Positions 1 through 64,000 of a stretch of DNA of 64,000 bases are shown here, one piece after another. This DNA comes from a virus (lineage: Duplodnaviria; Heunggongvirae; Uroviricota; Caudoviricetes): the IMG/VR virus record IMGVR_UViG_3300042868_003731, positions 153,967 through 217,966 of that record, one strand, 5' to 3'. The first letter of the stretch is position 1. Every line of letters starts with the position of its first letter. A program made the position numbers and the translations under genes. A model generated the notes under the pieces. That model searched no databases. It saw only the letters and a list, made by a program, of their open reading frames with translations, and was not told the origin of the DNA.

Positions 1-1032
1 CAAGTAGAGCAAACATACAGATATGAAACTTCTATCACTCTAGCACAACAAGCATTAACGGACGGCGGCAGCATTCATCCGCTTATCGTTCCAGTCGAAC
101 TCACCGGTGGAACTGGTCTCATGAACCCATCCATCTTGGTTCATAATGATAAATTGATTGTTAATGTAAGATGCACCAACTATCTATTCTATCATTCAGA
201 GAAAAAGAAATTCGTCCATCCTTGGGGGCCTCTAACATATCTTCACCCCGAAGACGATATGAAGCTTCGCACTGAAAACTACTACTGCGAACTTGATGAT
301 AACTATAACATTACTAGATTCAATCACGTAGATACTTCAAGATTGGACAAAGAACCAATCTGGGACTTCGTAGGACTTGAAGACGCAAGACTCGTGGAAT
401 GGGGCGGAAAGCTCTATATGACTGGAGTTCGTAGAGATACGACTACAAACGGACAGGGTCGTATGGAACTGTCAGAGATAGAAGTTCTGGAAAACGAAGT
501 CATAGAAGTGTCAAGAACTCGTATCGGTGCACCTGGTGAAGACAAGTCTTATTGCGAAAAGAATTGGATGCCAGTTCTAGATCAAAACTATACGTACATA
601 AAGTGGTGCAACCCAACAGAAGTAGTTCTTGTAGATATAGAAAAATCTAAAGCAGAAACAGCCTTTCTTAGCGAGAAGCGTCTGTTTAATGGAAATCCTA
701 AGGGTCTTACAGAACCTCGTGGAGGATCGCAAGTCATTCCGTTCGGTGATCACTATATTGCTCTTACTCACGAGGTGGATCTGTTTAAAGGAGAGAAGCG
801 AGTAAAGGACGGAGTATATCGGCATCGCTTTATAGTATGGGATAGGAACTGGGACATAGTAGGTTTCTCTGATGACTTTACCATTATGGGAGGACATACT
901 GAGTTTACGTGCGGAATGTGTCACCATAAAGGAAAGATCCTCATCACGTTTGGTTTTCAAGACAACGTTGCATACGTATTAGAAACTCCATATGCAACCG
1001 TAGAAAAGTTTTTAAATTATGCAAAGGGTTAA
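1..1032 (+). CDS. 5'-truncated hypothetical beta-rich domain protein; paralogue of the C-terminal half of the next ORF (shared motifs GGS.H..VP, YCEKNWMPVLD, VWDRNW.IV)
   Basis: Frame 1 is open from base 1 with no stop before the ORF-track ATG at 121. Residues before that Met (GGSIHPLIVPV) align to GGSVHSIVVPH of the 1019..2635 product, so the true start lies upstream of the window. Confidence 0.5.
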   Translation, partial: QVEQTYRYETSITLAQQALTDGGSIHPLIVPVELTGGTGLMNPSILVHNDKLIVNVRCTNYLFYHSEKKKFVHPWGPLTYLHPEDDMKLRTENYYCELDDNYNITRFNHVDTSRLDKEPIWDFVGLEDARLVEWGGKLYMTGVRRDTTTNGQGRMELSEIEVLENEVIEVSRTRIGAPGEDKSYCEKNWMPVLDQNYTYIKWCNPTEVVLVDIEKSKAETAFLSEKRLFNGNPKGLTEPRGGSQVIPFGDHYIALTHEVDLFKGEKRVKDGVYRHRFIVWDRNWDIVGFSDDFTIMGGHTEFTCGMCHHKGKILITFGFQDNVAYVLETPYATVEKFLNYAKG

Positions 1033-2635
1033 TATGCTTGAAGAAATGAAACAATTGATCACGATGTTTGCTCTTAACCCTAGTGATCCAGAAGTAAGTT
1101 TTACTCTAGGATCTTACTATGAGGATCTGGGGCAGTATTCTTCGGCTGGTTCTTATTACTTAAGAACAGCAGAAAGAACAGAGAACCGTCTTCTGTCATA
1201 TGAGAGCCTAATAAGGTTTGCAGCATGTACTGCTTCACTAGGAAGACGTAGATATTCAACAAAGGGTATGCTAAACTTTGCGATATCGCATATGCCTGAT
1301 AGACCCGAAGCATATTTAATTCTAAGTAAGTTCATAGAAAATAACGAAACGAACGATGAGAAGTGGTTCACCGCGTACTCTCTAGTGTGCACCGCATTAT
1401 CTATTAAAGACATAGATAATTTAAAACCCTTGAGATTTAAAACTATTTTTGAAGGAAAGTATTCACTTCTTTTGCAAAAAGCGCATGCTGGTTTTAACAG
1501 CGGTTTCATTGAAGAAGCAAGAGAGATATTACTATCGTTAACAAAGATCAAGGACGTTCCGAACCACATAAAAAGAGATGCGTTAAAGAATCTTATGCAG
1601 ATCAAAAAAGAAAACGAAAGAGCTAACTACTATCACAACTCTTCAGATTTAAAGGATGTATATAGTTCTAGTCTTTCCAAATATGTTTTGGAAAAGGGAG
1701 GATCCGTGCATTCTATCGTAGTTCCTCATTCTGTTTCTAAAGGAGTTGCGACTACAAATGCTTCCGTGTTTGTTGATGATAAAGAGAGAGTCTTTGTAAA
1801 CTTAAGAGAAACAAACTACACACTCTACTACAGTAATAAGTTTCCAGAAAAAGACGGTCCTCTCAAATATCTATATTCCGACAACGACATTAATATCAGA
1901 TCCGAAAACGTCGTGTGCAGATTAGACGATCGACTTAATGTTATAACTGCAGATCGCGTTGACATGAGACTCAATGAGAATCCTAACTGGTTCTACATTG
2001 GATTGGAAGATGCTAGGTTTGTAGAGTGGGATGGAAAGAAGTATCTATGTGGAGTAAGAAGGGACCACATACTAGAAGGTAAGGGTCGTATGGATCTTTC
2101 ACAGATCGAGATAACCGAGAATGGCGTAGTCGAAGTAGAACGTTTTTCAATTCCTGCGCCAGGAAACGACGATACCTATTGTGAAAAGAACTGGATGCCT
2201 GTTCTAGATAAACCGTTCCAATGGGTGAAGTGGTCTAACCCAACTCAGATAGTTTCATTTGATACTAAAACTCTAAAGACCGAGACCGTTCACTTGGAAG
2301 AGTCTAAGACTTATCGGTTTCCTCGAGACTTAAGAGGCGGTTCTCATATTCTTCCTTGGAATGACGATTACTACATAGGTGTTACTCACGAGTGCTTATA
2401 TAGCGGCAAGGATAGCGGAAGAAGATACTTTCAGCGAATCGTAGTCTGGGATAGAAACTGGAACATCGTATGCTCTACTCGTGACTTTACTATGATGGGT
2501 GGTACTATTGAGTTTGTATCTGGTATTGCTTACCATAAGAATGACGTACTTATATCCTATGGCTATGAAGATAATGCTTCTTACATACTAAGAATACCTA
2601 GAGACGTGTTTGATGATTTTATTTTGAGAGGGTAA
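1019..2635 (+). CDS. Two-domain protein: N-terminal TPR-like domain (paralogous to the N-terminus of 2637..3653) plus a C-terminal paralogue of ORF 1..1032; probably glycan-active, family unresolved
   Basis: Internal paralogy is visible directly: YCEKNWMPVL and VWDRNWNIV recur in both proteins. N-terminal 'YYEDLGQYSSAGSYYLRTAERTEN' matches 'EYEILQQYSSACGYFLRAADRTDD' in the next ORF. Confidence 0.5.
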   Translation: MQRVNMLEEMKQLITMFALNPSDPEVSFTLGSYYEDLGQYSSAGSYYLRTAERTENRLLSYESLIRFAACTASLGRRRYSTKGMLNFAISHMPDRPEAYLILSKFIENNETNDEKWFTAYSLVCTALSIKDIDNLKPLRFKTIFEGKYSLLLQKAHAGFNSGFIEEAREILLSLTKIKDVPNHIKRDALKNLMQIKKENERANYYHNSSDLKDVYSSSLSKYVLEKGGSVHSIVVPHSVSKGVATTNASVFVDDKERVFVNLRETNYTLYYSNKFPEKDGPLKYLYSDNDINIRSENVVCRLDDRLNVITADRVDMRLNENPNWFYIGLEDARFVEWDGKKYLCGVRRDHILEGKGRMDLSQIEITENGVVEVERFSIPAPGNDDTYCEKNWMPVLDKPFQWVKWSNPTQIVSFDTKTLKTETVHLEESKTYRFPRDLRGGSHILPWNDDYYIGVTHECLYSGKDSGRRYFQRIVVWDRNWNIVCSTRDFTMMGGTIEFVSGIAYHKNDVLISYGYEDNASYILRIPRDVFDDFILRG

Positions 2636-2636
2636 C

Positions 2637-3653
2637 ATGCTTAAAGAAAAGATTAACACTTATATAAGTGATCCAGGAAACGCTCAGTACAACTACGATC
2701 TTGGAAAAGAGTATGAAATCCTTCAGCAGTATTCTTCTGCCTGTGGATACTTTCTAAGAGCGGCAGATAGGACAGATGACGTAGAACTTATCTATAATTC
2801 TCTAGTGTCAGCTGCAAAGTCATTGATAGAACATGGCGATAGTTTTGCGATGGCAGAGAAAATTTTAAAGAATGCATTGAACGTTGACTCGTCAAGAATA
2901 GATGCGTTTTATATGTTACTGCTAATATATAAATATATTGGAAAAGAAGATGATTTTATGAACATACATCCGTTCTTTCTTAAAGCAAAAGAAAAGAACA
3001 CTAAGAGTGAGATATATGATATGGTAAATTTGAACGACATAATGAAAAAGTATATTCCTTCGGTTGGTACTATTAGACATTCGGAAGACCAGCCGCAAAA
3101 AAATTTCAAACACATGATAGAGAAAGAGTTCGCGATCGCGGCTTCGTCTCCTAGTGACATTCACGAACACCTTCCAGTTCTATATGAACTAGCTAAAGAT
3201 TGTAATCATATAATAGAGATGGGTGTAAGAACCGGAATAAGTACACGAGCATTCTTAAGAGTTGATGCGAGACTAATTTCATATGACATCGTAACAGATC
3301 AAAAAGTAGTAGATCTAATCAACGAGGCAAAGAAAGCTGGAAAGGATGCTACATTCATCGAAGCAGACGTTCTTAAGATTGATATCGAAGAAACAGACCT
3401 GCTCTTCATTGATACTTGGCATACATACGAGCAGTTAAAACAAGAGCTTTCACTTCATGGAAATAAGTCTAGAAAATACATGGTGTTCCACGATACAAAT
3501 ACTTTTGGTCTAAAGAACGAGGGAGGCCAAGCATACAGTACTTCTCAAGGTCTTCTTCCAGCTATAATAGAGTTTCTCATGGTTAACCCTCACTGGAGAT
3601 TCAAAAAATTCTTAACAAACAACAACGGTTTAACTGTTTTAGAAAGGTTATAA
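2637..3653 (+). CDS. TPR-like N-terminus + class I SAM-dependent methyltransferase (CmcI/TylF-like O-methyltransferase fold)
   Basis: 'IIEMGVRTGIST' resembles a motif I glycine-rich loop. Acidic motif II ('LLFIDTWHTYEQ') and a 'VFHDTNTFG' motif follow. This is fold-level recognition only. Confidence 0.5.
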   Translation: MLKEKINTYISDPGNAQYNYDLGKEYEILQQYSSACGYFLRAADRTDDVELIYNSLVSAAKSLIEHGDSFAMAEKILKNALNVDSSRIDAFYMLLLIYKYIGKEDDFMNIHPFFLKAKEKNTKSEIYDMVNLNDIMKKYIPSVGTIRHSEDQPQKNFKHMIEKEFAIAASSPSDIHEHLPVLYELAKDCNHIIEMGVRTGISTRAFLRVDARLISYDIVTDQKVVDLINEAKKAGKDATFIEADVLKIDIEETDLLFIDTWHTYEQLKQELSLHGNKSRKYMVFHDTNTFGLKNEGGQAYSTSQGLLPAIIEFLMVNPHWRFKKFLTNNNGLTVLERL

Positions 3654-3654
3654 T

Positions 3655-5226
3655 ATGATAGTAGATTTTTTTCCATTTTTTGCTCCGTATGGCGAGCAAA
3701 CACTAGAGCTGAGAGTAAATCTTCTTAAAGATTATGTAGACTATTTTGTGATTGCAGAGTCGAATAAAACACATAGCGGACAGAACGTCGAGAGAAAATT
3801 TAGTGAGATTGCAAAAAAACTAAATTTACCAGAAGATAAGATCGTATATATAGAGCACGATATTCCAGAAGACGAAGATCTAGTGATTCTTCCTATCGAC
3901 ACCGCGGATATGAAAAACGATAGTCGTAACGAAATTGAATCAAAGAGAGCAAAGGTAAGAGAGCGCCTACAGAAAGATGCTCTTTTAATTGCGCTAGATA
4001 AGTTTGATGATGATACCGTGTTCATACATAGTGACGCTGACGAAATTATAAAGCCTGAAGTTATTCAATATCTTTCTAACGTATGCAAGCAAAATCAAAA
4101 TATTATTATTAAAGTTCCGTTGATATACTTAGAAGGAAGAGCAGACCTTCGTGTTTGTTATAGTAATGGGTATCCAGTAGATTGGTCTGGCGGAATGTTT
4201 CTTGCTACGAAGAGTCAACTAAAAAAAATAAATCCTTCGAATATAAGATCAAATATCGGTAACCCATTTCCTGTTCATTATATAACAGAAAATGGACAAC
4301 CCGTTAAAGATCTTGGATGGCACTTGTCATGGATGGGCGGAGTTGAAAATAGAGTTTTAAAAGCAAAAGTCTTTGCCCATTACAACGATTCGTTTGAATG
4401 GATGCGTAAAGAAGATAACAGTTCTATCAAATTTAGCGATGACTCGTTTATTGATTTTCTCAACAAAACTCCTCTTACTGAAGGTTCTGTTCCACCTTCT
4501 GGAAATAATGATCATGTTTTGAAAAAGTATCCAATAAGCGAGTTGCCAAAAATGATACTTGAAAGAGAGCATCTTAAAAACTTTTTCTTACCAAACTTTG
4601 ATTACAAAGACTTGGATGTATTCGAAAAATCAGTATTAAACCCCTCTTCGATTATAAATCCTTATAAGAAGAGACTGTGGGTCGTAGATGACTTTTATCA
4701 AAATCCGGATGAAGTAAGGAAGTATGCTATGACTAGAGAATTTGACGAGGGTGGCATAGGAAGAGGATACATTGGAAGAAGAACTCACAAACAGTACCTC
4801 TTTAACGGATTAAAAGACGAGTTCGAAAAGATCATGGGAATGAAGGTTACTAAGTGGGAACAGTATGGAATGAACGGTAGATTCCAGTACTGCTACGCAG
4901 GCGAACCTCTCGTGTATCACTGCGACGAACAGAAGTATGCAGGAATGTTGTTTCTAACACCAGACGCGCCATATCAGACAGGTACATCTATGTTTGCACA
5001 TAAAGCAACACGTATACGTCATAACTCGCATCCAGAAATTATGAGCACATTCTCTGGTCATACTACTCTGGATAGAACTCCATACGAGCCAGTTGATGTG
5101 GTTGGAAACGTTTATAATAGACTAGTTATATTTGATGCTGGGTTGATACACGCAGCGTCTGAATACTTTGGATATGCTTTAGAAAATTCACGTCTATGGC
5201 AAATGTTCTTTTTTGATGCGGAGTAA
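3655..5226 (+). CDS. GT17-like glycosyltransferase (N-terminus) fused to a C-terminal domain with a possible 2OG-Fe(II) oxygenase HxD...H arrangement
   Basis: N-terminus 'DFFPFFAPYGEQTLELRVNLLKDYVDYFVIAESNKTHSG' fits the Glyco_transf_17 signature D.F.F..E.d.LE.R...L...VD.FVi.ES. C-terminus has 'YHCDEQ' and, about 75 aa later, 'LIHAAS'. Confidence 0.5.
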   Translation: MIVDFFPFFAPYGEQTLELRVNLLKDYVDYFVIAESNKTHSGQNVERKFSEIAKKLNLPEDKIVYIEHDIPEDEDLVILPIDTADMKNDSRNEIESKRAKVRERLQKDALLIALDKFDDDTVFIHSDADEIIKPEVIQYLSNVCKQNQNIIIKVPLIYLEGRADLRVCYSNGYPVDWSGGMFLATKSQLKKINPSNIRSNIGNPFPVHYITENGQPVKDLGWHLSWMGGVENRVLKAKVFAHYNDSFEWMRKEDNSSIKFSDDSFIDFLNKTPLTEGSVPPSGNNDHVLKKYPISELPKMILEREHLKNFFLPNFDYKDLDVFEKSVLNPSSIINPYKKRLWVVDDFYQNPDEVRKYAMTREFDEGGIGRGYIGRRTHKQYLFNGLKDEFEKIMGMKVTKWEQYGMNGRFQYCYAGEPLVYHCDEQKYAGMLFLTPDAPYQTGTSMFAHKATRIRHNSHPEIMSTFSGHTTLDRTPYEPVDVVGNVYNRLVIFDAGLIHAASEYFGYALENSRLWQMFFFDAE

Positions 5227-5229
5227 GAA

Positions 5230-5976
5230 ATGAAGATAGTACTTGTAACCGGCGGTTTTGATCCAATTCACAGCGGTCACATCGCATATTTTAACGAAGC
5301 AAAAGAGCTCGGCGATATTCTAATAGTTGGAGTCAATAGTGACGAATGGTTAACTCGTAAAAAGGGCCAGCCATTCATGAGTCTATCAGAAAGAGTTGCA
5401 ATCGTTGAGAGCCTTCATATGGTCGATAGTGTCATGATCTTTGACGATAGTGATGGCGGGGCATCAGAAGCAATTAAGTTGTGCCTAGGAAAGTTTCCTA
5501 ATGATGAAATCATCTTTGCAAATGGCGGGGATAGAACGAATATTAATATTCCGGAAATGAGTATTAAGGATGAAAGACTATCATTTGTATTTGGCGTCGG
5601 TGGAACTCATAAGATGAATTCGAGTAGCAAGATCCTCACTGAGTGGAAGACTCCAAAGACTGAAAGAAAGTGGGGATACTATCGTGTTCTTCACTCAGAC
5701 GGTCCTTCTACGAAGGTAAAGGAGCTCGTCGTCGAACCAGGTAAGTCACTGAGTCTTCAGAGACATAAGTATCGAAGCGAACTTTGGTACGTGACGAATG
5801 GTACAGGTGCAATCCTACACAATGGAATAAGAAAACCTTTGAAGAAAGGTGACTTCGTCACCATTGTCGTAACCGACTGGCATCAACTCATTAACGACTC
5901 GTCTGAAGAACTCAAGATTGTTGAGATCCAGTATGGAGAGAACTGCTATGAAGAAGATATCGAACGCATCGAGTGA
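5230..5976 (+). CDS. Nucleotidyltransferase (cytidylyltransferase family, HxGH motif) fused to a C-terminal cupin domain
   Basis: 'LVTGGFDPIHSGHIAYF' is the (T/H)xGH cytidylyltransferase motif as in TagD/HldE domain II. The C-terminal 'ELVVEPGKSLSLQRHKYRSELWYV...G' is cupin-like. Confidence 0.6.
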   Translation: MKIVLVTGGFDPIHSGHIAYFNEAKELGDILIVGVNSDEWLTRKKGQPFMSLSERVAIVESLHMVDSVMIFDDSDGGASEAIKLCLGKFPNDEIIFANGGDRTNINIPEMSIKDERLSFVFGVGGTHKMNSSSKILTEWKTPKTERKWGYYRVLHSDGPSTKVKELVVEPGKSLSLQRHKYRSELWYVTNGTGAILHNGIRKPLKKGDFVTIVVTDWHQLINDSSEELKIVEIQYGENCYEEDIERIE

Positions 5977-6063
5977 GTATATACTACCGGCCTGATAGAT
6001 ATTAAATCTAATTATATCAGTAATTTCACATATGTCAATAGAAAAATGCGGTTCGTCTTCTTT

Positions 6064-6071
6064 TATAAATA
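6064..6071 (+). promoter_or_regulatory. T4-type late promoter box TATAAATA, 37 nt upstream of the 1718-aa structural gene
   Basis: Exact TATAAATA. The same box recurs upstream of five other structural genes in this window. Confidence 0.55.
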
Positions 6072-6108
6072 GAAGAAACAATCTTATCATTAAGCTAGGA
6101 AGCAATAA

Positions 6109-9100
6109 ATGGCTAAAGTACTTATCCCATCTTATACGTTTACACCATCAACGGATACAATTGTCATTGATGGAATATATCGTTTAGAGAGATTCCTGCT
6201 TATCACGAATGTTACGGATAATCAAATCATTTTTTCGTTCGCTGATTCAGCAAAGGGAATAAGTAACTACACCATTAACACGACTGCAGAAACCACAACT
6301 CTCGTCTTAACATACGACTGCAGTGCTATGAGTGCATCTGATAAGCTTCAGATCTTCGTTGAAAAAGACAATCAATCATTTGAGCCTAGTGAAACGTTTG
6401 TTGATCCTGTTTCAAAATTAAGAATAAGTCAACCAGAAAACCTAATCGATACTGACTTCGAATACGGTCTTCAGTCAACTAAATGGGAGACTCTTGAACT
6501 CGTTAAGAATATTCCTACTTTCTATTCAAGAACTGGTGACACTTCTTTTAGTATTACTTCTATGTCTACAATTAATGGAAGCGATCTTGTCACTGTTGAA
6601 CTTGGAGAAGTTCACAACTTTATTAGCGGAAGCCCAGTGATCGTTTCTGGTTCTAGAAGTATTTCTTGCGATGGCGGATTTGTTGTAACTAATATTATAA
6701 GTACAACTTCGTTCCAATACAAATCAAAGTCAATACAAAACTTTACAGGAAGTATACTTGATACATTCACTCAGATCTTTGCTGGATCACTTTATCAAGG
6801 AACCGAATTTGATATTTCTGGAATTTCCGCAATCACAACGAGCGGATCTGGAAATACTGCCCTAACTGTTACGACGGCATACCCGACAAATTTTACACCT
6901 GGAACCAGCTTCTTTTTAACAAACAGTAAAGGTGTTGTAGACTTAGACATTGATGCGTCTCTAGTAGAAGCAAATAATTTTGTTACTAGCACGGTAACAA
7001 GCACAAACAATACTGCAACTGGAGAAACAGGTTCGTTTGCTCTTGGTGCAGTTCAGCCATATAACTACAGTGGAGACTCATCAAAAGGTTCACCTGTACT
7101 ATACTTTAGAAATTCGGCAGTCACAATTGATGCTGGAGCTGGAGTTGAGACGATTACGTTTCCAACTGCTCATGGATTGTCGGATAACTTTCCATACGTG
7201 TATGTAGCTGGTGAAGGAAATACCGTAATCGGCGGTCTTACTACCTTTAACTGGTACTACGTAAGAGTGGTAAATCCTACAACTATATATCTTACCACTA
7301 CAAGCGGAAGCACAACAAGAGTAAACTTGTCAGGAGCAGGAACTGACGGTGGAGTTATGAGAAGCGCTTTCATAAGAGGCACAAGAGTTAGTGGCGTGGC
7401 CACTGCAACAGAAATTGTTACGTTCGTTGAACCGCACAATCTTACTAACTCTGATAATAACGTTCCACTTTTATTCTTTGGCCCAGGTGGAGCAGGCAAC
7501 GTTTCCGTATCAACCGACCTTCTATCTTCTTACACTCCATATTATGTTTCGGTTGTCAGTGGTGCAACAACAATGACGATTAGAACTACACCTACGGGCG
7601 CAACTCTAAATATGACAACGACCACGAATGGTGCTGTGATGATTGCTGCGTCACTTCTTCCAGATTTTGATACGATATGGTTTTCAAATCACGGTTTTGA
7701 AACCGGAGACATAGCAACATATACTGTTCAATCTGGCACTGCCATCGGCGGTATTACATCTTCTACGGCTTACAGAATTGAAAAAGTTAATGTCAACAGA
7801 GTTAGATTTACGTCAGTTTCAAACGGCGCACAAATTAACCTTACTTCGTTTGGAAGCGCAGCTGGCCAGTATCGCATATCTGGAAATTATTCTATTTTAA
7901 ACAATGATAGTATATTTGCTCCTAGTAATACACTTATAGACGGTTCTTCAGTATTGTACAACAATAATGGAAATTCTAATATCAGTGGTCTTACTAGTGG
8001 TGACTTTTACTATGTTTTTCAAAAATCACAGAACAATTTTAAACTTGCGACCACTACTGCTGGATTTAAGACCGTTGAGCGAACATTTACACAATCCTCT
8101 GCTGTTAACGTTTCGACTGACGTGATCACTACGGCTGTTGCTCACGGTTTTACAAACGGCGACGCCGTACAATACTTAAGCTCAACGCCGATATCTGGCC
8201 TTAGAAGCGGCGCATGGTATTGGGCAAGAATTGGGACTACAACAACGCTTACTCTTCACTGGACAAAAGCCGGCGCAAATGCAAATACAGATCGTGTTGA
8301 TATAGGCGGCCCTCTTAGTGGATCAGGATCTTTGCGCGCAGCAGACTTGGTGGATATAGCGGCCTCCGGTACAGCCACACATACCTTCTCGGCTACGACG
8401 CCCGGTGCAGCAGATGGGGTGTATACGTTAGTGGATAATATAACTTCTAACACGTTTACGGTGTCTACAGCTAACGTTAGCGTGCCTTTGAGAATTATTA
8501 GTATAAATCCTAATCTGTTTTTAGATTTAAGTAAGAGTGCTTTCTATTCGTTAACACACGGACTCAGAACCGGCACTGCCGTAGAATATAACACAACTGG
8601 AACTGCAATAGGCGGTCTTACAGATTCTACTACTTATTATGTGATAAGAGTGAGTAAAAACTGGTTTAGACTGGCGTCTTCTGAGCAAAATGCGATTGAT
8701 GGTGTGTCAATTACTTTAACTTCGAAAGGTACCGGTACAGATCACACCATAACAACTTCTACAGTATCCGGTGAAGTGCTAGGACCTGGAACAGTAACTA
8801 TTACTGCTGGCGAGACTACAATCACTGGAACGGACACAAACTTTCCTTCATTGTTTACTCGAGGAAACGAGTTCTTTGTTTATGAAAGCCAAACTATAGG
8901 AGCGAACGTAACAGTAAGCAGTATAAACACAACTACAGACGTTATTACAACCTCTGCTTCACATGGATATATTACAGAAGATGCAGTATTTGTGTCATCT
9001 GATTCGACGCCGGGTGGAATAACAGAAGATGGGATTTATTACGTAAATGTCTTAAGTAGCACAACTCTTCAACTACACCCAACTCCAGCCACAGCGACCG

Positions 9101-11265
9101 CAAACACAAATAAAATCGATATAACATCAAGCGGAACTAGTGTTATACTAAATGAAATTATAGGTATTGGTGCGACGTACAACGCAACTATAGAAAGCAT
9201 AAACAGTACAACTGAAATTATTGCACGAGAGAGTGTCGCAAACACCACTCTTACGAGCTCTGAGTATGCTGTTGGTACATCTCTCTTGCTTCGTGCAGAT
9301 GGCTTCGCTCTTCATAGACCATACGATGGCGGAGTTGAACTTATTCCGAGCACAAATCCAGACAGTACTATGATACGCCAGACACGTAAATATTTCCGTT
9401 ATCAGTCTGGTAAGGGTATTCAAGTTAGCTTTGCTGTTAACTTTAGTCCAACCACTACTATTGACTCGATGGTGTATGACACTGGAAACACGGCAATAAT
9501 AACGACTCGTTTTCCAAGTAGAGTGACAGAAGATTTGAGTATAACAGTAAGTGGAGCTACAGTTACTGCCGGACAAAATTATTGGAATGGGTCCTTTACG
9601 GTGGATAGCATCATAGACCCATATTCGTTTAGAGTCAACATCGGCGGCCAACCTGCCGATACTTTTGCGCTTGGTATTCCTGAGTACTATGTCAACACGT
9701 GGTCTAACAGTCTTCTAAAATGCGGCCTCTTTGATGATCAAAACGGACTATATTTTGAATATGACGGTTCGGAACTATATTGCTGTCGAAGAAGCAGTAC
9801 CCTTCAGATAAGCGGTACTGTATCTGTTCAGTTTAAGCAGGGTAACGTTGTTGGAACAAACACGAAGTTTCTTTCTCAATTAAACGCAGGCGGTCGAATA
9901 GTCATCAAAGGCCAAACTTATGTCATATCAGAGATAGCAAGTAACACTCTTCTTTACATACTTCCTAGTTATAGAGGAACGGATGCTACGAATGTAATCA
10001 TTACAAAAACGATTGACACTAAAATACCACAGTCTCAGTGGAATATTGACACCTGCGATGGAACCGGCTCGACTGGTTTCTATCTTAATACTAATAAGAT
10101 ACAGATGGCCTATATGGATTACAGCTGGTATGGTGCCGGTAAAGTGAGATTTGGTTTTAAAGATCAAAAAGGTAAAGTCGTATACGTTCATGAATTTATA
10201 CACAATAATAAACAAAACGAAGCTTATATGAGATCTGGTAATATACCAGGAAGATATGAGATTGAGAACGTTGGAGCTCCAACATATGTTCCGGCGCTAG
10301 CTCACTGGGGTACTTCTGTGATCATGGATGGAAGATATGACAACGACCGTGCATACGTGTTTGCTGCAAGCTCGAATACACTAAGTATTTCAGGAACCGC
10401 GAGTATCGTAGCTAACGGTGCAATTGCAAATACTTCATTATACTATGTTCTATCACAAGGCCAATTTAGAACAGCAAACTATGCTATTGAAGTTGTGACT
10501 CCAAGCACAGCATTAAACGCGATTCCTGCTGGCGTGTCTATAACTGGTAACGGAATTACTGGAAGACTAACCGCAAACCCACTGGACACTAGAACTACTC
10601 CATTCCAAGCGTACCTTCCAAGCGTTTCTTCAAGAATACAATTTCCAGGAAACGTCGCTTCTACTGCTACAAGAAACCTTATTCTATTGAACGGTCCTCC
10701 AACAGCAACTGCAGCAGCGAACAACTACACTGTAACTCTTTCTGCTGCAACTACTTCCGTTGTGTACGAACAACCTCTTATTAGCATTCGTCTAGCTCCT
10801 AGCGTTGACAACGGAACGCCAGGAAATCTTGGAGAAAGAGAGATCATAAATCGTATGCAACTGATCTTAGATAGCGTTGGTATTCTGACGACTCACAGCT
10901 GCGAGGTTCTTCTGAAATTGAACGGCAAGTTGAATAACTATGACTGGAAGAGAGTTGCGAACCCGAGCTTGAGTCAACTTATCTATCACGATTCGTCGGA
11001 TAGAATCACCGAAGGAACTACGGTGTATACGTTCAGAGCGCAGGGTACATCGGGCACAACCGCTCGTTCACAAAACAATATCATAGTTTCTCTCGATGAA
11101 ATCGCGACACTTGGAAACTCTATCCTCGGTGGAGACGGAACATTCCCAGATGGCCCAGATGTTCTAACTCTTGTTGTTAAGCTTTTAGAAGATCCTAGTA
11201 ATGTTACCGCAGCAAATCCATTCGTGGTTGCTGGTAGAATAGGTTGGTCTGAATCTCAAGCTTAA
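6109..11265 (+). CDS. Very large (1718 aa) Thr/Ser/Gly/Asn-rich virion structural protein (fibre/baseplate-associated?)
   Basis: Long uninterrupted ORF. It lies directly upstream of the gp13-gp14 neck genes, is preceded by a late promoter and followed by a terminator. Composition is typical of fibrous phage proteins; no specific family recognised. Confidence 0.6.
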   Translation: MAKVLIPSYTFTPSTDTIVIDGIYRLERFLLITNVTDNQIIFSFADSAKGISNYTINTTAETTTLVLTYDCSAMSASDKLQIFVEKDNQSFEPSETFVDPVSKLRISQPENLIDTDFEYGLQSTKWETLELVKNIPTFYSRTGDTSFSITSMSTINGSDLVTVELGEVHNFISGSPVIVSGSRSISCDGGFVVTNIISTTSFQYKSKSIQNFTGSILDTFTQIFAGSLYQGTEFDISGISAITTSGSGNTALTVTTAYPTNFTPGTSFFLTNSKGVVDLDIDASLVEANNFVTSTVTSTNNTATGETGSFALGAVQPYNYSGDSSKGSPVLYFRNSAVTIDAGAGVETITFPTAHGLSDNFPYVYVAGEGNTVIGGLTTFNWYYVRVVNPTTIYLTTTSGSTTRVNLSGAGTDGGVMRSAFIRGTRVSGVATATEIVTFVEPHNLTNSDNNVPLLFFGPGGAGNVSVSTDLLSSYTPYYVSVVSGATTMTIRTTPTGATLNMTTTTNGAVMIAASLLPDFDTIWFSNHGFETGDIATYTVQSGTAIGGITSSTAYRIEKVNVNRVRFTSVSNGAQINLTSFGSAAGQYRISGNYSILNNDSIFAPSNTLIDGSSVLYNNNGNSNISGLTSGDFYYVFQKSQNNFKLATTTAGFKTVERTFTQSSAVNVSTDVITTAVAHGFTNGDAVQYLSSTPISGLRSGAWYWARIGTTTTLTLHWTKAGANANTDRVDIGGPLSGSGSLRAADLVDIAASGTATHTFSATTPGAADGVYTLVDNITSNTFTVSTANVSVPLRIISINPNLFLDLSKSAFYSLTHGLRTGTAVEYNTTGTAIGGLTDSTTYYVIRVSKNWFRLASSEQNAIDGVSITLTSKGTGTDHTITTSTVSGEVLGPGTVTITAGETTITGTDTNFPSLFTRGNEFFVYESQTIGANVTVSSINTTTDVITTSASHGYITEDAVFVSSDSTPGGITEDGIYYVNVLSSTTLQLHPTPATATANTNKIDITSSGTSVILNEIIGIGATYNATIESINSTTEIIARESVANTTLTSSEYAVGTSLLLRADGFALHRPYDGGVELIPSTNPDSTMIRQTRKYFRYQSGKGIQVSFAVNFSPTTTIDSMVYDTGNTAIITTRFPSRVTEDLSITVSGATVTAGQNYWNGSFTVDSIIDPYSFRVNIGGQPADTFALGIPEYYVNTWSNSLLKCGLFDDQNGLYFEYDGSELYCCRRSSTLQISGTVSVQFKQGNVVGTNTKFLSQLNAGGRIVIKGQTYVISEIASNTLLYILPSYRGTDATNVIITKTIDTKIPQSQWNIDTCDGTGSTGFYLNTNKIQMAYMDYSWYGAGKVRFGFKDQKGKVVYVHEFIHNNKQNEAYMRSGNIPGRYEIENVGAPTYVPALAHWGTSVIMDGRYDNDRAYVFAASSNTLSISGTASIVANGAIANTSLYYVLSQGQFRTANYAIEVVTPSTALNAIPAGVSITGNGITGRLTANPLDTRTTPFQAYLPSVSSRIQFPGNVASTATRNLILLNGPPTATAAANNYTVTLSAATTSVVYEQPLISIRLAPSVDNGTPGNLGEREIINRMQLILDSVGILTTHSCEVLLKLNGKLNNYDWKRVANPSLSQLIYHDSSDRITEGTTVYTFRAQGTSGTTARSQNNIIVSLDEIATLGNSILGGDGTFPDGPDVLTLVVKLLEDPSNVTAANPFVVAGRIGWSESQA

Positions 11266-11294
11266 TTACAAAGTGGATCTATTGCATTTTGATA

Positions 11295-11330
11295 AAGTAA
11301 GGCTGTCGAATAGATCGCCTTACTTTTTAT
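11295..11330 (+). terminator. Rho-independent terminator after the 1718-aa gene
   Basis: Stem AAGTAAGGC/GCCTTACTT (9 bp) with a 13-nt loop, followed by TTTTT. Confidence 0.5.
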
Positions 11331-11335
11331 AAATA
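11328..11335 (+). promoter_or_regulatory. T4-type late promoter box TATAAATA upstream of gp13
   Basis: Exact TATAAATA, 25 nt before the ATG. Confidence 0.5.
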
Positions 11336-11359
11336 GATCAAAAAGTAAGGTGATCAAAC

Positions 11360-12103
11360 ATGGCACGTCCTTCAACAAGAAGCGAATTCAAAGATTATGT
11401 TCTTAGAAAGATCGGTGCACCAGTCATTCAGATCAACGTTTCTGACGAACAGATAGAAGATCGTATTGACGAGGCAATAGCATTCTGGAGAGACTATCAC
11501 TACGATGGTAGCCAGATGATATATCTTAAACACGCGCTAACTCAAGAAGAGATAGATCAGGGATATGTAGAAGTACCTGAGAGCATGCTTGGCATTACTC
11601 GTATCTTTGATCTTAGTTCATCGATCTCGACCGGAACTGGCTTCTTCAACGTTCAGTATCAGTTCGTTTTGAATAATCTCGAAGACATAACCGGTTATAA
11701 CATTCAGCATTACTACATGGCTCTATCGCACCTACAATTTCTTCAGGAAATTCTCGTGGGTAAACCTCTTATAAGATATAACCGCCACATAAATCGTTTG
11801 TATCTCGATGTAAATAAGAACATCTTAAATCCTGGGTCGTTTATCATTATAGAAGGATACGACATTATTGATGGCAACACATATTCCGATGTATGGAGCG
11901 ATCGCTTTCTTCAGAACTATGCGTCTATCCTAATACGTGAGCAGTGGGGTGTAAACCTAACAAAGTTCACAAACATGCAGCTTATCGGTGGTGTTCAGTT
12001 CAACGGTGAACAGATCCTATCGGAAGCAAAGGCAGACCGCAAAGAGATGGAAGAAAACGCGAAGACTTCACTTCAACCACTCGTTTACAATTTCGTTGGA
12101 TGA
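11360..12103 (+). CDS. 13: Neck protein gp13
   Basis: 'EFKDYVLRKIGAPVIQINVSDEQIEDRIDEAIAFWRDYHYDG' parallels T4 gp13 '[32 protein letters not shown]..YHFDG'. The T4 gene order is conserved. Confidence 0.75.
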   Translation: MARPSTRSEFKDYVLRKIGAPVIQINVSDEQIEDRIDEAIAFWRDYHYDGSQMIYLKHALTQEEIDQGYVEVPESMLGITRIFDLSSSISTGTGFFNVQYQFVLNNLEDITGYNIQHYYMALSHLQFLQEILVGKPLIRYNRHINRLYLDVNKNILNPGSFIIIEGYDIIDGNTYSDVWSDRFLQNYASILIREQWGVNLTKFTNMQLIGGVQFNGEQILSEAKADRKEMEENAKTSLQPLVYNFVG

Positions 12104-12106
12104 TAA

Positions 12107-12853
12107 ATGGCGACTAACGTCTTTTTTCAAAACTATGGATACTTCAATGAGCAACAACTCATTGACGACTTGGTCATTGAAGCAATTCAGATCTATGGCG
12201 TTGATACTTACTACTTAACTAGAAAGTTAGAAGCAACGGATCACATACTTAACGAAGACGATCTGTCTATCTTTAATGCTGCTTACTCGATGGAAGTTTA
12301 TGTAAAGAGTGTTGACGGGTTCCAAGGTGAAGGCGACTTTCTTAGTAAGTTTGGTCTTCAGATACGTGATCAAGTTACTTTCACAGTTGCTATGAGAACG
12401 TTTGAAAGATATGCGACAAGACTGAACACTACATTAATACGTCCTAAAGAAGGCGACCTAGTCTACCTGCCGTTGAACGATAAGTTCTTTAAGATAATGT
12501 TTGTTGAACACGAGAGTGTATTCTATCAGAGTGGATCACTGCAAGTTTTTGATCTTAAGTGTGAACTATTCGAATACTCGAACGAAATGTTCAATACCGG
12601 AATCCAAGAGATAGACACTTACTTCGATAGCATAAATACAGAAGATCCGCATGTATATTCTCTTGATAAACTTCTAAGCAAGGATCCGATAGCTAAGAAC
12701 ATATTCTTTGAAGAAGAAGGTGAAGATATCATCGACTTTACAGAGATAGATCCGTTTAGTGAGATTATTACTAGACCAACGAATTATTCAATCACCGCCG
12801 ACAGTAACAATATAACTGCTGACACTACTGAGATCACAGCAGACACCGTATAA
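12107..12853 (+). CDS. 14: Neck protein gp14
   Basis: Motifs FQNYGY, RPKEGDL, KIMFVEHES.FYQSG and CELFEYSNE match T4 gp14 (IQNYGY, RPKEGDL, KFVEHESPFYQMG, CELFQYSHE). Confidence 0.8.
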   Translation: MATNVFFQNYGYFNEQQLIDDLVIEAIQIYGVDTYYLTRKLEATDHILNEDDLSIFNAAYSMEVYVKSVDGFQGEGDFLSKFGLQIRDQVTFTVAMRTFERYATRLNTTLIRPKEGDLVYLPLNDKFFKIMFVEHESVFYQSGSLQVFDLKCELFEYSNEMFNTGIQEIDTYFDSINTEDPHVYSLDKLLSKDPIAKNIFFEEEGEDIIDFTEIDPFSEIITRPTNYSITADSNNITADTTEITADTV

Positions 12854-12862
12854 GAGGAAGAC

Positions 12863-15265
12863 ATGGCAAAGCAAACCATCAATATCGGTACAACAGCGAA
12901 CGATAGAACCGGTGATCCGTTAAGAACGGCATTCACGAAGATTAACCAGAACTTTACTGAACTCTATAACGATGACGCTGCAGATTTTTCTGGAAACTAT
13001 AACGATCTGTCGAATAAGCCAAACTTAAACTTGTATCAGTTAGTAAGTACCGCTTTTTCTGGTGACTATGATGACTTGGATAACAAACCAACGATACCAA
13101 CTGACATTTCTGATCTTACAGATGCGAATAATTTAATTGTATCTGACGTGTCAGACTTGACGGATACTTCCAATATCATTGAAAGAAAATATAGTATCAT
13201 AAAACAGAACTATGTTATTAAAGATAAGGCAGCGACCGCAATTGAAAATGGTGAGCTTATACCACAAGACTTAAGCGAAAACTATATAGGTAACACTGAG
13301 GACACTCGTGTTCTAAACTTTAGCACAGAGTCTGAGGACGGCGCTTCTTTCTCTACTCTTTTTGAAAGCGCGGTATTTAATAAGCAAGCTTTTGAACTGT
13401 TCATTACAGATCACCAAGGTAACGATGACGTATTCTTTACAAAGGCGGTGTCATATATACCAACCGACACAAACAACTATAGAGGGTTTAGCGCGTCGTT
13501 CTCTACAATATATAACACCGGTATACCAAGTATAAATCAAATCGTAATTACATCAGAAGCCGTAAACCCAAATACAAGTGTTACACAAACTGAGGACGAC
13601 GATTTCGCAGTTTCGAATATAAGTGGTTCCGCAACGGTTGCTGTTATATCAATCTTTAGAGGTTCTGAAGATCCGATCGGAAGAGGACAGCTGTGGGAAT
13701 TCTTTAAAGAGTACGTTGATCTAGTTCTATACACAGGAGATACTCAGAATAGCACTGCGACTATAAAGACTAGGTTCTATCAACATATTGAGTCTCTTAA
13801 GTCAAAAGTTCCAGTTCTTTATCCAGATTTTTGGTTCTACGAAGGTAGCGAAATAACTGCCAATTCGAGCATAGTTACGGGCGGGTCTGGAACTGGCGCC
13901 GCATTCGGTCTGCTTTTTGGTAGATATGAAGGCGAGTCTTGGAGAGACAATAGCTTACTTAATGGCGGGACTGGTTATGAAGTCGGCGACACTCTAACGA
14001 TATTGGGAACTAACTTAGGTGGAACTAGTAACAATAATGTAAGTATTCTAATCTCGGGTGCTGATGAAAACGGTGTTATTACCTCATACACAGTTTCAGG
14101 AACGGCCGTGAATATATGGCCTGCTACTGAAATTTCAGGTGGTGGATCTGGCCAGTACGATACTTCCGGAAATATTATAAACACGAACCGATCAACGGGC
14201 ATAGATTATAATGATGGCAACAGAGTACCATCTGCTGGAACTGCAGCCACACCGTTTGGATCGGCAAGTAGCTATGTAACTCTATATAAAGACTCTATCT
14301 TTTCTATGGTTGCAAAAGATGCAGACATAACGAGTGTATACTTCTCAGGTACACTTGGATCCGAAGGCGACATAGAAAAGACGCATGGAGAGCTTGAAGG
14401 AGTAATCGGTTATAAAGTAGAAGTTGGCGGCCTATCTGTAACAGGGAACTGGGTTGAAGATAGAGAGTACACCGTTTCTTACAGCTATGCAGGGTATGAT
14501 TTCCCAAGAACTGCGGCTGGTTCTATAACCAGTACAAATGTGTCTAACTGGAACACAGCTTATTCTTGGGGTGATCATGCTCTAGCTGGGTATTTAACAG
14601 GAGCAGCTTCATTCACTGAGTTGGAAGACATAATCCCGGCAGAAGATCTAACTTACGACATCGGTTCTCTGTCAAACTATTGGAGCGACCTCTATGTAAA
14701 TACAATATTTATGAAAGGTGACGAGTTCAATGACACGTCTGGAAGTATAAGAACTGACTTTTCTTCGATTCTATTCACTGCTATTCCTGCAAACACGGTT
14801 TCAGTCGCTGCAAACACCGGACCTTTCTATGCTATAGGGCTGTTTCCGACAGTAGACTCAGGTTCTGAGGACCATTTTATAATCGTAGATGCAATAAGAC
14901 CGAATGATATTCGTATCCGTGCCGGCGGAATTGAAGATGACAGTGAGTCGAATTTAACAATAGGCGGAAATAACAGTTACTTTAGAGTTGAGTCCGGATT
15001 AAATCCTGATTTACAAGTCGCTGCAAATAACAATGTTTGGACATTTGGTGCGAATGGATCTATAATTTTTCCAGACGAAACCTTACAGAATACTGCCTGG
15101 TCTGGCGGAAGGGTAGTGCCAGTTCCATCAAGTAGTATTGGGGCATTAGGAGATAAGACTGGCGACATATCCTTTAGTTCTTCTTACATATATTATTGCA
15201 CTGCGAACTATAATGGTTCTACTAATATCTGGAAAAGAACTGCTTGGTCACTAGACACTTGGTAA
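12863..15265 (+). CDS. Tail-fibre-like structural protein (800 aa) with a conserved phage-fibre N-terminal motif
   Basis: N-terminus 'TINIGTTANDRTGDPLRTAFTKINQNFTELY' is the widespread phage tail-fibre N-terminal box. The C-terminus 'YIYYCTANYNGSTNIWKRTAW' has a fibre-tip-like appearance. Confidence 0.55.
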   Translation: MAKQTINIGTTANDRTGDPLRTAFTKINQNFTELYNDDAADFSGNYNDLSNKPNLNLYQLVSTAFSGDYDDLDNKPTIPTDISDLTDANNLIVSDVSDLTDTSNIIERKYSIIKQNYVIKDKAATAIENGELIPQDLSENYIGNTEDTRVLNFSTESEDGASFSTLFESAVFNKQAFELFITDHQGNDDVFFTKAVSYIPTDTNNYRGFSASFSTIYNTGIPSINQIVITSEAVNPNTSVTQTEDDDFAVSNISGSATVAVISIFRGSEDPIGRGQLWEFFKEYVDLVLYTGDTQNSTATIKTRFYQHIESLKSKVPVLYPDFWFYEGSEITANSSIVTGGSGTGAAFGLLFGRYEGESWRDNSLLNGGTGYEVGDTLTILGTNLGGTSNNNVSILISGADENGVITSYTVSGTAVNIWPATEISGGGSGQYDTSGNIINTNRSTGIDYNDGNRVPSAGTAATPFGSASSYVTLYKDSIFSMVAKDADITSVYFSGTLGSEGDIEKTHGELEGVIGYKVEVGGLSVTGNWVEDREYTVSYSYAGYDFPRTAAGSITSTNVSNWNTAYSWGDHALAGYLTGAASFTELEDIIPAEDLTYDIGSLSNYWSDLYVNTIFMKGDEFNDTSGSIRTDFSSILFTAIPANTVSVAANTGPFYAIGLFPTVDSGSEDHFIIVDAIRPNDIRIRAGGIEDDSESNLTIGGNNSYFRVESGLNPDLQVAANNNVWTFGANGSIIFPDETLQNTAWSGGRVVPVPSSSIGALGDKTGDISFSSSYIYYCTANYNGSTNIWKRTAWSLDTW

Positions 15266-15274
15266 GGAAAATAC

Positions 15275-16090
15275 ATGGCCTTTGTAAATCACTTCTATAA
15301 TGCGACTACGCGGAAGTATGTTGCGCTATTCGGTACTATCTTTAATAAGATCTCGATCACTCGAGACGGCTTAGATGGTGCTGAAGTGCAGCGTATGGTA
15401 GTTCCAATTGCATACGGCCCGTTTCAAAAGTTTCTTGCTCGTATCACGCAGGATCCAGATCTAACTCGTAAGACTGCTATCTCTCTTCCTCGTATGTCTT
15501 TTGAAATCACAAATATGACATACGATGGAGCGAGAAAGATACCATCGAAGCAAAAGATTCAAAAGAACCTAGGTGAGACAGATAGCCAAAAATCATATGT
15601 GTGGACGGCGACACCATATAACCTCGACTTTTCTCTTTATATAATGACTAAGTATTCGGAAGATGCAACAAAGATCGTAGAGCAGATCATACCATTCTTT
15701 AAACCAGAGTGGACAGCTACGGTTAAGTTGATTAACGACCTTGATCCTATTGATATTCCTATCATTTTGAATGGAATTACGAACGAGGATCTATACGAAG
15801 GAGGCTTTGAAGAAAGAAGATCCGTCCTATGGACTCTTAACTTTACTATGAAGGGCTGGTACTTTGGTCCTGAAAGAGAAAAGAAGATCATTAAGTTCAT
15901 AGACACAGATATCTGGACATCTATGGACGCATCTTCGGATCCTTCTGAAGGTGTCAATGTATATCCAGGTCTAACCGCAAACAACGTGCCGACGACAGAT
16001 CCTGACCTAACTATTCCATACGAAGAAATCCAGTTTGACGATGATTGGGGAATCATACGAGTCATAACAAGTAACCCAGAAGAAGAGTGA
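15275..16090 (+). CDS. 15: Tail sheath stabiliser / tail completion protein gp15
   Basis: 'MAFVNHFYNATTRKYVALFGTIFNKISITR...VVPIAYGPFQKF' parallels T4 gp15 'MFGYFYNSSFRRYATLMGDLFSNIQIKRQ...IRVPITYASKEHF'. Length is 271 aa versus 272 in T4. Confidence 0.75.
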   Translation: MAFVNHFYNATTRKYVALFGTIFNKISITRDGLDGAEVQRMVVPIAYGPFQKFLARITQDPDLTRKTAISLPRMSFEITNMTYDGARKIPSKQKIQKNLGETDSQKSYVWTATPYNLDFSLYIMTKYSEDATKIVEQIIPFFKPEWTATVKLINDLDPIDIPIILNGITNEDLYEGGFEERRSVLWTLNFTMKGWYFGPEREKKIIKFIDTDIWTSMDASSDPSEGVNVYPGLTANNVPTTDPDLTIPYEEIQFDDDWGIIRVITSNPEEE

Positions 16091-16527
16091 AAATGAACAA
16101 TGATAAAATTTCAGAGGTTCTTGGTCTTAGACCTTTAGAAGAAGCAAAATCAGAAGAACTTGTGGTTGTATACGAAGAAAAGGAAGTCATCACTGCTGTT
16201 GCAACAGTCGTAGAAGACGATGAAACAATTCGAGATATCGAACAGGTTCGCGGAAACATCAAGAACATTATAGAGCAAGGCGATGACGCATTAAAGGAAA
16301 TGATTAGTCTTGCAAAACAATCTGAGTCTCCACGTGCGTTTGAAGTTGCGTCAACTCTTATGAAGACTCTCCTCGATGCTAACAAAGATTTCGTTGAAAT
16401 CTCTACGAAGAAGAAGTACGCAATTGAAGAAAAGAATGGTCCTAAGGAAGCTGCTCAGACGAACGTAACGAATAACAATCTCATACTCTCGACAGCAGAT
16501 CTTCTTAAGATGTTAAAGGGTGAATAA
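16087..16527 (+). CDS. 16: Terminase small subunit gp16
   Basis: 'SPRAFEVASTLMKTL' matches T4 gp16 'SPRHMEVFATLMGQM'. Immediately precedes TerL with a TAATG overlap. Confidence 0.7.
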   Translation: MKMNNDKISEVLGLRPLEEAKSEELVVVYEEKEVITAVATVVEDDETIRDIEQVRGNIKNIIEQGDDALKEMISLAKQSESPRAFEVASTLMKTLLDANKDFVEISTKKKYAIEEKNGPKEAAQTNVTNNNLILSTADLLKMLKGE

Positions 16528-18140
16528 TGGGTGACGGATATCTTGGTAATATACACTTAAAGAAAACTGGTGAACCAATCGAATGGACGCCGGAACTCAT
16601 AAAGGAATACGTTAAGTGTTCTGAAGATCCAATATATTTCGCTAAGAAGTATATTAAGATCGTTCACGTTGATCACGGTCTCATTCCTCTCGACATGTAT
16701 GACTATCAGAAAGAGATAGTTGAAAAGATTACAAACAATCGTCGTCTTGCAGTTCTTACGGCTCGCCAGTCTGGTAAAACGACTACGGCCGTCGCAGTGA
16801 TTCTACACTACATACTCTTTAACGAGTTTAAGACTGTCGCCATCCTTGCGAACAAGGGAGACGCAGCGAGGGAAGTTCTTGCTCGTATTAAACTTGCGTA
16901 TGAAGCTCTACCTAAGTGGCTACAGCAGGGCATTGAAGAATGGAACAAAGGAAACATCGCTCTCGAGAACGGATGTAACGTTTTGGCCGGAACAACGTCT
17001 TCTTCGGCTATTCGTGGTAAGACGGTGTCGTTCCTCTATCTAGACGAGGTAGCCTTCATCGAGGGATACGATGAATTCTTTGCATCGGTATATCCAACCA
17101 TTTCATCAGGCGAGTCTACAAAGCTTCTAATGACCTCTACACCAAACGGATTGAACCACTTTTGGAAAACATGTAAGGGAGCCGAAGAAGGCACTAACGG
17201 TTACGAATACGTTAAAGTCATGTGGTATGACGTCCCTGGCCGTGATGAGAAATGGAGAAAAGAAACGATCGAGTCGCTCGATCACGACGAGGAAAAGTTC
17301 AATCAGGAATACTGCTGTCAGTTCCTCGGATCTTCTGGTACTCTCATATCGGGTTCAAAGCTCAAAGAGCTGTCATACTCAACACCACTATACGCAAACG
17401 AAGGTCTTTCACAATATGAAAAGCCAGTCGGTAATCATGTGTATGCGATGACTGTTGACGTATCGAGAGGAAAGGGTCTAGACTATTCTACCTTTAGCGT
17501 GATAGATATAACTTCTATGCCATATAAACAGGTATGTACATTTAGAGATAACTTTGTATCGCCGATTGATTTCGCTTCGATAATATATAGAGTAGGTACC
17601 GCATATAATGGAGCCTTGATTCTAACTGAGATTAACGACATCGGAGCTCAAGTGTCTGATACTCTTATCATGGATTTTGGATATGAAAATATGCTTTACA
17701 CTGAGAACGCTGGAAGAGAAGGAAAGCGTATTTCAAATGGTTTCGGAAAAATAACCGATACAGGAATAAGAACCACAAAATCTGTGAAGGCCGTTGGGTG
17801 TTCTATGCTTAAGCTATTAATCGAACAGAACCAGTTACTCATTAATGATTTTCAAACTATCCAAGAACTATCACGTTTTTCAAAAAAGGCGAACTCATAC
17901 GAAGCAGAACCGGGATCTCACGACGATTTAGTTATGAACCTCGTATTATTTGCTTGGTTGACTAACCAGGCGTATTTCAAAGAGATTACTGACATTAATA
18001 CGCTGCACAGATTAAGAGAGAAGACCGAAGAACAGATCGAAGATGATCTTCTTCCCTTTGGGTTTATTGATATAGGCGCCGACGACCTAAAACCTGGTTG
18101 GAAGCAGGCATCCGATAAATCAGACAACTGGATGATGTAA
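16527..18140 (+). CDS. 17: Terminase large subunit gp17 (ATPase/nuclease)
   Basis: 'DYQKEIVEKI...LTARQSGKTTTAVAVILHYILFNEFKTVAILANKGDAAREVL...LPKWLQQGIEEWNKGNIALENG' closely parallels T4 gp17 '[70 protein letters not shown]'. Confidence 0.9.
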   Translation: MGDGYLGNIHLKKTGEPIEWTPELIKEYVKCSEDPIYFAKKYIKIVHVDHGLIPLDMYDYQKEIVEKITNNRRLAVLTARQSGKTTTAVAVILHYILFNEFKTVAILANKGDAAREVLARIKLAYEALPKWLQQGIEEWNKGNIALENGCNVLAGTTSSSAIRGKTVSFLYLDEVAFIEGYDEFFASVYPTISSGESTKLLMTSTPNGLNHFWKTCKGAEEGTNGYEYVKVMWYDVPGRDEKWRKETIESLDHDEEKFNQEYCCQFLGSSGTLISGSKLKELSYSTPLYANEGLSQYEKPVGNHVYAMTVDVSRGKGLDYSTFSVIDITSMPYKQVCTFRDNFVSPIDFASIIYRVGTAYNGALILTEINDIGAQVSDTLIMDFGYENMLYTENAGREGKRISNGFGKITDTGIRTTKSVKAVGCSMLKLLIEQNQLLINDFQTIQELSRFSKKANSYEAEPGSHDDLVMNLVLFAWLTNQAYFKEITDINTLHRLREKTEEQIEDDLLPFGFIDIGADDLKPGWKQASDKSDNWMM

Positions 18141-18151
18141 AATCTCGTTAT

Positions 18152-18159
18152 TATAAATA
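18152..18159 (+). promoter_or_regulatory. T4-type late promoter box TATAAATA upstream of gp18
   Basis: Exact TATAAATA, 53 nt before the ATG. An AAGGAG RBS follows. Confidence 0.5.
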
Positions 18160-18212
18160 AAGAAGAAAAGATTGAAACTTATCAAATAAATCTTACGAAA
18201 AAGGAGAAAAAT

Positions 18213-20072
18213 ATGGTTTTTTCTGTAAGCCCATCCGTCATTGTTAGAGAAGTGGACGCGACTGCCGTAATACCGGCCGTAGCTACACCTCCTGCTGCTG
18301 TTGCCGGTGTGTTTCGCTGGGGACCAACCAACGAACGCATTCTAATCACATCAGAAGATGAACTTGCTTCACGTTTTGGAAAGCCGTTTGCTAACACAAC
18401 ATGGCAGAATCATGAGACATTCTTTACCGCAGCTGACTTTCTGTCATACTCGAATGCTCTATATATAACTCGAGTAACGTCAGATTCTGCTGCATCTGCT
18501 AACAGCACATACTTCGAAGCAAAGTATGAAGGTGCACTCGGTAACTCTCTCCAGGTTGCGGTAGTATCTTCCGCTTCGTTTTCTGATACACTTGCTGCGG
18601 TTGGAGACGCGACAGGTATCTTTAACTTTAACTCTAACACGGTAAACCTATCTCTTGAAGACGAGATCACAACTGCGCTTCAAGTAGATGATATAGTTCG
18701 TATCGGCAATCCAACGATTGGTTATCAAGATTTAATCGTCACCGCTTTCACGGACAACGAAGCAAACACTACGCCGTTTACATACAGTGTTAGTTTTAAG
18801 AACAGATACACTCTAACGGAAACGGATATGGCGTTTCTTAGCCTAGAAAGAAGATGGGGATACGGCGACCGCGTAGGTGCTGCTCCATCTAACAATACTC
18901 TAGTTCATATCTCTGTTATTGATAAACTAGGAACAATCAGCGGTATCGTAGGAAGCGTTCTTGAACTATACGAAAACGTATCAGTTTCATCGTCTGCAAA
19001 ACTTCCAGATGGAACGACAAACTACTATGTTGACGTAATTGCAAACCGTTCCGCATACATTAAAGCGATCGGGACTGACGCTGCGCTAGGCGATAACACG
19101 CCATCCGCTGCACTCACAGGAACGTTTACATCCCCGATCTATGGAGCTCTAAGCGGTGGTTCTGACGGTGACGGTGAAGCTGCAATCTCTCTTGGAAAAG
19201 TTGCTCTTGGATACGATCTCTATAAGGATCCTAACGAGGTTGACATCTCTGCGCTTCTAACCGGCAAGTCATCAAGTTCTAACCTTGCTAACTATCTAAC
19301 ACAGAACATAGCAGAGTCACGTAAAGACTGCGTTGTGTATGCGTCTCCGACGTATGCTAACGTTGTAACACCAGCAAATCCAACCGATAAGATGAACAAC
19401 GCGATTGCATTTAGAAATAGCTGTACATCGTCATCCTATCTTGTGATTGACACTGGATACAAGTATCGTTACGATAAGTATAACGATGCATATCGTTGGG
19501 TTCCACTTAACGGTGACATTGCAGGTCTATCAGCTCGCATCGAGTCATGGGAGTCTCCGGCTGGATACAAGCGTGGTGTTATCAAGAACGTCGTAAAGCT
19601 TGCATTCAATCCAAACAAAGCACAGCGAGATCAACTTTACGGCAGCGACATTAACCCAGTCATCGCGCAGGTTGGGCAAGGTGTTCTTCTGTTCGGTGAT
19701 AAGACTGCTCTTGGAACTGCGACAGGAAGCGCGTTCACTCGCATCAATGTTCGCAGACTCTTCATCACTGTTGAGAAAGCAATCGCCACTGTGGCTGCTT
19801 CGTTCCTCTTTGACTTCAACGACGAGTTCACTCAGACACAGTTCAAGAACTTGGTCGAACCGTTCCTTCGTGACATTCAAGGAAGAAGAGGTATCATAGA
19901 CTTTAGAGTCGTCTCTGATGCTACAGTAAATACACCAGACGTAATCGACCGTAACATCTTTAGAGGCAACATCTTCATTAAGCCAGCGCGTTCAATCAAC
20001 GTGATCGAGCTTACATTCGTTGCGACTAGAACCGGTGTAGAATTCGATGAAATCGTTGGTCAGCCACTCTAA
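18213..20072 (+). CDS. 18: Contractile tail sheath protein gp18
   Basis: 'FRWGP', 'YRYDKYNDAYRWVPLNGDIAGLSAR..SPAGYKRGVIKNVVKLAF..AQRDQLY..INPV' and 'FTRINVRRLF' parallel T4 gp18 ('FQWGP', 'YQYDKYNDVNRWVPLAADIAGLCAR..SPAGYNRGQILNVIKLAI..AQRDRLY..INPV', 'FDRINVRRLF'). C-terminal 'IKPARSINVIELTFVATRTGVEFDE' matches 'IQPARSINYITLNFVATATGADFDE'. Confidence 0.9.
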   Translation: MVFSVSPSVIVREVDATAVIPAVATPPAAVAGVFRWGPTNERILITSEDELASRFGKPFANTTWQNHETFFTAADFLSYSNALYITRVTSDSAASANSTYFEAKYEGALGNSLQVAVVSSASFSDTLAAVGDATGIFNFNSNTVNLSLEDEITTALQVDDIVRIGNPTIGYQDLIVTAFTDNEANTTPFTYSVSFKNRYTLTETDMAFLSLERRWGYGDRVGAAPSNNTLVHISVIDKLGTISGIVGSVLELYENVSVSSSAKLPDGTTNYYVDVIANRSAYIKAIGTDAALGDNTPSAALTGTFTSPIYGALSGGSDGDGEAAISLGKVALGYDLYKDPNEVDISALLTGKSSSSNLANYLTQNIAESRKDCVVYASPTYANVVTPANPTDKMNNAIAFRNSCTSSSYLVIDTGYKYRYDKYNDAYRWVPLNGDIAGLSARIESWESPAGYKRGVIKNVVKLAFNPNKAQRDQLYGSDINPVIAQVGQGVLLFGDKTALGTATGSAFTRINVRRLFITVEKAIATVAASFLFDFNDEFTQTQFKNLVEPFLRDIQGRRGIIDFRVVSDATVNTPDVIDRNIFRGNIFIKPARSINVIELTFVATRTGVEFDEIVGQPL

Positions 20073-20097
20073 TAAATAAAGAAAAAGGAGTATAAAC

Positions 20098-20631
20098 ATG
20101 GCCTTCAATATAAACGAATTCAAATCACAACTAGTAGGAGGAGGAGCGAGACCATCGCTCTTCCAAGTCCAAATTACAAACCCAATCAATGCTATCGCCG
20201 ACTTTAAAGTTCCTTTCATGGTAAGAGCAGCTGCTCTTCCTGAGTCAACTACAGGATCATATCAGATACCATACTTTGGACGTTTCATAAAGTATGCTGG
20301 AGATAGAACGTTTGCCGACTGGACAGCTACAATCATCAACGACGAGGACTTCCTTGTTCGTAACGCGATGGAAGCTTGGTCAAACGCAATTAACTCTCAC
20401 GACTCAAATACGAGAGCTCTACCACAGACTTATAAGTCGAACGCAATCATAACTCAGTACAGCAAAGATGGTAGACCTCTTCGCACGTATGTATTCGAAG
20501 GAATTTATCCTATCAGTATCGGTGCGATACCGGTTGCTTGGGAAAACACAGATCAAATTGAAAACTTTGATGTCACATTCCAATACGATATGTGGAGAGT
20601 TGAAGGCTCGACTGGCATTTCCACTACTTAA
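20098..20631 (+). CDS. 19: Tail tube protein gp19
   Basis: 'RPSLFQVQI', 'YAGDRTFADWTATIINDE', 'YKSNAIITQYSKDG' and 'FDVTFQYDMW' parallel T4 gp19 ('RPNLFQVEI', 'VAGDRTFDDWTVTVMNDE', 'YKKSAIVRQYARDA', 'FEVTLALDYWE'). Confidence 0.85.
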   Translation: MAFNINEFKSQLVGGGARPSLFQVQITNPINAIADFKVPFMVRAAALPESTTGSYQIPYFGRFIKYAGDRTFADWTATIINDEDFLVRNAMEAWSNAINSHDSNTRALPQTYKSNAIITQYSKDGRPLRTYVFEGIYPISIGAIPVAWENTDQIENFDVTFQYDMWRVEGSTGISTT

Positions 20632-20704
20632 TAGTTGATAAAGGAATTGCTAATTGGACTGTTTTGTAATACCGTTTGGTAAATCACAGAACGATATATT
20701 TCAC

Positions 20705-20723
20705 GGCGGGATCAAATCCCGCC
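20705..20723. other. Stable stem-loop (GGCGGGA-TCAAA-TCCCGCC) in the 190-bp gp19-gp20 intergenic region
   Basis: 7-bp GC-rich stem seen directly. No U-tract follows and there is no TATAAATA box in this spacer. Possible attenuator or RNA-processing structure. Confidence 0.3.
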
Positions 20724-20823
20724 ACATGATAGATATTATGAAAGACGCTGCGACCTCTTTAGGCACTGCTGATTGTTTTATCAATAAGATACTAAAGAAT
20801 GGCGAAGCAAGGAGATTGAAATA

Positions 20824-22491
20824 ATGCGTGTATTTGGATTTGAAATCAAAAGAGAAATCGGCGGAGCCGAAGAAGAAAGAGCTGTCTCTTTTGTAGAACC
20901 TAACAACGACGAAGGCGCAATCACCATAGGAAACTCTCTAGGAGGATCCTATGGTATCGCTATTAATATGGAAGGCGACGCCAAGACTGAAGGCGAGCTT
21001 ATCACCAAGTATCGTGGAATGGTAATGCAGCCTGAGATTGCACAGGCCGTAGACGAAATTGTAAACGAAGCAATTAACGTCGATAGTCATGAGAATGTTG
21101 TAGAGATTATTCTTGACGATACAGAATTACCAGACAAAGTAAAAGATCGTATCGTCGAAGAGTTTGAAGAAGTGCTACGTCTTCTCGACTTTTCCAACTA
21201 CGGCTATGATATTTTTCAGAAGTTCTATGTAGATGGAAGATTGAATTATCATATCATTATTGATAACGAAGATCTGAAAGCTGGCATCAAAGAGCTACGC
21301 TACATTGACCCACGTAAGCTTCGTCTCGTCAAAGAGATGGACGAGAAGTCAAAGGATCCGCACTCCGGTATACCTCTTAAGAAGATCAAGAAGGAGTACT
21401 ATCTATACTCCGATTCTGGTTTTGGTTCAAAGTCAACAACGAGCAATGTTAACTCTGGTCAGACGGTTCAGGGATACCGCATCGCAAAAGATTCCGTTGC
21501 TCGTGTAACGTCTGGTCTCATGAATGAGACGAATTCGCTTGTACTATCGCACCTGCATCCTGGTATTAAACCTCTAAACCAACTGCGTATGCTTGAAGAT
21601 GCGACTGTTATCTATACGATTACCCGTGCTCCGGAAAGAAGAATTTTCTATATCGACGTCGGTCAGTTACCAAAGGCTAAGGCTGAGCAGTATCTACACG
21701 ATATGATGACTCGCCATAAGAACAAACTACAGTACGACTCCGACAGCGGTGACATTACAGACGGTCGTAAGTTTATGACAATGACTGAAGACTTCTGGTT
21801 CCCTCGTCGTGGCGGCGAGCGTTCCACAGAAGTTGACATTCTTGCTGGTGGATCCGCGCCCGCTCTAAGCGGTGACGAAAACCTTCAGTACTTCCAAAGA
21901 AAGCTTTATAAGTCCCTTAAAGTTCCGATATCACGTTTAGAACCAGAGACTATGTATAGCTTCGGCAGAGTGTCCGAGATATCAAGAGACGAACTCAAAT
22001 TTAGTAAGTTCATTCGCCGTCAAAGACTACGTTTCTCTGGTATATTTGATCTCTTCTTAGAAAAGCAACTCATTCTTAAAGGTATTCTCGATCCTGAGGA
22101 ATGGGCTGACATAAAGAATAAGATACGATATGACTTCATGAAAGATAACTACTTCGAAGAACTCAAGCAGACGGAAATACTTCGTGAAAAAGTAACGATG
22201 CTTAGAGATATCGAGGAACAGATCGGTAAGTACTACTCAAGAGAATGGGTTATCAAAAACGTTCTATTCATGTCAGATGAAGACATACGTGAAATGAAAA
22301 AGCAGATCAAGAAAGAAACTGACGAAGGCTTGTACGACGTTGGTATGCCTGATGATGAACAACCTCCAGCACCAGCAGATCAGCCGCCAGAAAATCAGCA
22401 ACAGCCTCCTCAGAATGATCAAGAGGCCGAAGAATCATTAAAAGTTATAAATAATAAAGTAAAACCATTCAAAAGAGGGCTTAAAAGATGA
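20824..22491 (+). CDS. 20: Portal vertex protein gp20
   Basis: 'KPLNQLRMLEDATVIYTITRAPERRIFYIDVGQLP..MTMTEDFWFPRRGGERSTEVDILAGG' parallels T4 gp20 '[61 protein letters not shown]'. Also 'IKELRYIDPRKL'. Confidence 0.9.
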   Translation: MRVFGFEIKREIGGAEEERAVSFVEPNNDEGAITIGNSLGGSYGIAINMEGDAKTEGELITKYRGMVMQPEIAQAVDEIVNEAINVDSHENVVEIILDDTELPDKVKDRIVEEFEEVLRLLDFSNYGYDIFQKFYVDGRLNYHIIIDNEDLKAGIKELRYIDPRKLRLVKEMDEKSKDPHSGIPLKKIKKEYYLYSDSGFGSKSTTSNVNSGQTVQGYRIAKDSVARVTSGLMNETNSLVLSHLHPGIKPLNQLRMLEDATVIYTITRAPERRIFYIDVGQLPKAKAEQYLHDMMTRHKNKLQYDSDSGDITDGRKFMTMTEDFWFPRRGGERSTEVDILAGGSAPALSGDENLQYFQRKLYKSLKVPISRLEPETMYSFGRVSEISRDELKFSKFIRRQRLRFSGIFDLFLEKQLILKGILDPEEWADIKNKIRYDFMKDNYFEELKQTEILREKVTMLRDIEEQIGKYYSREWVIKNVLFMSDEDIREMKKQIKKETDEGLYDVGMPDDEQPPAPADQPPENQQQPPQNDQEAEESLKVINNKVKPFKRGLKR

Positions 22492-23621
22492 AGACTCTAC
22501 GTCAAATAATATCAGAGGTCTCTCAGCCAAAAGCAGACGACGAAAAAGATTTCAAAGATAAGCATATCGTAACAAAGGTTCAGCATCCTGTAGCTACAGA
22601 TCATACTTTCACTGGAAAGCTCGGAAAGGCTCCTAAGCGTCGTGCGGATTATAACAAGGGCGAGGACGAAGCTGTCTATGAAAATAGCTTTAAATCGCCA
22701 ACTGCAGCTGGCGGAGAATACGACTCAGAAGATAGTCACCAGAAGTATAAAAAAAGTAACAAGTCTTCTAAGACAATGAAAGAAGCAAAGAAGATGGACC
22801 CGGTCGGCAAGGAAGATGACGACATTGATAACGACGGCGACACGGACAAGTCTGATAAGTACCTTCACGCTCGTCGTAAAGCGATTGGTAAGGCCATGTC
22901 TGAAAGAGTAAGAGAACCATACGCGATTGGTATGGCTGCTGCTATGAAGGCAACCGGAGATAAGCCACCTCTAAAGAAAAGCACAATCACTAAGGCTCAT
23001 AAGATTGCAAAGTCAATCGCAAAGAATGAGCAAGCCGACCTAGTTGCCGAAGACGCGATGGAAGAAATTCCAATGATGATGAATCAGCTATATTACATCG
23101 CATACGGTGCTGAAGAAATCATGGGATATCTCGAGGGTATGGATTTTGATCCAGAAGAGTGGTTCCAAAATAAACTTTCTGCCGTACATAAAGAAATGAT
23201 GAGCCTACACGCTTACATGGAAGGTGACAGACGTATGATGTCAGCCATGGATTACGAAGATATGTATGGCGAAGAAACAAACCTCGGTGAAGTAACTCGT
23301 TCTGCAATAAAGAAAACAGTATCCTATACAGGTGCAGACGGAAAGTCTCATACTCGAAATGTTCCTATTCGTAAAGTGGAACGCGACGACGATGGTGAAG
23401 AAAAGATCCGTGAATCTGCAGAACTAACTGAAGTTTTTAGCCAGGGTATTGTTAAGCTCAAGGACGGTGGTTCAGTTATTCTTAAGAAAGAAGACGCCGA
23501 TCTTCTAAACCAGATGCTTAAAGATCTTTCTTCTGCAAATCGTAAAAAGATGGAAGAAGTAGCACTCAAAGATAAAGTTGGCTTTAATGAGATCCTAGGA
23601 TTTGCGAGGGAAGCACTATGA
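22488..23621 (+). CDS. Highly charged 377-aa protein in the gp67/gp68 (prohead core) position; candidate prohead core / internal virion protein
   Basis: Synteny slot between portal and prohead protease. K/D/E-rich low-complexity composition. No T4 counterpart of this size. Confidence 0.35.
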   Translation: MKTLRQIISEVSQPKADDEKDFKDKHIVTKVQHPVATDHTFTGKLGKAPKRRADYNKGEDEAVYENSFKSPTAAGGEYDSEDSHQKYKKSNKSSKTMKEAKKMDPVGKEDDDIDNDGDTDKSDKYLHARRKAIGKAMSERVREPYAIGMAAAMKATGDKPPLKKSTITKAHKIAKSIAKNEQADLVAEDAMEEIPMMMNQLYYIAYGAEEIMGYLEGMDFDPEEWFQNKLSAVHKEMMSLHAYMEGDRRMMSAMDYEDMYGEETNLGEVTRSAIKKTVSYTGADGKSHTRNVPIRKVERDDDGEEKIRESAELTEVFSQGIVKLKDGGSVILKKEDADLLNQMLKDLSSANRKKMEEVALKDKVGFNEILGFAREAL

Positions 23622-23860
23622 TGATAATCAAACCTACTGATGTAGAAATTTCATTCACGACTGCAAACACAGTATACGATGCAAAACTCGTTCGTATCTA
23701 TGCCGCAGCAAATTCTGTAGTTACTATTGTAACTGAAGCACACGCAAATACTACGTTTACGATGCATCAGGGAACTGTTGAAATTGTGGAAAAGCTGCCA
23801 ACCGAAACAATCGCTGGCACCACTACTCTTCGTTGCACTCCAGTTTCATATAAGTACTAA
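23618..23860 (+). CDS. Small hypothetical protein (prohead core slot)
   Basis: ATGA-overlapped with the preceding gene. Position suggests a head-assembly accessory; no recognisable motif. Confidence 0.35.
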   Translation: MMIIKPTDVEISFTTANTVYDAKLVRIYAAANSVVTIVTEAHANTTFTMHQGTVEIVEKLPTETIAGTTTLRCTPVSYKY

Positions 23861-23863
23861 AAG

Positions 23864-23871
23864 TATAAATA
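23864..23871 (+). promoter_or_regulatory. T4-type late promoter box TATAAATA upstream of gp21
   Basis: Exact TATAAATA, 20 nt before the AAGGAG RBS and the ATG at 23892. Confidence 0.5.
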
Positions 23872-23891
23872 AAGAACAAAGGAGAAATCAT

Positions 23892-24566
23892 ATGAAACTG
23901 ATCACGGAAACAATTGAAGAAGTTAGAGTTCTAACTGAAACAAGCGAACACGAGCCAAAGCAGTATTTCATCGAAGGTATCTTCATGCAAGGAGATATCA
24001 AGAACCGTAATGGAAGAATATATCCATCGACGATTCTAGAAAAAGAAATGATGAGATACGGCGAGCAGTTCATTAAGACTAAAAGAGCTCTTGGAGAACT
24101 TGGGCACCCAGATGGTCCTCAGATCAACGGTGATCGCGTATCTCACCTTATTACTGAGATGAAGCGCGACGGTTCAAACTTCGTTGGTAAGGCAAAGATC
24201 CTAGGTACTCCAATGGGTAACATTGTAAAGACGTTCATTGACGAGGGTGTCAAGGTTGGTGTTTCTACTCGCGGCCTTGGATCTGTAAAGGCAACGAAAG
24301 AAGGCATCATGGAAGTTCAAAACGACTTTCATCTTGCGACTGTCGATATCGTCACAGATCCATCGGGTCCAAACTGCTTTGTGAACGGTATTATGGAAAA
24401 CACGGACTACTATTACGATATAGTATCTGGAACTTGGAGAGCTCAGCAGATGATTGAGCAGGCCGTTCAAGAAGTGAAAAAAGAGTATAAGAGAACTGTA
24501 AGAAAGGTAGACGAAGCATATGCTGCGCGTCTATTCGAAAACTTCATTCGTTCTCTGAAGAACTAA
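23892..24566 (+). CDS. 21: Prohead core protease gp21
   Basis: 'YFIEGIFMQGDIKNRNGRIYP..ILEKE', 'ALGELGHP' and 'VSTRGLGSV' parallel T4 gp21 'LYIEGIFMQAEVVNRNKRLYP', 'ALGELNHP', 'VSSRGLGSL'. Start chosen at the RBS-preceded ATG 23892 rather than the track's 23778, which would read through the late promoter. Confidence 0.85.
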   Translation: MKLITETIEEVRVLTETSEHEPKQYFIEGIFMQGDIKNRNGRIYPSTILEKEMMRYGEQFIKTKRALGELGHPDGPQINGDRVSHLITEMKRDGSNFVGKAKILGTPMGNIVKTFIDEGVKVGVSTRGLGSVKATKEGIMEVQNDFHLATVDIVTDPSGPNCFVNGIMENTDYYYDIVSGTWRAQQMIEQAVQEVKKEYKRTVRKVDEAYAARLFENFIRSLKN

Positions 24567-24570
24567 GTTT

Positions 24571-24578
24571 TATAAATA
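24571..24578 (+). promoter_or_regulatory. T4-type late promoter box TATAAATA upstream of gp22
   Basis: Exact TATAAATA. It overlaps the first ATG of the ORF-track call, which argues that the real start is the downstream RBS-preceded ATG. Confidence 0.5.
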
Positions 24579-24616
24579 TGGATATGAAACACGAATCCAA
24601 TAAAAGGAGAGTAAAT

Positions 24617-25564
24617 ATGTCAGGGTTAGACGAACAAAATTTTGTAAGTGACGACGGAATATCTACCGTTCCTGGTCCAGTCACACCAGTAGGTGGAGAG
24701 ATCAAGAAGCGTAAGGCAGATGTAAGCAAAGTCGTTGACGCAAAGGCAGGAACAGTGGCAAAGCCACCAATGTCCGAAGCTGAAGAAGCTTCAGACGAAG
24801 AAGTAATCGAAGAAGAGGTAATCTCTGTCGAAGAATCGATTAAGAACATGTTCGAAGGAATGGATCTTTCAGAAGAGTTCAGATCAAAGGTAACACTTGT
24901 ATTTGAAGCAGCTGTAAACGAAGCTGTTACTCTTCGTCTAGAAGAAGCTACCGCTTCTCTTGAAGAGCAGTTCGAAAATGATCTTAATGAGTCGCTCAAT
25001 GAAGCGATGGCAGAAGTTGTAGAGAACCTCGATTCATATCTTGACTACGTAGTCGAAGAGTGGATGACTGAGAATAAAGTTGCTATTGAAGCTGGTATCA
25101 AAGTAGAAATGGCAGAGTCCCTAATGGATGGACTTAGAGAACTATTCACTGAGCACAACATTGAAATCGATGATGAGACAATCGATGTTGTAGCAAGTCT
25201 AGAAGAAGATAACGCTTCTATCACAGAACAAGCTAACGAAATAATCAACGAAAACATCGAACTTAAGAAAGAGGTTGCTGCACTAAAAGCTGAAATCGCT
25301 TTCGAAGAAGTTTCAGAAGGTCTTACCGTTTCTCAAAAAGAGAGACTTAAGGTTCTTTCAGAAAAGCTCGATGTAGATGAAATCGATGGTTATAAGTCAG
25401 ATCTTGCAACTCTTAAGGAGTCATTCTTTAAGACTAAAAAAGCTCAGGTGATTAACGAAGAAGCAGAAGAAGTTGTTCAGGAAGACACCGCCAAAAAGCC
25501 AGTATCTTCTTACTCAACCGTTAATGCTATCGTTGAAGCTCTAAATAACAAAACTATTAAGTGA
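24617..25564 (+). CDS. 22: Prohead scaffolding protein gp22 (acidic, coiled-coil)
   Basis: Position between gp21 and gp23. Strongly acidic with E/A/L-rich heptad-like sequence. AAAAGGAGA RBS lies 8 nt before the ATG at 24617. Confidence 0.65.
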   Translation: MSGLDEQNFVSDDGISTVPGPVTPVGGEIKKRKADVSKVVDAKAGTVAKPPMSEAEEASDEEVIEEEVISVEESIKNMFEGMDLSEEFRSKVTLVFEAAVNEAVTLRLEEATASLEEQFENDLNESLNEAMAEVVENLDSYLDYVVEEWMTENKVAIEAGIKVEMAESLMDGLRELFTEHNIEIDDETIDVVASLEEDNASITEQANEIINENIELKKEVAALKAEIAFEEVSEGLTVSQKERLKVLSEKLDVDEIDGYKSDLATLKESFFKTKKAQVINEEAEEVVQEDTAKKPVSSYSTVNAIVEALNNKTIK

Positions 25565-25576
25565 AAACAACAAAAT

Positions 25577-25584
25577 TATAAATA
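25577..25584 (+). promoter_or_regulatory. T4-type late promoter box TATAAATA upstream of gp23
   Basis: Exact TATAAATA, 36 nt before the ATG. AAAGGAGAG RBS. Confidence 0.55.
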
Positions 25585-25620
25585 CAACCAGACAATAACA
25601 ACAGCCAAAGGAGAGACAAA

Positions 25621-26931
25621 ATGAGTCAATCTAATAAAACTTTAGTCGAAAAGTGGGGTCCTCTTCTTGAGCACTCTTCCTTCTCGCCAATCACAGACAA
25701 CCACAGAAAAGCAGTAACTGCTACTCTTCTAGAGAACACAGAGAAAGCACTTCTTGAGACCAGCGACGCGTCAATCAACATGACTTCGCTTCTTCAGGAA
25801 ACACCAACCAACTTCGCTGGAACCGGCGGTTTTGGTGCTGGTGCTAGCACACCACAAGCTGGTTACGATCCAATCCTTATCAGCCTAGTTCGTCGTGCTA
25901 TGCCAAACCTAATGGCATACGACATCGCTGGTGTTCAGCCAATGACTGGCCCAACTGGTCTTATCTTCGCAATGCGTTCTAACTACAACGCAATGTCAGG
26001 TAACACCGCAGTTGAAGCATTCTACAACGAAGCTGACACTGACTTCTCCGGTACTGGCTCTATGACTGGCGTTACTGGTTCTGCTGCAACAGCACCAACC
26101 GGTACTGGTCTAACAACCGCTGCTGCTGAAGCGCTTGGCGACGGAAACGGAACAAACTTCGCAGAGATGGCTCTTGCTATCGAAAAAGTTACTGTGTCTG
26201 CAAAGAGCCGCGCTCTTAAAGCAGAATATACCAGTGAACTTGCACAGGATCTCCGCGCTGTTCACGGTCTTGACGCTGAAACAGAACTTGCAAACATTCT
26301 ACAGTCTGAAATCCTTGCAGAAATCAACCGTGAAGTTGTTCGTACTGTTTACACCTCAGCCGTAACCGGTGGTGCAAACACTGCTGTAACTGGTATCTTC
26401 GATCTTGACGTTGACTCAAACGGCCGTTGGTCAGTTGAGAAGTTCAAGGGTCTTATGTTCCAGATCGAACTCGAAGCCAACGCGATTGCAAAAGCAACTC
26501 GTAGAGGCAAGGGTAACATCGTTATCTGTTCTTCTGACGTAGCTTCTGCTCTTCAGATGGCAGGTGTTCTCGATTACACCCCAGCTCTTAACAGCAACGC
26601 TCTAAACGTTGACGACACCGGAAACACCTTCGCTGGTGTTCTAAACGGTCGTTACAGAGTTTACATCGACCCATACGCTGGTGCAAACTACCTCGTAGTT
26701 GGCTATAAGGGATCCTCCGCATTCGACGCAGGTCTCTTCTACTGCCCATACGTTCCACTACAGATGTACCGCGCAGTTGGTGAAAACAGCTTCCAGCCAA
26801 AGATCGGCTTCAAAACCCGTTACGGTATGGTTGCTAACCCATTCGCTTTCGGCCCAACCCGTAGCGAAGGTGCTCTTACCGCTAACAGCAACGTCTACTA
26901 CCGTAGAGTTCGCGTTTCGAACCTATTCTAA
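25621..26931 (+). CDS. 23: Major capsid protein gp23
   Basis: 'KWGPLLE', 'VRRAMPNLMAYDIAGVQPMTGPTGLIFAMR', 'SAKSRALKAEYTSELAQDLRAVHGLDAE', 'FAGVLNGRYRVYIDPYA..YLVVGYKG' and 'FQPKIGFKTRYGMVANPFA' closely parallel T4 gp23. Confidence 0.92.
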   Translation: MSQSNKTLVEKWGPLLEHSSFSPITDNHRKAVTATLLENTEKALLETSDASINMTSLLQETPTNFAGTGGFGAGASTPQAGYDPILISLVRRAMPNLMAYDIAGVQPMTGPTGLIFAMRSNYNAMSGNTAVEAFYNEADTDFSGTGSMTGVTGSAATAPTGTGLTTAAAEALGDGNGTNFAEMALAIEKVTVSAKSRALKAEYTSELAQDLRAVHGLDAETELANILQSEILAEINREVVRTVYTSAVTGGANTAVTGIFDLDVDSNGRWSVEKFKGLMFQIELEANAIAKATRRGKGNIVICSSDVASALQMAGVLDYTPALNSNALNVDDTGNTFAGVLNGRYRVYIDPYAGANYLVVGYKGSSAFDAGLFYCPYVPLQMYRAVGENSFQPKIGFKTRYGMVANPFAFGPTRSEGALTANSNVYYRRVRVSNLF

Positions 26932-26941
26932 TAATAAAAGA

Positions 26942-26959
26942 GGCCGGAAACAACCGGCC
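26942..26959 (-). terminator. Rho-independent terminator for the - strand (ends the convergent methyltransferase transcript)
   Basis: GGCCGG-AAACAA-CCGGCC hairpin. On the - strand it is followed by UCUUUUAUUAUU. Confidence 0.5.
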
Positions 26960-26973
26960 CCTTCTAATAACTC

Positions 26974-27000
26974 GGCGGGTCTTCGGATCCGCCTTTTATT
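26974..27000 (+). terminator. Rho-independent terminator after gp23 (UUCG tetraloop hairpin + T-tract)
   Basis: GGCGGGTC-TTCG-GATCCGCC (8-bp stem including one G-U) followed by TTTTATTT. Confidence 0.6.
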
Positions 27001-27631
27001 TAATAGACGTCCGCTTAAAGATGATAGCGCCGTCAATCCATCGTTGTTCTTCGAACCCAATCTCTTTAAGAGCATCAGGAACGAGAGAAACATCTCCCCA
27101 GTTAATATCGTCCGCAATACAGTAACCACCAAGTTTTACTTGGCGCGCATACTTATTTACATCACGAATTGCTTGGATTGTATGCTGACCATCAATATAA
27201 AGAAAATCAATATCGAAGATAACAGGCGCATCGTCGCTTGGCTTTCGAATGATCTCTACGTACTTTCCACAGTCGTTTTCTTCCAAGACTGTAGTAAAGA
27301 CATTATAGATCCAAGGCATGTTGACGTTGGTCCAAAACTTGTAGTTGTCGCCGTCATAGCCCTTGGTTGCCTCTACGTTATCCCATGGATCAATCGCATA
27401 GAACTTGCCAGAGTTCATTCTCTTAAGTTCTAGAACTGCAGGAATGACACTCTTTCCACCATAGACGCCAATCTCTACGCATACCGGATCTTTCACGTGA
27501 GTAAAGATATCATCAATACAGTCAATAATACACCCAGCTTTGTTTAGAGAACACCAGCCCCACTCGCCAAAACGATTATCGAAGTCAGGATATATCTTTT
27601 CAATAAGGCGTTTACTTTCTTCCTTACTCAT
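26996..27631 (-). CDS. Class I SAM-dependent methyltransferase (CmcI-like O-methyltransferase fold)
   Basis: 'VCVEIGVYGGKSV' motif I, an acidic 'FYAIDPWD' motif II and a 'FLYIDGQH' motif. Confidence 0.55.
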   Translation of the reverse strand: MSKEESKRLIEKIYPDFDNRFGEWGWCSLNKAGCIIDCIDDIFTHVKDPVCVEIGVYGGKSVIPAVLELKRMNSGKFYAIDPWDNVEATKGYDGDNYKFWTNVNMPWIYNVFTTVLEENDCGKYVEIIRKPSDDAPVIFDIDFLYIDGQHTIQAIRDVNKYARQVKLGGYCIADDINWGDVSLVPDALKEIGFEEQRWIDGAIIFKRTSIK

Positions 27632-27876
27632 TAGATCATACCCAATGCAGCTTTGTACATCTCAAGAACTGCTTCTTCTTCGGCGATTGCATCTGCTTTA
27701 CGTTTACGAATGGCGATGATCTTCTTCATGACTTTCGTGTCGTATCCACGACCCTTAGCTTCTGCCATCAATTCCTTTTGAGAATTTGTGACGTCTTTCT
27801 TTTCTGACTCAAGCTGTTCGTAGCGTTCGATGAACTGACGAAGTTCATCGGCGGTTACGTTATATGCATCGTTCAT
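27631..27876 (-). CDS. gapR: GapR-like (DUF2312) nucleoid-associated DNA-binding protein
   Basis: 'LRQFIERYEQLESEKKDV..KELMAEAKGRGYDTKVMKKIIAIRKRKADAIAEEEAVLEMYKAALGMI' aligns along its whole length with Caulobacter GapR '[66 protein letters not shown]'. Confidence 0.8.
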   Translation of the reverse strand: MNDAYNVTADELRQFIERYEQLESEKKDVTNSQKELMAEAKGRGYDTKVMKKIIAIRKRKADAIAEEEAVLEMYKAALGMI

Positions 27877-28058
27877 ATCTCTTCTCCTTTTGTTAATTCA
27901 TTCAATCGAATGGTTGCAGTAACTGCGGCATCCAATTCTTCTCTTGTTTGGGACAGTGATACACAATCCCAAAGTTGTTCAAAGGAAACTCCACTGAAAA
28001 ACGCATTTCCAATCGAGCTTCCAATATAGTCATAGTCTGAGATCTTAAAGTCAGACAT
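27873..28058 (-). CDS. Hypothetical small protein
   Basis: ORF in the ATGA-coupled - strand series; no motif. Confidence 0.3.
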   Translation of the reverse strand: MSDFKISDYDYIGSSIGNAFFSGVSFEQLWDCVSLSQTREELDAAVTATIRLNELTKGEEI

Positions 28059-28470
28059 TCTTTACCTGTAGAACTCCCTCTTTTACGATAAGTGTTGCAT
28101 ATCGAGATTCATCAACCAAGCTAACTCTTGTATAGGATCGACCGCCGTCAATGAAAACAGAACCATCGGATGAGGATCGATAGTCGTGTCGAAACCTACT
28201 ATATACAATCTCGCCGTCATCAGCGATCACGGCAGAGATCTCTTGATCTTCAACGAATCCGCCGTTAGTAATATAGAGTTGATTATCTAGACTGCTAAAG
28301 TATAGGCCAAAGTATCGTCCGCCAGCAACATGCGCATCCTCTGAGTAGAATATCTCGATAGTCTTATCGTCTCTTTCGGTTGCGCATACATATCTTGCTC
28401 GCTTCAGATCTTCGATCTTTGCGATCTGTTCTCGGTTAAATAGAACCGGTTCGTTAAGGATCTTATTCAT
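28051..28470 (-). CDS. Hypothetical protein
   Basis: ORF with a plausible RBS context; no motif. Confidence 0.35.
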   Translation of the reverse strand: MNKILNEPVLFNREQIAKIEDLKRARYVCATERDDKTIEIFYSEDAHVAGGRYFGLYFSSLDNQLYITNGGFVEDQEISAVIADDGEIVYSRFRHDYRSSSDGSVFIDGGRSYTRVSLVDESRYATLIVKEGVLQVKNV

Positions 28471-28500
28471 AGTACTCTTTCTAAAGTAAAGAGAGGCTGC

Positions 28501-29457
28501 TCACGCAGCCTCTGCCATTTCTACTGCCAGGTTTAGAGCGTCAACCTTGCGCTTTGCGTTGGCACCGAACCAAGCCGACGAAAGACGAGTGTCGTTCGAA
28601 CGGCCGAGTTCATGGTCAGTCAGGTAGGTAACTGCGTTGAACATCTGCCAGAACGAACCCTTCTTGAACTCTGCGCCGGGCTGAGTCTCGACGACTTCGA
28701 GGGCACGTTCAGCGGTCGGCGACAGAAGCTTACCTTCCTTCGTCGACTCACCGAAGATCTTACCGAAGTACTTTTCCAGATCTTTCTGACCGTACTGCTT
28801 CGAACCAAGCAGTTCAGCAGCCGATTTGAAGGTTTCGACCTTACGGTGCGAGATGCCGAGCAGTTCTTTCACGCGCTCAGCGTCGAAGACCGAACGGTGG
28901 TTGACACGAACAGCAGCCTGACCGCTCTCAGCCAGAGCAACAGTCAGAGTGTTGTTGCAGACAACGCGCTCAAGTACGAAACGAACGTCGATCGACTTAC
29001 CGTACTGGTGCGGGTTGGAGAAGAGCAAGTAACCCTTCACTTCATCGCCACCGAACAGAGTGAAACCGTCACGAACATCTGCAAGAGCCCAGACGATACG
29101 ACCGTCGCGGAGCGAACCAGCGGTGTCCATCACCATGTCGCCTTTGGAAACAAAGTCGGTGAAGAAGTTAAAGGCTTCTTCGTTCTGAACCGGATTCCAA
29201 CCAGGACCGACCTGAGTCAGGATCTTACCGTCAGTTTCGCGAATGAGCGACTGCTGACCGGTCGGAATGCGCTTGCCGTTGAATTCGACGAAGGAGTCAA
29301 CCTTCTGAACATTCCAATCAAGGCCAGCGGCCTTCATCATTTCGGCAGGAGTCATATCGTCGCCAACCGGAGTACCAAGGCCATGCCAAGGTTTGCCTTT
29401 CGACGAGCGGTAAGCCATCTGGGCAACGCCGTCGATCATTTCAATCATGTGAGCCAT
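28501..29457 (-). CDS. DUF932-family phage/plasmid protein (TIGR03299-like); locally GC-elevated
   Basis: Overall resemblance to the DUF932 family ('KPWHGLG', 'WNVQKV', 'DGRIVWALA'). GC is about 55-58% against 43-45% in the flanks, which creates a 297-aa spurious antisense ORF. Confidence 0.5.
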   Translation of the reverse strand: MAHMIEMIDGVAQMAYRSSKGKPWHGLGTPVGDDMTPAEMMKAAGLDWNVQKVDSFVEFNGKRIPTGQQSLIRETDGKILTQVGPGWNPVQNEEAFNFFTDFVSKGDMVMDTAGSLRDGRIVWALADVRDGFTLFGGDEVKGYLLFSNPHQYGKSIDVRFVLERVVCNNTLTVALAESGQAAVRVNHRSVFDAERVKELLGISHRKVETFKSAAELLGSKQYGQKDLEKYFGKIFGESTKEGKLLSPTAERALEVVETQPGAEFKKGSFWQMFNAVTYLTDHELGRSNDTRLSSAWFGANAKRKVDALNLAVEMAEAA

Positions 29458-29479
29458 TCTGTAGACCTTTCAGTTTGTG

Positions 29480-29523
29480 TTCCTTACATTATTAGAATAC
29501 ACTGATTCTAAACGAATGTCAAC
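29480..29523 (-). promoter_or_regulatory. Conserved early promoter-leader cassette copy 1 (PeSL-like), serving the DUF932 gene
   Basis: - strand reads GTTGACA-17 nt-TATTCT-AATAATGTAAGGAAC then the leader and ATG. Nearly identical to copies at 31400, 45080 and 47490. Confidence 0.6.
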
Positions 29524-29538
29524 CATTAAATGAAAAAA

Positions 29539-29838
29539 TTAGTGCATAGTTGTAGAAGTCATAGGAATGAAATCAATCATCTTATGAGTATACTTTCCAT
29601 AACCATTCTTCACTAGGTATACGACACTAACGTATTCGTCTTTCGTGTCGACCGGAATTACTTTCCAGACTCCACGATCTCGTCCGAGAAAATCGTCGAT
29701 GTATAGATTCGCTTCATCCTCGGTATCAAATGCGATTGCCTTTGAGAGACCTATGACATCATTCTTAGCAAAGATTCCATACTTCTGGAACGCGCCCAGA
29801 AAGAAACCTAGATCTTCTTCTGCAATCGCGTATCTCAT
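29539..29838 (-). CDS. Hypothetical protein
   Basis: ORF; no motif. Confidence 0.35.
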   Translation of the reverse strand: MRYAIAEEDLGFFLGAFQKYGIFAKNDVIGLSKAIAFDTEDEANLYIDDFLGRDRGVWKVIPVDTKDEYVSVVYLVKNGYGKYTHKMIDFIPMTSTTMH

Positions 29839-30395
29839 TAAGCTGCTACTTTAAACCACTCAGGGATATCACGTTTAGTCCACACCATTTTGAACCTTGC
29901 TTGTTTCGTCTGATAGAACTCTCGATAAGAACGAACAGGATCGTTAGGGAACATGCACTCAGGATTAGCTTTCATTGCGAGCGGCTGCTGAGTTAGATAT
30001 CCGATAGGAATGTTTCGTGGTAGTTCCTTCAGCTTTTCGCGAAGAAGTTTGTCAGTCGAATGAACCTTGCCATAACGATAGGTGTACTCGTCGCAGAGAG
30101 CAGCGAAGTGAACCCAGTGCCAAGTGTAGTTGTTATTCGACTGAGTAGTCCATACGGTACAAGGGTGCGCCATGTGAACTGCTTTGTATAGAATATGTTC
30201 GCGCTCATCAGGAAGAGTCCAATGCTTTGACATCGTCTTACCCGACTTCGATGGCGCACGTTTAAGAACACCATCAAGCATACGATGCGCAGTCGACAAC
30301 ATCTGTGCCGACTCCACGATCATTTTGACTACGTGCTTATCACACTGCAGTTGCGCTGCGACAACTGGGTCTTTATCCAAAATAAAAAGATTCAT
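29838..30395 (-). CDS. Possible pyrimidine-dimer DNA glycosylase (DenV / Pyr_excise-like); uncertain
   Basis: N-terminus 'MNLFILDKDPVVAAQLQCDKHVVKMIVESAQML' resembles the 'MRLWSLHPKYLD..GLVA.WREALLAQ' start of bacterial/phage pyrimidine-dimer glycosylases. This is weak pattern-level recognition only. Confidence 0.3.
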   Translation of the reverse strand: MNLFILDKDPVVAAQLQCDKHVVKMIVESAQMLSTAHRMLDGVLKRAPSKSGKTMSKHWTLPDEREHILYKAVHMAHPCTVWTTQSNNNYTWHWVHFAALCDEYTYRYGKVHSTDKLLREKLKELPRNIPIGYLTQQPLAMKANPECMFPNDPVRSYREFYQTKQARFKMVWTKRDIPEWFKVAA

Positions 30396-30608
30396 GATGA
30401 TTTATCCAAAAAGATGCATTCCTGACAAGAACCAGGCAATGAGAATGAACCCCATCCGCCCAGTGAAATAATGCTTACGTATTTTCATTCTACGCTGAAA
30501 GTCACTTACTGTAAACTGAAAAATGCTGTCCAATAGCGCAATGAAGATAAAAAAGATCCAACAACAAATGCGATCCATGCAACAATAGTCGTGAACATAG
30601 GATTTCCT

Positions 30609-30812
30609 CTATAGTTTATACTTAATCTGATTTACACCTAGAATGCCAAGTTCTACGCTCTTTACGTGATTGCACTTTGCAAAGTGGCGCTTCTTGCAGT
30701 TACAAGAAAAGCCATTCGCATGCATCTCTACTTGGCATCCACGAAACTTCCAGACATATCCAATGAACTGGTGTCCATTCGTATTGATTGACTTAGACTG
30801 AAACAGCGTCAT
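30609..30812 (-). CDS. Small SWIM-type zinc-finger protein
   Basis: 'FSCNCKKRHFAKCNHV' fits CxCxnCxH. Confidence 0.4.
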   Translation of the reverse strand: MTLFQSKSINTNGHQFIGYVWKFRGCQVEMHANGFSCNCKKRHFAKCNHVKSVELGILGVNQIKYKL

Positions 30813-31009
30813 TCGAATTCACAGACGAGTTCTTCGTGATAGTAGCAGTCGTCTACATATTCAGGATCGTAATCCTTTTCATGAGCTTGCTGAGTATGAT
30901 ACTGATGGCGAGCAAAGTCAGCTTCGGCTTCAAGATGAGCTTTCAGCTCGGGGTCCATCGAAGAGCAAGCCGACATAGTCAAAGCAAAGAGAACGATTGC
31001 GTATTTCAT
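30809..31009 (-). CDS. Small putative lipoprotein
   Basis: N-terminus 'MKYAIVLFALTMSAC' is signal-peptide plus lipobox-like (L-T-M-S-A-C). Confidence 0.4.
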   Translation of the reverse strand: MKYAIVLFALTMSACSSMDPELKAHLEAEADFARHQYHTQQAHEKDYDPEYVDDCYYHEELVCEFE

Positions 31010-31023
31010 GATGTTTCTTTCGA

Positions 31024-31383
31024 TTAAGCTGCGAAGCGGATCTTAGTCATCATTTCGGTGCACTTATAGAGCTTACCGTCTGCAGCGTTACGATAGACGA
31101 ACGGCATCTTCGGGGCGCGAGTGTTATAGTCAACGAGCTCGTCACCTGCTTTATTCTTCAGCTTGATGCCGAGAGCAGCTACACGAGACTCAAGGATCAC
31201 ATTGGTGAGAGTCTTTGCACCTTTGACCTTCGCTTTGACTTTAATCTCAACTTCGTTCGCGCTGAACTTCATATTGCCGACTTCAAACTCAAGGTTCGAG
31301 TCAACGCCGTACTTATTCAGAAGAACGGCCATCTCGGCACGAAGAGCATTCAGATTGGTACGGTCAAACTTGGAGAATTTCAT
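31024..31383 (-). CDS. Hypothetical protein
   Basis: First ORF downstream of cassette copy 2; AGGAGG RBS. Confidence 0.4.
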   Translation of the reverse strand: MKFSKFDRTNLNALRAEMAVLLNKYGVDSNLEFEVGNMKFSANEVEIKVKAKVKGAKTLTNVILESRVAALGIKLKNKAGDELVDYNTRAPKMPFVYRNAADGKLYKCTEMMTKIRFAA

Positions 31384-31399
31384 AGGAGGTTCCTTTCGT

Positions 31400-31443
31400 T
31401 CCTTACATTATTAGAATACACTGATTCTAAACGAATGTCAACT
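31400..31443 (-). promoter_or_regulatory. Conserved early promoter-leader cassette copy 2 (PeSL-like)
   Basis: 44/44 identity to copy 1. Confidence 0.6.
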
Positions 31444-31448
31444 ACTTT

Positions 31449-31679
31449 TTAGATTTCTCGGATTGCGTCGAGGATATGTTGATAGTCGATGTCACCTAGT
31501 ACTTGAGAGACGAGTTCCTCGAGGCAGTCTTGACTGTTAGACGAGAACTGATAGAGAGGGTTACCGCCGGCAGGGCCGTATTCCATGATAAGAAGAGCGG
31601 TGCAGCCGTGTTCGGTTGCGAACTGATGAATGGATTCTTGCGAGGCTTCGGCGGAGATGTCGAGTTCGGCGACGTACAT
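31449..31679 (-). CDS. Hypothetical acidic protein
   Basis: ORF downstream of a cassette variant. Confidence 0.35.
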   Translation of the reverse strand: MYVAELDISAEASQESIHQFATEHGCTALLIMEYGPAGGNPLYQFSSNSQDCLEELVSQVLGDIDYQHILDAIREI

Positions 31680-31711
31680 GGTGTATCCTTTCGTTTGATA
31701 TAGAACAGTCT

Positions 31712-31737
31712 ATACTGATTCTGAACGAATGTCAACC
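31712..31737 (-). promoter_or_regulatory. Degenerate cassette variant (TTGACA-17-TAGACT)
   Basis: Shares the core GTTGACATTCGTTCAGAATCAGTATA with the other copies; the leader differs. Confidence 0.4.
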
Positions 31738-32403
31738 GTTTTCATGAAGAAGTTTGTACTTTTTTCGAACCTTTAAGAACTCTGGCAAGTAATCGTATGT
31801 GTTGACTTTAAAGACTTGTGGCTCTGAGTCGTCAACCATTATGACTATGGCAGCTTGCTTGATAGGTATGCCAGTCATCTCGTAGAAAGCAGCCGCATAG
31901 AACGCAGCCTGAATGAAATACCCAAGGATCCATTCCTTCTTCTTTTCTTTTCTTGATGTTTTGAAATCTATGATAGAGAGTTCGCCGTCGAACTCGGCTA
32001 TACAGTCAGTCTGACCTGCGCACTTTAGGCTATCGCTGTATAGAAAGGTTTCTTGGAACCATACATTGTTTACTCTTTCATCAAGTATCTTTTTGATCTG
32101 ATTGAACGAGAATAGGTTCCCCGGCATATGATCTTTTTGCCATTCTGGTTCGTTATTGAGATAGTCCTCGGCTAGCTTGTGTACTGCGGTACCTCGCCCT
32201 GCGGCTTGTTTAGAGATACGGTTCGCTTCTTCTTCGCCGACTCTCTTACGCCATTCGATTAGGCCATCTTTGTCCATAACAGACAAAACCGTCGTGATTG
32301 ACGGATACGCATTGCCTTCTGGCGTATAATACTTTCTTCCACTTTCGGTAGTCTTCCTAGTGATAACAGGAAGCACCAACCCATGATCTACGTGTTGAAA
32401 CAT
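31732..32403 (-). CDS. PD-(D/E)XK nuclease (RecB/Cas4-like exonuclease fold)
   Basis: 'GTAVHKLAE' with 'DCIAEFDGELSIIDFKTSRK' (D..E.K core). Confidence 0.5.
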   Translation of the reverse strand: MFQHVDHGLVLPVITRKTTESGRKYYTPEGNAYPSITTVLSVMDKDGLIEWRKRVGEEEANRISKQAAGRGTAVHKLAEDYLNNEPEWQKDHMPGNLFSFNQIKKILDERVNNVWFQETFLYSDSLKCAGQTDCIAEFDGELSIIDFKTSRKEKKKEWILGYFIQAAFYAAAFYEMTGIPIKQAAIVIMVDDSEPQVFKVNTYDYLPEFLKVRKKYKLLHENG

Positions 32404-32709
32404 TCACCCTCCGCATGATACTTTACCTGACCCAGTTGCCACAGACCCAGCGTCGGCCGAGTCTCCTACACGCGCAACCGGTATTCCTGCTATCGTTACT
32501 TTTGAAGAACCCGCATTGATAACAGAAGAATGCGGGACACAAACTGGTCCCGCATTAATAGTATGAGGTGCAATTGCATCACCTTGCACAGCGACTCTCT
32601 TTCCACCTATCGTAACCTTTGTCTGAAGAGAACCTTGTATGAGAGCGGTGCCGTCACAACCGTGACCGGTGGTGATCGTATCAACAGTACAGACGGCAAC
32701 CGCTGGCAT
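32404..32709 (-). CDS. PAAR-repeat spike-tip protein (T4 gp5.4-like)
   Basis: 101 aa, Gly/Val-rich, with repeated 'GxxVxxGxxxV' beta-strand units and His/Cys ligands (HGCDG...CVPHS). Confidence 0.65.
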   Translation of the reverse strand: MPAVAVCTVDTITTGHGCDGTALIQGSLQTKVTIGGKRVAVQGDAIAPHTINAGPVCVPHSSVINAGSSKVTIAGIPVARVGDSADAGSVATGSGKVSCGG

Positions 32710-32724
32710 ACGTAATTCTCCTCT

Positions 32725-33474
32725 TTACGCGTAGTCTAAAACTTTTTCTTCTGCGAGGATAAACGACTTCACGAGACCAGATCTTACGATGTCATCGACT
32801 GTGAATTCTATCGTTTTAAACTCTCTTATCTCTTTCAACACATTGATAAAGCTCGATAGTCCAGAGCGATCCAATCGGTTCTTAGAATTTCGAAGGTCGT
32901 CCTGCTTCGTATCACCACAGAAAATAATCTTAGAAGACTCGCCAACACGAGTCATAATTGATCTTATTTCTTCGTATGTCATGTTCTGGCATTCGTCAAC
33001 TACGATGACTGAGTTATCGAAAGTAAGACCACGAACAAACGAAGAGCTCATGAATTCGATGCATCCTTGCTGTTTCATAATGCTATAGCCATCAGATCTT
33101 CCAAACAAATCGTTTACTATATCTATATATGGCGTCTCATAGTATGCTATTTTTTCCTTAAGACTACCTGGCATAAATCCTTGATCGCGAGTCTGAACCG
33201 CAGATCGAATGACTATGACCTTTTCGTAGTTCTTTGTCTCCATCACGTCGTTCAACGCGAGATAGAGAGCACACATTGTTTTACCTGTTCCTGCTGTTCC
33301 GATGGCCGCTATGTTGTATCCTTGTTTATAATCGTCGAATAGCATCTCTTGAGTTGAAGTAATTGGTTGTATCTTTTTCATTGTGAACTTCTGATTAACT
33401 ACGTTCACTATATTATCTAGATTTCTTTCATGTCTTCTTTTTTCTTTTCGAGATAGACGACGTGATACTACCAT
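32725..33474 (-). CDS. phoH: PhoH-like phosphate-starvation-inducible ATPase
   Basis: Walker A 'GTAGTGKT', 'VIVVDECQNMT' (DExx box) and 'IIFCGDTKQDD' are typical of PhoH. Confidence 0.85.
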   Translation of the reverse strand: MVVSRRLSRKEKRRHERNLDNIVNVVNQKFTMKKIQPITSTQEMLFDDYKQGYNIAAIGTAGTGKTMCALYLALNDVMETKNYEKVIVIRSAVQTRDQGFMPGSLKEKIAYYETPYIDIVNDLFGRSDGYSIMKQQGCIEFMSSSFVRGLTFDNSVIVVDECQNMTYEEIRSIMTRVGESSKIIFCGDTKQDDLRNSKNRLDRSGLSSFINVLKEIREFKTIEFTVDDIVRSGLVKSFILAEEKVLDYA

Positions 33475-33490
33475 GCGGCCTCCTTATGAC

Positions 33491-33724
33491 TTAAAAGTCA
33501 TTGATTGTGTTATGTTTATGAACCTTTGCTTTTTTCAACACATCACGAAAATTATCATCGGGCTTGCGAATGCCGATGCGTACCGAGTCAACTGTCCCCG
33601 GGAATCGAGTAAATATTTGTACTATGTGGGAGTTGTTTTTTAGATACTCATCAAGCTCAGAGTATCGCATTGTAGCTTCGTATTCTTCTTTAGTTTCAGT
33701 ATCTCTAAAGCTATATACCGGCAT
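33491..33724 (-). CDS. Hypothetical protein
   Basis: ORF immediately upstream of phoH in the same transcription direction. Confidence 0.35.
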   Translation of the reverse strand: MPVYSFRDTETKEEYEATMRYSELDEYLKNNSHIVQIFTRFPGTVDSVRIGIRKPDDNFRDVLKKAKVHKHNTINDF

Positions 33725-33742
33725 TTAGTCTCCTGTTAATAA

Positions 33743-33763
33743 CAAAGGGCGATCCCGCAAGAT
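33743..33763 (-). terminator. Possible intrinsic terminator/attenuator between the HAD gene and the next gene
   Basis: - strand GGCGATC-UUGCGG-GAUCGCC followed by CUUUGUUAUU. The U-tract is imperfect. Confidence 0.3.
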
Positions 33764-33808
33764 CGCCACATCATGATATAGATCTGCTTAATTGTATTTA
33801 TTCCTGTA

Positions 33809-34441
33809 CTACTCTGAGTCTACGACGATATCGTAGATTTGTTTCCAATTATTTACTCTTAGGTACTGAGGTTCATCAAATGGATGTTCAATGTAATTTA
33901 GGTTGTATGAATGATTGATGAGAATTGATCGCAGGCCAAGTTCGTGCCCCATGATAGCATTCGATACTTTATCCTCTACCCAGTAGAGTCTAGAGTCTTT
34001 GTACTCTTCAAGGATTGGTCTCTTTGCCCTACTTGACTCTGTACATACAAGCCGTTTAATCACATTAGAACCAAAGAGATCGTTAAGATTCTTGAGGCGA
34101 AGATCATGTACGCGATGATGAGTACCACAGGCAGTGATGCAATGGAATACATATCCGTGCTCTTCGTGTAGCTTTCGAATGTACTTAATCGCATCTTTCA
34201 GAGGAGGTAGATGGCCTAGGTGGATACTCTCGTTAAACATATCGACCATAAAGTCAGCTTGCTGTTTACTGATACCATAGAGATCTTCAATCTCATATAC
34301 GTCGTCGCGATACAACCACGGATGAATATTATTATCTCTTTCGACAACGTTTTCGAAACCGTGTCTCTCCATGAAATTGTTGAATTCGTTTTTCCAAACA
34401 ACCATACAACCATCGACGTCAGATAGTATCACCTTAGACAT
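33809..34441 (-). CDS. HAD-superfamily hydrolase (putative nucleotidase/phosphatase)
   Basis: N-terminal 'ILSDVDGCMV' matches HAD motif I (DxDG). Confidence 0.45.
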   Translation of the reverse strand: MSKVILSDVDGCMVVWKNEFNNFMERHGFENVVERDNNIHPWLYRDDVYEIEDLYGISKQQADFMVDMFNESIHLGHLPPLKDAIKYIRKLHEEHGYVFHCITACGTHHRVHDLRLKNLNDLFGSNVIKRLVCTESSRAKRPILEEYKDSRLYWVEDKVSNAIMGHELGLRSILINHSYNLNYIEHPFDEPQYLRVNNWKQIYDIVVDSE

Positions 34442-34443
34442 TA

Positions 34444-34596
34444 ATCATCAGCCTTTTCATCAAATCGAGAAAATTTCTCAGCGGTCTTTTTTCGACGCTG
34501 ATCGCGACGTTTCTGAAGTTCACGATCCTTGTCATCAGAATCGTCATTCCAATCATCATCCCACTGCTCGCGGAATTTCTTAAACGACTTTGCCAT
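34444..34596 (-). CDS. Unannotated small acidic/basic protein (~50 aa; MAKSFKKFREQWDDDWNDD...)
   Basis: My own translation of a gap not covered by the >=60-aa ORF track; coordinates +/-3. Confidence 0.25.
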
Positions 34597-35026
34597 CTTG
34601 TTCCTCTTTTACTCCTTCGATTAATCCTGGGAACGATTGTACTATAACACTTCGAGGCAGACCTGTCAATGGTTTTTGTGCAATCATCTTACACAAAAGT
34701 TCTGCATCACCATTATCAATATCTTCTAAAAGACTGATGAAAAGGTTTTCGCGTTTGACTTGATTAAGAGTATCGTAGCCGCCACCCTTCACAAAGATAC
34801 GAAGACGTCTTGCTTCTTTCAAAAGCATACCTTCAACGCCGATGTAGCTGTTCTTCTTCCAAGGCGGAGGAGTGTTTGGAATAAGGAATTCCACACTCTT
34901 ATCATAGGTGTTCTTAAGTATTGTTCGAAGTGGAACAGAATCATTCTTACGAAGCCATTCGATCTTTTCTTGATTCGTCTTTAGTTCTGCCGCTTTATTT
35001 ACAATTTCCGATAGGGAGAGTAACAT
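34580..35026 (-). CDS. Hypothetical protein
   Basis: Directly downstream of rnh; no motif. Confidence 0.35.
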   Translation of the reverse strand: MLLSLSEIVNKAAELKTNQEKIEWLRKNDSVPLRTILKNTYDKSVEFLIPNTPPPWKKNSYIGVEGMLLKEARRLRIFVKGGGYDTLNQVKRENLFISLLEDIDNGDAELLCKMIAQKPLTGLPRSVIVQSFPGLIEGVKEEQDGKVV

Positions 35027-35887
35027 TCAAAAGTCCTGTATATCAGTGATTAAATTTTTAAGTTTGTTCTTCATAAAGTAATCAAATAGTTGAGATCTCC
35101 CAACTTCTTTATCCACGCTGTAGTCTTCAAGGATTTTCTTTTTATAAGCATCTGGAATCTCAGTCAGATCAATCATCATCTTATTACGATGATAGTTTCT
35201 AACTGTATTTTCATCCATGTGATCAGGGCCTTTCAAAAAATTGGCCAGGCGATTCGCAGTCATCATTTTTTGGCGTTCACCAATCGCAAGACAGTTGTCT
35301 GGAGATAGAATGTTCGGTACACCGTCACCGCTGTCGCCTTTAATGATATGTTCCATGAGGTATTTATCGGGATCTGAATTCTGAACCCATTTCTTGCGAA
35401 CCGGATCGTACTGCTTTACGTTTGCATACTTATGCAATTGGATGTAGTCTTTATCACCCGAAAGGATAAGGAACTGCTCAGCGCCGATGTTTAGTTCTGT
35501 TCCATGCTCATGGACGACAGCACCGATGATGTCGTCTGCTTCACAGTGGTCGATATGAATGACCTTATAAGGGAAGTGATCTTTAAGCTCAGAACGAATG
35601 GTATTGATCATTCGAAACAGTTCGTTCCAATCGAGCTCAGACTCTTCACGAGACTTTCTGCGGTTTGCTTTGTAGTAAGGAAAGGTTTCTCGCCGCCAAG
35701 AGTTCTTACCGTCGGCGCAGATAACGATCTCACCGAACTCTTTATGAAACTTTTTTCGGTTTGAACGGATTGAGTTTAGAAACATATGACGAAGAAGATT
35801 TTCATCCAAGTCAATGTTGTGGTGATTGCCGATACCGACAAATAGTGATGCTAGGATCACTTGGTTGAAGTCAATGAGTATTGCCAT
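35027..35887 (-). CDS. rnh: RNase H / FEN-like 5'-3' exonuclease
   Basis: 'LIDFNQVILASL', 'MFLNSIRSNRKKF', 'REESELDWNE', 'VIHIDHCEADDIIGAVV' and 'LHKYANVKQYDPVRKKWV' parallel T4 RNase H ('LIDFSQIALSTA', 'LILNSIKFNVKKA', 'REESTWDWEG', 'IVMDIDKYEADDHIAVLV', 'LHKYPNVKQWSPMHKKWV'). Confidence 0.85.
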   Translation of the reverse strand: MAILIDFNQVILASLFVGIGNHHNIDLDENLLRHMFLNSIRSNRKKFHKEFGEIVICADGKNSWRRETFPYYKANRRKSREESELDWNELFRMINTIRSELKDHFPYKVIHIDHCEADDIIGAVVHEHGTELNIGAEQFLILSGDKDYIQLHKYANVKQYDPVRKKWVQNSDPDKYLMEHIIKGDSGDGVPNILSPDNCLAIGERQKMMTANRLANFLKGPDHMDENTVRNYHRNKMMIDLTEIPDAYKKKILEDYSVDKEVGRSQLFDYFMKNKLKNLITDIQDF

Positions 35888-35926
35888 GTTGTATGTGTTT
35901 CTCTTATATTTGGATCTTATGAGTCT

Positions 35927-35955
35927 ATACTACTCTAGTAATTCACCAATGTCAA
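35927..35955 (-). promoter_or_regulatory. Sigma70-like promoter for rnh (TTGACA-17-TAGTAT)
   Basis: Seen directly on the - strand. The -10 overlaps the stop codon of the upstream ORF. Confidence 0.4.
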
Positions 35956-36271
35956 TCATTTCTTTGTCGATTTCTTCATTTTCTATAAATTCATCTGCAA
36001 AGTCTTGCAGAGGATGATATATGTCGCTTGCCATTAAATGAAGCGAGCGAATTGATTCGAGAAGAAGAATGATGGACGGGTAGTACCTTTCGGTGTCTTG
36101 TTCGAACCTGCACCCAGACCTTACCATCTCGATAAGAACAAGGTTCCAAAGACTTTCTGCGACGTCGTTCGAAAAACTCGTTCTGTATTCCGTAAGTTTT
36201 TCGGATAACTCTTCGAGTGATTGTGGTGGTGAGTCGAGTTTCATTCGAGGGAATTTTATGATTTCAGCCAT
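35930..36271 (-). CDS. Hypothetical acidic protein
   Basis: ORF; no motif. Confidence 0.35.
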   Translation of the reverse strand: MAEIIKFPRMKLDSPPQSLEELSEKLTEYRTSFSNDVAESLWNLVLIEMVRSGCRFEQDTERYYPSIILLLESIRSLHLMASDIYHPLQDFADEFIENEEIDKEMIDIGELLE

Positions 36272-37217
36272 TACTTAAACGCCTCAACAAGTTAATCCAA
36301 GAGTTCTTAAAGGTATTTATGCTATTCCGTGGAAGGTTACATGCGTCCGAATTCGTTATCTTATTAATGAAGTTTTCGTCGATACGCTGGGCATCAAGTA
36401 TGTTCTTTACTGCAGAAAAAGAACGGTTCGCATGCTCGTTTCTATCCTCAGTATATTCATACATTAGAGTAGCGTTAGAAGACGTTTCTGGCAGAGCTGC
36501 ATAATTAGGATGGATCACCAATACACCAGAACGTATCGCTTCTATCATCGCGATACAAGACGTTTCCTGCCATATTGAAGGGAAAAGGAAGATATGAGAT
36601 TCCTTCAGAGCTTCGAGAACTTCTTCGTTACTCTTTGATCCATGATATGTAATTCGTGGATGAGCTTTGAGTTTTTCGAACAAGTTTTCATATGGCTTAT
36701 CACGTTGTTCCCAACCATAAATCTTAAAGGATGAGTATACATCCAGATGAATGTTGTCGTATTGTTTGCTGAGAGCATCAAAGATCGGATAGACGAGTTC
36801 CAATCCACGATGCGGAGTCGTGTGATAGATGAAACGAATTTGATCGGTTCTCTTTTGATGCGGGTGATACTCCAACTCAATCGCATTGTGTATTACGCTA
36901 CACTTCGAGTATGGAATCTGATAGATGAGCATGTATTGATCACGCTGCCAATACGAAACGAAAACAAAGTGATCGAACTTTTGCCAACCGCCGTCACGAA
37001 GAACAGCATTCTCTGGATCAAAAACTAAATCATGGCAGTAGAAAATGTTTTTCACATCTTTGTGCATCTCACGAGGCCTCGAGAAGTGAACTGCAAAATT
37101 CTGTAGAAGTTCCGGCGGAACATTATTAAGCAGCCTCTCTCGCATCATCTCAGTGCCTCCACGAGCATTGCGAGAGAGGTTTGTATCTACAATGTTTCCC
37201 TTGTAAATACAGCTCAT
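36264..37217 (-). CDS. GT-B fold glycosyltransferase (GT1/GT4-like)
   Basis: 'FPSIWQETSCIAMIEAIRSGVLVI' fits the E-x7-E donor-binding motif. Confidence 0.5.
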   Translation of the reverse strand: MSCIYKGNIVDTNLSRNARGGTEMMRERLLNNVPPELLQNFAVHFSRPREMHKDVKNIFYCHDLVFDPENAVLRDGGWQKFDHFVFVSYWQRDQYMLIYQIPYSKCSVIHNAIELEYHPHQKRTDQIRFIYHTTPHRGLELVYPIFDALSKQYDNIHLDVYSSFKIYGWEQRDKPYENLFEKLKAHPRITYHGSKSNEEVLEALKESHIFLFPSIWQETSCIAMIEAIRSGVLVIHPNYAALPETSSNATLMYEYTEDRNEHANRSFSAVKNILDAQRIDENFINKITNSDACNLPRNSINTFKNSWINLLRRLSNG

Positions 37218-37477
37218 TATTTGTCTACTGTGCTGAACTCTTTAAGAGAGTCCCAACGGAAAGAACGCCATCCGTTTGCTTCAACATCCCAGACCGCAAG
37301 CACAGTGTGGTTTGGAATCTTCTTTTGAATTGCTTCTTCAAGATCTACTTGAGCTGGCAGAAACTCATTTGATAGAGTGCAGTGCATCACTCGAGTCTCA
37401 CCGTTTGCTTTTGTGAAAACGACCTTGCAGATCGTTTCGTTTAGCTTTTTAATGATATCGTCTTTATCATAATTCAT
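37217..37477 (-). CDS. Hypothetical protein
   Basis: ORF; no motif. Confidence 0.35.
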   Translation of the reverse strand: MNYDKDDIIKKLNETICKVVFTKANGETRVMHCTLSNEFLPAQVDLEEAIQKKIPNHTVLAVWDVEANGWRSFRWDSLKEFSTVDK

Positions 37478-37487
37478 AACTGTTTCC

Positions 37488-37766
37488 TTAGGTCATAGCA
37501 AAGATTTTTTTGGAGCGCTCTTTTGCGGGTCCACCGTTCAGATCGTTCATTCGAACACGAATGAAACGCTTATTCGTCTGTTCTTTGTTTGGATTCTCGA
37601 TGGTCAGCCATGGGTTCGATCCATTCACCCATGCACGCTGCTTATTGAGCATGTCATCGGCGCCAGTTCTTTCGGCGCGAATGCTATTCAAAAGCTTGGA
37701 GTTAACGTTTTTGTTTTCGCCCTTAGAAACATAATTTTTACCGGACGAGCTCTTTCCCTTTGCCAT
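37488..37766 (-). CDS. Hypothetical basic protein
   Basis: ORF; K/N-rich. Confidence 0.35.
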   Translation of the reverse strand: MAKGKSSSGKNYVSKGENKNVNSKLLNSIRAERTGADDMLNKQRAWVNGSNPWLTIENPNKEQTNKRFIRVRMNDLNGGPAKERSKKIFAMT

Positions 37767-37780
37767 AATATAGTATCTCC

Positions 37781-38002
37781 TTAGTTGGTCATTTCAAGTG
37801 TTACGAGGTTAAGATCTTTAAGTATCTTGAAGTTAAGAGTTGTTAGATCGACTTCTGGGTCTAATCTCAATAGAGAGATGAGTCTATCGACGAATATAAG
37901 TTCCTTATCATGTTCTGACGCAATTGATAACGATTCGAATAATGTCTCTAAGTCGTATGGATTTTCATAGAAAACCCTAGGTTTTGTTTTCTGTTTTTGC
38001 AT
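37781..38002 (-). CDS. Hypothetical protein (start trimmed to an internal Met to limit overlap with the kinase gene)
   Basis: The track ORF 37781..38071 overlaps the dNMP kinase C-terminus by 95 nt. An internal start at MQKQ (38002) is assumed. Confidence 0.3.
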   Translation of the reverse strand: MQKQKTKPRVFYENPYDLETLFESLSIASEHDKELIFVDRLISLLRLDPEVDLTTLNFKILKDLNLVTLEMTN

Positions 38003-38612
38003 CACGTTCCTTATCGTAAATATCTTGGAGAACATCATGGAACTCCTCAAGAGAACCATTGTTATGTACACGATAGGTACGGATTGGAAATTTGTGAGAG
38101 AGCACGTGTTCGCTATCGATCTCTGTCGTCTCGCGAATAACGTATTCTTTTTCTAATCTTCCATTGAAATATCGGCGTGAGTCTGAAGAGTAGTCGCACC
38201 CATTGCGTGTAAGCTGAACCAATAGTATATTTTCAGCTCTAACTCTATTTATTAATGGAACTAATTCCTCTTCGAAGCCGCCGTCTGAGATCGCGTAGTC
38301 AACGCCATCTTCGATCTTCGATGCCACTGCGACACCAAATACGTCCTTACCGAAGGCAGGTTTCGTGATCACTTCTGATACATAGATCATAGCTTCTCGT
38401 CTCGACATGTCTTCGAGAAGTTCTTCTTTTCTCTCTTTGACGGATCTATCGTTATAGCCATCCATGAACCATTCTTTGTCAACGCCAAAGAAAGAGATGG
38501 TCTCTTCGAATAGAACATCCTTAAAACTTAAATGAGTAAATCCGCGGCGAGCGAAATACGCCGCAGATTCATCTTTACCAGATCCAGGAGGACCATTAAA
38601 AATTACGATCAA
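37977..38612 (-). CDS. 1: Deoxynucleoside monophosphate kinase (T4 gp1-like)
   Basis: Walker A 'IFNGPPGSGKDESAAYF' with C-terminal 'VHNNGSLEEFHDVLQ', parallel to T4 gp1 'IFLSGVKRSGKDTTADF' and 'ITNDGSLEELFSKIK'. Confidence 0.7.
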   Translation of the reverse strand: MIVIFNGPPGSGKDESAAYFARRGFTHLSFKDVLFEETISFFGVDKEWFMDGYNDRSVKERKEELLEDMSRREAMIYVSEVITKPAFGKDVFGVAVASKIEDGVDYAISDGGFEEELVPLINRVRAENILLVQLTRNGCDYSSDSRRYFNGRLEKEYVIRETTEIDSEHVLSHKFPIRTYRVHNNGSLEEFHDVLQDIYDKERDAKTENKT

Positions 38613-38830
38613 AACCTATGCTCCTCCGTCGATGCTTCTGCAAATGCTTCATCCCACTCCTTGGCAGTGATACCGGAAAGAATGAACTCGCGGTCGGTAT
38701 CGTTAAGATACGGCATCAGCTCCTGAATGTTGCCTAGGCCAGTTTCCCAAGCAGCCATGTCGTCAGGGTTAACCGGAATGTTGCGAGTACGCTCAACACC
38801 AGTCAGAATGCTCTTACGCTTGATCCACAT
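38609..38830 (-). CDS. Hypothetical protein
   Basis: ATGA-coupled small ORF. Confidence 0.35.
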   Translation of the reverse strand: MWIKRKSILTGVERTRNIPVNPDDMAAWETGLGNIQELMPYLNDTDREFILSGITAKEWDEAFAEASTEEHRF

Positions 38831-39380
38831 TTTCTTTTTCCTTTATGAAGCCTAGCTTTGCGATATAGTAGGAATCAACAATGTCCGAAACCGGATTCCA
38901 TTGATTCTTATTTAATATATCCAATTCTACGCGAATGTCAACCATTGTTTCTTCAAAAAAGCTTTCATACATCTTTTCTTTGTTTGCGTTTCCCTTCGTG
39001 GTAGCAAACTTTTTGATCTCGGGTGGCGCAAACACTTGAAAGGGAATCTTGTCTTTCCAAAGACGATACTTTAGTTGGCCGGTGTTCTCTGCTATCTGAA
39101 AGACTCGGCCGACAGCATTGAAGGCGTATCCTTCAATGAAGCACTTAGTTACGTTGTTTGATGTGAGAGTCTTGAGTGACCACTTTGAGAGGTTATCGTA
39201 TCGATGCGCGTCGCAAAGATACTCTTGATACATCTCTCCATAGAACTGCCCAGAGACAACGACTGATTTCTCTCGATGTACGACATAGTAGAAACGGCAG
39301 TTTTTCACGTTCCATTCATCGCCCTCGTGAACGCATATAGCGGGGCTCGTCAAACTATAATCAATACCAGCAACTATCAT
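38814..39380 (-). CDS. RuvC-like Holliday junction resolvase
   Basis: N-terminal 'MIVAGIDYSLTSPAICV' (catalytic Asp in the GID.S context) and C-terminal 'DIVDSYYIAKLG' (D..D.Y.IA). Confidence 0.55.
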   Translation of the reverse strand: MIVAGIDYSLTSPAICVHEGDEWNVKNCRFYYVVHREKSVVVSGQFYGEMYQEYLCDAHRYDNLSKWSLKTLTSNNVTKCFIEGYAFNAVGRVFQIAENTGQLKYRLWKDKIPFQVFAPPEIKKFATTKGNANKEKMYESFFEETMVDIRVELDILNKNQWNPVSDIVDSYYIAKLGFIKEKENVDQA

Positions 39381-39407
39381 AAAATATCTCCATCTTGTAG
39401 AGATATT
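39381..39407 (-). promoter_or_regulatory. Leader hairpin at the RuvC-like gene start (stem AAATATCTC / GAGATATTT) overlapping the Shine-Dalgarno
   Basis: Perfect 9-bp inverted repeat with a 9-nt loop, ending 1 nt before the ATG. The GGAGA RBS lies in the loop/3' arm. Confidence 0.4.
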
Positions 39408-39416
39408 TATCTTAGA

Positions 39417-40352
39417 CTACTTATGATATGAAGTGTACCAATCAACGAATGAAGCAACACCTTCTTCGATATTGACTGAAGGTTGATAACCATACTTTAC
39501 AAGTTTTGATACGTCAGACTGAGTCTCAAGACAATCGCCTGCTTGGTGTTCGATATACTCAATATCAGCTTTCTTTCCAGTCGCCGTTTCGATTGCTTCT
39601 ACGAAACGTTTAAGAGTGACTTGCTGAGTGTTACCTATGTTAAAGATCTCGTTCGAAGGAATACTGTCGTTTTCCATCACTATCTGAACACCTTTCACGA
39701 TATCATCAATGTACGTGAAATCGCGCTTCATGTTTCCATAGTTATACAGCTTTATCTTTTCACGATTGAGAATGTTCTTTGTGAAGTCATAGAGAGCCAT
39801 GTCGGGTCTACCCCAAGGTCCATATACTGTGAAGAAACGAAGACCGATGTCGTTCAGGCCAGACATCTTAAACTGGCATTCATTAACAAACTTAGTGTAT
39901 CCATACGGACTTATCTGATGAAGAACCGGTTCGTCTTCTCTCCATGGAAGTTGTTCGATTCCAGCGCAGACGCTAGAAGTAGATGCATAGACGACTTTTT
40001 CTATGCCGTTTTCTTTGCACGCATCAATAACGTTTTGAGTTCCGTCTATGTTTACCTTATGGTAGATACCAGGGTTCTTCATAGAATATCTTACACCCGC
40101 CATCGCTGCTAGGTGTACAACAATGTCTGGCTTCGCACTCTTAATAAAGCGAGATAGAGCTTCTTTATGAATGATATCTACTAGGTGTACTGGAGGCAAG
40201 CGAAAATGCTTAACTCTATCCACCTTAAGTGTAGCTGGATAGTAATCACAATAGTTGTCAATACCAATTATCTCGTAACCGCAATCGCGAAGACGAGCGG
40301 ATAGTGAAGCTCCAATAAATCCTGCTGCACCAGTTACAAGAACTCTTTTCAT
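39417..40352 (-). CDS. NAD-dependent nucleotide-sugar epimerase/dehydratase (SDR family)
   Basis: 'VLVTGAAGFIGASL' Rossmann motif and the 'YGYTK' catalytic YxxxK. Confidence 0.85.
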   Translation of the reverse strand: MKRVLVTGAAGFIGASLSARLRDCGYEIIGIDNYCDYYPATLKVDRVKHFRLPPVHLVDIIHKEALSRFIKSAKPDIVVHLAAMAGVRYSMKNPGIYHKVNIDGTQNVIDACKENGIEKVVYASTSSVCAGIEQLPWREDEPVLHQISPYGYTKFVNECQFKMSGLNDIGLRFFTVYGPWGRPDMALYDFTKNILNREKIKLYNYGNMKRDFTYIDDIVKGVQIVMENDSIPSNEIFNIGNTQQVTLKRFVEAIETATGKKADIEYIEHQAGDCLETQSDVSKLVKYGYQPSVNIEEGVASFVDWYTSYHK

Positions 40353-41176
40353 TTAAAAAATAAACCTTCTTCGAAGTCTTTATAAATTAGTTTTTTAGAT
40401 GCGCCTTCATAATGAATAAAGCTTGGAGACACCTCAATCATTTCCGATCCACTTCTAAAGAATGGCTTTTCGCTAAATTTTCTGCGATAGTTATACTTTC
40501 TTCCGATATGGAATGGAAGTAGAGTATATAAGTTCACAATGTAGTGAAAGAAATTTTCATCTGAAGCTGTTTTGTTCTTTAGATAAATTACGTTTTCAGA
40601 ATGCTTTTCTTCCCAATGCTCCCACCATTTGCCCTTTGAAAATTTCTCAAGTATATGAGTTTCAGATGGAGTTCCTCTGCATGGATAGTTACCAGAAAAT
40701 ATATCCATGTTATATAGTTTTCCATGTCCGTTCTTTAAATTTCTATTTGTGTTATTAAACAGTATGACACCAGAATTTATCTTTCCGAGCGAGCTGCTAT
40801 CCCTATGAATATATCTATCAGCGACATTATCAAAGTAACCGACGAGTCCGCTATGCATAAATTCTTCAAAGATGTTATCGGCATTTTGGTGTATGATCAC
40901 GTCGGTGTCTACGTATAGAACCTGATCGTAATCCTTTAGATGTTGAACTGCTCTATACTTATCAAAGGTCTCAACGCCAAATGCCCAAGGTTTATATTCC
41001 TCTTCACTTAGGAACTCAAACTTATAGTCGATACCATATCTCTCACAGTATGCTTTTGCAAAAGTTGTGCTATGTTTCCAGTATTCTCCAACCGAAACTC
41101 GATCAAAGCTTTCGCCGAAAACATTCTTACTTCTATCTTTAAAGTCGACGTGAAACTGGTACAGTAATCTCTTCAA
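40349..41176 (-). CDS. Putative GT-A glycosyltransferase (GT8-like, DxD)
   Basis: 'VLYVDTDVII' DxD-containing segment in a roughly 275-aa protein. Family assignment is tentative. Confidence 0.4.
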   Translation of the reverse strand: MKRLLYQFHVDFKDRSKNVFGESFDRVSVGEYWKHSTTFAKAYCERYGIDYKFEFLSEEEYKPWAFGVETFDKYRAVQHLKDYDQVLYVDTDVIIHQNADNIFEEFMHSGLVGYFDNVADRYIHRDSSSLGKINSGVILFNNTNRNLKNGHGKLYNMDIFSGNYPCRGTPSETHILEKFSKGKWWEHWEEKHSENVIYLKNKTASDENFFHYIVNLYTLLPFHIGRKYNYRRKFSEKPFFRSGSEMIEVSPSFIHYEGASKKLIYKDFEEGLFFK

Positions 41177-41179
41177 TAT

Positions 41180-41524
41180 CTATCTTCTCATACTCGCTGC
41201 ATCAACCGCAGCCTGTTTATTGTCTTTACGAATAGGAACCATGTTGGACTTGTGCGTGGTCGCAATGCCGAGGATCTCATTGCCTGTGTACTTAACGCTA
41301 GCTTTCTTTGCGCCGTTGGCGGCAACAACATCGCTTGTGACTCGAGGGCCAGTGTTGTAGTCCGGAATCTCGTAACGGTAGTCCTTTGAGTTTCCTTTAT
41401 AGCCAGCACGAGCAAGAAACCGAGCGTGTTCCGCTTCGGCTTCGATCATACGCTTCGTTTTGGTCTTTGGCTTTCTCTTACGAGTGTTGAGGGAAGTCAT
41501 CCCTCGAATCAAATGCATAGTCAT
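41180..41524 (-). CDS. Hypothetical basic protein
   Basis: ORF; Lys/Arg-rich N-terminus. Confidence 0.35.
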   Translation of the reverse strand: MTMHLIRGMTSLNTRKRKPKTKTKRMIEAEAEHARFLARAGYKGNSKDYRYEIPDYNTGPRVTSDVVAANGAKKASVKYTGNEILGIATTHKSNMVPIRKDNKQAAVDAASMRR

Positions 41525-41778
41525 TATTGGATCTTCTTCAGTTCAATATCCAGCTCTTGGCCGGTCCATACCATCATGTAGTACATGACCTTTTCAAGGT
41601 CAACAAGTTTTTCTTCAAGAAATTCGCACGGATCAAAGACGTTTGATATATCGATGCATTCTGCTTCAAAGTCAAAGCTGAGTGCTTCCGATAGAGTTAG
41701 ATGATAGTCCCTCATAAGAGTAACAAGATGAATCTCATAGTCAGAAGCTTCTGTCTTGGTAGCCATGTCTATCTCCAT
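41524..41778 (-). CDS. Hypothetical acidic protein
   Basis: First ORF downstream of the cassette variant at 41791. Confidence 0.35.
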   Translation of the reverse strand: MEIDMATKTEASDYEIHLVTLMRDYHLTLSEALSFDFEAECIDISNVFDPCEFLEEKLVDLEKVMYYMMVWTGQELDIELKKIQ

Positions 41779-41790
41779 ATGATATTTACT

Positions 41791-41820
41791 AGAGTATACT
41801 GATTCTATCAGAATGTCAAC
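41791..41820 (-). promoter_or_regulatory. Degenerate cassette variant (TTGACA-17-TACTCT)
   Basis: The core GTTGACATTCTGATAGAATCAGTATACTCT shares GAATCAGTATA with the other copies. Confidence 0.4.
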
Positions 41821-42072
41821 TCAAAAAGCTGACTGGCCGTAATTTCCTAGTGTATCTTCGATCTCTTTTACGAATTCCGAGTATCCTCCGATGTGTCTCT
41901 CATCCCACCAGATCTGCGGAACCGTCTTTACTTCTGGATAACGTTCAAACATTTCATCGCGGTTATCTGTAAACCCGGTATTCTTGTATTCGTACTTTAA
42001 GTCGTATTGCTCGGCGATCTTTTTTGCTTCTTGGCACCAGTGGCAGTTGTCCTTACCGTATATTGTAATCAT
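41821..42072 (-). CDS. Glutaredoxin/NrdH-like redoxin (T4 nrdC analogue)
   Basis: 'IYGKDNCHWCQEAK' CxxC active site, followed by 'TVPQIW' and 'IGGY' glutaredoxin-fold motifs. Confidence 0.6.
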   Translation of the reverse strand: MITIYGKDNCHWCQEAKKIAEQYDLKYEYKNTGFTDNRDEMFERYPEVKTVPQIWWDERHIGGYSEFVKEIEDTLGNYGQSAF

Positions 42073-42103
42073 TTATGCTCCAATCCTATTGAAATACCTA
42101 ACT

Positions 42104-42280
42104 TATTTATCAGTCCGACCAGTTAAAAAATCCTTCGACGAATGCCCATAGTACAAAGAGAGGAAGGATTAAAAAGAATAGCGCTAGCGCTAACCAAAAA
42201 TTTTTTGAAAACACGATGATCGCGCCACGAATGAATGTAGCTACGAGCAATAACACAATGCCTAGAACAACAAATTCATT
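42104..42280 (-). CDS. Unannotated small hydrophobic membrane protein (~58 aa)
   Basis: My own translation (MNEFVVLGIVLLLVATFIRGAIIVF...); below the track size cutoff. Confidence 0.3.
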
Positions 42281-42485
42281 CATATTTTTCTCGTATCTCT
42301 TTTAGTTTTTCATTATCAATCCGATAGTCGGATACTTGCTTTACGATAGTAAGCAACCAAAGAATATCATTCAGCATCTCTGCTTCAGTTATCTTCGTCT
42401 TCATCATATACCCATTCTTGAGCTTCGTCAATAAAACCATCATCGTGCATTGCTTCAAAGATATCATCCACCATGAAATCCTCAC
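42276..42485 (-). CDS. Hypothetical protein
   Basis: ORF; competes with an alternative-frame 49-aa ORF, so it is uncertain. Confidence 0.25.
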   Translation of the reverse strand: MRISWWMISLKQCTMMVLLTKLKNGYMMKTKITEAEMLNDILWLLTIVKQVSDYRIDNEKLKEIREKYE

Positions 42486-42573
42486 CCTCGATTAGCATCA
42501 TACACCATTTTGCATATTCTTGCTTCGTTGCCATATCGCCCTCTTATTCTAAAGTTACTTTCTTACAACCTTG

Positions 42574-42599
42574 CGCTCTTCGTGAAATTTCACGAAGAG
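42574..42599. other. Perfect 26-bp palindrome GCTCTTCGTGAAA|TTTCACGAAGAGC followed by TTTTTG
   Basis: Seen directly in a ~200-bp non-coding gap. It could be a + strand terminator or a dimeric-protein operator. Confidence 0.4.
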
Positions 42600-42732
42600 C
42601 TTTTTGCAGATTTACTTAGTTGTTCTAAAACTCTCGTCAGGATCTCTCTGTCGTGATGAGAGCCAGTTCTTCTTATGAGATCTTCTAGTTCCTGTACCAA
42701 AGACATGCAATCACTCCCATCCTATTAAAGAA

Positions 42733-42966
42733 CTATTTATTTTGTTTCCAATAGGGATGTTCAAGAATATATTCGGCACATAGCATAAAGATGATGTCTT
42801 CTTCTACGTCTTCTTTTGAAGACAGATGAAACACCACGCTTCGGTCCATGCTTTGTGGTTTTTCAATACCTACAACGAGCTTATCCTTAAAGGATGGATT
42901 GATGCTGCGAAGGAACTTTGTAACTGAAACAAGGTCGCTAATTGCTACATCTACAAATTCGACCAT
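42733..42966 (-). CDS. Hypothetical protein
   Basis: ORF. Confidence 0.35.
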   Translation of the reverse strand: MVEFVDVAISDLVSVTKFLRSINPSFKDKLVVGIEKPQSMDRSVVFHLSSKEDVEEDIIFMLCAEYILEHPYWKQNK

Positions 42967-42969
42967 CTT

Positions 42970-43212
42970 TCAATTCTCTTTAGCGTATTTTTCATCGATG
43001 CCGAGCTCTTCCATCTCGCAGCTCACGGCGAATTCATTCGTCGGAAACATGAACAAAGTTTGCGGATCGATATTTTCCGGTTCCGCATAACTCTGCTCAA
43101 GGTCTAACGTCATCGTTCGCGTGAGTGACAAACACTCGTCGGCAGTTTGACCTTCATAGCCAAGCTGCATCACGACCGCACCAGAGTACCATAGTGTAGC
43201 CCAATAAGTCAT
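42970..43212 (-). CDS. Hypothetical protein
   Basis: ORF. Confidence 0.35.
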   Translation of the reverse strand: MTYWATLWYSGAVVMQLGYEGQTADECLSLTRTMTLDLEQSYAEPENIDPQTLFMFPTNEFAVSCEMEELGIDEKYAKEN

Positions 43213-44355
43213 TTACTTCATTCCCATCCAAGTTGCGCATTCATCCCACTTGACGTTAGACGACAATTGCTTTTCGATATGATCAAGGATCATCTCGCGA
43301 CCGTCACGGCCAGCGAAACGCCCAAACACATAGTTAGGAGCGAATGAGTCGTTGTCCTTGATGGACGGCATCCACTCCAAAGCGTAACGCTTGCGGTCGA
43401 GACCGCTTGCGACCACGGTGTTCCAGTAGCGATCGTAGATTTCTACGACAGCATGAAGCCGCTCTGCAAAACGAACCTCAAAGTTACGAACACGGTTTGC
43501 CTGAATGACAGGTAGCATCGGCATCACGTCGTCCATTTCCTCGTTGAGGATAAGAGCAACGATGTTACGGTCGAACACGATACGATCCACAGTCTTGTGG
43601 ATACGCACATACCAATCATTCTTGACCTTAACCATATGGCCATCAGCAAAACGAATGATGTCACCCTCACGACCTTCTGCACCGCGCTGACGGCTAATGT
43701 AGTCAGCAAGGTTGCCTTCTACACTACCATAACGAGGAACAGTGGAGAACGGACAAGACTTATCCATTACATACGCACCGGTTGCGTTGTCACGAGTACC
43801 AAGATACACGAGGTCTGCTTCTTCGTATGCCAACACGATCTGGTTGAACGGGCTTACCCACTCAAAGATCGGAGTCACCGAGTCGTGTACACACTGACGA
43901 AGCCATTCGTTCAACGAAGGGTCCTGAGCAGCAAGCCAGGTCTCAGCCTGCATAGCCACTTCAGTCACGCCCATCTTGGTAGCAAGACGAAGGTAACCAT
44001 CGACCAAGATAGGACGGATCATCGAACCATCGAGCTTTTCCATGATCACGTGATCAAACAAAACACTGAGATCCAACCGATGTGCTTGAGTCTCTTCACG
44101 TTCGTTCACGTTGAAGAACTTGTGAAACGGGCGGCTCATCAGGTTACCATCAGCATCAAAGATAAGACCACGGCATTCACGGCGGATCGCGCCACCAAGG
44201 TCATCGGGGCCAGTCATATCAAAGGTGTCAGCCATCGCCACCACATAGTTGACGATGGTATACCCTTCACGTTCTGCCACAACGAACTCAGGACGACCTT
44301 CGATGTGAGGAAGGACGTCTTCGATGGTGCGTATGATAGGAAAGGCGTAGTGCAT
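43213..44355 (-). CDS. rnlA: RNA ligase 1 (T4 RnlA-like)
   Basis: 'ECRGLIFDADGNLMSRPFHKFFNVNE', 'EKLDGSMI' (adenylation KxDG), 'IFEWVSPFNQIVLAY' and 'DGHMVKVKNDWYV' parallel T4 Rnl1 'ECRGIMFEMDGE..RPMEKFFNLNE', 'TKEDGSLV', 'NFEFVAPTNRIVLAY', 'DGSHFKIKSDWYV'. GC-elevated. Confidence 0.85.
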   Translation of the reverse strand: MHYAFPIIRTIEDVLPHIEGRPEFVVAEREGYTIVNYVVAMADTFDMTGPDDLGGAIRRECRGLIFDADGNLMSRPFHKFFNVNEREETQAHRLDLSVLFDHVIMEKLDGSMIRPILVDGYLRLATKMGVTEVAMQAETWLAAQDPSLNEWLRQCVHDSVTPIFEWVSPFNQIVLAYEEADLVYLGTRDNATGAYVMDKSCPFSTVPRYGSVEGNLADYISRQRGAEGREGDIIRFADGHMVKVKNDWYVRIHKTVDRIVFDRNIVALILNEEMDDVMPMLPVIQANRVRNFEVRFAERLHAVVEIYDRYWNTVVASGLDRKRYALEWMPSIKDNDSFAPNYVFGRFAGRDGREMILDHIEKQLSSNVKWDECATWMGMK

Positions 44356-44657
44356 TAGGTGTTCCTTTTTCGACTCGATAGATACTCTGTCATCTCAAGA
44401 GTGAGTTCACGAATTCGTGGCTTTACCGAAGCGTCATTATCTTGAACGAGTTTCTTCATAAGCTTCTCTCGTTCGCGGCGGAGGTCTCCAAATTTAGAAC
44501 CAATCCAGAGACCATTCGCCACTTCGTATTGTTTTTCGTCAGTCATTTTTAATCTTTGCTTTGCGCCATACACGATACCGATAGACAAACAAACCCAACA
44601 CGATGGCACCATCTGCATAGCTGTAACCATCAGTGACTTCTTCAAAATCTTCGGCAC
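44355..44657 (-). CDS. Hypothetical protein (start uncertain)
   Basis: ORF overlapping the next track ORF in another frame; one of the two is probably shorter than called. Confidence 0.25.
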   Translation of the reverse strand: MPKILKKSLMVTAMQMVPSCWVCLSIGIVYGAKQRLKMTDEKQYEVANGLWIGSKFGDLRREREKLMKKLVQDNDASVKPRIRELTLEMTEYLSSRKRNT

Positions 44658-44868
44658 GATACCAATGAAAACCGGACCACTTAATCCGAAGGAAGCCTAC
44701 TCTTTCAATACTACTTCGGCTTGGGCAGGCACGACCCTGGTTGCAGTCACTGTTACACGAAGAACAAGTCATTCTGCTTTTCCTAGCACAAGATCTTCGA
44801 TTGCACCGTACACAACGAGTACGATAAGAAAGACGACGGGGATCATTACAGCGGTCATTAGAAGTCAC
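44539..44868 (-). CDS. Hypothetical Cys/Arg-rich ORF (doubtful)
   Basis: GC-rich segment; the ORF may be an artefact. Confidence 0.2.
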   Translation of the reverse strand: MTSNDRCNDPRRLSYRTRCVRCNRRSCARKSRMTCSSCNSDCNQGRACPSRSSIERVGFLRIKWSGFHWYRAEDFEEVTDGYSYADGAIVLGLFVYRYRVWRKAKIKND

Positions 44869-45066
44869 TCCAGTTCATTGCCATACCGACATTCGTTTCG
44901 GCGTTACGCTTAGCAGCTTCGAAGTCCACGAAAGGACCGGCTGAGGTGAAGTTGTCGAGCAGACGACCCTCGGGGGTAAAGACCATGTAACCTTTGAAAG
45001 TCTTATGGATCATAACCGGCTTGATGGAGTTGGTAGCTTCGTTGTGTTCGTTGAAGGTCATCATGG
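44858..45066 (-). CDS. Small hypothetical protein (~69 aa, MMTFNEHNEATNSIKPVMIHK...), trimmed to the RBS-preceded ATG
   Basis: The track ORF extends through the upstream promoter cassette. AAGGAA-N7-ATGATG defines the start. Confidence 0.4.
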
Positions 45067-45079
45067 TCAGTTTCCTTTC

Positions 45080-45123
45080 GTTCCTTACATTATTAGAATA
45101 CACTGATTCTAAACGAATGTAAA
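45080..45123 (-). promoter_or_regulatory. Conserved early promoter-leader cassette copy 3 (-35 TTTACA variant)
   Basis: Identical to copies 1 and 2 except that the -35 reads TTTACA and the upstream flank shares AATAGGAAAGTGCACT with copy 4. Confidence 0.6.
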
Positions 45124-45149
45124 TAGGAAAGTGCACTGACCACGATTTT

Positions 45150-45461
45150 TTAGGAAATATTTTTCCAATTGCGAACGTATTCGACCTTCTTCTCACGAGT
45201 CCAATCTTTAAGATAGTCGTTGTCAGCGTCGAACTTCTCGAGCATCTGTTCTTCGGTGAGAATCTCCGAGTCGATGATAGTCTCGCCAACGTGCTTCTGA
45301 GAAAACTCTACTACCTCGTCACAGGTAACACAGTCTTCAGCCCATTCGATCTCACGTCCTTCGACAGGAACTTCAACGTTCAATTCCTGCAGTTCATCTA
45401 CAGGAATACAATACCGCATACGGTAAGACGAGATAGCAGTTACGATTACATATTTGGTCAT
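45150..45461 (-). CDS. Hypothetical acidic protein
   Basis: ORF. Confidence 0.35.
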   Translation of the reverse strand: MTKYVIVTAISSYRMRYCIPVDELQELNVEVPVEGREIEWAEDCVTCDEVVEFSQKHVGETIIDSEILTEEQMLEKFDADNDYLKDWTREKKVEYVRNWKNIS

Positions 45462-45823
45462 TTAATTAAATTACTCCAAGTTTTAAGTTTATTTCGCTTT
45501 ACATCTACTCTATCATCTAATTCATCATTAGTCAAGACGCCGTGTTCTACCATTAGTTTAATCATACAAAGCACATCACCTGCTTCTTCAACTAGTTGAT
45601 ACCTATATTTGTCTTTAGACATATCTTCCATGTTATCATACTTACGCATAATTTTCATGCAGACTTGAGTTAATTCGCCCGATTCTTCTGCTGTAATTGC
45701 CATTAACTGTTGGAAGGCATTAATTGGAGATTTTAGTTCTTCGTTACTTACCATGTCTTCTTTCCCGCAATCTCGCCCAGCGTGGTGCGGGCCATATCTC
45801 TTGCATACGTGTCTTCTCCCCAA
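45458..45823 (-). CDS. mazG: MazG-like nucleoside triphosphate pyrophosphohydrolase
   Basis: 'AEESGELTQVCMK' and 'LVEEAGDVLCMI' form the two EExxE/D metal-binding helices of the MazG fold. Confidence 0.55.
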   Translation of the reverse strand: MGRRHVCKRYGPHHAGRDCGKEDMVSNEELKSPINAFQQLMAITAEESGELTQVCMKIMRKYDNMEDMSKDKYRYQLVEEAGDVLCMIKLMVEHGVLTNDELDDRVDVKRNKLKTWSNLIK

Positions 45824-46017
45824 ACATAGATTGCATTAAGACCCCCGACGGCCTTCGCCAGATTGTCCTCTAGTTCTTCGATGCGGTCGGCGGCTTCGAG
45901 AGCATCTTCATCTTTCCACTCAATCCGCTTGTACCCGTCAATAGACTCAAACTCTTGCCGCTTCCGCAGCCGCTTCACCAGTTCTTCGTCAGTCATTTTA
46001 CTTCCTTTGCAATACAA
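45748..46017 (-). CDS. Hypothetical protein (probable start at MTDEELVKRL, ~45996)
   Basis: ORF; an upstream ATGA chain couples it to two unannotated small ORFs. Confidence 0.35.
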   Translation of the reverse strand: MYCKGSKMTDEELVKRLRKRQEFESIDGYKRIEWKDEDALEAADRIEELEDNLAKAVGGLNAIYVWGEDTYARDMARTTLGEIAGKKTW

Positions 46018-46323
46018 TATCCTTCCAAGGCGCGCACCGGCTCAAGCTGTGTAATAGCAGATTTGCAAGAATCATAATTAGGGAATTCCAGTGTTGTAAT
46101 AGCAGCTCCGTTATAAGAGCTGATTAGAATAAGAATATATGCGCCTGCTGTGTCAATCATTTGCTCACCTTTGTAACTGCCTTACGCAGCTCTCCACCTT
46201 CAAAGTTATCCATTGCCAGATAGTGTTTCAGTTTAGCATTATCTGGATCCACTCGATGCAACTCCTGTGCAAGAGTTTCGATTAGATCGTAGTCCAGTTG
46301 AGTTTTGATATGTTTACCCATTA
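45994..46323 (-). CDS. Two unannotated tandem small ORFs (~56 aa MIDTAGAYILILISSYNG... and ~54 aa MGKHIKTQLDYDLIETLAQ...) joined by ATGA overlaps
   Basis: My own translation; each start overlaps the previous stop (TAATG / AAATGA). Reported as one span. Confidence 0.3.
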
Positions 46324-46767
46324 GAAGTCCTCCTCACCTTGATAGACGTTAAACACAAAGATACCAGCATCACGCCACATGCGAACCACGCGAGGACGAT
46401 CGTCAAACACCATGTCTGGCTTCTTACCAAAGTCAGAGATGATTTGATCCAGCATTTCACGCTTTACAATATCATCACCACGGAAGTCATCTGCGGGACG
46501 CATGTAGAGCTTGTCCCACGTATGCAGGTTGTTCTTAGTCAACCATGCGACTGTGGCTTCACGACTGCGCTCGTTGCGACCGCTCGCTAGGACAATGGTG
46601 TTCCTAGCAGCACTTAGAGAGTGAAAGGCTTCCGCAACAAATCGGTTCACTTTATCATTCGGAATGCCAGCATCAAATGCAGCCCAGTTCTTAGGCTTGC
46701 TACGAACATAGTCCAAACGATGCTCGATGTTAGCGAGTGTTCCGTCCAAGTCAAATACGATTAGCAT
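46321..46767 (-). CDS. Polynucleotide 3'-phosphatase (stand-alone phosphatase domain of T4 PseT/Pnkp; HAD family)
   Basis: 'FDLDGTLA', 'SGRNERSREATVAWL' and 'VFDDRPRVVRMWRDAGIFVFNVYQGEEDF' parallel T4 Pnkp 'FDVDGTLA', 'SGRESGTKEDPTKYY', '[27 protein letters not shown]'. Confidence 0.8.
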   Translation of the reverse strand: MLIVFDLDGTLANIEHRLDYVRSKPKNWAAFDAGIPNDKVNRFVAEAFHSLSAARNTIVLASGRNERSREATVAWLTKNNLHTWDKLYMRPADDFRGDDIVKREMLDQIISDFGKKPDMVFDDRPRVVRMWRDAGIFVFNVYQGEEDF

Positions 46768-47116
46768 TTATAATCCTCAGATAGTTGTTCAGCAAGCCTT
46801 CGATGTTTGCTTTGCCGATAGGGTTTTGTGAGTGGACGTAGAAGTCAAAGTTGTCTGGAAGCGGGTAGCGCTTATCATTCATATCCCAATACATAATACG
46901 TTTAGCGACATCGTGACCGGTGGGTTCATCTTGACCAAGATCGTGATCAAATGAAATATATGATGGCATTCCTCTCGTCCTAACAGCTATAACAACTTCA
47001 TAAAAATTGCGGCAGATCACCCACTCTTCGTTACGATACTTCTCGCGAACCTGCCAAGGTGCCCAAGTGGCATCCTCGAGGTTACGTTCGTCATCAAGAA
47101 ACAGGTTCCAAGTCAT
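46751..47116 (-). CDS. Hypothetical protein
   Basis: ORF; no motif. Confidence 0.35.
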   Translation of the reverse strand: MTWNLFLDDERNLEDATWAPWQVREKYRNEEWVICRNFYEVVIAVRTRGMPSYISFDHDLGQDEPTGHDVAKRIMYWDMNDKRYPLPDNFDFYVHSQNPIGKANIEGLLNNYLRIINANRI

Positions 47117-47117
47117 C

Positions 47118-47279
47118 TTAGATCACCTTTGCGATTTCAATAAAAACATAGTACTCTTTGTCGAGACCTTCAACGATCTTTTCGACCTCTTCTTTTGTGT
47201 CTGCTCTAAACATGTCGTAAGACTCGAGTCGATCGCCGTAACGATCGAACTCTTCGTAGTGTGCGTAGACCTTGTACAT
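47118..47279 (-). CDS. Small hypothetical protein (~53 aa, MYKVYAHYEEFDRYGDR...)
   Basis: Trimmed from the track ORF 47118..47411, which overlaps 47290..47475 in another frame. Confidence 0.3.
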   Translation of the reverse strand: MYKVYAHYEEFDRYGDRLESYDMFRADTKEEVEKIVEGLDKEYYVFIEIAKVI

Positions 47280-47289
47280 CTGATTCTCC

Positions 47290-47475
47290 TTAGAAGCGAT
47301 ATTCTGCAGGTGCATCAACTGCGACTTCACGAACAACGAACTGCTCATAAGATGGCAGATCACGTTCAGCATCAACCAGATACTGTTGCGAAGCAGCTTC
47401 TGCGAGTTCACGAGACGAGTATACGCCTAGAAGGGTTTCACCTTCGTAGTCAGCAGCAAGAGTGAGTACAAACAT
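47290..47475 (-). CDS. Small hypothetical protein
   Basis: First ORF after cassette copy 4, with an AAGGAAC leader. Confidence 0.4.
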   Translation of the reverse strand: MFVLTLAADYEGETLLGVYSSRELAEAASQQYLVDAERDLPSYEQFVVREVAVDAPAEYRF

Positions 47476-47489
47476 CGGATGTTCCTTTC

Positions 47490-47535
47490 GTTCCTTACAT
47501 TATTAGAATATACTGATTCTAAATGAATGTAAATA
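47490..47535 (-). promoter_or_regulatory. Conserved early promoter-leader cassette copy 4
   Basis: Near-identical to copy 3 (TTTACA -35; one A/G change in the spacer). Confidence 0.6.
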
Positions 47536-47556
47536 GGAAAGTGCACTCTTTTTCAT

Positions 47557-48681
47557 TTAATCTTCTCTTTTTCCAAAGCCCCAATCGATTACGACTGGAA
47601 ACCGAGGAACGCCATCCGGAGTCGGAGTGAAGTAGCGAAGAGTAACCCAATCGGGTTTCTTGCCTGCATCCCAGAGAGCACGTAGAGTGTCCATGTCACC
47701 ACGAACACCAGCTTGGAAGTCACGAGTATCATTCAGTTTCAAAACAAAATGTTTAGTGCATCCCTGCCAGTTTCCAATACCAGACATCATTTCCTTGACT
47801 TCGAACTCGTCGGTCAAGAACTCTTTACGCTTCAGCAAGTTTTTCGTACGCTTGTTCTCGTAACGACCATCGATGCGGATCATCTGACCTTCGTATCCAT
47901 GTTCGAGATAACCCTCATACAGAGTATCGATCGACTGCGGATCGTTGACCTGCATGGTCGGAACCATCTTTACGAATTCGTTCGAAGCTTCGTAGCGCAA
48001 CAGCTCACGCTTACGGAACGGCAGATCCGGACTATCAGTCACATAGACGTCATAGACGTGATACTGCACGAGTTCCTTCGATTTCATGATGTCTTCGGGC
48101 TTCGGTTTTGTCTTACGAACCATCGAGGTGATGGTGTTGAAGTCATCCTTCAGCTCGTGATTATAGAGTTCGCCGTCAAGAATTAAGTTTGGATTCTTTT
48201 CAAAATAAGACTGCAGCGACTCCCAGACGTGAGGAACAGCGACGATTTCTTTTCCTGCGCGAGTCCATAGACCATCCTTACGAGCGATGCAACGAATGCC
48301 ATCGAGCTTCGGTTGACTATAGATGTATCCCTTTGACCAGTTAACCGGAACCTCTTCATACTTCTCAGCCAACATCGGCTTGAACTTATCAAAGGTATGG
48401 ATCATATCGATGTTAGAGAAATAGCCAGTATCTTCTTTCTTCTGCATTTCAGATACCATCTCAGCGTTTGCTTGCGCTTCGAGAGACGTCTCGTTTGAGC
48501 GTCCGACGTTCTTTTGTTCAACGAAGGTCCATTCAGAAGTAATCTGTTTTCCGTCCTGAAGCCCTGAGATCGTCCGTAGACCCCATCGAGTTCCATCAGT
48601 GCCGGTCTCTGCTCGCCAGACTCGCGTCTTACCTTTTGTATCTACCTTATACAGGTTCTCAGTGCTTGTTTTAACTTCCAT
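47557..48681 (-). CDS. ATP-dependent DNA ligase
   Basis: 'SQPKLDGIRC' carries the KxDGxR adenylation motif I in a ~370-aa protein with the expected downstream 'ILDGEL' and 'EGQMIR' motifs. Confidence 0.8.
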   Translation of the reverse strand: MEVKTSTENLYKVDTKGKTRVWRAETGTDGTRWGLRTISGLQDGKQITSEWTFVEQKNVGRSNETSLEAQANAEMVSEMQKKEDTGYFSNIDMIHTFDKFKPMLAEKYEEVPVNWSKGYIYSQPKLDGIRCIARKDGLWTRAGKEIVAVPHVWESLQSYFEKNPNLILDGELYNHELKDDFNTITSMVRKTKPKPEDIMKSKELVQYHVYDVYVTDSPDLPFRKRELLRYEASNEFVKMVPTMQVNDPQSIDTLYEGYLEHGYEGQMIRIDGRYENKRTKNLLKRKEFLTDEFEVKEMMSGIGNWQGCTKHFVLKLNDTRDFQAGVRGDMDTLRALWDAGKKPDWVTLRYFTPTPDGVPRFPVVIDWGFGKRED

Positions 48682-48744
48682 AACGATTCTCCGAATTGGT
48701 TCATACTTGTTCTGTATAAACTAGTTTTATGAGATTGTAAACAA

Positions 48745-48772
48745 AAAAGAGCGCCGAAGCGCTCTTTTTCTT
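48745..48772 (-). terminator. Rho-independent terminator after the SPFH gene (bidirectional-looking)
   Basis: AGAGCGC-CGAA-GCGCTCT hairpin flanked by an A-tract and a T-tract. Confidence 0.55.
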
Positions 48773-48784
48773 CATATTTTTATC

Positions 48785-49741
48785 TTACTGGGCTGGCTTA
48801 GCAACAACGTCCATGAATGGAACAGTCGAGTCTGGGATCATAGTGGTAGGAAGAGCACCGTTCCACTTTTCAGCTTGAACTAGAGCAATCAAACCTGCGT
48901 TATCCTTCAGAGCTTCTGCTTTCGCCTTAATCGCGCTTGCTTCTGCTTCACCTTGAATACGAGTTGCTTCTGCGGCCGCAACTGCTTGAGCTAGTTGAGC
49001 GTCGGCTTGTGCCTGTGCCTGAGTCACGACGATCTCAGCCTGAACCTTTTCACGTTCTGCGTTCTGCCGAACCTTTTGCACTTCGACTTCTGCAAGCATA
49101 CGAGCTTCAATCGATTGTTCATAAGCATCAGAGAAGTCGATGTTCTCAATTTGAACCGACTCAACGATGATAGGACCAATTACAGCTTTCTGGATTGCCA
49201 TCTGAACTTCTGCAGCAAGACGTTCACGTTCCTGAATAGCGGTTGCTGCGTTGAACTTACCAAAGACGTTCTTGACTTCTTCAAGAACCTGACGATCAAG
49301 CAAGCGAGAGATCACGCCAGCTTCGCCACCATATTCACGATAGATCGTCTCAACTTGATCTGCAGGGAAGCGATAGTTAACAGACAGGTTTAGACCCGCA
49401 GTCTGTTGATCACGAGAGTAAGCAAGGATGTTCTCGTACAACTGAGCCTGTGATTGAACAGAAATATCAACCACCTTTTCGATCAAAGGGATTTTAAATC
49501 CAAGACCTGGTTCTGCAGTACCAACCACGGCACCGTTACGAAGAGTTACACCACGGTAACCTTCATCAACAGTATACCACGATCCGCCAATTACAGTCAG
49601 TGCAGTAAGACCGACGACAGTAGCGATAGTTCCACCAACGATAGCATTCATTTTCATTTTCCTTTTACGTTCATTATATTGATTTAGTGCTGCTTCATAC
49701 TCAGCTTTAGTGTTAAAGTCATAGCGATCAGGTTTAAACAT
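48785..49741 (-). CDS. SPFH/band-7 (prohibitin/HflKC-like) membrane protein
   Basis: N-terminal TM helix, then 'YTVDEGYRGVTLRNGAV' and the long Ala/Glu/Gln-rich coiled-coil typical of band-7 proteins. GC-elevated. Confidence 0.75.
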   Translation of the reverse strand: MFKPDRYDFNTKAEYEAALNQYNERKRKMKMNAIVGGTIATVVGLTALTVIGGSWYTVDEGYRGVTLRNGAVVGTAEPGLGFKIPLIEKVVDISVQSQAQLYENILAYSRDQQTAGLNLSVNYRFPADQVETIYREYGGEAGVISRLLDRQVLEEVKNVFGKFNAATAIQERERLAAEVQMAIQKAVIGPIIVESVQIENIDFSDAYEQSIEARMLAEVEVQKVRQNAEREKVQAEIVVTQAQAQADAQLAQAVAAAEATRIQGEAEASAIKAKAEALKDNAGLIALVQAEKWNGALPTTMIPDSTVPFMDVVAKPAQ

Positions 49742-49919
49742 CAGGTTTATCTTTCGTTGTTACAGTGTTATCACGGACGTATTCATTACCATCTTCATCT
49801 TTGGTATACGTGAAGCGTTCAGGCTGGCGTTTAAACGTGATATTTGACACCACCCAATACGCACCAACACCAATCACAGCCGCAACGACAATGAAGCCAA
49901 TCATAGTATAAAAAGCCAT
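49734..49919 (-). CDS. Small single-pass membrane protein; possible NfeD-like partner of the SPFH protein
   Basis: One hydrophobic helix (MIGFIVVAAVIGVGAYWVV), immediately upstream with an ATGA-style overlap. Confidence 0.35.
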   Translation of the reverse strand: MAFYTMIGFIVVAAVIGVGAYWVVSNITFKRQPERFTYTKDEDGNEYVRDNTVTTKDKPDV

Positions 49920-49959
49920 CTATTCCTCCAATTTCCAATTAATAACTAAGTACGCAATA

Positions 49960-50544
49960 TCATGCATTTTTCTTCTCCATAATTACATTGCAAAAGATGT
50001 CGACAATGGTGATCTTATCGAAGCCTTCATCGAGTTCAGGTTCAACATAGGAATCAGCCATAGCTTCAATGATGTGATGAGGGATAGTCTTCCCAGGACG
50101 AGAATCAAGGCGACGATCGAGTTCAGCCCACTCTTCAGCAGTCTGAGGAACACGAACGCACCAACATTCCTTGTGATAGTTCTTAGGGAACTTCGACAAG
50201 ATGCTCTTACGCTTCTTCGAAGACATATTAGTCTGATCCCAGTACACATCAATCCCTGCGCTGATAGCAATTGCAAGCACATTATTCATATGCTTAGTTG
50301 CTTCGTTGATGTGATCACCGAACACGTCGTCGTAAGACTTACCAGCTTCTTTGGCTCGAGCTTCGATATATGCATCAGTGCTATACACAAAGACGTCTCC
50401 ACCAAACTCCGGATCGTCAACAAACGACAATCGAGTCGACTTACCTGAACCAGGCAGACCTACGAGAACTTCAACCTTAGGCATCTTCGCCAACCTCTGC
50501 ATCTTCAAAAATCTTGTTAAAGGTAATCTCGTTGTATTCGCCAC
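49960..50544 (-). CDS. Polynucleotide 5'-kinase (stand-alone kinase domain of T4 PseT/Pnkp)
   Basis: 'VLVGLPGSGKST' P-loop and 'WDQTNMSSKKRKSILSKF..CVRVPQTAEEWAELDRR..GKTIPHHIIEAM' parallel T4 Pnkp 'ISDTNLNPERRLAWETF..HKVFDVPWTELVKRNSKR..TKAVPIDVLRSM'. Confidence 0.65.
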   Translation of the reverse strand: MANTTRLPLTRFLKMQRLAKMPKVEVLVGLPGSGKSTRLSFVDDPEFGGDVFVYSTDAYIEARAKEAGKSYDDVFGDHINEATKHMNNVLAIAISAGIDVYWDQTNMSSKKRKSILSKFPKNYHKECWCVRVPQTAEEWAELDRRLDSRPGKTIPHHIIEAMADSYVEPELDEGFDKITIVDIFCNVIMEKKNA

Positions 50545-50755
50545 GGCCGGTCATGCCGAGTTCATAAAGTCGGGCCATCATCTTTGCATCGTGTTCAGTC
50601 TTGATATACATCGATGTGTCGAGATCGCCGTGCAACATACCTACTTCAGTTCTAAAGAAGTCAACTACATACATAGTTTTGGTATAGGAACCGTCAAAGT
50701 TGCCGTAGCAGACGTCGACTTCAACTTCTTCGGGGGTCACGATTGCGATAGCCAT
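50477..50755 (-). CDS. Hypothetical acidic protein
   Basis: ORF with a weak TTGACA-17-TATATC promoter-like sequence upstream (50782..50810). Confidence 0.35.
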   Translation of the reverse strand: MAIAIVTPEEVEVDVCYGNFDGSYTKTMYVVDFFRTEVGMLHGDLDTSMYIKTEHDAKMMARLYELGMTGRGEYNEITFNKIFEDAEVGEDA

Positions 50756-50818
50756 AGTTGTTCTCCATTGCTTACAATATAGATATAATCAATGTAGAAG
50801 CAAATGTCAATGGCTTTC

Positions 50819-51577
50819 TTAAACTTTTTTTCGAACAGACTCATTATATTTTACGGCAGCTTCTAGCGTCTGTAGCTCGACGCCTGAGTTCTTTGCCGTC
50901 TGCAGAATCGCCGCGGTATCCTTTGGAAAACACGCTCCGCCCCAGCCTCTATCGTTCTCATTTACAAAAGTATGGCTCTCACCGATACGAGAGTCTAACG
51001 TGACACCAGAGCGAACCGACTCGTAATCCAATCCGAGCGTTTCACAGAAATCGTAGATCTCGTTGAAGAAGCTACACTTTGCCGCAAGAAACGAGTTTCG
51101 AAAATACTTGATGGCAATTGCGTGCTTTGGCTTACATACAGTTATGCTGATGTCTGGATACACCGTCGTGTAAAAATCTAACCAGTATTGAACGTTACCG
51201 CCAGCCAAGAACGCATGAGTGAGGTTCTTAAGGTCGTCGTCTGCGCTTGCAGCTCGAAGAAATTCTGGACTAAATGTGATGGAGTGTTCAGGAAAGTTTC
51301 TTTCGAGAGTTTCCCATCCCTCCATCGATATCGTGCTCTTAATGAGAATTGGAGCTTCTTTTGGAATGTCTTGAATTACATTATAGATTATGCTCATATC
51401 ACAGCTTCCATCTTCAGATGATGGAGTCGAAACACAGACGATAGCACCACTAATGTTTTCTATGTCTTTGATACGAATATTGCTGAAGGCCGGATCTACG
51501 ATAGACATTTCGTGATGAGGGCTAAACGCTTTATAGTGAGCTTTACCAACGAAGCCGTATCCTAATAGTACAATCAT
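50819..51577 (-). CDS. Short UDP-glucose/GDP-mannose dehydrogenase-family protein
   Basis: N-terminal 'VLLGYGFVGKA' Rossmann motif and 'GWGGACFPKDTAAI' catalytic-Cys motif (GG.C.PKD). At 252 aa it is shorter than canonical UDPGDH. Confidence 0.6.
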   Translation of the reverse strand: MIVLLGYGFVGKAHYKAFSPHHEMSIVDPAFSNIRIKDIENISGAIVCVSTPSSEDGSCDMSIIYNVIQDIPKEAPILIKSTISMEGWETLERNFPEHSITFSPEFLRAASADDDLKNLTHAFLAGGNVQYWLDFYTTVYPDISITVCKPKHAIAIKYFRNSFLAAKCSFFNEIYDFCETLGLDYESVRSGVTLDSRIGESHTFVNENDRGWGGACFPKDTAAILQTAKNSGVELQTLEAAVKYNESVRKKV

Positions 51578-51587
51578 GGTTTATCCT

Positions 51588-52595
51588 CTAGTTAGTTTTA
51601 CAGTTTATAAGATTGTCTCGAAAAATGTTCCAAGCGTTTCCCCAATCCCATTTCATGCTGAATTTGTATACTGATTCTCTATCGAGGTCAAGAGATTTTT
51701 TAATAGCGATAGTGATATCCTCATCCATATAACCAGTTACATCTTGATCTATTACGTCTAATGGTCCTTGCACAGGATAAGCAGCGACCGGAGTACCGCA
51801 TGCCATTGCCTCAATCATCACCAATCCAAATGTATCCCAACGACTAGGAAACACAAAAACATCAGCCTGTTGATAATAATGCGCGAGTTCAGCACCACGT
51901 TTGGCACCTACAAAGTTCACGTAAGGATATTGCTTCTTGTATGTTTCTAACATAGGACCATCGCCTACGATAGTTTTAACTGCATTGGGGTAGTTTATCT
52001 CAAGAAAAGCTTCCAGATTTTTTTCTTTGCTTACTCGACTCACGCAAACGAGGTTAATGTGCGAGCATGGTTCTTTCACTGCCGGTTTGAATATATCCCT
52101 ATCAACTCCTCGAGTCCAATGAATAACATTGTTATTAAATCCATGCGCATGAAGTTCATCGACCATTGATTTTGTCGTAGTGAGTACCTTATTGCTATTC
52201 TTATGGAACCAGCGCACAACTGCCCAAGTAATTCCTTCAGGAATTCCTAGTAACGTCCTTACACCTTCAGGAAACTTAGTATGGTAAGCAGTATTGTACT
52301 TAATCCCACGTATTGCAAGATACCTTCTAGCAGACATACCCATAGGACCTTCTGTGGCGATGTGTATATAATCCGGATCAATCTTCTTGATCTCTTTCCC
52401 AACAACCCAAGGAGGTGCCCAGGCAAGCTTAACTTCATTGTACTTTGGGCAATCAATATGGCCGTACATCCCGGGATGAATATAATCAACAGTATAACCG
52501 TCGCGAATCGCATACGTCTCAATATTTTTGTAGGTCGTAACCACACCATTAATCTGATTCGGTAAGTTGTCTGTAACTATTAAGATCTTCGGCAT
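51588..52595 (-). CDS. GT4-family (GT-B) glycosyltransferase
   Basis: 'FPSRWDTFGLVMIEAMACGTPVAA' fits the E-x7-E motif. Confidence 0.7.
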   Translation of the reverse strand: MPKILIVTDNLPNQINGVVTTYKNIETYAIRDGYTVDYIHPGMYGHIDCPKYNEVKLAWAPPWVVGKEIKKIDPDYIHIATEGPMGMSARRYLAIRGIKYNTAYHTKFPEGVRTLLGIPEGITWAVVRWFHKNSNKVLTTTKSMVDELHAHGFNNNVIHWTRGVDRDIFKPAVKEPCSHINLVCVSRVSKEKNLEAFLEINYPNAVKTIVGDGPMLETYKKQYPYVNFVGAKRGAELAHYYQQADVFVFPSRWDTFGLVMIEAMACGTPVAAYPVQGPLDVIDQDVTGYMDEDITIAIKKSLDLDRESVYKFSMKWDWGNAWNIFRDNLINCKTN

Positions 52596-53319
52596 AATGC
52601 ACTATCTCCCATCTTCCATCAAAGTGTTCTACCAGAGCGGTGGCACTCTCGACCCAGTCGCCATCGTTCATGTATATAACACCATTTATTTCTTTTATTT
52701 CAGCATGATGAATGTGACCACAAATTATTCCGTCATATCCATGTTGCTTACAATAGGCAGCTAGATGTTCTTCGTAACGATTGATAAAGTTTAACGCGTG
52801 TTTAGTATTCTGTTTTAGATATTTACTTAAACTCCAATAGTCCATACCAAACAAACTTCTTACTCGATTAAACTGAACATTGGCATATATCATAGCGTCA
52901 TACAAAGTATCTCCAATGTGCATCAACCATTTTTTATCATGCATCAATACGTCAAAGAAGTCACCATGAATAACCAGATAACGTTTGCCGTCTAAACCTA
53001 TGTAGTCTTGTCTGTTAGTTACTTTAATATTACCGAAGCTGATATCAAAGTTTAAAAACTTACGGCCTGCTTCATCGTGATTACCTAATATGTATTCTAC
53101 TCTAGTGCCACGCTTAGCTGCCGTGAGTATTCTGCGTATCACATTGGCATGACTCTGTGGAAAGTACCAACGTTTCTTTAAGCGCCAACCATCCAGCATA
53201 TCACCAACTAGGAATAGGTTTTCGCTTGTGTTGTTTTTTAAGAAAACACAGAGGGCGTCTGCTTGACACCCTCTGGTTCCTAAATGCACATCACTTATGA
53301 AGATGCTTTTATATTTCAT
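52549..53319 (-). CDS. LpxH-like calcineurin-type metallophosphoesterase (nucleotide-sugar pyrophosphatase family)
   Basis: 'IFISDVHLG', 'LFLVGDMLDGW' and 'ICGHIHHAEI' match the LpxH arrangement (FISDLHL / GDlFeaWiGDD / GHTH). Confidence 0.5.
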   Translation of the reverse strand: MKYKSIFISDVHLGTRGCQADALCVFLKNNTSENLFLVGDMLDGWRLKKRWYFPQSHANVIRRILTAAKRGTRVEYILGNHDEAGRKFLNFDISFGNIKVTNRQDYIGLDGKRYLVIHGDFFDVLMHDKKWLMHIGDTLYDAMIYANVQFNRVRSLFGMDYWSLSKYLKQNTKHALNFINRYEEHLAAYCKQHGYDGIICGHIHHAEIKEINGVIYMNDGDWVESATALVEHFDGRWEIVHYAEDLNSYRQLTESD

Positions 53320-53321
53320 TC

Positions 53322-54287
53322 TTATTTAAGAGCAGAAACTTCAGCCTGAGTAGCTGCAAGTTCTGGATCTGGAACCAATCCATACTGTGCAAGAGCGCCA
53401 TCAGGACCTGCCATCTCATCACTCACGAAGAACTCGATGTATTCCTTCAGACCAGGAATGACGCTGAGGTGAGCGTTCTTCACGTAGAAGTAAAGTGGAC
53501 GGCTGATTGGATAGTCACCGCTTGAGATGGTTTCTACGCTTGGTGCCACGCCACTTACCGTGGCAACTTCTAGTTTATCAGTGTTGTTCTGATAGAAGCT
53601 AAGACCAAACACACCTAGCGATGTTTTATTAGCATCAAGACGAGCAAGTGTTTCTGTGTAGTCGCCATCGATGTCAACTGCTGCACCGTCAGTTCTTACT
53701 TTCACACAAGCTTTCTTTTGATCGTCATCGAGTTTCTCAACACCGAGAGCTGCTTTACAACCTTCTTCCATCACCTTTACATCGAACACTTCACGAGTGC
53801 CGTGTTTGGTACCTGGAATGTATGCAAGGATTGCTACTTCTGGAAGAGTCGAGTCGACTTCACTCCAGAGTTTTGCAGTGCTCGACTCGTGTAGAGCGCT
53901 ATAGAGTTGTTCGACTGTTAGATTATCGATATTAAGTTGATCGATGTTCGATGCAAACACGATACCGTCATAACCAATACGAACCTCAGTCACTTCACCA
54001 ATTGCTTCTTCACACTTGGCTCTTTCTTCATCCTTCATCTTTGAAGAACTATTTGCGATGTCAACAGTGTTTTCACCAACACCTTCGCAGAGCTTCTTAC
54101 GGCCTGCACCCGAACCACCACCTTCAACTACTGGCGACGGAAAATCAAAATTTTCACCAAATGCCTCTGCGACAATGGTTGCATATGGTAGTACTGTAGA
54201 CGATCCTGTTACTTGAACGTTATCTCTTGCAAACGCAGTCGTGGACGCCAAAGCAATAATTGCCGCCGCTGATAGTAAAGCTTTCAT
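53322..54287 (-). CDS. pstS: Periplasmic phosphate-binding protein PstS (PBP_like_2) with signal peptide
   Basis: Signal peptide 'MKALLSAAAIIALASTTAFA', then 'VQVTGSSTVLPYATIVAEAF' and 'GGGSGAGRKKL', the hallmarks of phosphate-binding SBPs. Confidence 0.75.
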   Translation of the reverse strand: MKALLSAAAIIALASTTAFARDNVQVTGSSTVLPYATIVAEAFGENFDFPSPVVEGGGSGAGRKKLCEGVGENTVDIANSSSKMKDEERAKCEEAIGEVTEVRIGYDGIVFASNIDQLNIDNLTVEQLYSALHESSTAKLWSEVDSTLPEVAILAYIPGTKHGTREVFDVKVMEEGCKAALGVEKLDDDQKKACVKVRTDGAAVDIDGDYTETLARLDANKTSLGVFGLSFYQNNTDKLEVATVSGVAPSVETISSGDYPISRPLYFYVKNAHLSVIPGLKEYIEFFVSDEMAGPDGALAQYGLVPDPELAATQAEVSALK

Positions 54288-54349
54288 ATAATTCTCCTTT
54301 GTTTAAATATCCCTATTCATTGGGGATATTACTATATTATATTGAAGAT

Positions 54350-54367
54350 GTAACAATCGTATAACAG
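54350..54367 (-). promoter_or_regulatory. Pho-box-like direct repeat (CTGTTAT-ACGA-TTGTTAC), 8 bp upstream of a TATAAT -10, in front of pstS
   Basis: The - strand reads CTGTTATACGATTGTTAC-ATCTTCAA-TATAAT. It matches the CTGTCAT-N4-CTGTCAT PhoB consensus at 11 of 14 positions. A leader hairpin (AATATCCC..GGGATATT) follows. Confidence 0.45.
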
Positions 54368-54388
54368 TTGGAATAAATTTTTGTAAAA

Positions 54389-55048
54389 TTAATCCCAAAG
54401 TGAAAAATAATACTTTCCAAAAAGTCGGTGGCCGTTCTTGATGCGATCGTAGTGAGCTTTCTTACCTTCTTCGTCTACCTTGAACGTATGGTTCGGGCCA
54501 TATTCCATTCTAGAGTATTTGTCGTCTTCTTTTACAAACTTCCAATCAACCTCACCAGAGTAGAATTGATCGTCACCAGTGTCGTCCTTTGCGCATTGCT
54601 CGAATGCCCAGATCATCTCGTCGAGAACCCAGTCCCAACGTGCTTCGTGGTTATCATCAATGTCCCATTCATCCCTTTTTGGTGGTGCAGCAGTGCTACG
54701 AAGATGCTCAGGAACATCCTCATCATCAACATAAGGTGCACCGTGCTTGTTCTCTTTCAGCTTCAACAGCAAAGGATGAACAAGCATTGCGATCGTATGA
54801 TCCGCACCCCAAACATCGTATCCGTCAACGTGGATCTTAACCTTGCGTTGAGCTTTGTCAAGATACTTATTGATAGTTTTGTTATAGAGAGTTTGAAGGG
54901 CACTCTCGAGTTTGTAAGTAAACTTGTCCATCCAAGTATACTTGTCTTCATCCATATCCCACCATGTCTCGGCGTACTTTCTATCCATCCAACGATCATG
55001 GACTTTAGAAATCCAACGGTAGCGATAAGGTCCTATGTATACACGCAT
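54389..55048 (-). CDS. Hypothetical Trp-rich protein
   Basis: ORF; unusual W/D/K-rich composition. Confidence 0.4.
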   Translation of the reverse strand: MRVYIGPYRYRWISKVHDRWMDRKYAETWWDMDEDKYTWMDKFTYKLESALQTLYNKTINKYLDKAQRKVKIHVDGYDVWGADHTIAMLVHPLLLKLKENKHGAPYVDDEDVPEHLRSTAAPPKRDEWDIDDNHEARWDWVLDEMIWAFEQCAKDDTGDDQFYSGEVDWKFVKEDDKYSRMEYGPNHTFKVDEEGKKAHYDRIKNGHRLFGKYYFSLWD

Positions 55049-55050
55049 CT

Positions 55051-55233
55051 TTATCCCTCGTATTTTTCTTTTAGTCGAGCAAGTTCGGCTCGTTCTTTAC
55101 GTTCTTTGTCTTTACGCAGCCATCTGATATAGATATCTTGGTCGTATGTACAATCCTTATTGCAGCATTCCCAACCGATAGGACCACAATCGGTGAGTGG
55201 CTGTTTACACCCTTCACATACTAACTCAGTCAT
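55051..55233 (-). CDS. Small Cys-rich zinc-ribbon-like protein
   Basis: CEGC...C..C...CC..C pattern in 60 aa. Confidence 0.35.
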   Translation of the reverse strand: MTELVCEGCKQPLTDCGPIGWECCNKDCTYDQDIYIRWLRKDKERKERAELARLKEKYEG

Positions 55234-55754
55234 TCGATTACCTCGTTTGGAAACTGTTCTGTTGGTACAAAAACATACTCAGGCTTTTCTGGTTGTGTCC
55301 ACGGAAACTCAATAAACACTCGGCTTTCACGACCCGTATAGTAGCTCTTATATGGTTTACCTTCGTCAATATCTGGCGATGAATACCATTCCCAAAACAC
55401 TCGACCATCCATCCAGTATGGTCGCCCATCTTCATCCTTAAAGACAGAACTGTTACGTTTGTTCTGCCACATATCTGCGCTGACTTCCGTCCACTCGTCA
55501 GATTCGCCAGTCAAAGGAGCAATAGGTTTCCATGATGCGAGCTTCTCAAACAAAGCTACTGCATACGGTGCCGACATACCGCTGTGTCCTTGTTCTGAGA
55601 ACACTTTGAGAAGCTCAAGCGTTCCTTCTGCAAGCCAACGGTTTGGTCCATCTTCTGGATCATTAATATCATATCCAGCCAGTTTAAGTTCGGCTTCCGC
55701 CCATTTCAACATGTTGCTCATTTGCTTTCCTCTATTAGATTTTTCAAGCGCCAC
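55230..55754 (-). CDS. Hypothetical protein
   Basis: ORF. Confidence 0.35.
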   Translation of the reverse strand: MALEKSNRGKQMSNMLKWAEAELKLAGYDINDPEDGPNRWLAEGTLELLKVFSEQGHSGMSAPYAVALFEKLASWKPIAPLTGESDEWTEVSADMWQNKRNSSVFKDEDGRPYWMDGRVFWEWYSSPDIDEGKPYKSYYTGRESRVFIEFPWTQPEKPEYVFVPTEQFPNEVIE

Positions 55755-55906
55755 ATAACGAAGTCATAGTCGCCATCTTCATTTTTATACATTTGGTCAT
55801 AAGCAGTTTGAAGCCCTGCGATGTATGCTTTCTTCATAAGGTCAAGCGAGTCTTCACCTGTATCAATATCCATACTGTGATAACCAAGCCATTCATACCA
55901 GTTCAT
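55718..55906 (-). CDS. Hypothetical protein
   Basis: ORF. Confidence 0.3.
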   Translation of the reverse strand: MNWYEWLGYHSMDIDTGEDSLDLMKKAYIAGLQTAYDQMYKNEDGDYDFVMWRLKNLIEESK

Positions 55907-56226
55907 TCTTTAGGCTTCTCATTATATGATTGCCAGGGAGTGTACCCTGTGGTGACAATTTTCGTGCCGTAATACGGTCTCATAAACGTAGGACAGTGAA
56001 TATCAGCACAGACATATCCCATTACTCCTCTAAACTCCATTCCACACTTTGAACATTTCACTGGAGGAGTTGGAATACCGTCACGAGGATATGGAACATG
56101 AGGAGGAATTGGATTAGGTTCATCTTTCTTAAGGAGGTGCTGAATGATCAAAGCAACATCATGCTTGATATCTTCAACATCAGACTGAATCTTCTCGATT
56201 GCCTTATTGCGTTCTTCTTTATTCAT
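55903..56226 (-). CDS. Hypothetical protein with a C-terminal CxxC...HC metal-binding-like segment
   Basis: 'CSKCGMEFRGVMGYVCADIHCPTF'. Confidence 0.35.
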   Translation of the reverse strand: MNKEERNKAIEKIQSDVEDIKHDVALIIQHLLKKDEPNPIPPHVPYPRDGIPTPPVKCSKCGMEFRGVMGYVCADIHCPTFMRPYYGTKIVTTGYTPWQSYNEKPKE

Positions 56227-56588
56227 TAGTTAATATCCTCATCTTCCCATTCTTTGGTGTATATCACATTTGAAGGTCGGTTGTACTTTTCAATCAGTGG
56301 CTTGATCTGGTCACGACGATAGCCAGCAAGACCACAACCAATAGGAGTCAGTAGAAACTCATCATCAGGATTAGCATATGCATACTTGATAAAGTCAGCG
56401 ATGTGTTGCTCAATTGCTTCAAGAGTAAGAGTCTTAAGACTAAAGTCTTTGGTGGGAATGGCATATGAACAGCCAGTCCGACCAACACCTACACCATACT
56501 CTGCGCCGTAGCGCTCGTGTGCATACTTAGCTGCCCCGGCACCGTGGCGACCAGCAAGGTTAGAACCAAAGACAAAGATCTTAGTCAT
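56226..56588 (-). CDS. Conserved hypothetical; possible macro/Rossmann-like nucleotide-binding fold
   Basis: 'IFVFGSNLAGRHGAGAAKYA' loosely resembles the macro-domain 'IVNAAN..L.GGGGVDGAI' P-loop. Low confidence. Confidence 0.3.
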   Translation of the reverse strand: MTKIFVFGSNLAGRHGAGAAKYAHERYGAEYGVGVGRTGCSYAIPTKDFSLKTLTLEAIEQHIADFIKYAYANPDDEFLLTPIGCGLAGYRRDQIKPLIEKYNRPSNVIYTKEWEDEDIN

Positions 56589-56737
56589 TTGCGTTCCTCC
56601 GCAATTCGAATTAACTCAGCCAATAGCAACAGACCAGCAGTTACTTCGGCAACCAGAAACCCTGCAGCCAATCCACCAAATGCGATGACTCGAAGCACGC
56701 TCTTGGCGTATGATAGATACAGAGTAGGTATTTTCAT
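56586..56737 (-). CDS. Unannotated small hydrophobic ORF (~50 aa, MKIPTLYLSYAKSVLRVIAFGGLAAGFLVAEV...)
   Basis: My own translation; ATGA-coupled at both ends. Confidence 0.3.
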
Positions 56738-56991
56738 TTCTGCACCGCGGTAAATCGTTTCATCCAGTCCGAATGAATTGACTTTTGACCCAAACCAGAA
56801 ACTCTGAAGTGTGTTACTCTCATAGATTTTTGATTGGTGTATTGTTCTATGTAAATTTCGCCGTTTTCATCTTCAACAAGTTCTATGGTTCTTTCTTCAA
56901 TACCATCTACGAGTGCTGGATATACTAGATTAAATGTTGGGTGTGGCCAATCCCTAGTGTCTCCGGGTTTTTCTATTAGATAGAGTTTCAT
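56734..56991 (-). CDS. Hypothetical protein
   Basis: ORF. Confidence 0.35.
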   Translation of the reverse strand: MKLYLIEKPGDTRDWPHPTFNLVYPALVDGIEERTIELVEDENGEIYIEQYTNQKSMRVTHFRVSGLGQKSIHSDWMKRFTAVQK

Positions 56992-57416
56992 TTATCATAC
57001 TCCACCATTGGGCAGACCTTAGACTTGTACGACTTATACTTTGCAACGAACAGAGAGTCTGGAACTTCTTTGTTTTGGTATTTACGCTTTTCAAAATACT
57101 CGCTGAGGAACATTCCACATACAATTATCGTACCAAACGCAAAAATTACACCAACTACGCTACCTACAACCTTAAAAGTATCCCAAGGATTTTGATAGGC
57201 AACTACACCAATAACGAAAAGGAACGATAGAATACCGGCCGTGCCGGCCGCTGCGGCCACTAAACGAAACATAGTCACTCGCCAGTATGCGCAGAAGTTA
57301 TTGTGCTTTTGCTCCCAAGTGTCTCGCATATACCATTCGTTATCACCACGTTCGTTAAAGAAGTGTTGATTCAGTTTATAGTGCCAAGAGTCACGATTTA
57401 CTTTAAATGGTTTCAT
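56988..57416 (-). CDS. Integral membrane protein (2-3 predicted TM helices)
   Basis: Hydrophobic stretches 'FRLVAAAAGTAGILSFLFVIGVVAY' and 'VVGVIFAFGTIIVCGMFL'. Confidence 0.4.
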   Translation of the reverse strand: MKPFKVNRDSWHYKLNQHFFNERGDNEWYMRDTWEQKHNNFCAYWRVTMFRLVAAAAGTAGILSFLFVIGVVAYQNPWDTFKVVGSVVGVIFAFGTIIVCGMFLSEYFEKRKYQNKEVPDSLFVAKYKSYKSKVCPMVEYDK

Positions 57417-57580
57417 TTCACACAGCTCCCACTAATATATTGCATGCCACTTTCAATGCATTGCTTCTTGAACTCTCTTGTTTGTTCTTCAGTAGTCAGA
57501 ATCATATACCCAACTCCCCACAAGAAGAAGATTGCAACAATTGCAACAAGAATCTCTACCGTATAATCAAGTAGTTTCAT
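57413..57580 (-). CDS. Unannotated small membrane ORF (~55 aa, MKLLDYTVEILVAIVAIFFLWGVGYMIL...)
   Basis: My own translation; ATGA-coupled to both neighbours. Confidence 0.3.
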   Translation of the reverse strand: MKLLDYTVEILVAIVAIFFLWGVGYMILTTEEQTREFKKQCIESGMQYISGSCVK

Positions 57581-58053
57581 AGCGAAATTTTCTCCATAAT
57601 CTTTTCAAGTTTTTTCAAAGAAGGACTATTATAGTAATTCATCTCATTACGCATTTCCATCCGCAAATCAAATAGATCTCTACGCAGTTCGCCATACACA
57701 TGTTCAATGATTGCGTGTTTCATATTCTCGACTGCATGCGTGATCACTTCACCATCTGATGCTCGAATTAGATCTTCTGCAATCCATTCATTAGTACCAA
57801 TAGTGACAATGATTGCATATTCTCTAGCAAATCTGGAGCGGTGGTCAATTGGGTCTTTGTCAAAAGTTAGCTTAATCGAATGAAGAGGTTCGAAGATATG
57901 CCGACGATTGCCGGTTTCTACAGCCTTGAGATTTTCAATTAGTTTCATTCGGTTTCCTTTACGACTTTGTCCACGGAGTAGACCAATAAAAACAGAAGAA
58001 GTATAAGTCAAGTTGAGCATGTGGTCCATCATGCCAAAACCGATTAATACCAA
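57577..58053 (-). CDS. Hypothetical protein (start probably internal)
   Basis: ORF. Confidence 0.35.
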   Translation of the reverse strand: MVLIGFGMMDHMLNLTYTSSVFIGLLRGQSRKGNRMKLIENLKAVETGNRRHIFEPLHSIKLTFDKDPIDHRSRFAREYAIIVTIGTNEWIAEDLIRASDGEVITHAVENMKHAIIEHVYGELRRDLFDLRMEMRNEMNYYNSPSLKKLEKIMEKISL

Positions 58054-58228
58054 AGATCTTCCACTTTAACTTTTTTCGTGCCTCTCTTCCAGTCTTACTA
58101 ATCCAATCCCACTTAAAATAATAGAAGTAATGGTCAGTACCAAGAGTTACATCACTCTGCCACCACTCAATACCATCCCGTTCTAGTTTGAACTTCCAAG
58201 GATACTGTTTCATTTTTCGATGATCCAA
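57959..58228 (-). CDS. Hypothetical Trp-rich protein
   Basis: ORF; overlaps its neighbour, so the start is uncertain. Confidence 0.3.
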   Translation of the reverse strand: MDHRKMKQYPWKFKLERDGIEWWQSDVTLGTDHYFYYFKWDWISKTGREARKKLKWKIFGINRFWHDGPHAQLDLYFFCFYWSTPWTKS

Positions 58229-58539
58229 TCCATATTCATCCAGTCCGTATCTTCTGGCATCATTTCAACTTCGCCTCCATATTCATCTTGTAGCCGCGAC
58301 CAGATATGAGCATTGTTCATACGAAGGCAATACGAAGTCTTGCGGCACTGGTAGCAAGAACCAGTGGAACCATAGAAGTTGAAGCAGTGTTTGTCCTCGG
58401 TGACTCGAACAATACCACTGTTCATACGCCAAGAGTCACCAGTGGTGTAACCGCCGGACCAACCAGCAAGAACACGATAGTGAGGATCATCACCTTTGAA
58501 TTTGATCACGACCCAGTTATCAGGAAAATAGTTTCTCAT
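58210..58539 (-). CDS. Hypothetical protein
   Basis: ORF; contains a CYQC pair. Confidence 0.35.
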   Translation of the reverse strand: MRNYFPDNWVVIKFKGDDPHYRVLAGWSGGYTTGDSWRMNSGIVRVTEDKHCFNFYGSTGSCYQCRKTSYCLRMNNAHIWSRLQDEYGGEVEMMPEDTDWMNMDWIIEK

Positions 58540-58826
58540 TAATAGTTCCTTGGCAACTCGATGTTACGAATCATATCCAGCATCTTGTCTTTCGCCTTGC
58601 GGAACGTGTCTTGAGCCCAGTGAATCGTGTTTTCCCAGTCAGTCACTTCTTCAATCATTTTATCAAGGATTTCTTTCGTCTCAAAACCATCAGTACCAAC
58701 TTCTCTGATGCGGTTGAGAGCATTTTCCTTGATCTTTTTAATCTCATTCTGAGCCTTCGTGTAGTCACGGGCAGCTTGTTCGAGTTCAAACGTAAGACGT
58801 TCAAAATTACGATTGTCGATCATCAT
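58539..58826 (-). CDS. Hypothetical protein
   Basis: ORF. Confidence 0.35.
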   Translation of the reverse strand: MMIDNRNFERLTFELEQAARDYTKAQNEIKKIKENALNRIREVGTDGFETKEILDKMIEEVTDWENTIHWAQDTFRKAKDKMLDMIRNIELPRNY

Positions 58827-58986
58827 TTAGCATCCTTTACTTTAATATTGCCGCAGTGATCGCACTGCAACGTATAGCGATCACACGACCCTTTTGAAAA
58901 GTCGGTTTCATAATCAACTCTAAGTTTATCAATGATCTTCCACTTATGGATATGACCAAAGAAGAGTAGTTGAATTAGACGAATCA
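58825..58986 (-). CDS. Unannotated small Cys/His ORF (~54 aa, ...CDRYTLQCDHCGN...)
   Basis: My own translation; ATGA-coupled on both sides. Confidence 0.3.
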
Positions 58987-59376
58987 TTCCTTCACCTCAT
59001 ATACTGGAATTCCAGCTTTCTTTCCTTGTCGAATCATATCAGCGGTACCTTTACCACCTCTAAAAGCTATTATAACATGCGGTTGCCCAGATGTCAACAT
59101 TAATTTATTGCGAATTGGTCCTGCAGATCTTCCATGATTTGCCCAGTCTGCAGGAAATGATAGAACCTTAAGCGATCTCTCTCTTGCGTATTGATCTGCG
59201 AGAAGATCCGCCCCTCGTGCGTTTCCATGAATGATGACCAGAACTTTTTCTGCATTCCGGACTCCTTCATGTACTGCGTCAAGTACTCTTCTAAGTCGAA
59301 CGGAGTCTGAATAGTCTCTGCCTCCGCAGACGAGGACTCGGAACTCATCACCATCCATCCTTGAAATTGACTCCAC
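58984..59376 (-). CDS. SLOG-superfamily protein (DUF2493/YspA-like Rossmann nucleotide-binding domain)
   Basis: 'VLVCGGRDYSD', 'IIHGNARGADLLADQYA' and 'VIIAFRGGKGTADMI' give the GG.....GAD...A / GG.GT pattern of DprA/LOG/SLOG-type domains. Confidence 0.45.
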   Translation of the reverse strand: MESISRMDGDEFRVLVCGGRDYSDSVRLRRVLDAVHEGVRNAEKVLVIIHGNARGADLLADQYARERSLKVLSFPADWANHGRSAGPIRNKLMLTSGQPHVIIAFRGGKGTADMIRQGKKAGIPVYEVKE

Positions 59377-59593
59377 GAATGAGTATTTCGATTAGTTTAT
59401 CAATCTTATTGTTCACGTCGTCAACGTCGGTCACTCGCGTAAAACGAATATCATTCAATTCGTCAAGCAGATTTGATACTTGTGCGTTATGTCTTGCGAC
59501 CATCATAGGAACTTCTTTATCGGTTCCTTGCTTACGCCATTGCTTAACCTGTTCTACAGTGACAGGAGTATGTCCAATAATACTATACATCAT
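59348..59593 (-). CDS. Hypothetical protein
   Basis: ORF. Confidence 0.35.
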   Translation of the reverse strand: MMYSIIGHTPVTVEQVKQWRKQGTDKEVPMMVARHNAQVSNLLDELNDIRFTRVTDVDDVNNKIDKLIEILIRGVNFKDGW

Positions 59594-59594
59594 C

Positions 59595-59798
59595 TCAGTA
59601 CCCTTGCTTGATCAAGAAGTTCTTCATAGCTGTAGCTTCTTCTGCAGTCATAGTAAAGCTGGCTCGTTGACTATCCCAACCGTTGTCTTCATTCGTAGTG
59701 ATCATAATATCACCACCCGCAAACACATAGGCTTCTACGCTGCGGCCACCACCAGAGACTTCAAAACTACGATCATCTTCAAAAACACGATCAGTCAT
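59595..59798 (-). CDS. Hypothetical protein
   Basis: First ORF after the cassette remnant at 59808. Confidence 0.35.
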   Translation of the reverse strand: MTDRVFEDDRSFEVSGGGRSVEAYVFAGGDIMITTNEDNGWDSQRASFTMTAEEATAMKNFLIKQGY

Positions 59799-59807
59799 GA
59801 TAGGTTC

Positions 59808-59850
59808 CTCTCGTTCCTTATAGAATCAGTATAAACCATTTCGCAACGAA
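59808..59850 (-). promoter_or_regulatory. Rearranged or degenerate cassette remnant (TTTACA -35; the TAGAATCAGTATA core on the opposite orientation)
   Basis: Shares ACGAATGTAAAC and TAGAATCAGTATA blocks with the other copies, but the arrangement differs. Confidence 0.3.
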
Positions 59851-59863
59851 TGTAAACAACTTT

Positions 59864-60514
59864 TTAGAGTTCAACGTCCACGTGATCGTATATTCCTATA
59901 CAATGAAACAGGGTTCTTCCAGATTTATATTGCATCGTATTGTGCCAATGACCAAAATACCAACTTTCCGGTTGATGAAGCTCGAATAGTTTCTGCAAGA
60001 AGTCGCCAGTTCGAGTGTTGTATCGAGGTCCTTTTAGAAATCCGGTGTTCCAGAACATTTCAGTGGCGATGTTATGCGGGCAGTCGTGAGTAATCATAAT
60101 CCGAGGCTTGACTGCCAGATATGTATCTAACATCAAGTCAAACTGTTCATCCGAACACTCTTCGTCTTCCCACCAGTCAAGATCCTTAGTACGTTTGTAC
60201 CAGCCAGGAGGAGCATCAGGGTTATCAATGCTCCATGCACCACCGATGAACATCACATCGTTCTCTACAGTGCCGTCCTTGATCCAGCCAACCATCTCTT
60301 TGCACTTAGCAGGGTTGTCGTGGTTGCCACGGATGAAGCGGTGAGTGCCATCAGAATGAAAGCTATTGATACTCTCGTGCCAATAGTCCGACTGACCAAA
60401 GCCTACGCCAAAGTCACCGATCTGAATCGTAGGACCTTCGAAATTATTAATGCCATATACTTTGTATTCAGCCATCTGGCCGTGGATATCGCCAATCAGT
60501 CGTGTAAGTGTCAT
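59864..60514 (-). CDS. Calcineurin-like metallophosphoesterase (Ser/Thr phosphatase or nucleotide phosphodiesterase fold)
   Basis: 'LIGDIHGQ', 'IGDFGV', 'RGNHD' and 'GHWH' match the conserved metallophosphoesterase motif series. Confidence 0.7.
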   Translation of the reverse strand: MTLTRLIGDIHGQMAEYKVYGINNFEGPTIQIGDFGVGFGQSDYWHESINSFHSDGTHRFIRGNHDNPAKCKEMVGWIKDGTVENDVMFIGGAWSIDNPDAPPGWYKRTKDLDWWEDEECSDEQFDLMLDTYLAVKPRIMITHDCPHNIATEMFWNTGFLKGPRYNTRTGDFLQKLFELHQPESWYFGHWHNTMQYKSGRTLFHCIGIYDHVDVEL

Positions 60515-60726
60515 CGTTTCCTCATCTTCTCATAAATGTGGTAGCCCATCGTTCCAGGCGCATGGGTTGAAAACGTTGCTAGGATAAAGTCAACCTCTTC
60601 TGGAATCAAATCACCAGGAACAAACTCATCATCTTCAACGACTCGATACCCACGATCTTCGATTTCATCGATCAAGTCATCGTCATCGAATTCTCTTAGG
60701 CTTATGTCAATTGTTGCGTATGCCAT
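60511..60726 (-). CDS. Hypothetical acidic protein
   Basis: ORF. Confidence 0.35.
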   Translation of the reverse strand: MAYATIDISLREFDDDDLIDEIEDRGYRVVEDDEFVPGDLIPEEVDFILATFSTHAPGTMGYHIYEKMRKR

Positions 60727-60912
60727 CTTACACCTTTATCTGGTTAATCTTTTCTTCGATAACATCGAGACGACGCAACACGTCTTCGAACAACTCAGCA
60801 ATCGTCGGCTCTTGTTCATGGATTGCCATAGGTTCGTACTGCTGAGTGTTCATATTATCACCTTCAACCCACATGATGTCTTTCAGTTTTTTGATATACA
60901 TGTCTCTTCTCC

Positions 60913-62013
60913 TTACGATTTGACTAGAGTAATTTTTTCAGAAGCTCGAGTGATTGCAGTATACAACCACCTTTGCCAGTCGTCTCGGAAACACCAAGAC
61001 TCGTCATATATGAGAACATTTTCCCACTGCGAACCCTGCGACTTATGACACGTGATCGCGTATCCAAAGTCGAACTCTTGACTTCCTTTTAAGAACTTCC
61101 AATCTGGAACTGCAACTTCTGAACTAAAGAAGCTCTTATGAACCTTTACCATCACAGGAAGACTCGTGTCGTCGTCTTCTGGATTGAGACTCATATTCAG
61201 AAAGCTAGTCTTATACTTTGACTCAAAGACACGATCCACATTAAACATACCGCCGTTAAAGATTGCTCGATCGCGATCGTTACGAAGGCAGATGAGTTTT
61301 TCTCCTTTGATTGGATACTCATCATAGATCTTTAGAAGTTTGCGAACCTTTAAGTTCATCGTGTCACGAGTCGCATTCCTTCCTACGAGGATCTGGCTCG
61401 CCTCGAGTGCATCAGTCGAGGACACCTTCGAAACGATACGAGAATCTCCGTAGTCACCAATGTCTGGTTGAATTCCTTGGCGAACCTGAGACGCAAGATA
61501 GACGATTGGATTGTCTTGTGCTTGACGATGGATCTCAGTCAACATAACGTCAGGCTTTGCTTCTGTGAAGAAACCAGCTCCTGAGACTGGAGGCAGCTGA
61601 GCCGGATCTCCTAGAACCAAGACAGGAACTCCAAACGAAAGAAGATCCTTCGCCAGTTCTTCGTCAACCATCGAACACTCGTCAATGATCAAAAGAGATG
61701 CTTCCTTGAGCATGCTCTCTTTATTCAGACGCCACCAAACCTCGCCCGTCTTTTTGTCCGGTTCGGCGATATAGATTAGACTGTGGATGGTTCTTGCACC
61801 TTCGCAACCACGCTTTCTCATTACGAGCGCAGCTTTACCGGTGAATGCCGCAAACAAGACGAGACCGTCAATGTTTTGAGCGAAGTGTGTGGCCAGTGTA
61901 GTTTTTCCCGTGCCAGCATAACCAAAGATGCGAAAGACCTGCTTCTTTTTTGATTCCGTATAGAACCATCTATCGACCGCTTTAAGTGCGGTCTCTTGTT
62001 GTGGTGACCACAT
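60913..62013 (-). CDS. dda: Dda-like SF1 DNA helicase (RecD-like)
   Basis: 'IFGYAGTGKTTL' Walker A, 'LLIIDECSMV' Walker B, and 'GDPAQLPPV' and 'YAITCHKSQGSQW' helicase motifs, as in T4 Dda ('INGPAGTGKTTL', 'VLICDEVSMY', 'GDNKQIRPV', 'TFHKAQGMS'). Confidence 0.85.
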   Translation of the reverse strand: MWSPQQETALKAVDRWFYTESKKKQVFRIFGYAGTGKTTLATHFAQNIDGLVLFAAFTGKAALVMRKRGCEGARTIHSLIYIAEPDKKTGEVWWRLNKESMLKEASLLIIDECSMVDEELAKDLLSFGVPVLVLGDPAQLPPVSGAGFFTEAKPDVMLTEIHRQAQDNPIVYLASQVRQGIQPDIGDYGDSRIVSKVSSTDALEASQILVGRNATRDTMNLKVRKLLKIYDEYPIKGEKLICLRNDRDRAIFNGGMFNVDRVFESKYKTSFLNMSLNPEDDDTSLPVMVKVHKSFFSSEVAVPDWKFLKGSQEFDFGYAITCHKSQGSQWENVLIYDESWCFRDDWQRWLYTAITRASEKITLVKS

Positions 62014-62042
62014 AACTGCCCCTTATCTTACCATACAAAACC

Positions 62043-62071
62043 ATAATATCACACAACTAAAGGGTTGTAAA
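62043..62071 (-). promoter_or_regulatory. Sigma70-like early promoter for dda (TTTACA-17-TATTAT with upstream TG)
   Basis: Seen directly on the - strand: TTTACAACCCTTTAGTTGTGTGATATTAT. Confidence 0.5.
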
Positions 62072-62088
62072 TAGATAAATACTAGCAG

Positions 62089-62310
62089 TTACAAATCTGC
62101 ACCCGCAGCATCCCAGTGATAACACGAATATTTCTTTGGCTCATAGCCAACGTACGCCGTCTGAAAATATTCGTTGCTGACGAAAGACGCAATCGCATCT
62201 TCGCATTCTCTTTCAGACTCTAAAATATTTTGATTTGATAGTATGATACAGTTACTTGAGCTTATAGGATTGTCGATAAGACATATCATGATCATTGCTG
62301 TAAACATCAA
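62089..62310 (-). CDS. Hypothetical ORF (doubtful)
   Basis: It would start only 14 bp from the divergent + strand lipoprotein gene. No RBS or motif support. Confidence 0.2.
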   Translation of the reverse strand: MMFTAMIMICLIDNPISSSNCIILSNQNILESERECEDAIASFVSNEYFQTAYVGYEPKKYSCYHWDAAGADL

Positions 62311-62324
62311 GGGAATCCTTTCAT

Positions 62325-62876
62325 ATGAAAATAACCATGATTTTATTTATATTAACATTCTTAACTGCTTGCACGAATCCTGAATATCTTGCTAAACGTG
62401 AAGAAAAGCTTGCAAAAGAAAATAGTGAAAAGGTGGTTTACTATGCTAGTAACTACGTAGGCATGCATGAGGTAACAGACAGAAAGCAACTAAAGAGTCT
62501 AATGGGTATGGATCCATCACGTTTCGAGTGGTGCGCCGCCTTCGTAAATTCAATTCTATCCACAAAGGGTATACCAGGATCCGAGTCAGTCAGTAATCAT
62601 CCTCTCGTGGCAAAAAGCTTTTTAAAGTGGGGTGAAGAAGTTACTGAGAGTCCTCGACCTGGAGATGTAGTCGTGTTTCCGAGAGGAAGGCAACAGTGGC
62701 AAGGACACGTCGGATTCTTTGTTACTTCCTATGTCGACGAAGGAAAGATGTACTATGTTATTCTTGGTGGAAATCAAGGAAACGAAGTAAGCTACAAGGT
62801 ATATGAAGCAAGAAAGGCCATCTCCGTTAGAAGATGGCCTACAGATGTGAACACAACAGTTATGACTATGAACTAG
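62325..62876 (+). CDS. Lipoprotein with a CHAP/NlpC-P60-like (TIGR02594-like) Cys-His domain; putative periplasmic peptidoglycan-active enzyme
   Basis: Lipobox 'LTAC' after the signal peptide. 'FEWCAAFVN' (Cys) and 'QGHVGFFVT' (His) are spaced as in CHAP-type hydrolases, and 'GGNQGNEV' is TIGR02594-like. It is a lone + strand gene in the - strand block. Confidence 0.5.
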   Translation: MKITMILFILTFLTACTNPEYLAKREEKLAKENSEKVVYYASNYVGMHEVTDRKQLKSLMGMDPSRFEWCAAFVNSILSTKGIPGSESVSNHPLVAKSFLKWGEEVTESPRPGDVVVFPRGRQQWQGHVGFFVTSYVDEGKMYYVILGGNQGNEVSYKVYEARKAISVRRWPTDVNTTVMTMN

Positions 62877-63223
62877 GTCAGCTGCGGATATTTGCCAACA
62901 GCGACGAAGCCAAAGGTATCGCAGACGAAGCAATCACCGCTATCGTCGATGAAGATATCACCGACAGAACTGGAATAAGCACGGCCGATGCGCTTACCCT
63001 TGTAACGATCACCAATCCCATTCGAAACTTCGAACGCTTCGTCCAGGTCGGTAGTATCGATTTCCCAACCTTTGACGTAGTGCTTCAGATAAGCTTCAGA
63101 GAACTTAGACTTATCAAAGCCGAACTGCATTCGGTTGCGAACCGTAAAAGCTTCAACCTCACGACCTGCGTTGATAGCGATGATCTGATCGTCGGTCAGT
63201 TGGATCTGGTAGATGGTAATCAT
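62873..63223 (-). CDS. Hypothetical protein
   Basis: First ORF after the cassette copy at 63258. Confidence 0.35.
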   Translation of the reverse strand: MITIYQIQLTDDQIIAINAGREVEAFTVRNRMQFGFDKSKFSEAYLKHYVKGWEIDTTDLDEAFEVSNGIGDRYKGKRIGRAYSSSVGDIFIDDSGDCFVCDTFGFVAVGKYPQLT

Positions 63224-63257
63224 GGTGGCCTCCTTGCCATTCCTTATATTATCAATC

Positions 63258-63288
63258 TACACTGATTCTAAACGAATGTAAATAGAAA
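63258..63288 (-). promoter_or_regulatory. Conserved early promoter cassette copy (TTTACA -35 variant; -10 region diverged)
   Basis: Shares ACACTGATTCTAAACGAATGTAAATAG with copies 3 and 4. Confidence 0.45.
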
Positions 63289-63292
63289 AGTG

Positions 63293-63478
63293 TTATGATA
63301 AAGACTTTTTTAGAGTCTCCATAACGTTTTCTGGAAGTTCGCCTGCCTTGAGCGAGTCCTTCATATAGTCATTCTCTGGTTCGTACCCAGGATTATCCAC
63401 GATCATTTGAGCTCTCTTTTGCTCGTATTCTTTCCACTCTTCTGGAGTGATGGTCGGTACAAATTCTATTTCAGCCAT
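63293..63478 (-). CDS. Hypothetical protein
   Basis: ORF. Confidence 0.3.
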   Translation of the reverse strand: MAEIEFVPTITPEEWKEYEQKRAQMIVDNPGYEPENDYMKDSLKAGELPENVMETLKKSLS

Positions 63479-63894
63479 GCTATCTTCTTACCCTCTTTAA
63501 CTCTTTGATCGTGTTCTTCTACACTTCCTGGATATCTCCATCCCCACACTGCTACGAAGAACATAAACAATGCAGACCACATAACGGCGTTGATGTTCTG
63601 AGTAGCGATCCACAACATAAGAAGTGATACCGACATCGTTCCTATCATAAGGTACTTTGCTTTCGTAGGAAAGACTTTCTTTTCATTCCAATTGGTCAGA
63701 AAAGGACCGAACACACGATGGTTATAGATCCAAGCGTGCATTCGGTTGCTTGACTTTGCAAAACAGATAGCAGCAAGAACTGCTGGCGTACTCCATGGAA
63801 TACCAGGAAGTATGATACCTAGGTATGCAATGCCTAACAGCACGATACCTAGGATCAACCAGAACAATTTCTTTACTTCTGAATACTTACTCAC
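63466..63894 (-). CDS. DUF454/YbaN-family inner-membrane protein
   Basis: 'LGIVLLGIAYLGIILPGIPWSTPAVLAAICFAKSS' reproduces the YbaN signature (G..LP..P.T.....A..F...S). Four predicted TM helices. Confidence 0.5.
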   Translation of the reverse strand: MSKYSEVKKLFWLILGIVLLGIAYLGIILPGIPWSTPAVLAAICFAKSSNRMHAWIYNHRVFGPFLTNWNEKKVFPTKAKYLMIGTMSVSLLMLWIATQNINAVMWSALFMFFVAVWGWRYPGSVEEHDQRVKEGKKIAWLK

Positions 63895-64000
63895 GTTTTT
63901 CTTCCATACGCAGCCTTACCTGACAATATATATTAGCCCAAAGATCCCAGATAAGAGCAAAAAGTAAACTTATGCCTATCTGCAGCCAAAAAGTCTCTGC

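Follow-up and report, generated by a model that had tools for sequence, protein, structure and literature searches.

The sugar genes in this part of a T4-like phage genome most likely do not serve DNA decoration, and their core is most likely a phosphate-stress lipid cassette. The window analysed is a 64-kb stretch of a 205-kb genome. At 50819-54367 it holds a compact operon in which pstS, preceded by a Pho-box-like site, is followed by plcP-like, agt-like and mini-UGDH genes; this is probably a phage copy of the bacterial pathway for membrane lipid renovation under phosphate starvation. We found no description of a phage-borne PlcP-Agt copy in the literature searched.

The first-pass annotation had read the interval 36264-54287 as one early-strand nucleotide-sugar toolkit for glycosylated, hypermodified DNA, with host envelope remodelling as the alternative. 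Every open reading frame that it named is present on the minus strand (Table 1) and matches the family assigned to it, the GT-A call being the weakest. Comparison of gene neighbourhoods does not bear out a single toolkit, however, and instead resolves three unrelated units: 50819-54287 (unit 1), 39417-41176 (unit 2) and 36264-37217 (unit 3). The data are consistent with an early strand, since the late-promoter motif TATAAATA is absent from the 27-62 kb minus-strand block, and 8 of its 9 occurrences lie on the plus strand before structural genes. The pstS gene, which also lies inside the interval, was absent from the earlier gene list and is the key to interpreting this region. For the 50.8-54.3 kb block the envelope-remodelling reading is correct in essence, but the probable target is membrane glycerolipid in a phosphate-stressed cell rather than LPS; DNA hypermodification found no support.

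Table 1 Features of the interval and of the region preceding pstS
Feature	Position	Strand	Evidence
GT4 glycosyltransferase (unit 3)	36264..37217	-	Glycos_transf_1, 1.5e-12; phrog_2170, 1.4e-42
dNMP kinase	37977..38612	-	phrog_139, 2.6e-33
SDR nucleotide-sugar 4-epimerase (unit 2)	39417..40352	-	Epimerase, 6.4e-52
GT8-like retaining GT-A glycosyltransferase (unit 2)	40349..41176	-	motifs, profile match, fold
mini-UGDH, 252 aa	50819..51577	-	UDPG_MGDP_dh central domain, 6.2e-25
Agt/GTcp-type GT4	51588..52595	-	Glycos_transf_1, 4.7e-23; Glyco_transf_4, 7.9e-17
PlcP-like metallophosphoesterase, LpxH fold	52549..53319	-	Metallophos, 3.2e-13
pstS, periplasmic phosphate-binding protein with signal peptide	53322..54287	-	PBP_like_2, 8.2e-54
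Hairpin, 10 bp, between TATAAT and pstS ATG	54306-54330		
TATAAT, -10-like hexamer, 8 nt 3' of the repeat	54336..54341	-	read from sequence
Pho-box-like tandem repeat CTGTTAT-acga-TTGTTAC, 11-bp period, 5' of pstS	54350..54367	-	pattern match

PstS and the Pho-box-like promoter

The PstS protein has a signal-like N-terminus (MKALLSAAAIIALASTTAFA), shares 92% identity with PstS of the IMG/VR locus L089 and scores 156 bits against the PstS family TIGR02136, below its cut-off of 206.6. Its gene is preceded by the tandem repeat, the -10-like hexamer and the hairpin, followed by an AAGGAG ribosome-binding site before the ATG at 54287. The repeat is the single match to YTGTYAY-N4-YTGTYAY on both strands of the window (0.02 expected) and likewise the sole match to TGT[ACT]A[CT]-N5-TGT[ACT]A[CT], both patterns having been drawn up after the site had been seen. 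A like repeat lies 5' of pstS in five other phage lineages, where the upstream DNA is otherwise unalignable. Ahead of the esterase gene, such a repeat occurs at 26 of 118 viral loci and 22 of 78 bacterial ones; the background rate is 0.2-0.4%, which makes the enrichment roughly 100-fold, at a fixed distance (a looser scoring was also run). The operon is thus apparently switched on by the host phosphate-starvation regulator, as judged from these sequence motifs, and we infer control by PhoB.

The PlcP-like esterase and its glycosyltransferase partner

The esterase is predicted to be a phospholipase C that releases diacylglycerol from phospholipids. Its metal ligands (D10, H12, D40, N80, H81, H118, H202, H204) are invariant, and the AF2 model (pLDDT 76.7) has a helical insertion, or lid, at residues 121-192. 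The earlier label, LpxH-like metallophosphoesterase, is correct for the fold: the 12 best PDB fold matches of the model are all LpxH, at 18-20% identity to the solved structures, while a PDB search by sequence found no LpxH match. It does not extend to LpxH equivalog membership, since both NCBIfam cut-offs are missed widely (46 bits vs 134 and 39 vs 190). We consider a true LpxH improbable on these grounds and because the partner gene is agt rather than a lipid A gene.

Homologues in bacteria (46-62% identity) place the esterase in a familiar setting. Of 80 bacterial genome loci, 32 have a GT4 homologue (37-63% identity) immediately 3' of the esterase homologue and in the same orientation. We found no phage genes in the flanks of these loci, which include isolates of Sandarakinorhabdus, Methylopila and Hansschlegelia. 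This order corresponds to the 'type 2' arrangement of plcP-agt (PMC4796936).

In the phage, the GT4 gene overlaps the esterase gene by 47 nt and encodes 335 residues, compared with 334 for GTcp, the SAR11 glycolipid synthase. It retains all 14 residues shown by mutation to be essential in GTcp (PMC8231724): G17, G83, G86, H105, T161, R162, R187, K192, D254, T255, F256, G257, E262 and W318. These include the clade-specific Asp of the His-Asp dyad and the diacylglycerol-binding T-R and W, and the best NCBIfam matches include membrane-lipid glycosyltransferases. Thus, the protein is a putative glycolipid synthase, transferring glucosyl or glucuronosyl groups to diacylglycerol. The Asp required in GTcp is kept in the window's enzyme and replaced by Glu in 64 of 81 viral GT4 relatives; in GTcp, D256E costs more than 90% of activity (PMC8231724). 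We propose plcP/agt orthology on the basis of synteny, motifs and fold.

The esterase-GT4 pair is found in hundreds of T4-like IMG/VR contigs. An esterase gene lies 5' of the GT4 gene on the same strand, mostly adjacent, in 77 of 80 GT4-bearing loci, whose flanks hold genes for T4-type portal, capsid, RNaseH and PhoH proteins. Only 7 of the 80 also have pstS with the pair, and 4 have a UGDH. Roughly one viral esterase gene in two lacks a neighbouring GT4 gene, and many phages carry the esterase alone. Other phage contigs have, next to a class-3 lipase, the esterase and after it a GT2/GT21-like transferase and a mini-UGDH.

A truncated UDP-glucose-dehydrogenase-like protein

The mini-UGDH carries G-Y-G-F-V-G at residue 6 and GGACFPKD at residue 213. 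It shares the Rossmann GxGxxG, PEFL, the K...N pair and the GGxCFPKD catalytic loop with full-length UDP-glucose 6-dehydrogenases (4a7p, 1dli), but aligns with only residues 81-305 of the 446-residue 4a7p, lacking the entire C-terminal UDP-binding domain and some 40 residues of the N-domain. Its score against TIGR03026 is 133.5 bits, below the cut-off of 189.8. Activity on UDP-glucose is therefore doubtful. Short proteins of this kind form a conserved family on phage contigs, and almost all of the best 120 database clusters (48-95% identical) measure 247-260 residues. Short forms adjoin GT4 or esterase genes in other phages; one bacterial neighbour has 404 residues. At another locus, L087, the mini-UGDH sits beside DNA polymerase, phosphomannomutase and cytidylyltransferase genes with no esterase gene within the 17 kb read, so the family is not linked to lipids everywhere. 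For the operon described here, we propose that it is the source of UDP-glucuronate.

A proposed model for lipid renovation during infection

In a phosphate-starved host, PhoB would bind the tandem repeat and host RNA polymerase would transcribe the operon. PstS would raise phosphate capture in the periplasm, while the esterase, acting as PlcP, would remove phosphorylated head groups from phospholipids, leaving diacylglycerol and freeing phosphorus for nucleotide synthesis. The GT4, acting as Agt, would convert the diacylglycerol to glucosyl- and glucuronosyl-diacylglycerol, with the mini-UGDH providing UDP-glucuronate for the acidic glycolipid, such that the membrane would hold until lysis. 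The 205-kb genome needs 0.41 million P atoms and the published membrane-lipid content is 0.25-2.6 million P atoms per cell, hence one membrane would be worth approximately 0.6-6 genome copies.

The same chemistry could instead benefit the phage by blocking superinfection or predators, or by loosening the membrane so as to time lysis. Bacterial lipid renovation alters phage attachment and susceptibility to grazing (PMC9938194, PMC9457565, PMC9804370). Moreover, an esterase alone, as in many phages, would damage rather than rebuild a membrane, and an SPFH/Band-7 membrane protein and a small transmembrane ORF are encoded just downstream. The ties to pstS, Pho-box-like promoters and phoH-bearing genomes nevertheless point to phosphate economy, and we regard a benefit other than phosphorus as unlikely, although the two explanations are compatible, not exclusive.

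The remaining sugar genes

Unit 2 is a rare insertion. Its epimerase is closest to UDP-glucuronate 4-epimerases (best PDB match 5u4q, 3.3e-75, then Bacillus cereus 6zl6 and MoeE5) and carries STSSV and YGYTK, with no RmlB-type TDE. The GT-A gene overlaps it by 4 nt. The earlier assignment of a GT-A DxD transferase is borne out by DTD at residues 90-92, NSGV and FIHY, by a profile match to LgtC (E=0.003) and by Foldseek, which returns only retaining GT-A folds (TM-scores 0.3-0.5 on a model with pLDDT 69). The match to Pfam GT8 is 16.8 bits, below the cut-off of 24.3. This protein has only 11 homologues in 5.8 billion proteins, and the same pairing with the epimerase occurs in a near-identical contig (L169). 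The pair probably opens a UDP-galacturonate branch.

Unit 3 is a backbone gene of the phiM12-like phage clade. Its GT4 is 37-47% identical to genes of the Sinorhizobium phages phiM12/M7/M19/N3, Stenotrophomonas DLP_6, Caulobacter Cr30 and Rhizobium and Ochrobactrum phages, and the order nrdC-DUF2693-GT-rnh-phoH is the same in phiM12. Relative to phiM12, the insertion that carries unit 2 also holds the dNMP kinase, which lies with a RuvC-like gene between nrdC and the DUF2693 gene. The kinase itself was correctly identified before, but nothing links it to sugar metabolism. A further set of sugar genes lies among the late genes, at 2637-5976.

Alternative explanations

Remodelling of LPS or surface polysaccharide would require the esterase to be a true LpxH and the transferases to alter lipid A, core or capsule. 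JGI and GenBank annotations do name the esterase LpxH, AMG surveys place viral lpxH under LPS biosynthesis (PMC10653327), and the fold agrees; the JGI label for the GT8-like protein is LPS glycosyltransferase, and an enzyme of Klebsiella is the best match to the epimerase. However, the esterase falls well short of LpxH by sequence, is coupled to an Agt-type GT4 with diacylglycerol-binding residues, to pstS and to Pho boxes, and no other lipid A gene is present. We find this reading improbable for the operon, while it may well hold for the epimerase/GT8 pair.

For a sugar or uronic-acid decoration built on a modified base by the UGDH, epimerase and glycosyltransferases, in the manner of T4 glucosyl-hmC, Bacillus phage SP-15 is a real precedent. 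Its cluster of UDP-glucose dehydrogenase, uridylyltransferase, glycosyltransferases and phosphomannomutase was proposed to build a glucuronolactone-bearing base (PMC5977210). The dNMP kinase within the interval, a weak MazG-like ORF at 45458-45823 (E=0.003), the mini-UGDH beside a DNA polymerase in L087 and the position of the unit 3 GT4, a clade-core gene among replication genes, are in keeping with it. The earlier remark that no hydroxymethylase is visible in the window was confirmed, and we extended the search to the 10 kb past its right end (same genome, 99.99% identity), which yielded ThyA and no hydroxymethylase; some 74 kb of the 205-kb genome are thus covered. The product of this sole TS-family gene scores above the TS equivalog cut-offs (339 bits vs 108 and 338 vs 327) and has the dUMP-type Asn in PFNIASY, and the gene adjoins DHFR, whereas SP-15 has two TS homologues (PMC5977210). 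DNA glycosylation is therefore unsupported. Furthermore, PDB sequence and fold searches revealed no likeness of the three glycosyltransferases to T4 alpha- or beta-glucosyltransferase, and the esterase and GT4 (2 of the 6 enzymes), PstS and the Pho box make sense in a lipid pathway, whereas DNA modification has no use for them. We consider DNA decoration very unlikely.

That the GT8-like and GT4 enzymes glycosylate virion proteins, using phage-made nucleotide sugars, is suggested by the second-best GT-A fold match, PBCV-1 A64R, whose glycosylation substrate is a viral capsid protein, and by the sugar genes among the late genes, but is hardly credible given the low TM-scores, the block without late promoters in which the genes in question sit, and the esterase, PstS and Agt-type residues that it leaves unexplained.

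Comparison with known systems

We compared the operon with the PlcP-Agt systems of Sinorhizobium, Phaeobacter MED193, SAR11 HTCC7211, Agrobacterium (Agt) and P. aeruginosa (PlcP/Agt1/Agt2). As in these bacteria, an LpxH-like esterase gene lies directly 5' of a ~335-residue GT4 gene with GTcp motifs, a Pho-box-like site precedes them, and the predicted products are MGlc-DAG and GlcA-DAG. The phage version differs in its setting, a lytic T4-like phage with pstS and a truncated UGDH in one operon, and the viral GT4 clade has Trp, not Thr, before the catalytic acid, which is mostly Glu for Asp. Relative to LpxH (UDP-2,3-diacylglucosamine diphosphatase), the lid and metal ligands are shared, and the equivalogs and lipid A partners are not.

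Phage-encoded UGDH and glycosyltransferases near replication genes are also a feature of the SP-15 cluster and the T4 glucosyltransferases. SP-15 has a hydroxymethyl-dUMP synthase as its second TS-family enzyme and T4 has gp42, neither of which was found in the window and adjoining 10 kb. The closest esterase homologue in a cultured phage (55.6%) belongs to Pelagibacter phage Mosig EXVC030M (genes 119/120), where it is annotated as UDP-2,3-diacylglucosamine hydrolase and adjoins a pstS-type gene, with TTTAAC/CTTAAC repeats in 11-bp phase between them. In Mosig these genes are divergent rather than co-directional, and there is neither agt nor UGDH.

Marine T4-like phages carry pstS and phoH, and cyanophage pstS is reportedly under host PhoB control. 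The window likewise has pstS with a Pho-type repeat 5' and phoH at 32725-33474. That marine module serves phosphate uptake only, whereas the operon described here would add to it two or three enzymes for releasing phosphorus from the lipids of the cell itself.

Organization of the sugar and putative lipid genes

The window comes from a T4-like myovirus. The + strand carries the neck, sheath, tube, terminase, portal, protease, scaffold and gp23 capsid genes (1–26.9 kb), and from 27 kb on the − strand carries replication and accessory genes, among them those for RNaseH, PhoH, DNA ligase, RNA ligase 1 and a Dda-like helicase. Judged by the capsid protein, no cultured phage exceeds 66–68% identity; the nearest are Sinorhizobium phiM12/phiN3, Stenotrophomonas DLP_6, Methylophilales Melnitz and the cyanomyoviruses. 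Public metagenome contigs of 205,027 and 206,085 bp match the final 10.5 kb of the window at 99.99% identity, and thus the genome is about 205 kb; the 205-kb contig is on record as ENA ERZ27272069 k141_409682 and NCBI JBFDHO010002940.1. T4-type late promoters (TATAAATA) were found nine times in the window, against 3.1 expected. Eight of the nine lie on the + strand before late genes, and the motif scan found none in the − strand block that holds the sugar and lipid genes, consistent with the early strand to which the first-pass annotation had assigned them.

That annotation had treated 36264–54287 as one nucleotide-sugar toolkit. The ORFs it named are all present, each in the family given, with the GT-A protein as the weakest call, and megablast returned no cultured-phage match to the 18-kb interval. 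Instead of one toolkit, the interval holds one putative lipid cassette and two unrelated sugar units. The cassette consists of four genes with intergenic gaps of −47 to +10 nt, encoding PstS, a metallophosphoesterase, a GT4 glycosyltransferase and a 252-aa UDP-glucose dehydrogenase-like protein (mini-UGDH); the PstS ORF lies inside the interval and had gone unlisted. As the best explanation, we consider it probable that the phage carries a PhoB-wired lipid renovation operon together with two unrelated sugar units.

Features of the window discussed in the text (positions in nt)
Feature	Position	Strand	Remarks
Methyltransferase-like ORF, Methyltransf_24-type	2637–3653	+	3e-4
GT17-like/DUF6445 protein	3655–5226	+	among late/structural genes
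Cytidylyltransferase fused to mannose-6-P-isomerase-type cupin	5230–5976	+	among late/structural genes
Methyltransf_24-type methyltransferase domain	26996–27631	−	2.4e-12
DUF932 protein	28501–29457	−	5.8e-37
PAAR-motif protein	32404–32709	−	4.2e-8
GT4 (unit 3)	36264–37217	−
dNMP kinase	37977–38612	−
Epimerase (unit 2)	39417–40352	−
GT8-like GT-A protein (unit 2)	40349–41176	−
T4-type RNA ligase 1 (Rnl1)	43213–44355	−
MazG-like ORF	45458–45823	−	E=0.003, under cut-off
Small HAD phosphatase	46321–46767	−
cREC_REC cyclic-phosphate-processing receiver domain	46751–47116	−
SPFH/Band-7 membrane-scaffold protein, N-terminal transmembrane segment, + 61-aa transmembrane ORF	48785–49919	−	1.7e-30 (SPFH/Band-7)
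AAA_33/zeta-like (PNK-like) kinase	49960–50544	−
ORF after mini-UGDH	50477–50755		no Pfam match
mini-UGDH (cassette)	50819–51577	−
GT4 (cassette)	51588–52595	−
Esterase (cassette)	52549–53319	−	Metallophos, 3.2e-13
PstS (cassette)	53322–54287	−	PBP_like_2, 8.2e-54 (Pfam)
Perfect 10-bp hairpin	54306–54330		AATATCCCCA...TGGGGATATT
Pho-box-like repeat	54350–54367	−
Tad3 (type I Thoeris inhibitor)	55230–55754	−	Pfam, E=6.7e-39

The surroundings hold several further genes. The Tad3 anti-defence gene is located two genes upstream of pstS, and the SPFH/Band-7 protein and the 61-aa transmembrane ORF follow a short way downstream of the cassette. Rnl1, the HAD phosphatase, the cREC_REC domain and the AAA_33/PNK-like kinase seem to make up a scattered set for RNA repair, and we rejected the kinase as a sugar-nucleotide or DNA-base kinase since it fits better with the other three. 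A separate sugar-gene set on the + strand (2637–5976), with TATAAATA motifs at 2928 and 6064, may serve virion or tail-fibre glycosylation.

The esterase and GT4 resemble PlcP and Agt

The esterase is a calcineurin-type metallophosphoesterase whose metal ligands (D10, H12, D40, N80, H81, H118, H202 and H204) are invariant in 38 sequences. In its AlphaFold model (pLDDT 76.7), residues 121–192 form a helical insertion in a metallophosphoesterase core. The top 12 Foldseek matches in the PDB were all LpxH (E 9e-11 to 5e-9, 18–20% identity), and the E-values of other esterases were about three orders of magnitude worse. The two proteins share a fold with a lipid-binding helical lid, whereas the sequence scores of the esterase fall far under the LpxH equivalog cut-offs (NF003743/TIGR01854, 46.3 bits vs 134 and 39.1 vs 190.35) and a sequence search of the PDB gave no match to LpxH. 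The earlier label of LpxH-like therefore applies to the fold only, and we judge a true LpxH very improbable. An LpxH-like fold with a non-LpxH sequence also describes PlcP, the phospholipase C responsible for the first step of phosphate-sparing lipid renovation in Sinorhizobium, Phaeobacter, SAR11 and Pseudomonas (PMC4796936, PMC9804370); PMC4796936 defines PlcP operationally by a BLASTP match of E<1e-40 to the protein of Phaeobacter MED193.

In the window, the esterase and GT4 genes share 47 nt. Scanning 185,579 species genomes, we found bacterial esterase homologues of 46–62% identity, and 32 of the 80 best bacterial loci have a GT4 homologue immediately downstream on the same strand, flanked by ordinary chromosomal genes. 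This gene order corresponds to the 'type 2' plcP-agt operon, in which plcP is most often found (PMC4796936), Agt being the glycosyltransferase of bacterial lipid renovation. The cassette GT4 is 37–63% identical to these bacterial neighbours, which we take as a proxy for its likeness to GTcp, the biochemically characterized glycolipid synthase of SAR11, whose clade is delimited by 46–58% identity to GTcp and under 25% to other GT4 enzymes.

The published features of GTcp point the same way. The cassette GT4, a GT-B enzyme, has 335 residues, against 334 for GTcp, and the GTcp donor motifs GRVAxEKN and FPSxTDTFG appear as SRVSKEKN at residue 186 and FPSRWDTFG at residue 249. Mutation has identified GTcp residues needed for activity, and T162, R163 and W320 were assigned to diacylglycerol (DAG) binding (PMC8231724). 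All of the essential residues are kept in the cassette GT4 (H105, D254, G17, G83, G86, R187, K192, T255, F256, G257, E262, T161, R162 and W318). They comprise the His-Asp dyad with its clade-specific Asp, the donor-site residues and, as counterparts of the DAG site, T161, R162 and W318. These clade marks are absent from the GT4 of unit 3. A hit to the Pfam entry GT4-conflict covered only the generic 40-residue donor motif and was set aside.

The essential Asp is kept in 19 of 21 bacterial homologues and is replaced by Glu in 64 of 81 viral Agt-like proteins (alignment of database loci L089–L168). All 81 viral proteins carry Trp where the bacterial homologues mostly have Thr; the protein in the window combines this Trp with Asp. 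Judged from these substitutions, the viral Agt-like clade may have altered donor specificity.

A short UGDH-like protein without the UDP-binding domain

The mini-UGDH retains the Rossmann motif GYGFVG at residue 6, PEFL, the Lys/Asn pair and the catalytic Cys loop GGACFPKD at residue 213. It shares the Rossmann and catalytic loop motifs with full-length UDP-glucose 6-dehydrogenases but lacks their C-terminal UDP-sugar-binding domain: no UDPG_MGDP_dh_C domain was detected, the protein ends at the equivalent of residue 305 of the 446-residue structure 4a7p, where the UDP-binding domain begins, and its score stays below the TIGR03026 cut-off (133.5 bits vs 189.8). About 40 residues of the N domain are also missing. 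Decay to a pseudogene was rejected because proteins of this size form a conserved family: almost all of the best 120 database clusters (48–95% identity) measure 247–260 aa, and they lie on phage-sized contigs. A gene split with the next ORF (50477–50755) was likewise discarded, as that ORF has no Pfam match. The UGDH-like neighbours of agt in other phages have 254–275 aa, against 404 aa in one bacterial neighbour. The position after agt fits a possible supply of UDP-glucuronate for glucuronosyl-DAG by a protein without the UDP domain. At another locus (L087) a mini-UGDH gene lies beside genes for DNA polymerase, phosphomannomutase and cytidylyltransferase.

The module is widespread in T4-like phages

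Relatives of the GT4 and the esterase were found in 361 and 409 IMG/VR stretches, respectively, and our searches found no close homologue of the GT4 in cultured phages. The esterase gene lies upstream of the GT4 gene on the same strand, mostly adjacent, in 77 of the best 80 GT4 loci. Conversely, GT4 is downstream in 38 of the best 79 esterase loci and the remainder have the esterase alone. Around the pair, T4-type genes for portal, capsid, protease, RNaseH and PhoH occur in places that differ from locus to locus, so the pair behaves as a mobile module of real T4-like phages. Among the best 80 GT4 loci, pstS is a companion in seven and UGDH in four.

Several variants were recovered. At L183:6001–9192, and also at loci L181, L184 and L007, a PlcP-like esterase is found with a GT2/GT21-like transferase of 236 aa and a mini-UGDH of 250 aa, and the opposite strand carries a class-3 lipase next to them; the processive glycolipid synthases Pgt belong to GT21 (PMC8231724). 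The esterase-only variant of loci L004–L006 sits between baseplate genes (gp53, gp2 and gp48-like) on T4-like contigs that also encode DsrC, and is very abundant, being indexed in 253 collection blocks. The esterase-GT4 pair is also present, at 82% and 72% identity, on a 347-kb contig (ENA ERZ27280177 k141_79729). This contig may be a jumbo phage, and carries PAAR and zeta-toxin-like kinase genes near the pair.

A Pho-box-like repeat precedes pstS

Upstream of pstS, 8 nt before a TATAAT, lies CTGTTAT-acga-TTGTTAC, two 7-mers with the 11-bp phasing that is also that of the PhoB box. Either of two degenerate forms of this motif, written after the repeat had been seen, has a single match on both strands of the 64 kb, namely this repeat. 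The E. coli consensus with three mismatches performed no better than chance in the window. A similar repeat precedes pstS in five other phage lineages, whose PstS proteins are 41–92% identical and whose upstream DNA is otherwise unalignable. The strict pattern YTGTYAY-N4-YTGTYAY had no match in the first 88 loci, and enrichment upstream of the esterase gene appeared only with the relaxed half-site TGT[ACT]A[CT], which was present in 26 of 118 distinct viral regions and 22 of 78 bacterial regions, against 0.2–0.4% of random 150-nt windows. Its position is fixed, at 41–64 nt or 38–40 nt from the start codon. The cultured Pelagibacter phage Mosig has an esterase gene (55.6% identical) that is annotated as UDP-2,3-diacylglucosamine hydrolase. 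A pstS-type gene lies next to it in divergent orientation, and the region between them holds 11-bp-phased TTTAAC/CTTAAC repeats. The hairpin in the window lies between the Pho-box/−10 region and the ribosome-binding site of pstS and may have a regulatory role.

Membrane phosphorus as a possible resource

Remodelling of the host envelope, the alternative offered by the first-pass annotation, came close for the 50.8–54.4 kb block; we read the block more specifically as phosphate-sparing lipid renovation. PhoB of a phosphate-starved host would switch on the cassette, and host phospholipids would be dismantled so that their phosphorus could enter phage DNA synthesis. The 205-kb genome contains 0.41 million P atoms and published values for membrane lipid are 0.25–2.6 million per cell, so that the membrane amounts to a phosphorus store of useful size for a phage.

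A bolder proposal, which we regard as unlikely, is that aquatic T4-like phages carry out a self-contained, PhoB-triggered 'phosphorus-mining' of host phospholipids for DNA synthesis, and that the mini-UGDH, having lost its UDP-binding domain, is a new kind of dehydrogenase. It would then be either a UDP-glucuronate maker of minimal architecture or an enzyme that oxidizes glucosyl-DAG to glucuronosyl-DAG on the lipid.

Two unrelated sugar units and the question of DNA modification

The GT4 of unit 3 is a backbone gene of the phiM12-like clade. Its counterparts in phiM12, phiN3, DLP_6, Cr30 and Rhizobium and Ochrobactrum phages are 37–47% identical, and phiM12 has the same gene order (nrdC, DUF2693/WYL_2, GT, rnh, phoH). 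Compared with phiM12, the stretch between nrdC and the WYL_2 gene contains an insertion made up of the GT8-like gene, epimerase, RuvC-like gene and dNMP kinase; a 95–98% identical JGI contig shares this insertion.

The GT-A protein of unit 2 had only 11 homologues among 5.8 billion proteins and scored 16.8 bits for PF01501 (gathering threshold 24.3), a domain that three of the homologues carry. We regard it as a probable GT8-like enzyme because the motifs DTD, NSGV and FIHY..K (GT8 DxD, NxG and HxxGxxK) are invariant, the profile match is to LgtC (E=0.003) and the model matched exclusively retaining GT-A folds. The epimerase contains GAAGFIG, STSSV and YGYTK, lacks the dehydratase Asp-Glu pair and passed no NCBIfam equivalog. 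Its nearest solved relatives in the PDB are, in order, 5u4q (Klebsiella), 6zl6 (Bacillus cereus UDP-glucuronate 4-epimerase) and MoeE5, and its substrate is predicted from sequence to be UDP-glucuronate. These relatives and the missing Asp-Glu pair make a UDP-galacturonate branch plausible for the epimerase/GT8 pair.

The first-pass annotation had favoured glycosylated, hypermodified DNA as the purpose of these genes. Phage SP-15 illustrates that a phage UGDH and glycosyltransferases can serve DNA hypermodification (PMC5977210), and our gene search covered the window and its right flank, with about 130 kb of the ~205-kb genome lying beyond. However, SP-15 has a second TS-family enzyme (PMC5977210), whereas window and flank together contain one TS-family gene, a genuine ThyA, and no hydroxymethylase. 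This thymidylate synthase passes the curated TS cut-offs, has the dUMP-specific Asn and adjoins DHFR. It belongs to a nucleotide-synthesis block at L173:4341–9038, just to the right of the window in the same genome, which also encodes the small (ATP-cone) and large subunits of ribonucleotide reductase. The absence of a hydroxymethylase from the window, already remarked on in that annotation, was confirmed, and the window ORFs scanned gave no homologue of a dCTPase or DNA glucosyltransferase either. The sole exception among the modification-type genes sought is the weak MazG-like match, which could be a marine-phage MazG or a gp56-type dNTP pyrophosphatase. PDB sequence, profile and fold searches gave no match of the three glycosyltransferases to T4 alpha-gt or beta-gt. 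The favoured reading is thus unsupported, and we judge DNA hypermodification by these sugar genes very improbable. Among relatives, Stenotrophomonas phage DLP6 has a 47% identical homologue of the unit 3 GT4; its DNA was digested with 18 restriction enzymes, the outcome being nowhere stated in the paper (PMC5349666), and the phiM9 paper is silent on restriction resistance in the phiM12 clade.

Comparison with known phage strategies

Viromics surveys, among them one on the surface waters of an oligotrophic sea (PMC10653327), assign viral 'lpxH' to LPS biosynthesis. The esterase gene, present in hundreds of IMG/VR contigs and a cultured SAR11 phage, is booked under this heading, and so the viral role in marine lipid and phosphorus cycling may have been systematically misread. 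This possible misreading matters especially for the glucuronosyl-DAG signal of phosphate-poor waters. In the literature that we searched, papers on plcP combined with phage, viral or AMG terms covered host lipid renovation and phage susceptibility, with no phage-encoded PlcP-Agt, an absence that is not proof of novelty.

In large parts of the ocean and in many lakes, both the growth of bacteria and the yield of phages are limited by phosphorus, and the known phage responses to this limitation are genes for uptake, pstS and phoA among them. If our reading is true, a PlcP-Agt pair carried by a phage would represent a second route, in which the phosphorus of the host membrane is recycled while the cell is kept intact.

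Follow-up and report, generated by a model that had tools for sequence, protein, structure and literature searches.

A distant T4-superfamily myovirus probably encodes an unbundled, four-protein pathway that heals and seals broken RNA; the probability of this reading is put at about 70%. The genes lie on the minus strand of a 64,000-nt stretch of viral DNA (the window), and their predicted products are (i) a cREC (cyclic-phosphate processing receiver-like) protein, (ii) a stand-alone HAD phosphatase of the Pnkp type, (iii) a stand-alone P-loop kinase, and (iv) RNA ligase 1 (Rnl1). We infer both the chemistry and the substrate, most likely tRNA, from homology, the conservation of catalytic residues, fold, and the strong tendency of the four genes, seen repeatedly in many unrelated phages, to be linked on the same strand. 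A preliminary description of this DNA had proposed a set for RNA end-healing and sealing analogous to T4 Pnkp and Rnl1; active-site conservation and linkage agree with it, and the RNA heal-and-seal reading for the gene set is well supported. The ligase, phosphatase and kinase ORFs are on the minus strand where that description placed them, and profile searches of the kind it suggested give each a significant family match (PF09511, PF25109 and AAA_33, respectively).

The sealing enzyme, Rnl1 (43213–44355, 380 aa), belongs to the T4 gp63/RnlA family. It matches PF09511 in a profile search (4.3e-25, 89 bits, cut-off 28), phrog_562 (3e-72) and the T4 Rnl1 structure 2c5u, the last over residues 59–369 (6e-30). 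Comparison with 2c5u shows that ECRG (R62), KFFN (K79), the motif I K107-L-D-G, FEWV, EGDI and VKVKNDWY are all kept. For the C-terminal domain, PF20819 stays below its cut-off of 27 with 21.9 bits, and the score against TIGR02308, 150 bits, is under the equivalog cut-off of 242.

The HAD phosphatase (46321–46767, 148 aa) matches PF25109 HAD_PNKP (2.3e-29, 103 bits, cut-off 27.6) as well as phrog_415 and phrog_505 (about 3e-34 each). Its best solved match is Pnkp1 (PDB 4xrp, 1.4e-9), and T4 Pnkp (5uj0/1ltq) is also matched. Every residue essential to the T4 Pnkp phosphatase is kept: D6, D8, R17, S62-G63-R64, D98, K102 and D122-D123 correspond to T4 D165, D167, R176, S211-R213, D254, K258 and D277-D278, positions that are conserved across 42 stand-alone and 81 fused sequences. 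The closest 120 homologs are all 147–162 aa long. The protein is thus predicted to be a 3′-end healing enzyme, acting on a 3′-phosphate or a 2′,3′-cyclic phosphate.

The cREC gene (46751–47116, 121 aa) was overlooked in the preliminary description. Its product matches PF20274 (1.8e-21); the structure model is of moderate confidence and its fold matches are weak. The end of the cREC gene and the beginning of the HAD gene share 17 nt, and the two genes are probably translationally coupled. The protein is predicted to be a 2′,3′-cyclic phosphodiesterase, and it could instead act on nucleotide signals.

As first given (GTG at 50544, 194 aa), the kinase ORF is too long: its metagenomic homologs of 95% identity have 174 aa. 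A GAGG stands 9 nt before M21, an ATG at 50484, and a gene that starts there shares 8 nt with the end of the preceding ORF; the gene is therefore taken as 49960–50484. The 174-aa product belongs to the AAA_33 / PNK-PSTK-zeta clade, matching AAA_33 at 7.7e-12 (46 bits) and the kinase half of phrog_505 (Pnkp) at 8e-9; weak NCBIfam matches are to PSTK (1.4e-4) and eukaryotic PNK-3′Pase (4e-4). The preliminary statement that each ORF aligns to its T4 counterpart holds for Rnl1 and the HAD protein; the kinase is colinear with T4 Pnk, yet the pairwise match is weak (phmmer against PDB, E = 0.53, 20–25% identity). An AF2 model (pLDDT 91.6) finds five polynucleotide-kinase lineages in Foldseek: CthPnk, which is the best match by mutual TM-score (0.66/0.67), mammalian PNKP, a Trl1-type kinase, T4 Pnk and Pnkp1.

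Most catalytic residues of the kinase are conserved, namely K15, S16, D37 (T4 D35), T85 (T86), and R125 and R129 (R122 and R126). Position 40, which corresponds to T4 R38, is Ile. This D-x-x-R arginine is found in 81/81 fused kinases but in none of 216 stand-alone ones, and it is essential in the T4 and Clostridium thermocellum Pnk enzymes (PMC3902929); the acceptor site must therefore differ. Active-site residues, fold and gene linkage together predict a 5′-OH polynucleotide kinase. The generic nucleotide kinases that the preliminary description had raised as alternatives can be set aside: the phage has a separate dNMP kinase gene (37977–38612; phrog_139, 2.6e-33), so the present protein is not its dNMP kinase, and in the fold search it is not adenylate-kinase-like. 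The literature searched contained no experimentally characterised member of this stand-alone kinase family, or any characterised cREC.

Linkage was surveyed at 63 non-redundant IMG/VR viral loci selected by a kinase homolog, a census whose scope is the surroundings of the kinase and does not extend to the frequency of HAD or Rnl1 genes away from it. Rnl1 lies within 10 kb of the kinase at 40 loci, far beyond chance, given that Rnl1 homologs are rare (1829 of 50,697 phage records). True fused Pnkp is linked to Rnl1 just as tightly: Rnl1 is found within 500, 2000 and 6000 nt of the stand-alone kinase at 21, 29 and 33 of the 63 loci, and of the fused gene in 12, 21 and 32 of 66 control clusters. 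A separate HAD gene is near the kinase at 28 loci, upstream of it at 25; cREC is present at only 12 and is therefore not obligatory. All linked partners share the strand of the kinase. The cassette orders are HAD-kinase-Rnl1 (nine loci), HAD-kinase-Rnl1-cREC (six) and HAD-Rnl1-kinase (two).

These data bear on how the healing enzymes came to be separate. The preliminary description called them a split polynucleotide kinase/phosphatase and allowed for either an ancestral unfused state or a secondary split. A recent split of a T4-type bifunctional Pnkp (pseT), with the halves later moved apart, would account for the homology of each protein to the respective T4 half (phrog_505 and PDB matches) and for the detection of 64/80 fused kinase domains by the stand-alone kinase HMM. 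Identity of the window kinase to fused kinase domains, however, does not exceed 25%, against a median of 45% to stand-alone relatives; for the HAD protein the corresponding values are at most 45% and a median of 73%. Phylogenies of the two halves against fused Pnkp, as that description had suggested, separate stand-alone from T4-type fused domains cleanly in unrooted neighbour-joining trees (200/200 bootstraps for the kinase, 167/200 for HAD). All close homolog clusters (584/584 kinase, 768/768 HAD) are stand-alone, as are the best 150 kinase representatives at 50% identity. Compact cassettes run HAD to kinase, the opposite of all 80 fused genes. With stand-alone families, trees, gene order and the missing arginine all opposed to it, a secondary split of recent date can be regarded as effectively refuted, and the ‘split’ framing is misleading. 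The healing enzymes are old, separately evolving stand-alone families, whose usual order is HAD, kinase, Rnl1 and sometimes cREC.

The kinase and phosphatase of the window are indeed separate genes some 3 kb apart, as first described, and the MazG-like, ATP-dependent DNA ligase and SPFH/Band7 genes reported to be interleaved among the three ORFs are borne out by family matches. The four genes are spread over 7.3 kb: a gap of 3.2 kb separates the kinase from the cREC-HAD pair, with Rnl1 a further 2 kb away and unrelated genes between. Because syntenic relatives (L089–L091) keep cREC, HAD, kinase and Rnl1 within about 4 kb, the 3-kb separation is a lineage-specific rearrangement; locus L007 has the layout seen in the window. 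Between the Band7 and DNA ligase genes, a consensus scan marks a bidirectional terminator-like hairpin (48744–48769, no strand assigned) with an 11-bp stem, AAAAAGAGCGC-CGAA-GCGCTCTTTTT, flanked by A and T runs. It may separate a kinase unit from a ligase/cREC/HAD/Rnl1 unit, and the kinase may thus be transcribed apart from the other three genes. The MazG-like NTP pyrophosphohydrolase gene (45458–45823, minus strand), between HAD and Rnl1, matches phrog_4856 (4.8e-18), with Pfam MazG under its cut-off (0.003). A published survey lists MazG among the genes that surround T4-like ligase, cREC and kinase (PMC9503650). MazG homologs are near the kinase at only 3/63 loci; the protein is possibly an accessory of the repair system, and its membership is uncertain. 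Genes for UDP-glucose dehydrogenase and a GT4 protein are found just upstream of the kinase, and genes for Tad3 (anti-Thoeris) and a YspA SLOG protein also lie nearby.

Three other readings change the substrate. T4 Pnkp acts on both DNA and RNA, and mammalian PNKP, one of the structures that the kinase matches best, heals DNA ends for DNA ligases. The kinase and HAD protein might accordingly heal 5′-OH/3′-phosphate nicks for the DNA ligase encoded between the kinase and cREC-HAD (47557–48681), with Rnl1 unrelated or serving tail-fibre attachment. This is improbable: DNA ligase homologs are near the kinase at 3/63 loci, compared with 40/63 for Rnl1, which often directly adjoins it; a T4-like phage would in any case be expected to carry a DNA ligase for replication; and the cyclic phosphates that are the predicted target of cREC arise in RNA, not DNA. 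An equally doubtful proposal makes the kinase a zeta-toxin-like or other small-molecule kinase (UDP-sugars, NAD-type metabolites) rather than an RNA 5′ kinase, perhaps with the overlapping upstream ORF, of 92 aa, as an antitoxin-like partner. Zeta and PezT toxins top the Foldseek list (E about 3e-7), ranking as high as the polynucleotide kinases, the Pfam Zeta_toxin score (29.1 bits) exceeds its cut-off of 22.3, the D-x-x-R arginine is missing and sugar-nucleotide genes are close by. AAA_33 nevertheless scores above Zeta_toxin, zeta toxins have about 270 aa, and the best mutual TM-score goes to CthPnk. In its D-Q-T-N and lid R-x3-R motifs the protein agrees with PNK and PSTK and not with zeta. 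The 92-aa ORF occurs in only 10 closely related loci and is unrelated to the ORF upstream of the kinase in L089 (E 0.24), the gene upstream of the kinase is HAD in most cassettes, and the Rnl1 linkage equals that of true Pnkp.

It is also conceivable, although unlikely, that cREC, perhaps together with HAD, is an anti-defence enzyme acting on immune signals or ADP-ribose derivatives (cyclic ADPR-type molecules, cyclic oligonucleotides, ADPr>p) and not on RNA ends. Processing of cADPr or 2′,3′-cyclic nucleotides has been proposed for cREC, and Nudix fusions noted (PMC7824862, PMC9503650); Tad3 and YspA are other anti-signalling genes in the vicinity, and cREC accompanies a minority of kinase loci. 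Against this, cREC is coupled by overlap to a Pnkp-type HAD in this lineage, it directly follows Rnl1 in compact cassettes (the six with cREC last, and an Ochrobactrum phage), and no adjoining Nudix, sirtuin, KptA or Macro gene is found among the scanned ORFs of the window.

The RNA heal-and-seal set has its closest parallel in T4, where Pnkp (PseT) and Rnl1 counter the PrrC anticodon nuclease. Both combine 3′ healing by a DxDGT HAD enzyme, a P-loop 5′-OH kinase and sealing by an Rnl1-family ligase, and share all the phosphatase catalytic residues, the Rnl1 motifs and most of the kinase catalytic residues. Unlike in T4, the window kinase and phosphatase are separate proteins of distinct stand-alone lineages, the phosphatase precedes the kinase in related cassettes, the kinase has no Arg38 equivalent and bears an extra C-terminal Y-V-E-P-x-L-x-E-G-F-D segment, a cREC gene is added, and Rnl1 falls short of NCBI's equivalog threshold.

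Phage RNA-repair neighbourhoods with cREC have been described computationally by Iyer, Anantharaman, Krishnan, Burroughs and Aravind (Viruses 2021, PMC7824862; Viruses 2022, PMC9503650), and likewise contain a T4-like RNA ligase, cREC, nucleotide kinase, MazG and a HAD or calcineurin-like phosphatase. There, cREC is predicted to resolve 2′,3′-cyclic phosphates before a linear phosphatase acts, the PKN-HAD is usually fused to the kinase, and the ligase/cREC/kinase/MazG neighbourhood is sirtuin-linked. In contrast, the Pnkp-type HAD of the window is stand-alone and overlaps cREC, the genes are dispersed, and the ORFs that were scanned gave no sirtuin, KptA, 2H or Nudix match.

Among cultured phages, Ochrobactrum phage vB_OspM_OC (p110–p107) has the same four families as separate genes in a tight HAD-cREC-Rnl1-kinase cassette, and the kinase adjoins Rnl1 in roseophage DSS3P8, Caulobacter phage Cr30, Synechococcus B23 and Bacillus Tsamsa-like phages. 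Several such homologs carry the GenBank labels ‘polynucleotide kinase’ and ‘RNA ligase 1’. The cassettes of vB_OspM_OC, DSS3P8, Cr30 and the Tsamsa-like phages are contiguous, unlike that of the window. Of the bacterial systems, Pnkp1-Rnl-Hen1 of Capnocytophaga gingivalis supplies the HAD domain that best matches the window HAD (4xrp), and C. thermocellum Pnkp-Hen1 the kinase closest in structure. The Thr preceding the catalytic Asp of the window kinase is reminiscent of Cth Ser37, a residue in contact with the first phosphodiester (PMC3902929). These bacterial enzymes are multidomain fusions, CthPnkp has a calcineurin-type phosphatase and retains the D-x-x-R arginine, and the window has no Hen1 methyltransferase.

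In the proposed mechanism, a host ribonuclease would cut RNA, most plausibly in a tRNA anticodon loop, leaving a 2′,3′-cyclic phosphate and a 5′-OH. cREC would open the cyclic phosphate to a phosphomonoester, and HAD, with Asp6 as the nucleophile, would remove the phosphate to give a 3′-OH; loci that have no cREC suggest that HAD may process the cyclic end alone. The kinase would phosphorylate the 5′-OH, with Asp37 as the general base, and Rnl1, adenylylated on Lys107, would seal the 3′-OH and 5′-phosphate ends. In this phage lineage, the module has been rearranged: the kinase stands apart, upstream of the genes for Band7 and DNA ligase. The 64,000-nt window has no tRNA genes.

The separate-gene layout, with four genes against the two of T4, is common among environmental phages and known from prior computational work, and the present case is therefore an ordinary one. 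It is reasonable to suppose, as the preliminary description did, that the host deploys a putative RNA-cleaving defence.

Phages use RNA repair to counter the tRNA-cleaving nucleases of their hosts. The genes considered here lie in the right half of the window (~27,000-64,000), a dense minus-strand gene block downstream of a plus-strand structural-gene block. The preliminary description listed an RNA-repair trio, made up of an RNA ligase 1 (Rnl1), a stand-alone HAD phosphatase and a stand-alone kinase, interleaved with MazG, DNA ligase and SPFH genes. All three open reading frames are present on the minus strand, each with family matches in profile searches, and MazG-like, ATP-dependent DNA ligase and SPFH/Band7 genes all lie between them; the start of the kinase had to be corrected. 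A fourth open reading frame, encoding a cREC protein, had been missed, so that the gene set is a quartet and not a trio.

Positions 43000-51000 gave no near-identical DNA match in 50,697 phage records, and the phage was therefore placed through its proteins. Its large terminase (TerL) is 59% identical to those of the Sinorhizobium phages phiM12 and phiN3 and ~51% identical to those of Pseudoalteromonas and Methylophilales phages; the phage is a distant T4-superfamily myovirus. An environmental, aquatic origin is suggested by the many metagenomic relatives and by a gene for a PstS-like periplasmic phosphate-binding protein (53322-54287, minus strand; PF12849, 8e-54). This auxiliary metabolic gene is of a kind usual in aquatic phages and also occurs in L007, a 94% identical relative. 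A tRNA scan detected no tRNA genes in the whole window, so the repair genes have no link to phage tRNAs.

The ligase gene (43213-44355, minus strand) matches PF09511 (4e-25, 89.3 bits against a cut-off of 28.3) and phrog_562 (3e-72), and its product aligns colinearly with the crystal structure of T4 Rnl1 (2c5u, E 6e-30) over residues 59-369 of 380. In this comparison the covalent nucleotidyltransferase motifs, I, III, IV and V among them, are intact: motif I is K107-L-D-G, and ECRG, KFFN, FEWV, EGDI and VKVKNDWY align as well. The C-terminal all-helical domain PF20819, which confers tRNA specificity in the T4 Rnl1 family, scores 21.9 bits, under its cut-off of 27, and the PDB alignment is still colinear there to residue 369 of 380. 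The protein reaches 150 bits against the NCBIfam equivalog TIGR02308, below the curated cut-off of 242. Judged from these matches it is a divergent member of the T4 Rnl1 (RnlA/gp63) family and no equivalog by NCBI's rule. Rnl1 homologs are present in only 1829 of the 50,697 phage records.

The HAD phosphatase (46321-46767, minus strand, 148 aa) matches PF25109, HAD_PNKP, at 2e-29 (102.8 bits against a cut-off of 27.6), as well as the phosphatase domains in the structures of Pnkp1 and T4 Pnkp. All residues essential in the T4 phosphatase, namely the DxDGT nucleophile motif together with R176, S211-G-R213, D254, K258 and D277-D278, are kept as D6, D8, G9, T10, R17, S62-G63-R64, D98, K102 and D122-D123. 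By profile and active site the protein is a clear member of the Pnkp-type HAD family PF25109.

The cREC gene (46751-47116, minus strand) ends within the phosphatase gene; the overlap of its stop with the HAD start is 17 nt long, and a GAGG is positioned for coupled translation. The match to Pfam cREC_REC, PF20274 (1.8e-21, 77 bits against a cut-off of 27), makes the predicted protein a clear member of that family. An alignment of 59 sequences has D8, E10, R11, D57-H58-D59 and H95-S96-x-N98 as invariant residues, with D9 and K102 near-invariant; together these resemble the acidic pocket of receiver domains such as CheY, to which two histidines have been added. Neither sequence search nor Foldseek matched cREC to a solved structure. 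The family is defined by a context of RNA ligase or repair genes and never of histidine kinases, and this cREC fits the definition: it overlaps a Pnkp-type HAD in the window, in L007 and in the more distant syntenic relatives L089-L091, lies directly 3' of Rnl1 in six compact cassettes, and is a cassette member in an Ochrobactrum phage. Iyer et al. (PMC7824862, PMC9503650) gave a computational description of this domain and of its association with genes for RNA ligases, kinases, MazG and HAD or calcineurin phosphatases. The 2',3'-cyclic phosphodiesterase activity ascribed to it is a prediction, experimentally uncharacterised according to PMC9503650, and a literature search found no later experimental paper on cREC.

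The stand-alone kinase (49960-50484, minus strand, 174 aa) starts at the ATG at 50484 and not, as first proposed, at the GTG at 50544. Homologs of 95% identity are likewise 174 aa long; the ATG follows a GAGG at a distance of 9 nt and overlaps the stop of the preceding open reading frame by 8 nt. The protein matches AAA_33 (8e-12), Zeta_toxin (8e-7) and the kinase half of phrog_505 (8e-9), the fused Pnkp family, while NCBIfam gives weak matches to PSTK and to the eukaryotic PNK-3'-phosphatase. Its match to T4 Pnk in the PDB is weak (phmmer E = 0.53), and three further lines of evidence were therefore used: the active site, the fold and the gene linkage.

Sixty-six stand-alone family members were aligned with 81 kinase domains of fused Pnkp, the bifunctional T4-type enzyme, and the result was rechecked on 150 representatives at 50% identity. 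Stand-alone and fused kinases share K15, S16, D37, T85, R125 and R129 (T4 K15, S16, D35, T86, R122 and R126), which are invariant or nearly so across both stand-alone sets; the assigned roles are those of the P-loop (K15/S16), general base (D37), anchor of the first phosphodiester (T85) and lid arginines (R125 and R129). The arginine of the D-x-x-R motif (T4 R38, Cth R41) is Ile40 in the window kinase; this position holds I, L or V in 66/66 and 150/150 stand-alone kinases against Arg in 81/81 fused ones. That arginine is essential in the T4 and Clostridium thermocellum enzymes and common to phage, bacterial and baculovirus repair kinases (PMC3902929). The catalytic Asp of the stand-alone kinases is preceded by Thr or Ser, resembling Cth Ser37, which contacts the first phosphodiester (PMC3902929). 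R92 is invariant among them, and the family has a C-terminal Y-V-E-P-x-L-x-E-G-F-D segment lacking in T4. The D-x-x-R arginine is one of the features by which the Shuman laboratory defines the RNA-repair polynucleotide 5'-kinase clade of T4, C. thermocellum and baculovirus, and it is the one that the window kinase lacks. A protein that has neither this arginine nor the fusion should be called a "PNK-like stand-alone kinase", not "half of Pnkp".

The AF2 model of the kinase is confident (pLDDT 91.6). With it, Foldseek retrieved zeta toxins and five polynucleotide-kinase lineages (CthPnk, mammalian PNKP, the Trl1-type fungal kinase, T4 Pnk and Pnkp1) at similar significance, the best mutual TM-score being that to CthPnk (0.66/0.67).

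Gene linkage is the strongest line of evidence for an RNA-repair kinase. Eighty IMG/VR loci with a kinase homolog were reduced to 63 clusters at 90% identity and partners were scored within 10 kb, where every partner found lay on the strand of the kinase. Rnl1 was present in 40 of the 63 loci (21 within 500 nt), a separate HAD of 150-170 aa in 28 (25 of them upstream of the kinase) and cREC in 12. Compact cassettes had the orders HAD-kinase-Rnl1 (nine loci), HAD-kinase-Rnl1-cREC (six) and HAD-Rnl1-kinase (two). For fused Pnkp, the positive control, 12 of 66 clusters had Rnl1 within 500 nt, 21 had it within 2000 nt and 32 within 6000 nt; the corresponding counts for the stand-alone kinase, 21, 29 and 33 of 63, make its linkage to Rnl1 at least as tight as that of the genuine Pnkp. 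Among cultured phages, the closest kinase homologs sit directly beside Rnl1 in DSS3P8, Cr30, Synechococcus B23, Bacillus Tsamsa-like phages and others, and in Ochrobactrum phage vB_OspM_OC the four genes form a tight cassette in the order HAD-cREC-Rnl1-kinase. Two of the interleaved genes were rejected as components of the system: MazG homologs are near the kinase in just three of the 63 loci, and Band7 in 15, never within 500 nt, which fits the shared synteny of one phage group. A 277-kb jumbo-phage-like contig (L092/L093) carries the same stand-alone HAD and Rnl1 with an Rnl2-like ligase, an ADP-ribosylglycohydrolase and NAMPT; its opposite strand encodes an AAA_33/Zeta kinase of 248 aa, and L093 has a 'Swiss-army-knife' HAD.

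Other identities for the kinase were weighed against this evidence. A generic dNMP or adenylate kinase, the case that would have told against a role in RNA repair, does not fit: Foldseek places adenylate kinase no higher than rank 49, and the window has a separate 211-aa P-loop kinase, a deoxynucleoside monophosphate kinase (37977-38612, minus strand; phrog_139, 2.6e-33), which helps to exclude that role. A zeta-like toxin whose antitoxin is encoded upstream is likewise an unlikely identity for the protein. Zeta toxins do share the fold, but they are about 270 aa long with a conserved cognate antitoxin upstream, whereas the window kinase has only 174 aa, and in Pfam AAA_33 (46 bits) outscores Zeta_toxin (29 bits). 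The candidate partner, an acidic 92-aa open reading frame (50477-50755, minus strand; ATGCCTAA) overlapping the kinase start by 8 nt, has no family match; 10 closely related loci have it together with the kinase, more distant ones do not, and the toxin-antitoxin pair was rejected because this partner is not conserved. The interleaved DNA ligase might point to the repair of DNA ends instead, an unlikely role since DNA ligase homologs are near the kinase in three of 63 loci against 40 for Rnl1. Public names of kinase-family members vary between 'putative polyA polymerase', 'zeta toxin', 'Kti12', 'ATPase' and 'polynucleotide kinase', and annotation is equally inconsistent for the stand-alone HADs, often labelled 'polynucleotide kinase'. 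Sinorhizobium phage phiN3 gp391 (L195, 2485-3075), annotated 'polyA polymerase', proved to be a plain 196-aa kinase-family member with no fusion.

For cREC alone, a role on immune-signal nucleotides is possible. This option is raised in the Aravind papers (PMC7824862, PMC9503650), and a Tad3 gene and a YspA SLOG gene lie nearby. The overlap of cREC with a Pnkp-type HAD and its place after Rnl1 in compact cassettes favour RNA ends as its substrate. Tad3, an inhibitor of Type I Thoeris (55230-55754, minus strand, 174 aa; Pfam 6.7e-39), is also present in L007 and L089 and suggests a region rich in counter-defence genes. The YspA/YAcAr protein (58984-59376, minus strand; PF10686, 5.6e-20) belongs to the SLOG family, for whose domains published work has suggested the binding or processing of nucleotide signals. 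An A1S_2505-family phage non-structural protein (56226-56588, minus strand; NF049995, 5e-42) is encoded in the same region.

The kinase and phosphatase are separate genes 3.2 kb apart, outside the fused architecture of T4-type Pnkp. The preliminary description saw in this either an ancestral unfused state or a secondary split. All 120 kinase homologs listed of the 584 found are stand-alone, as are all 120 HAD homologs listed of 768. An HMMER scan of 1.84 billion representatives gave 549 kinase clusters (50% identity) at E <= 1e-30, the best 150 of which are all 112-206 aa long. In 80 of 80 diverse fused Pnkp genes the kinase precedes the HAD, opposite to the HAD-then-kinase gene order of the cassettes. 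Identity of the window kinase to fused kinase domains does not exceed 25%, against a median of 45% to stand-alone relatives; for the HAD the figures are at most 45% and a median of 73%. Neighbour-joining trees, with distances capped for saturated sequence pairs, part stand-alone from fused sequences perfectly (200/200 bootstraps for the kinase, 167/200 for the HAD); as the trees are unrooted and sampling was seeded from two query types, they speak to this separation and not to the order of the fused and unfused states. On homologs, gene order, identities and trees taken together, a recent secondary split of a T4-type Pnkp is rejected. On these comparisons the stand-alone and fused architectures are old lineages that evolve separately.

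The dispersal of the four genes looks like modular replacement and rearrangement inside this phage group, and not like a trait of the system itself, when relatives are compared. L007 has the layout of the window. L089-L091 share Tad3, YspA, Band7 and glutaredoxin with the window and have a HAD that is 82% identical; there, cREC-HAD, one or two small open reading frames, the kinase, four small open reading frames and Rnl1 follow one another within ~4 kb, and the kinase is only 37% identical to that of the window. The window kinase groups with the kinases of L004 and L006 (63-69% identical), two more distant metagenomic relatives; these kinases also lie behind the same 92-aa open reading frame and far from cREC and Rnl1. 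In L004 and L006 cREC adjoins a conserved 376-aa weak-AAA protein in place of a HAD. The region in both carries NadM-Nudix and NAMPT (NAD salvage), and L006 also has a Thg1-like enzyme of tRNA 5'-end repair; the means by which these phages maintain tRNA and NAD may be broader.

Within the window, a strong hairpin between the Band7 and DNA ligase genes (48744-48769), with a perfect 11-bp GC-rich stem flanked by A5 and T5, looks like a candidate bidirectional intrinsic terminator and may put the kinase in a separate transcription unit. Promoter-like sites, 14 where 12.2 were expected, were at chance level. Immediately upstream of the kinase is a sugar-related trio (50819-53319, minus strand) that might act in DNA or surface glycosylation: a short UDP-glucose/GDP-mannose dehydrogenase-like protein (252 aa, N-terminal NAD domain partial), a GT4 glycosyltransferase that also matches the 'GT4-conflict' family (1e-7) and a calcineurin-like phosphoesterase (256 aa). 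The last could in principle be a further end-healing enzyme.

The system would work much as T4 Pnkp and Rnl1 do. A cut by a host RNase would leave a 2',3'-cyclic phosphate and a 5'-OH. The cyclic phosphate is predicted to be opened by cREC, and the resulting phosphate would be removed by the HAD through its Asp6 nucleophile, as complete active-site conservation implies. The kinase would then phosphorylate the 5'-OH with Asp37 as general base, and Rnl1, from its conserved motifs, would join the ends by way of a Lys107-AMP intermediate. cREC is missing from most related cassettes. In such phages the HAD probably suffices, by analogy with T4 Pnkp, which presumably has cyclic-phosphodiesterase activity.

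A joint reading of the locus, tentative and with a probability of roughly 0.4, goes further. The Arg-less kinase would phosphorylate 5'-OH RNA by a distinct mechanism, perhaps with specificity for tRNA in view of its weak PSTK/Kti12 affinity, and would bind its acceptor unlike every characterised RNA-repair Pnk; cREC would represent a genuine new class of 2',3'-cyclic phosphodiesterase with a receiver fold. Joined by the HAD and Rnl1, the two would make up a tRNA repair pathway of four fully unbundled enzymes, which would be the common form in environmental T4-superfamily phages. The value of the locus lies in its well-delimited four-gene set, which on this reading would be clean and complete for reconstitution. 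Gene sets equivalent to this one have been annotated before in phages of GenBank and are known from published comparative genomics, and the locus adds no new kind of system. Its biochemical interest is modest and concerns acceptor binding by the Arg-less kinase, which is without a residue needed by every characterised RNA-repair kinase, and the predicted cyclic phosphodiesterase activity of cREC. Such kinases are not to be annotated as Kti12, zeta toxin or poly(A) polymerase. To our knowledge, almost all biochemical understanding of phage RNA repair comes from the fused T4 Pnkp; in the window and, as borne out by the survey, in many environmental phages the kinase and phosphatase are separate proteins of distinct lineages, sometimes with cREC.
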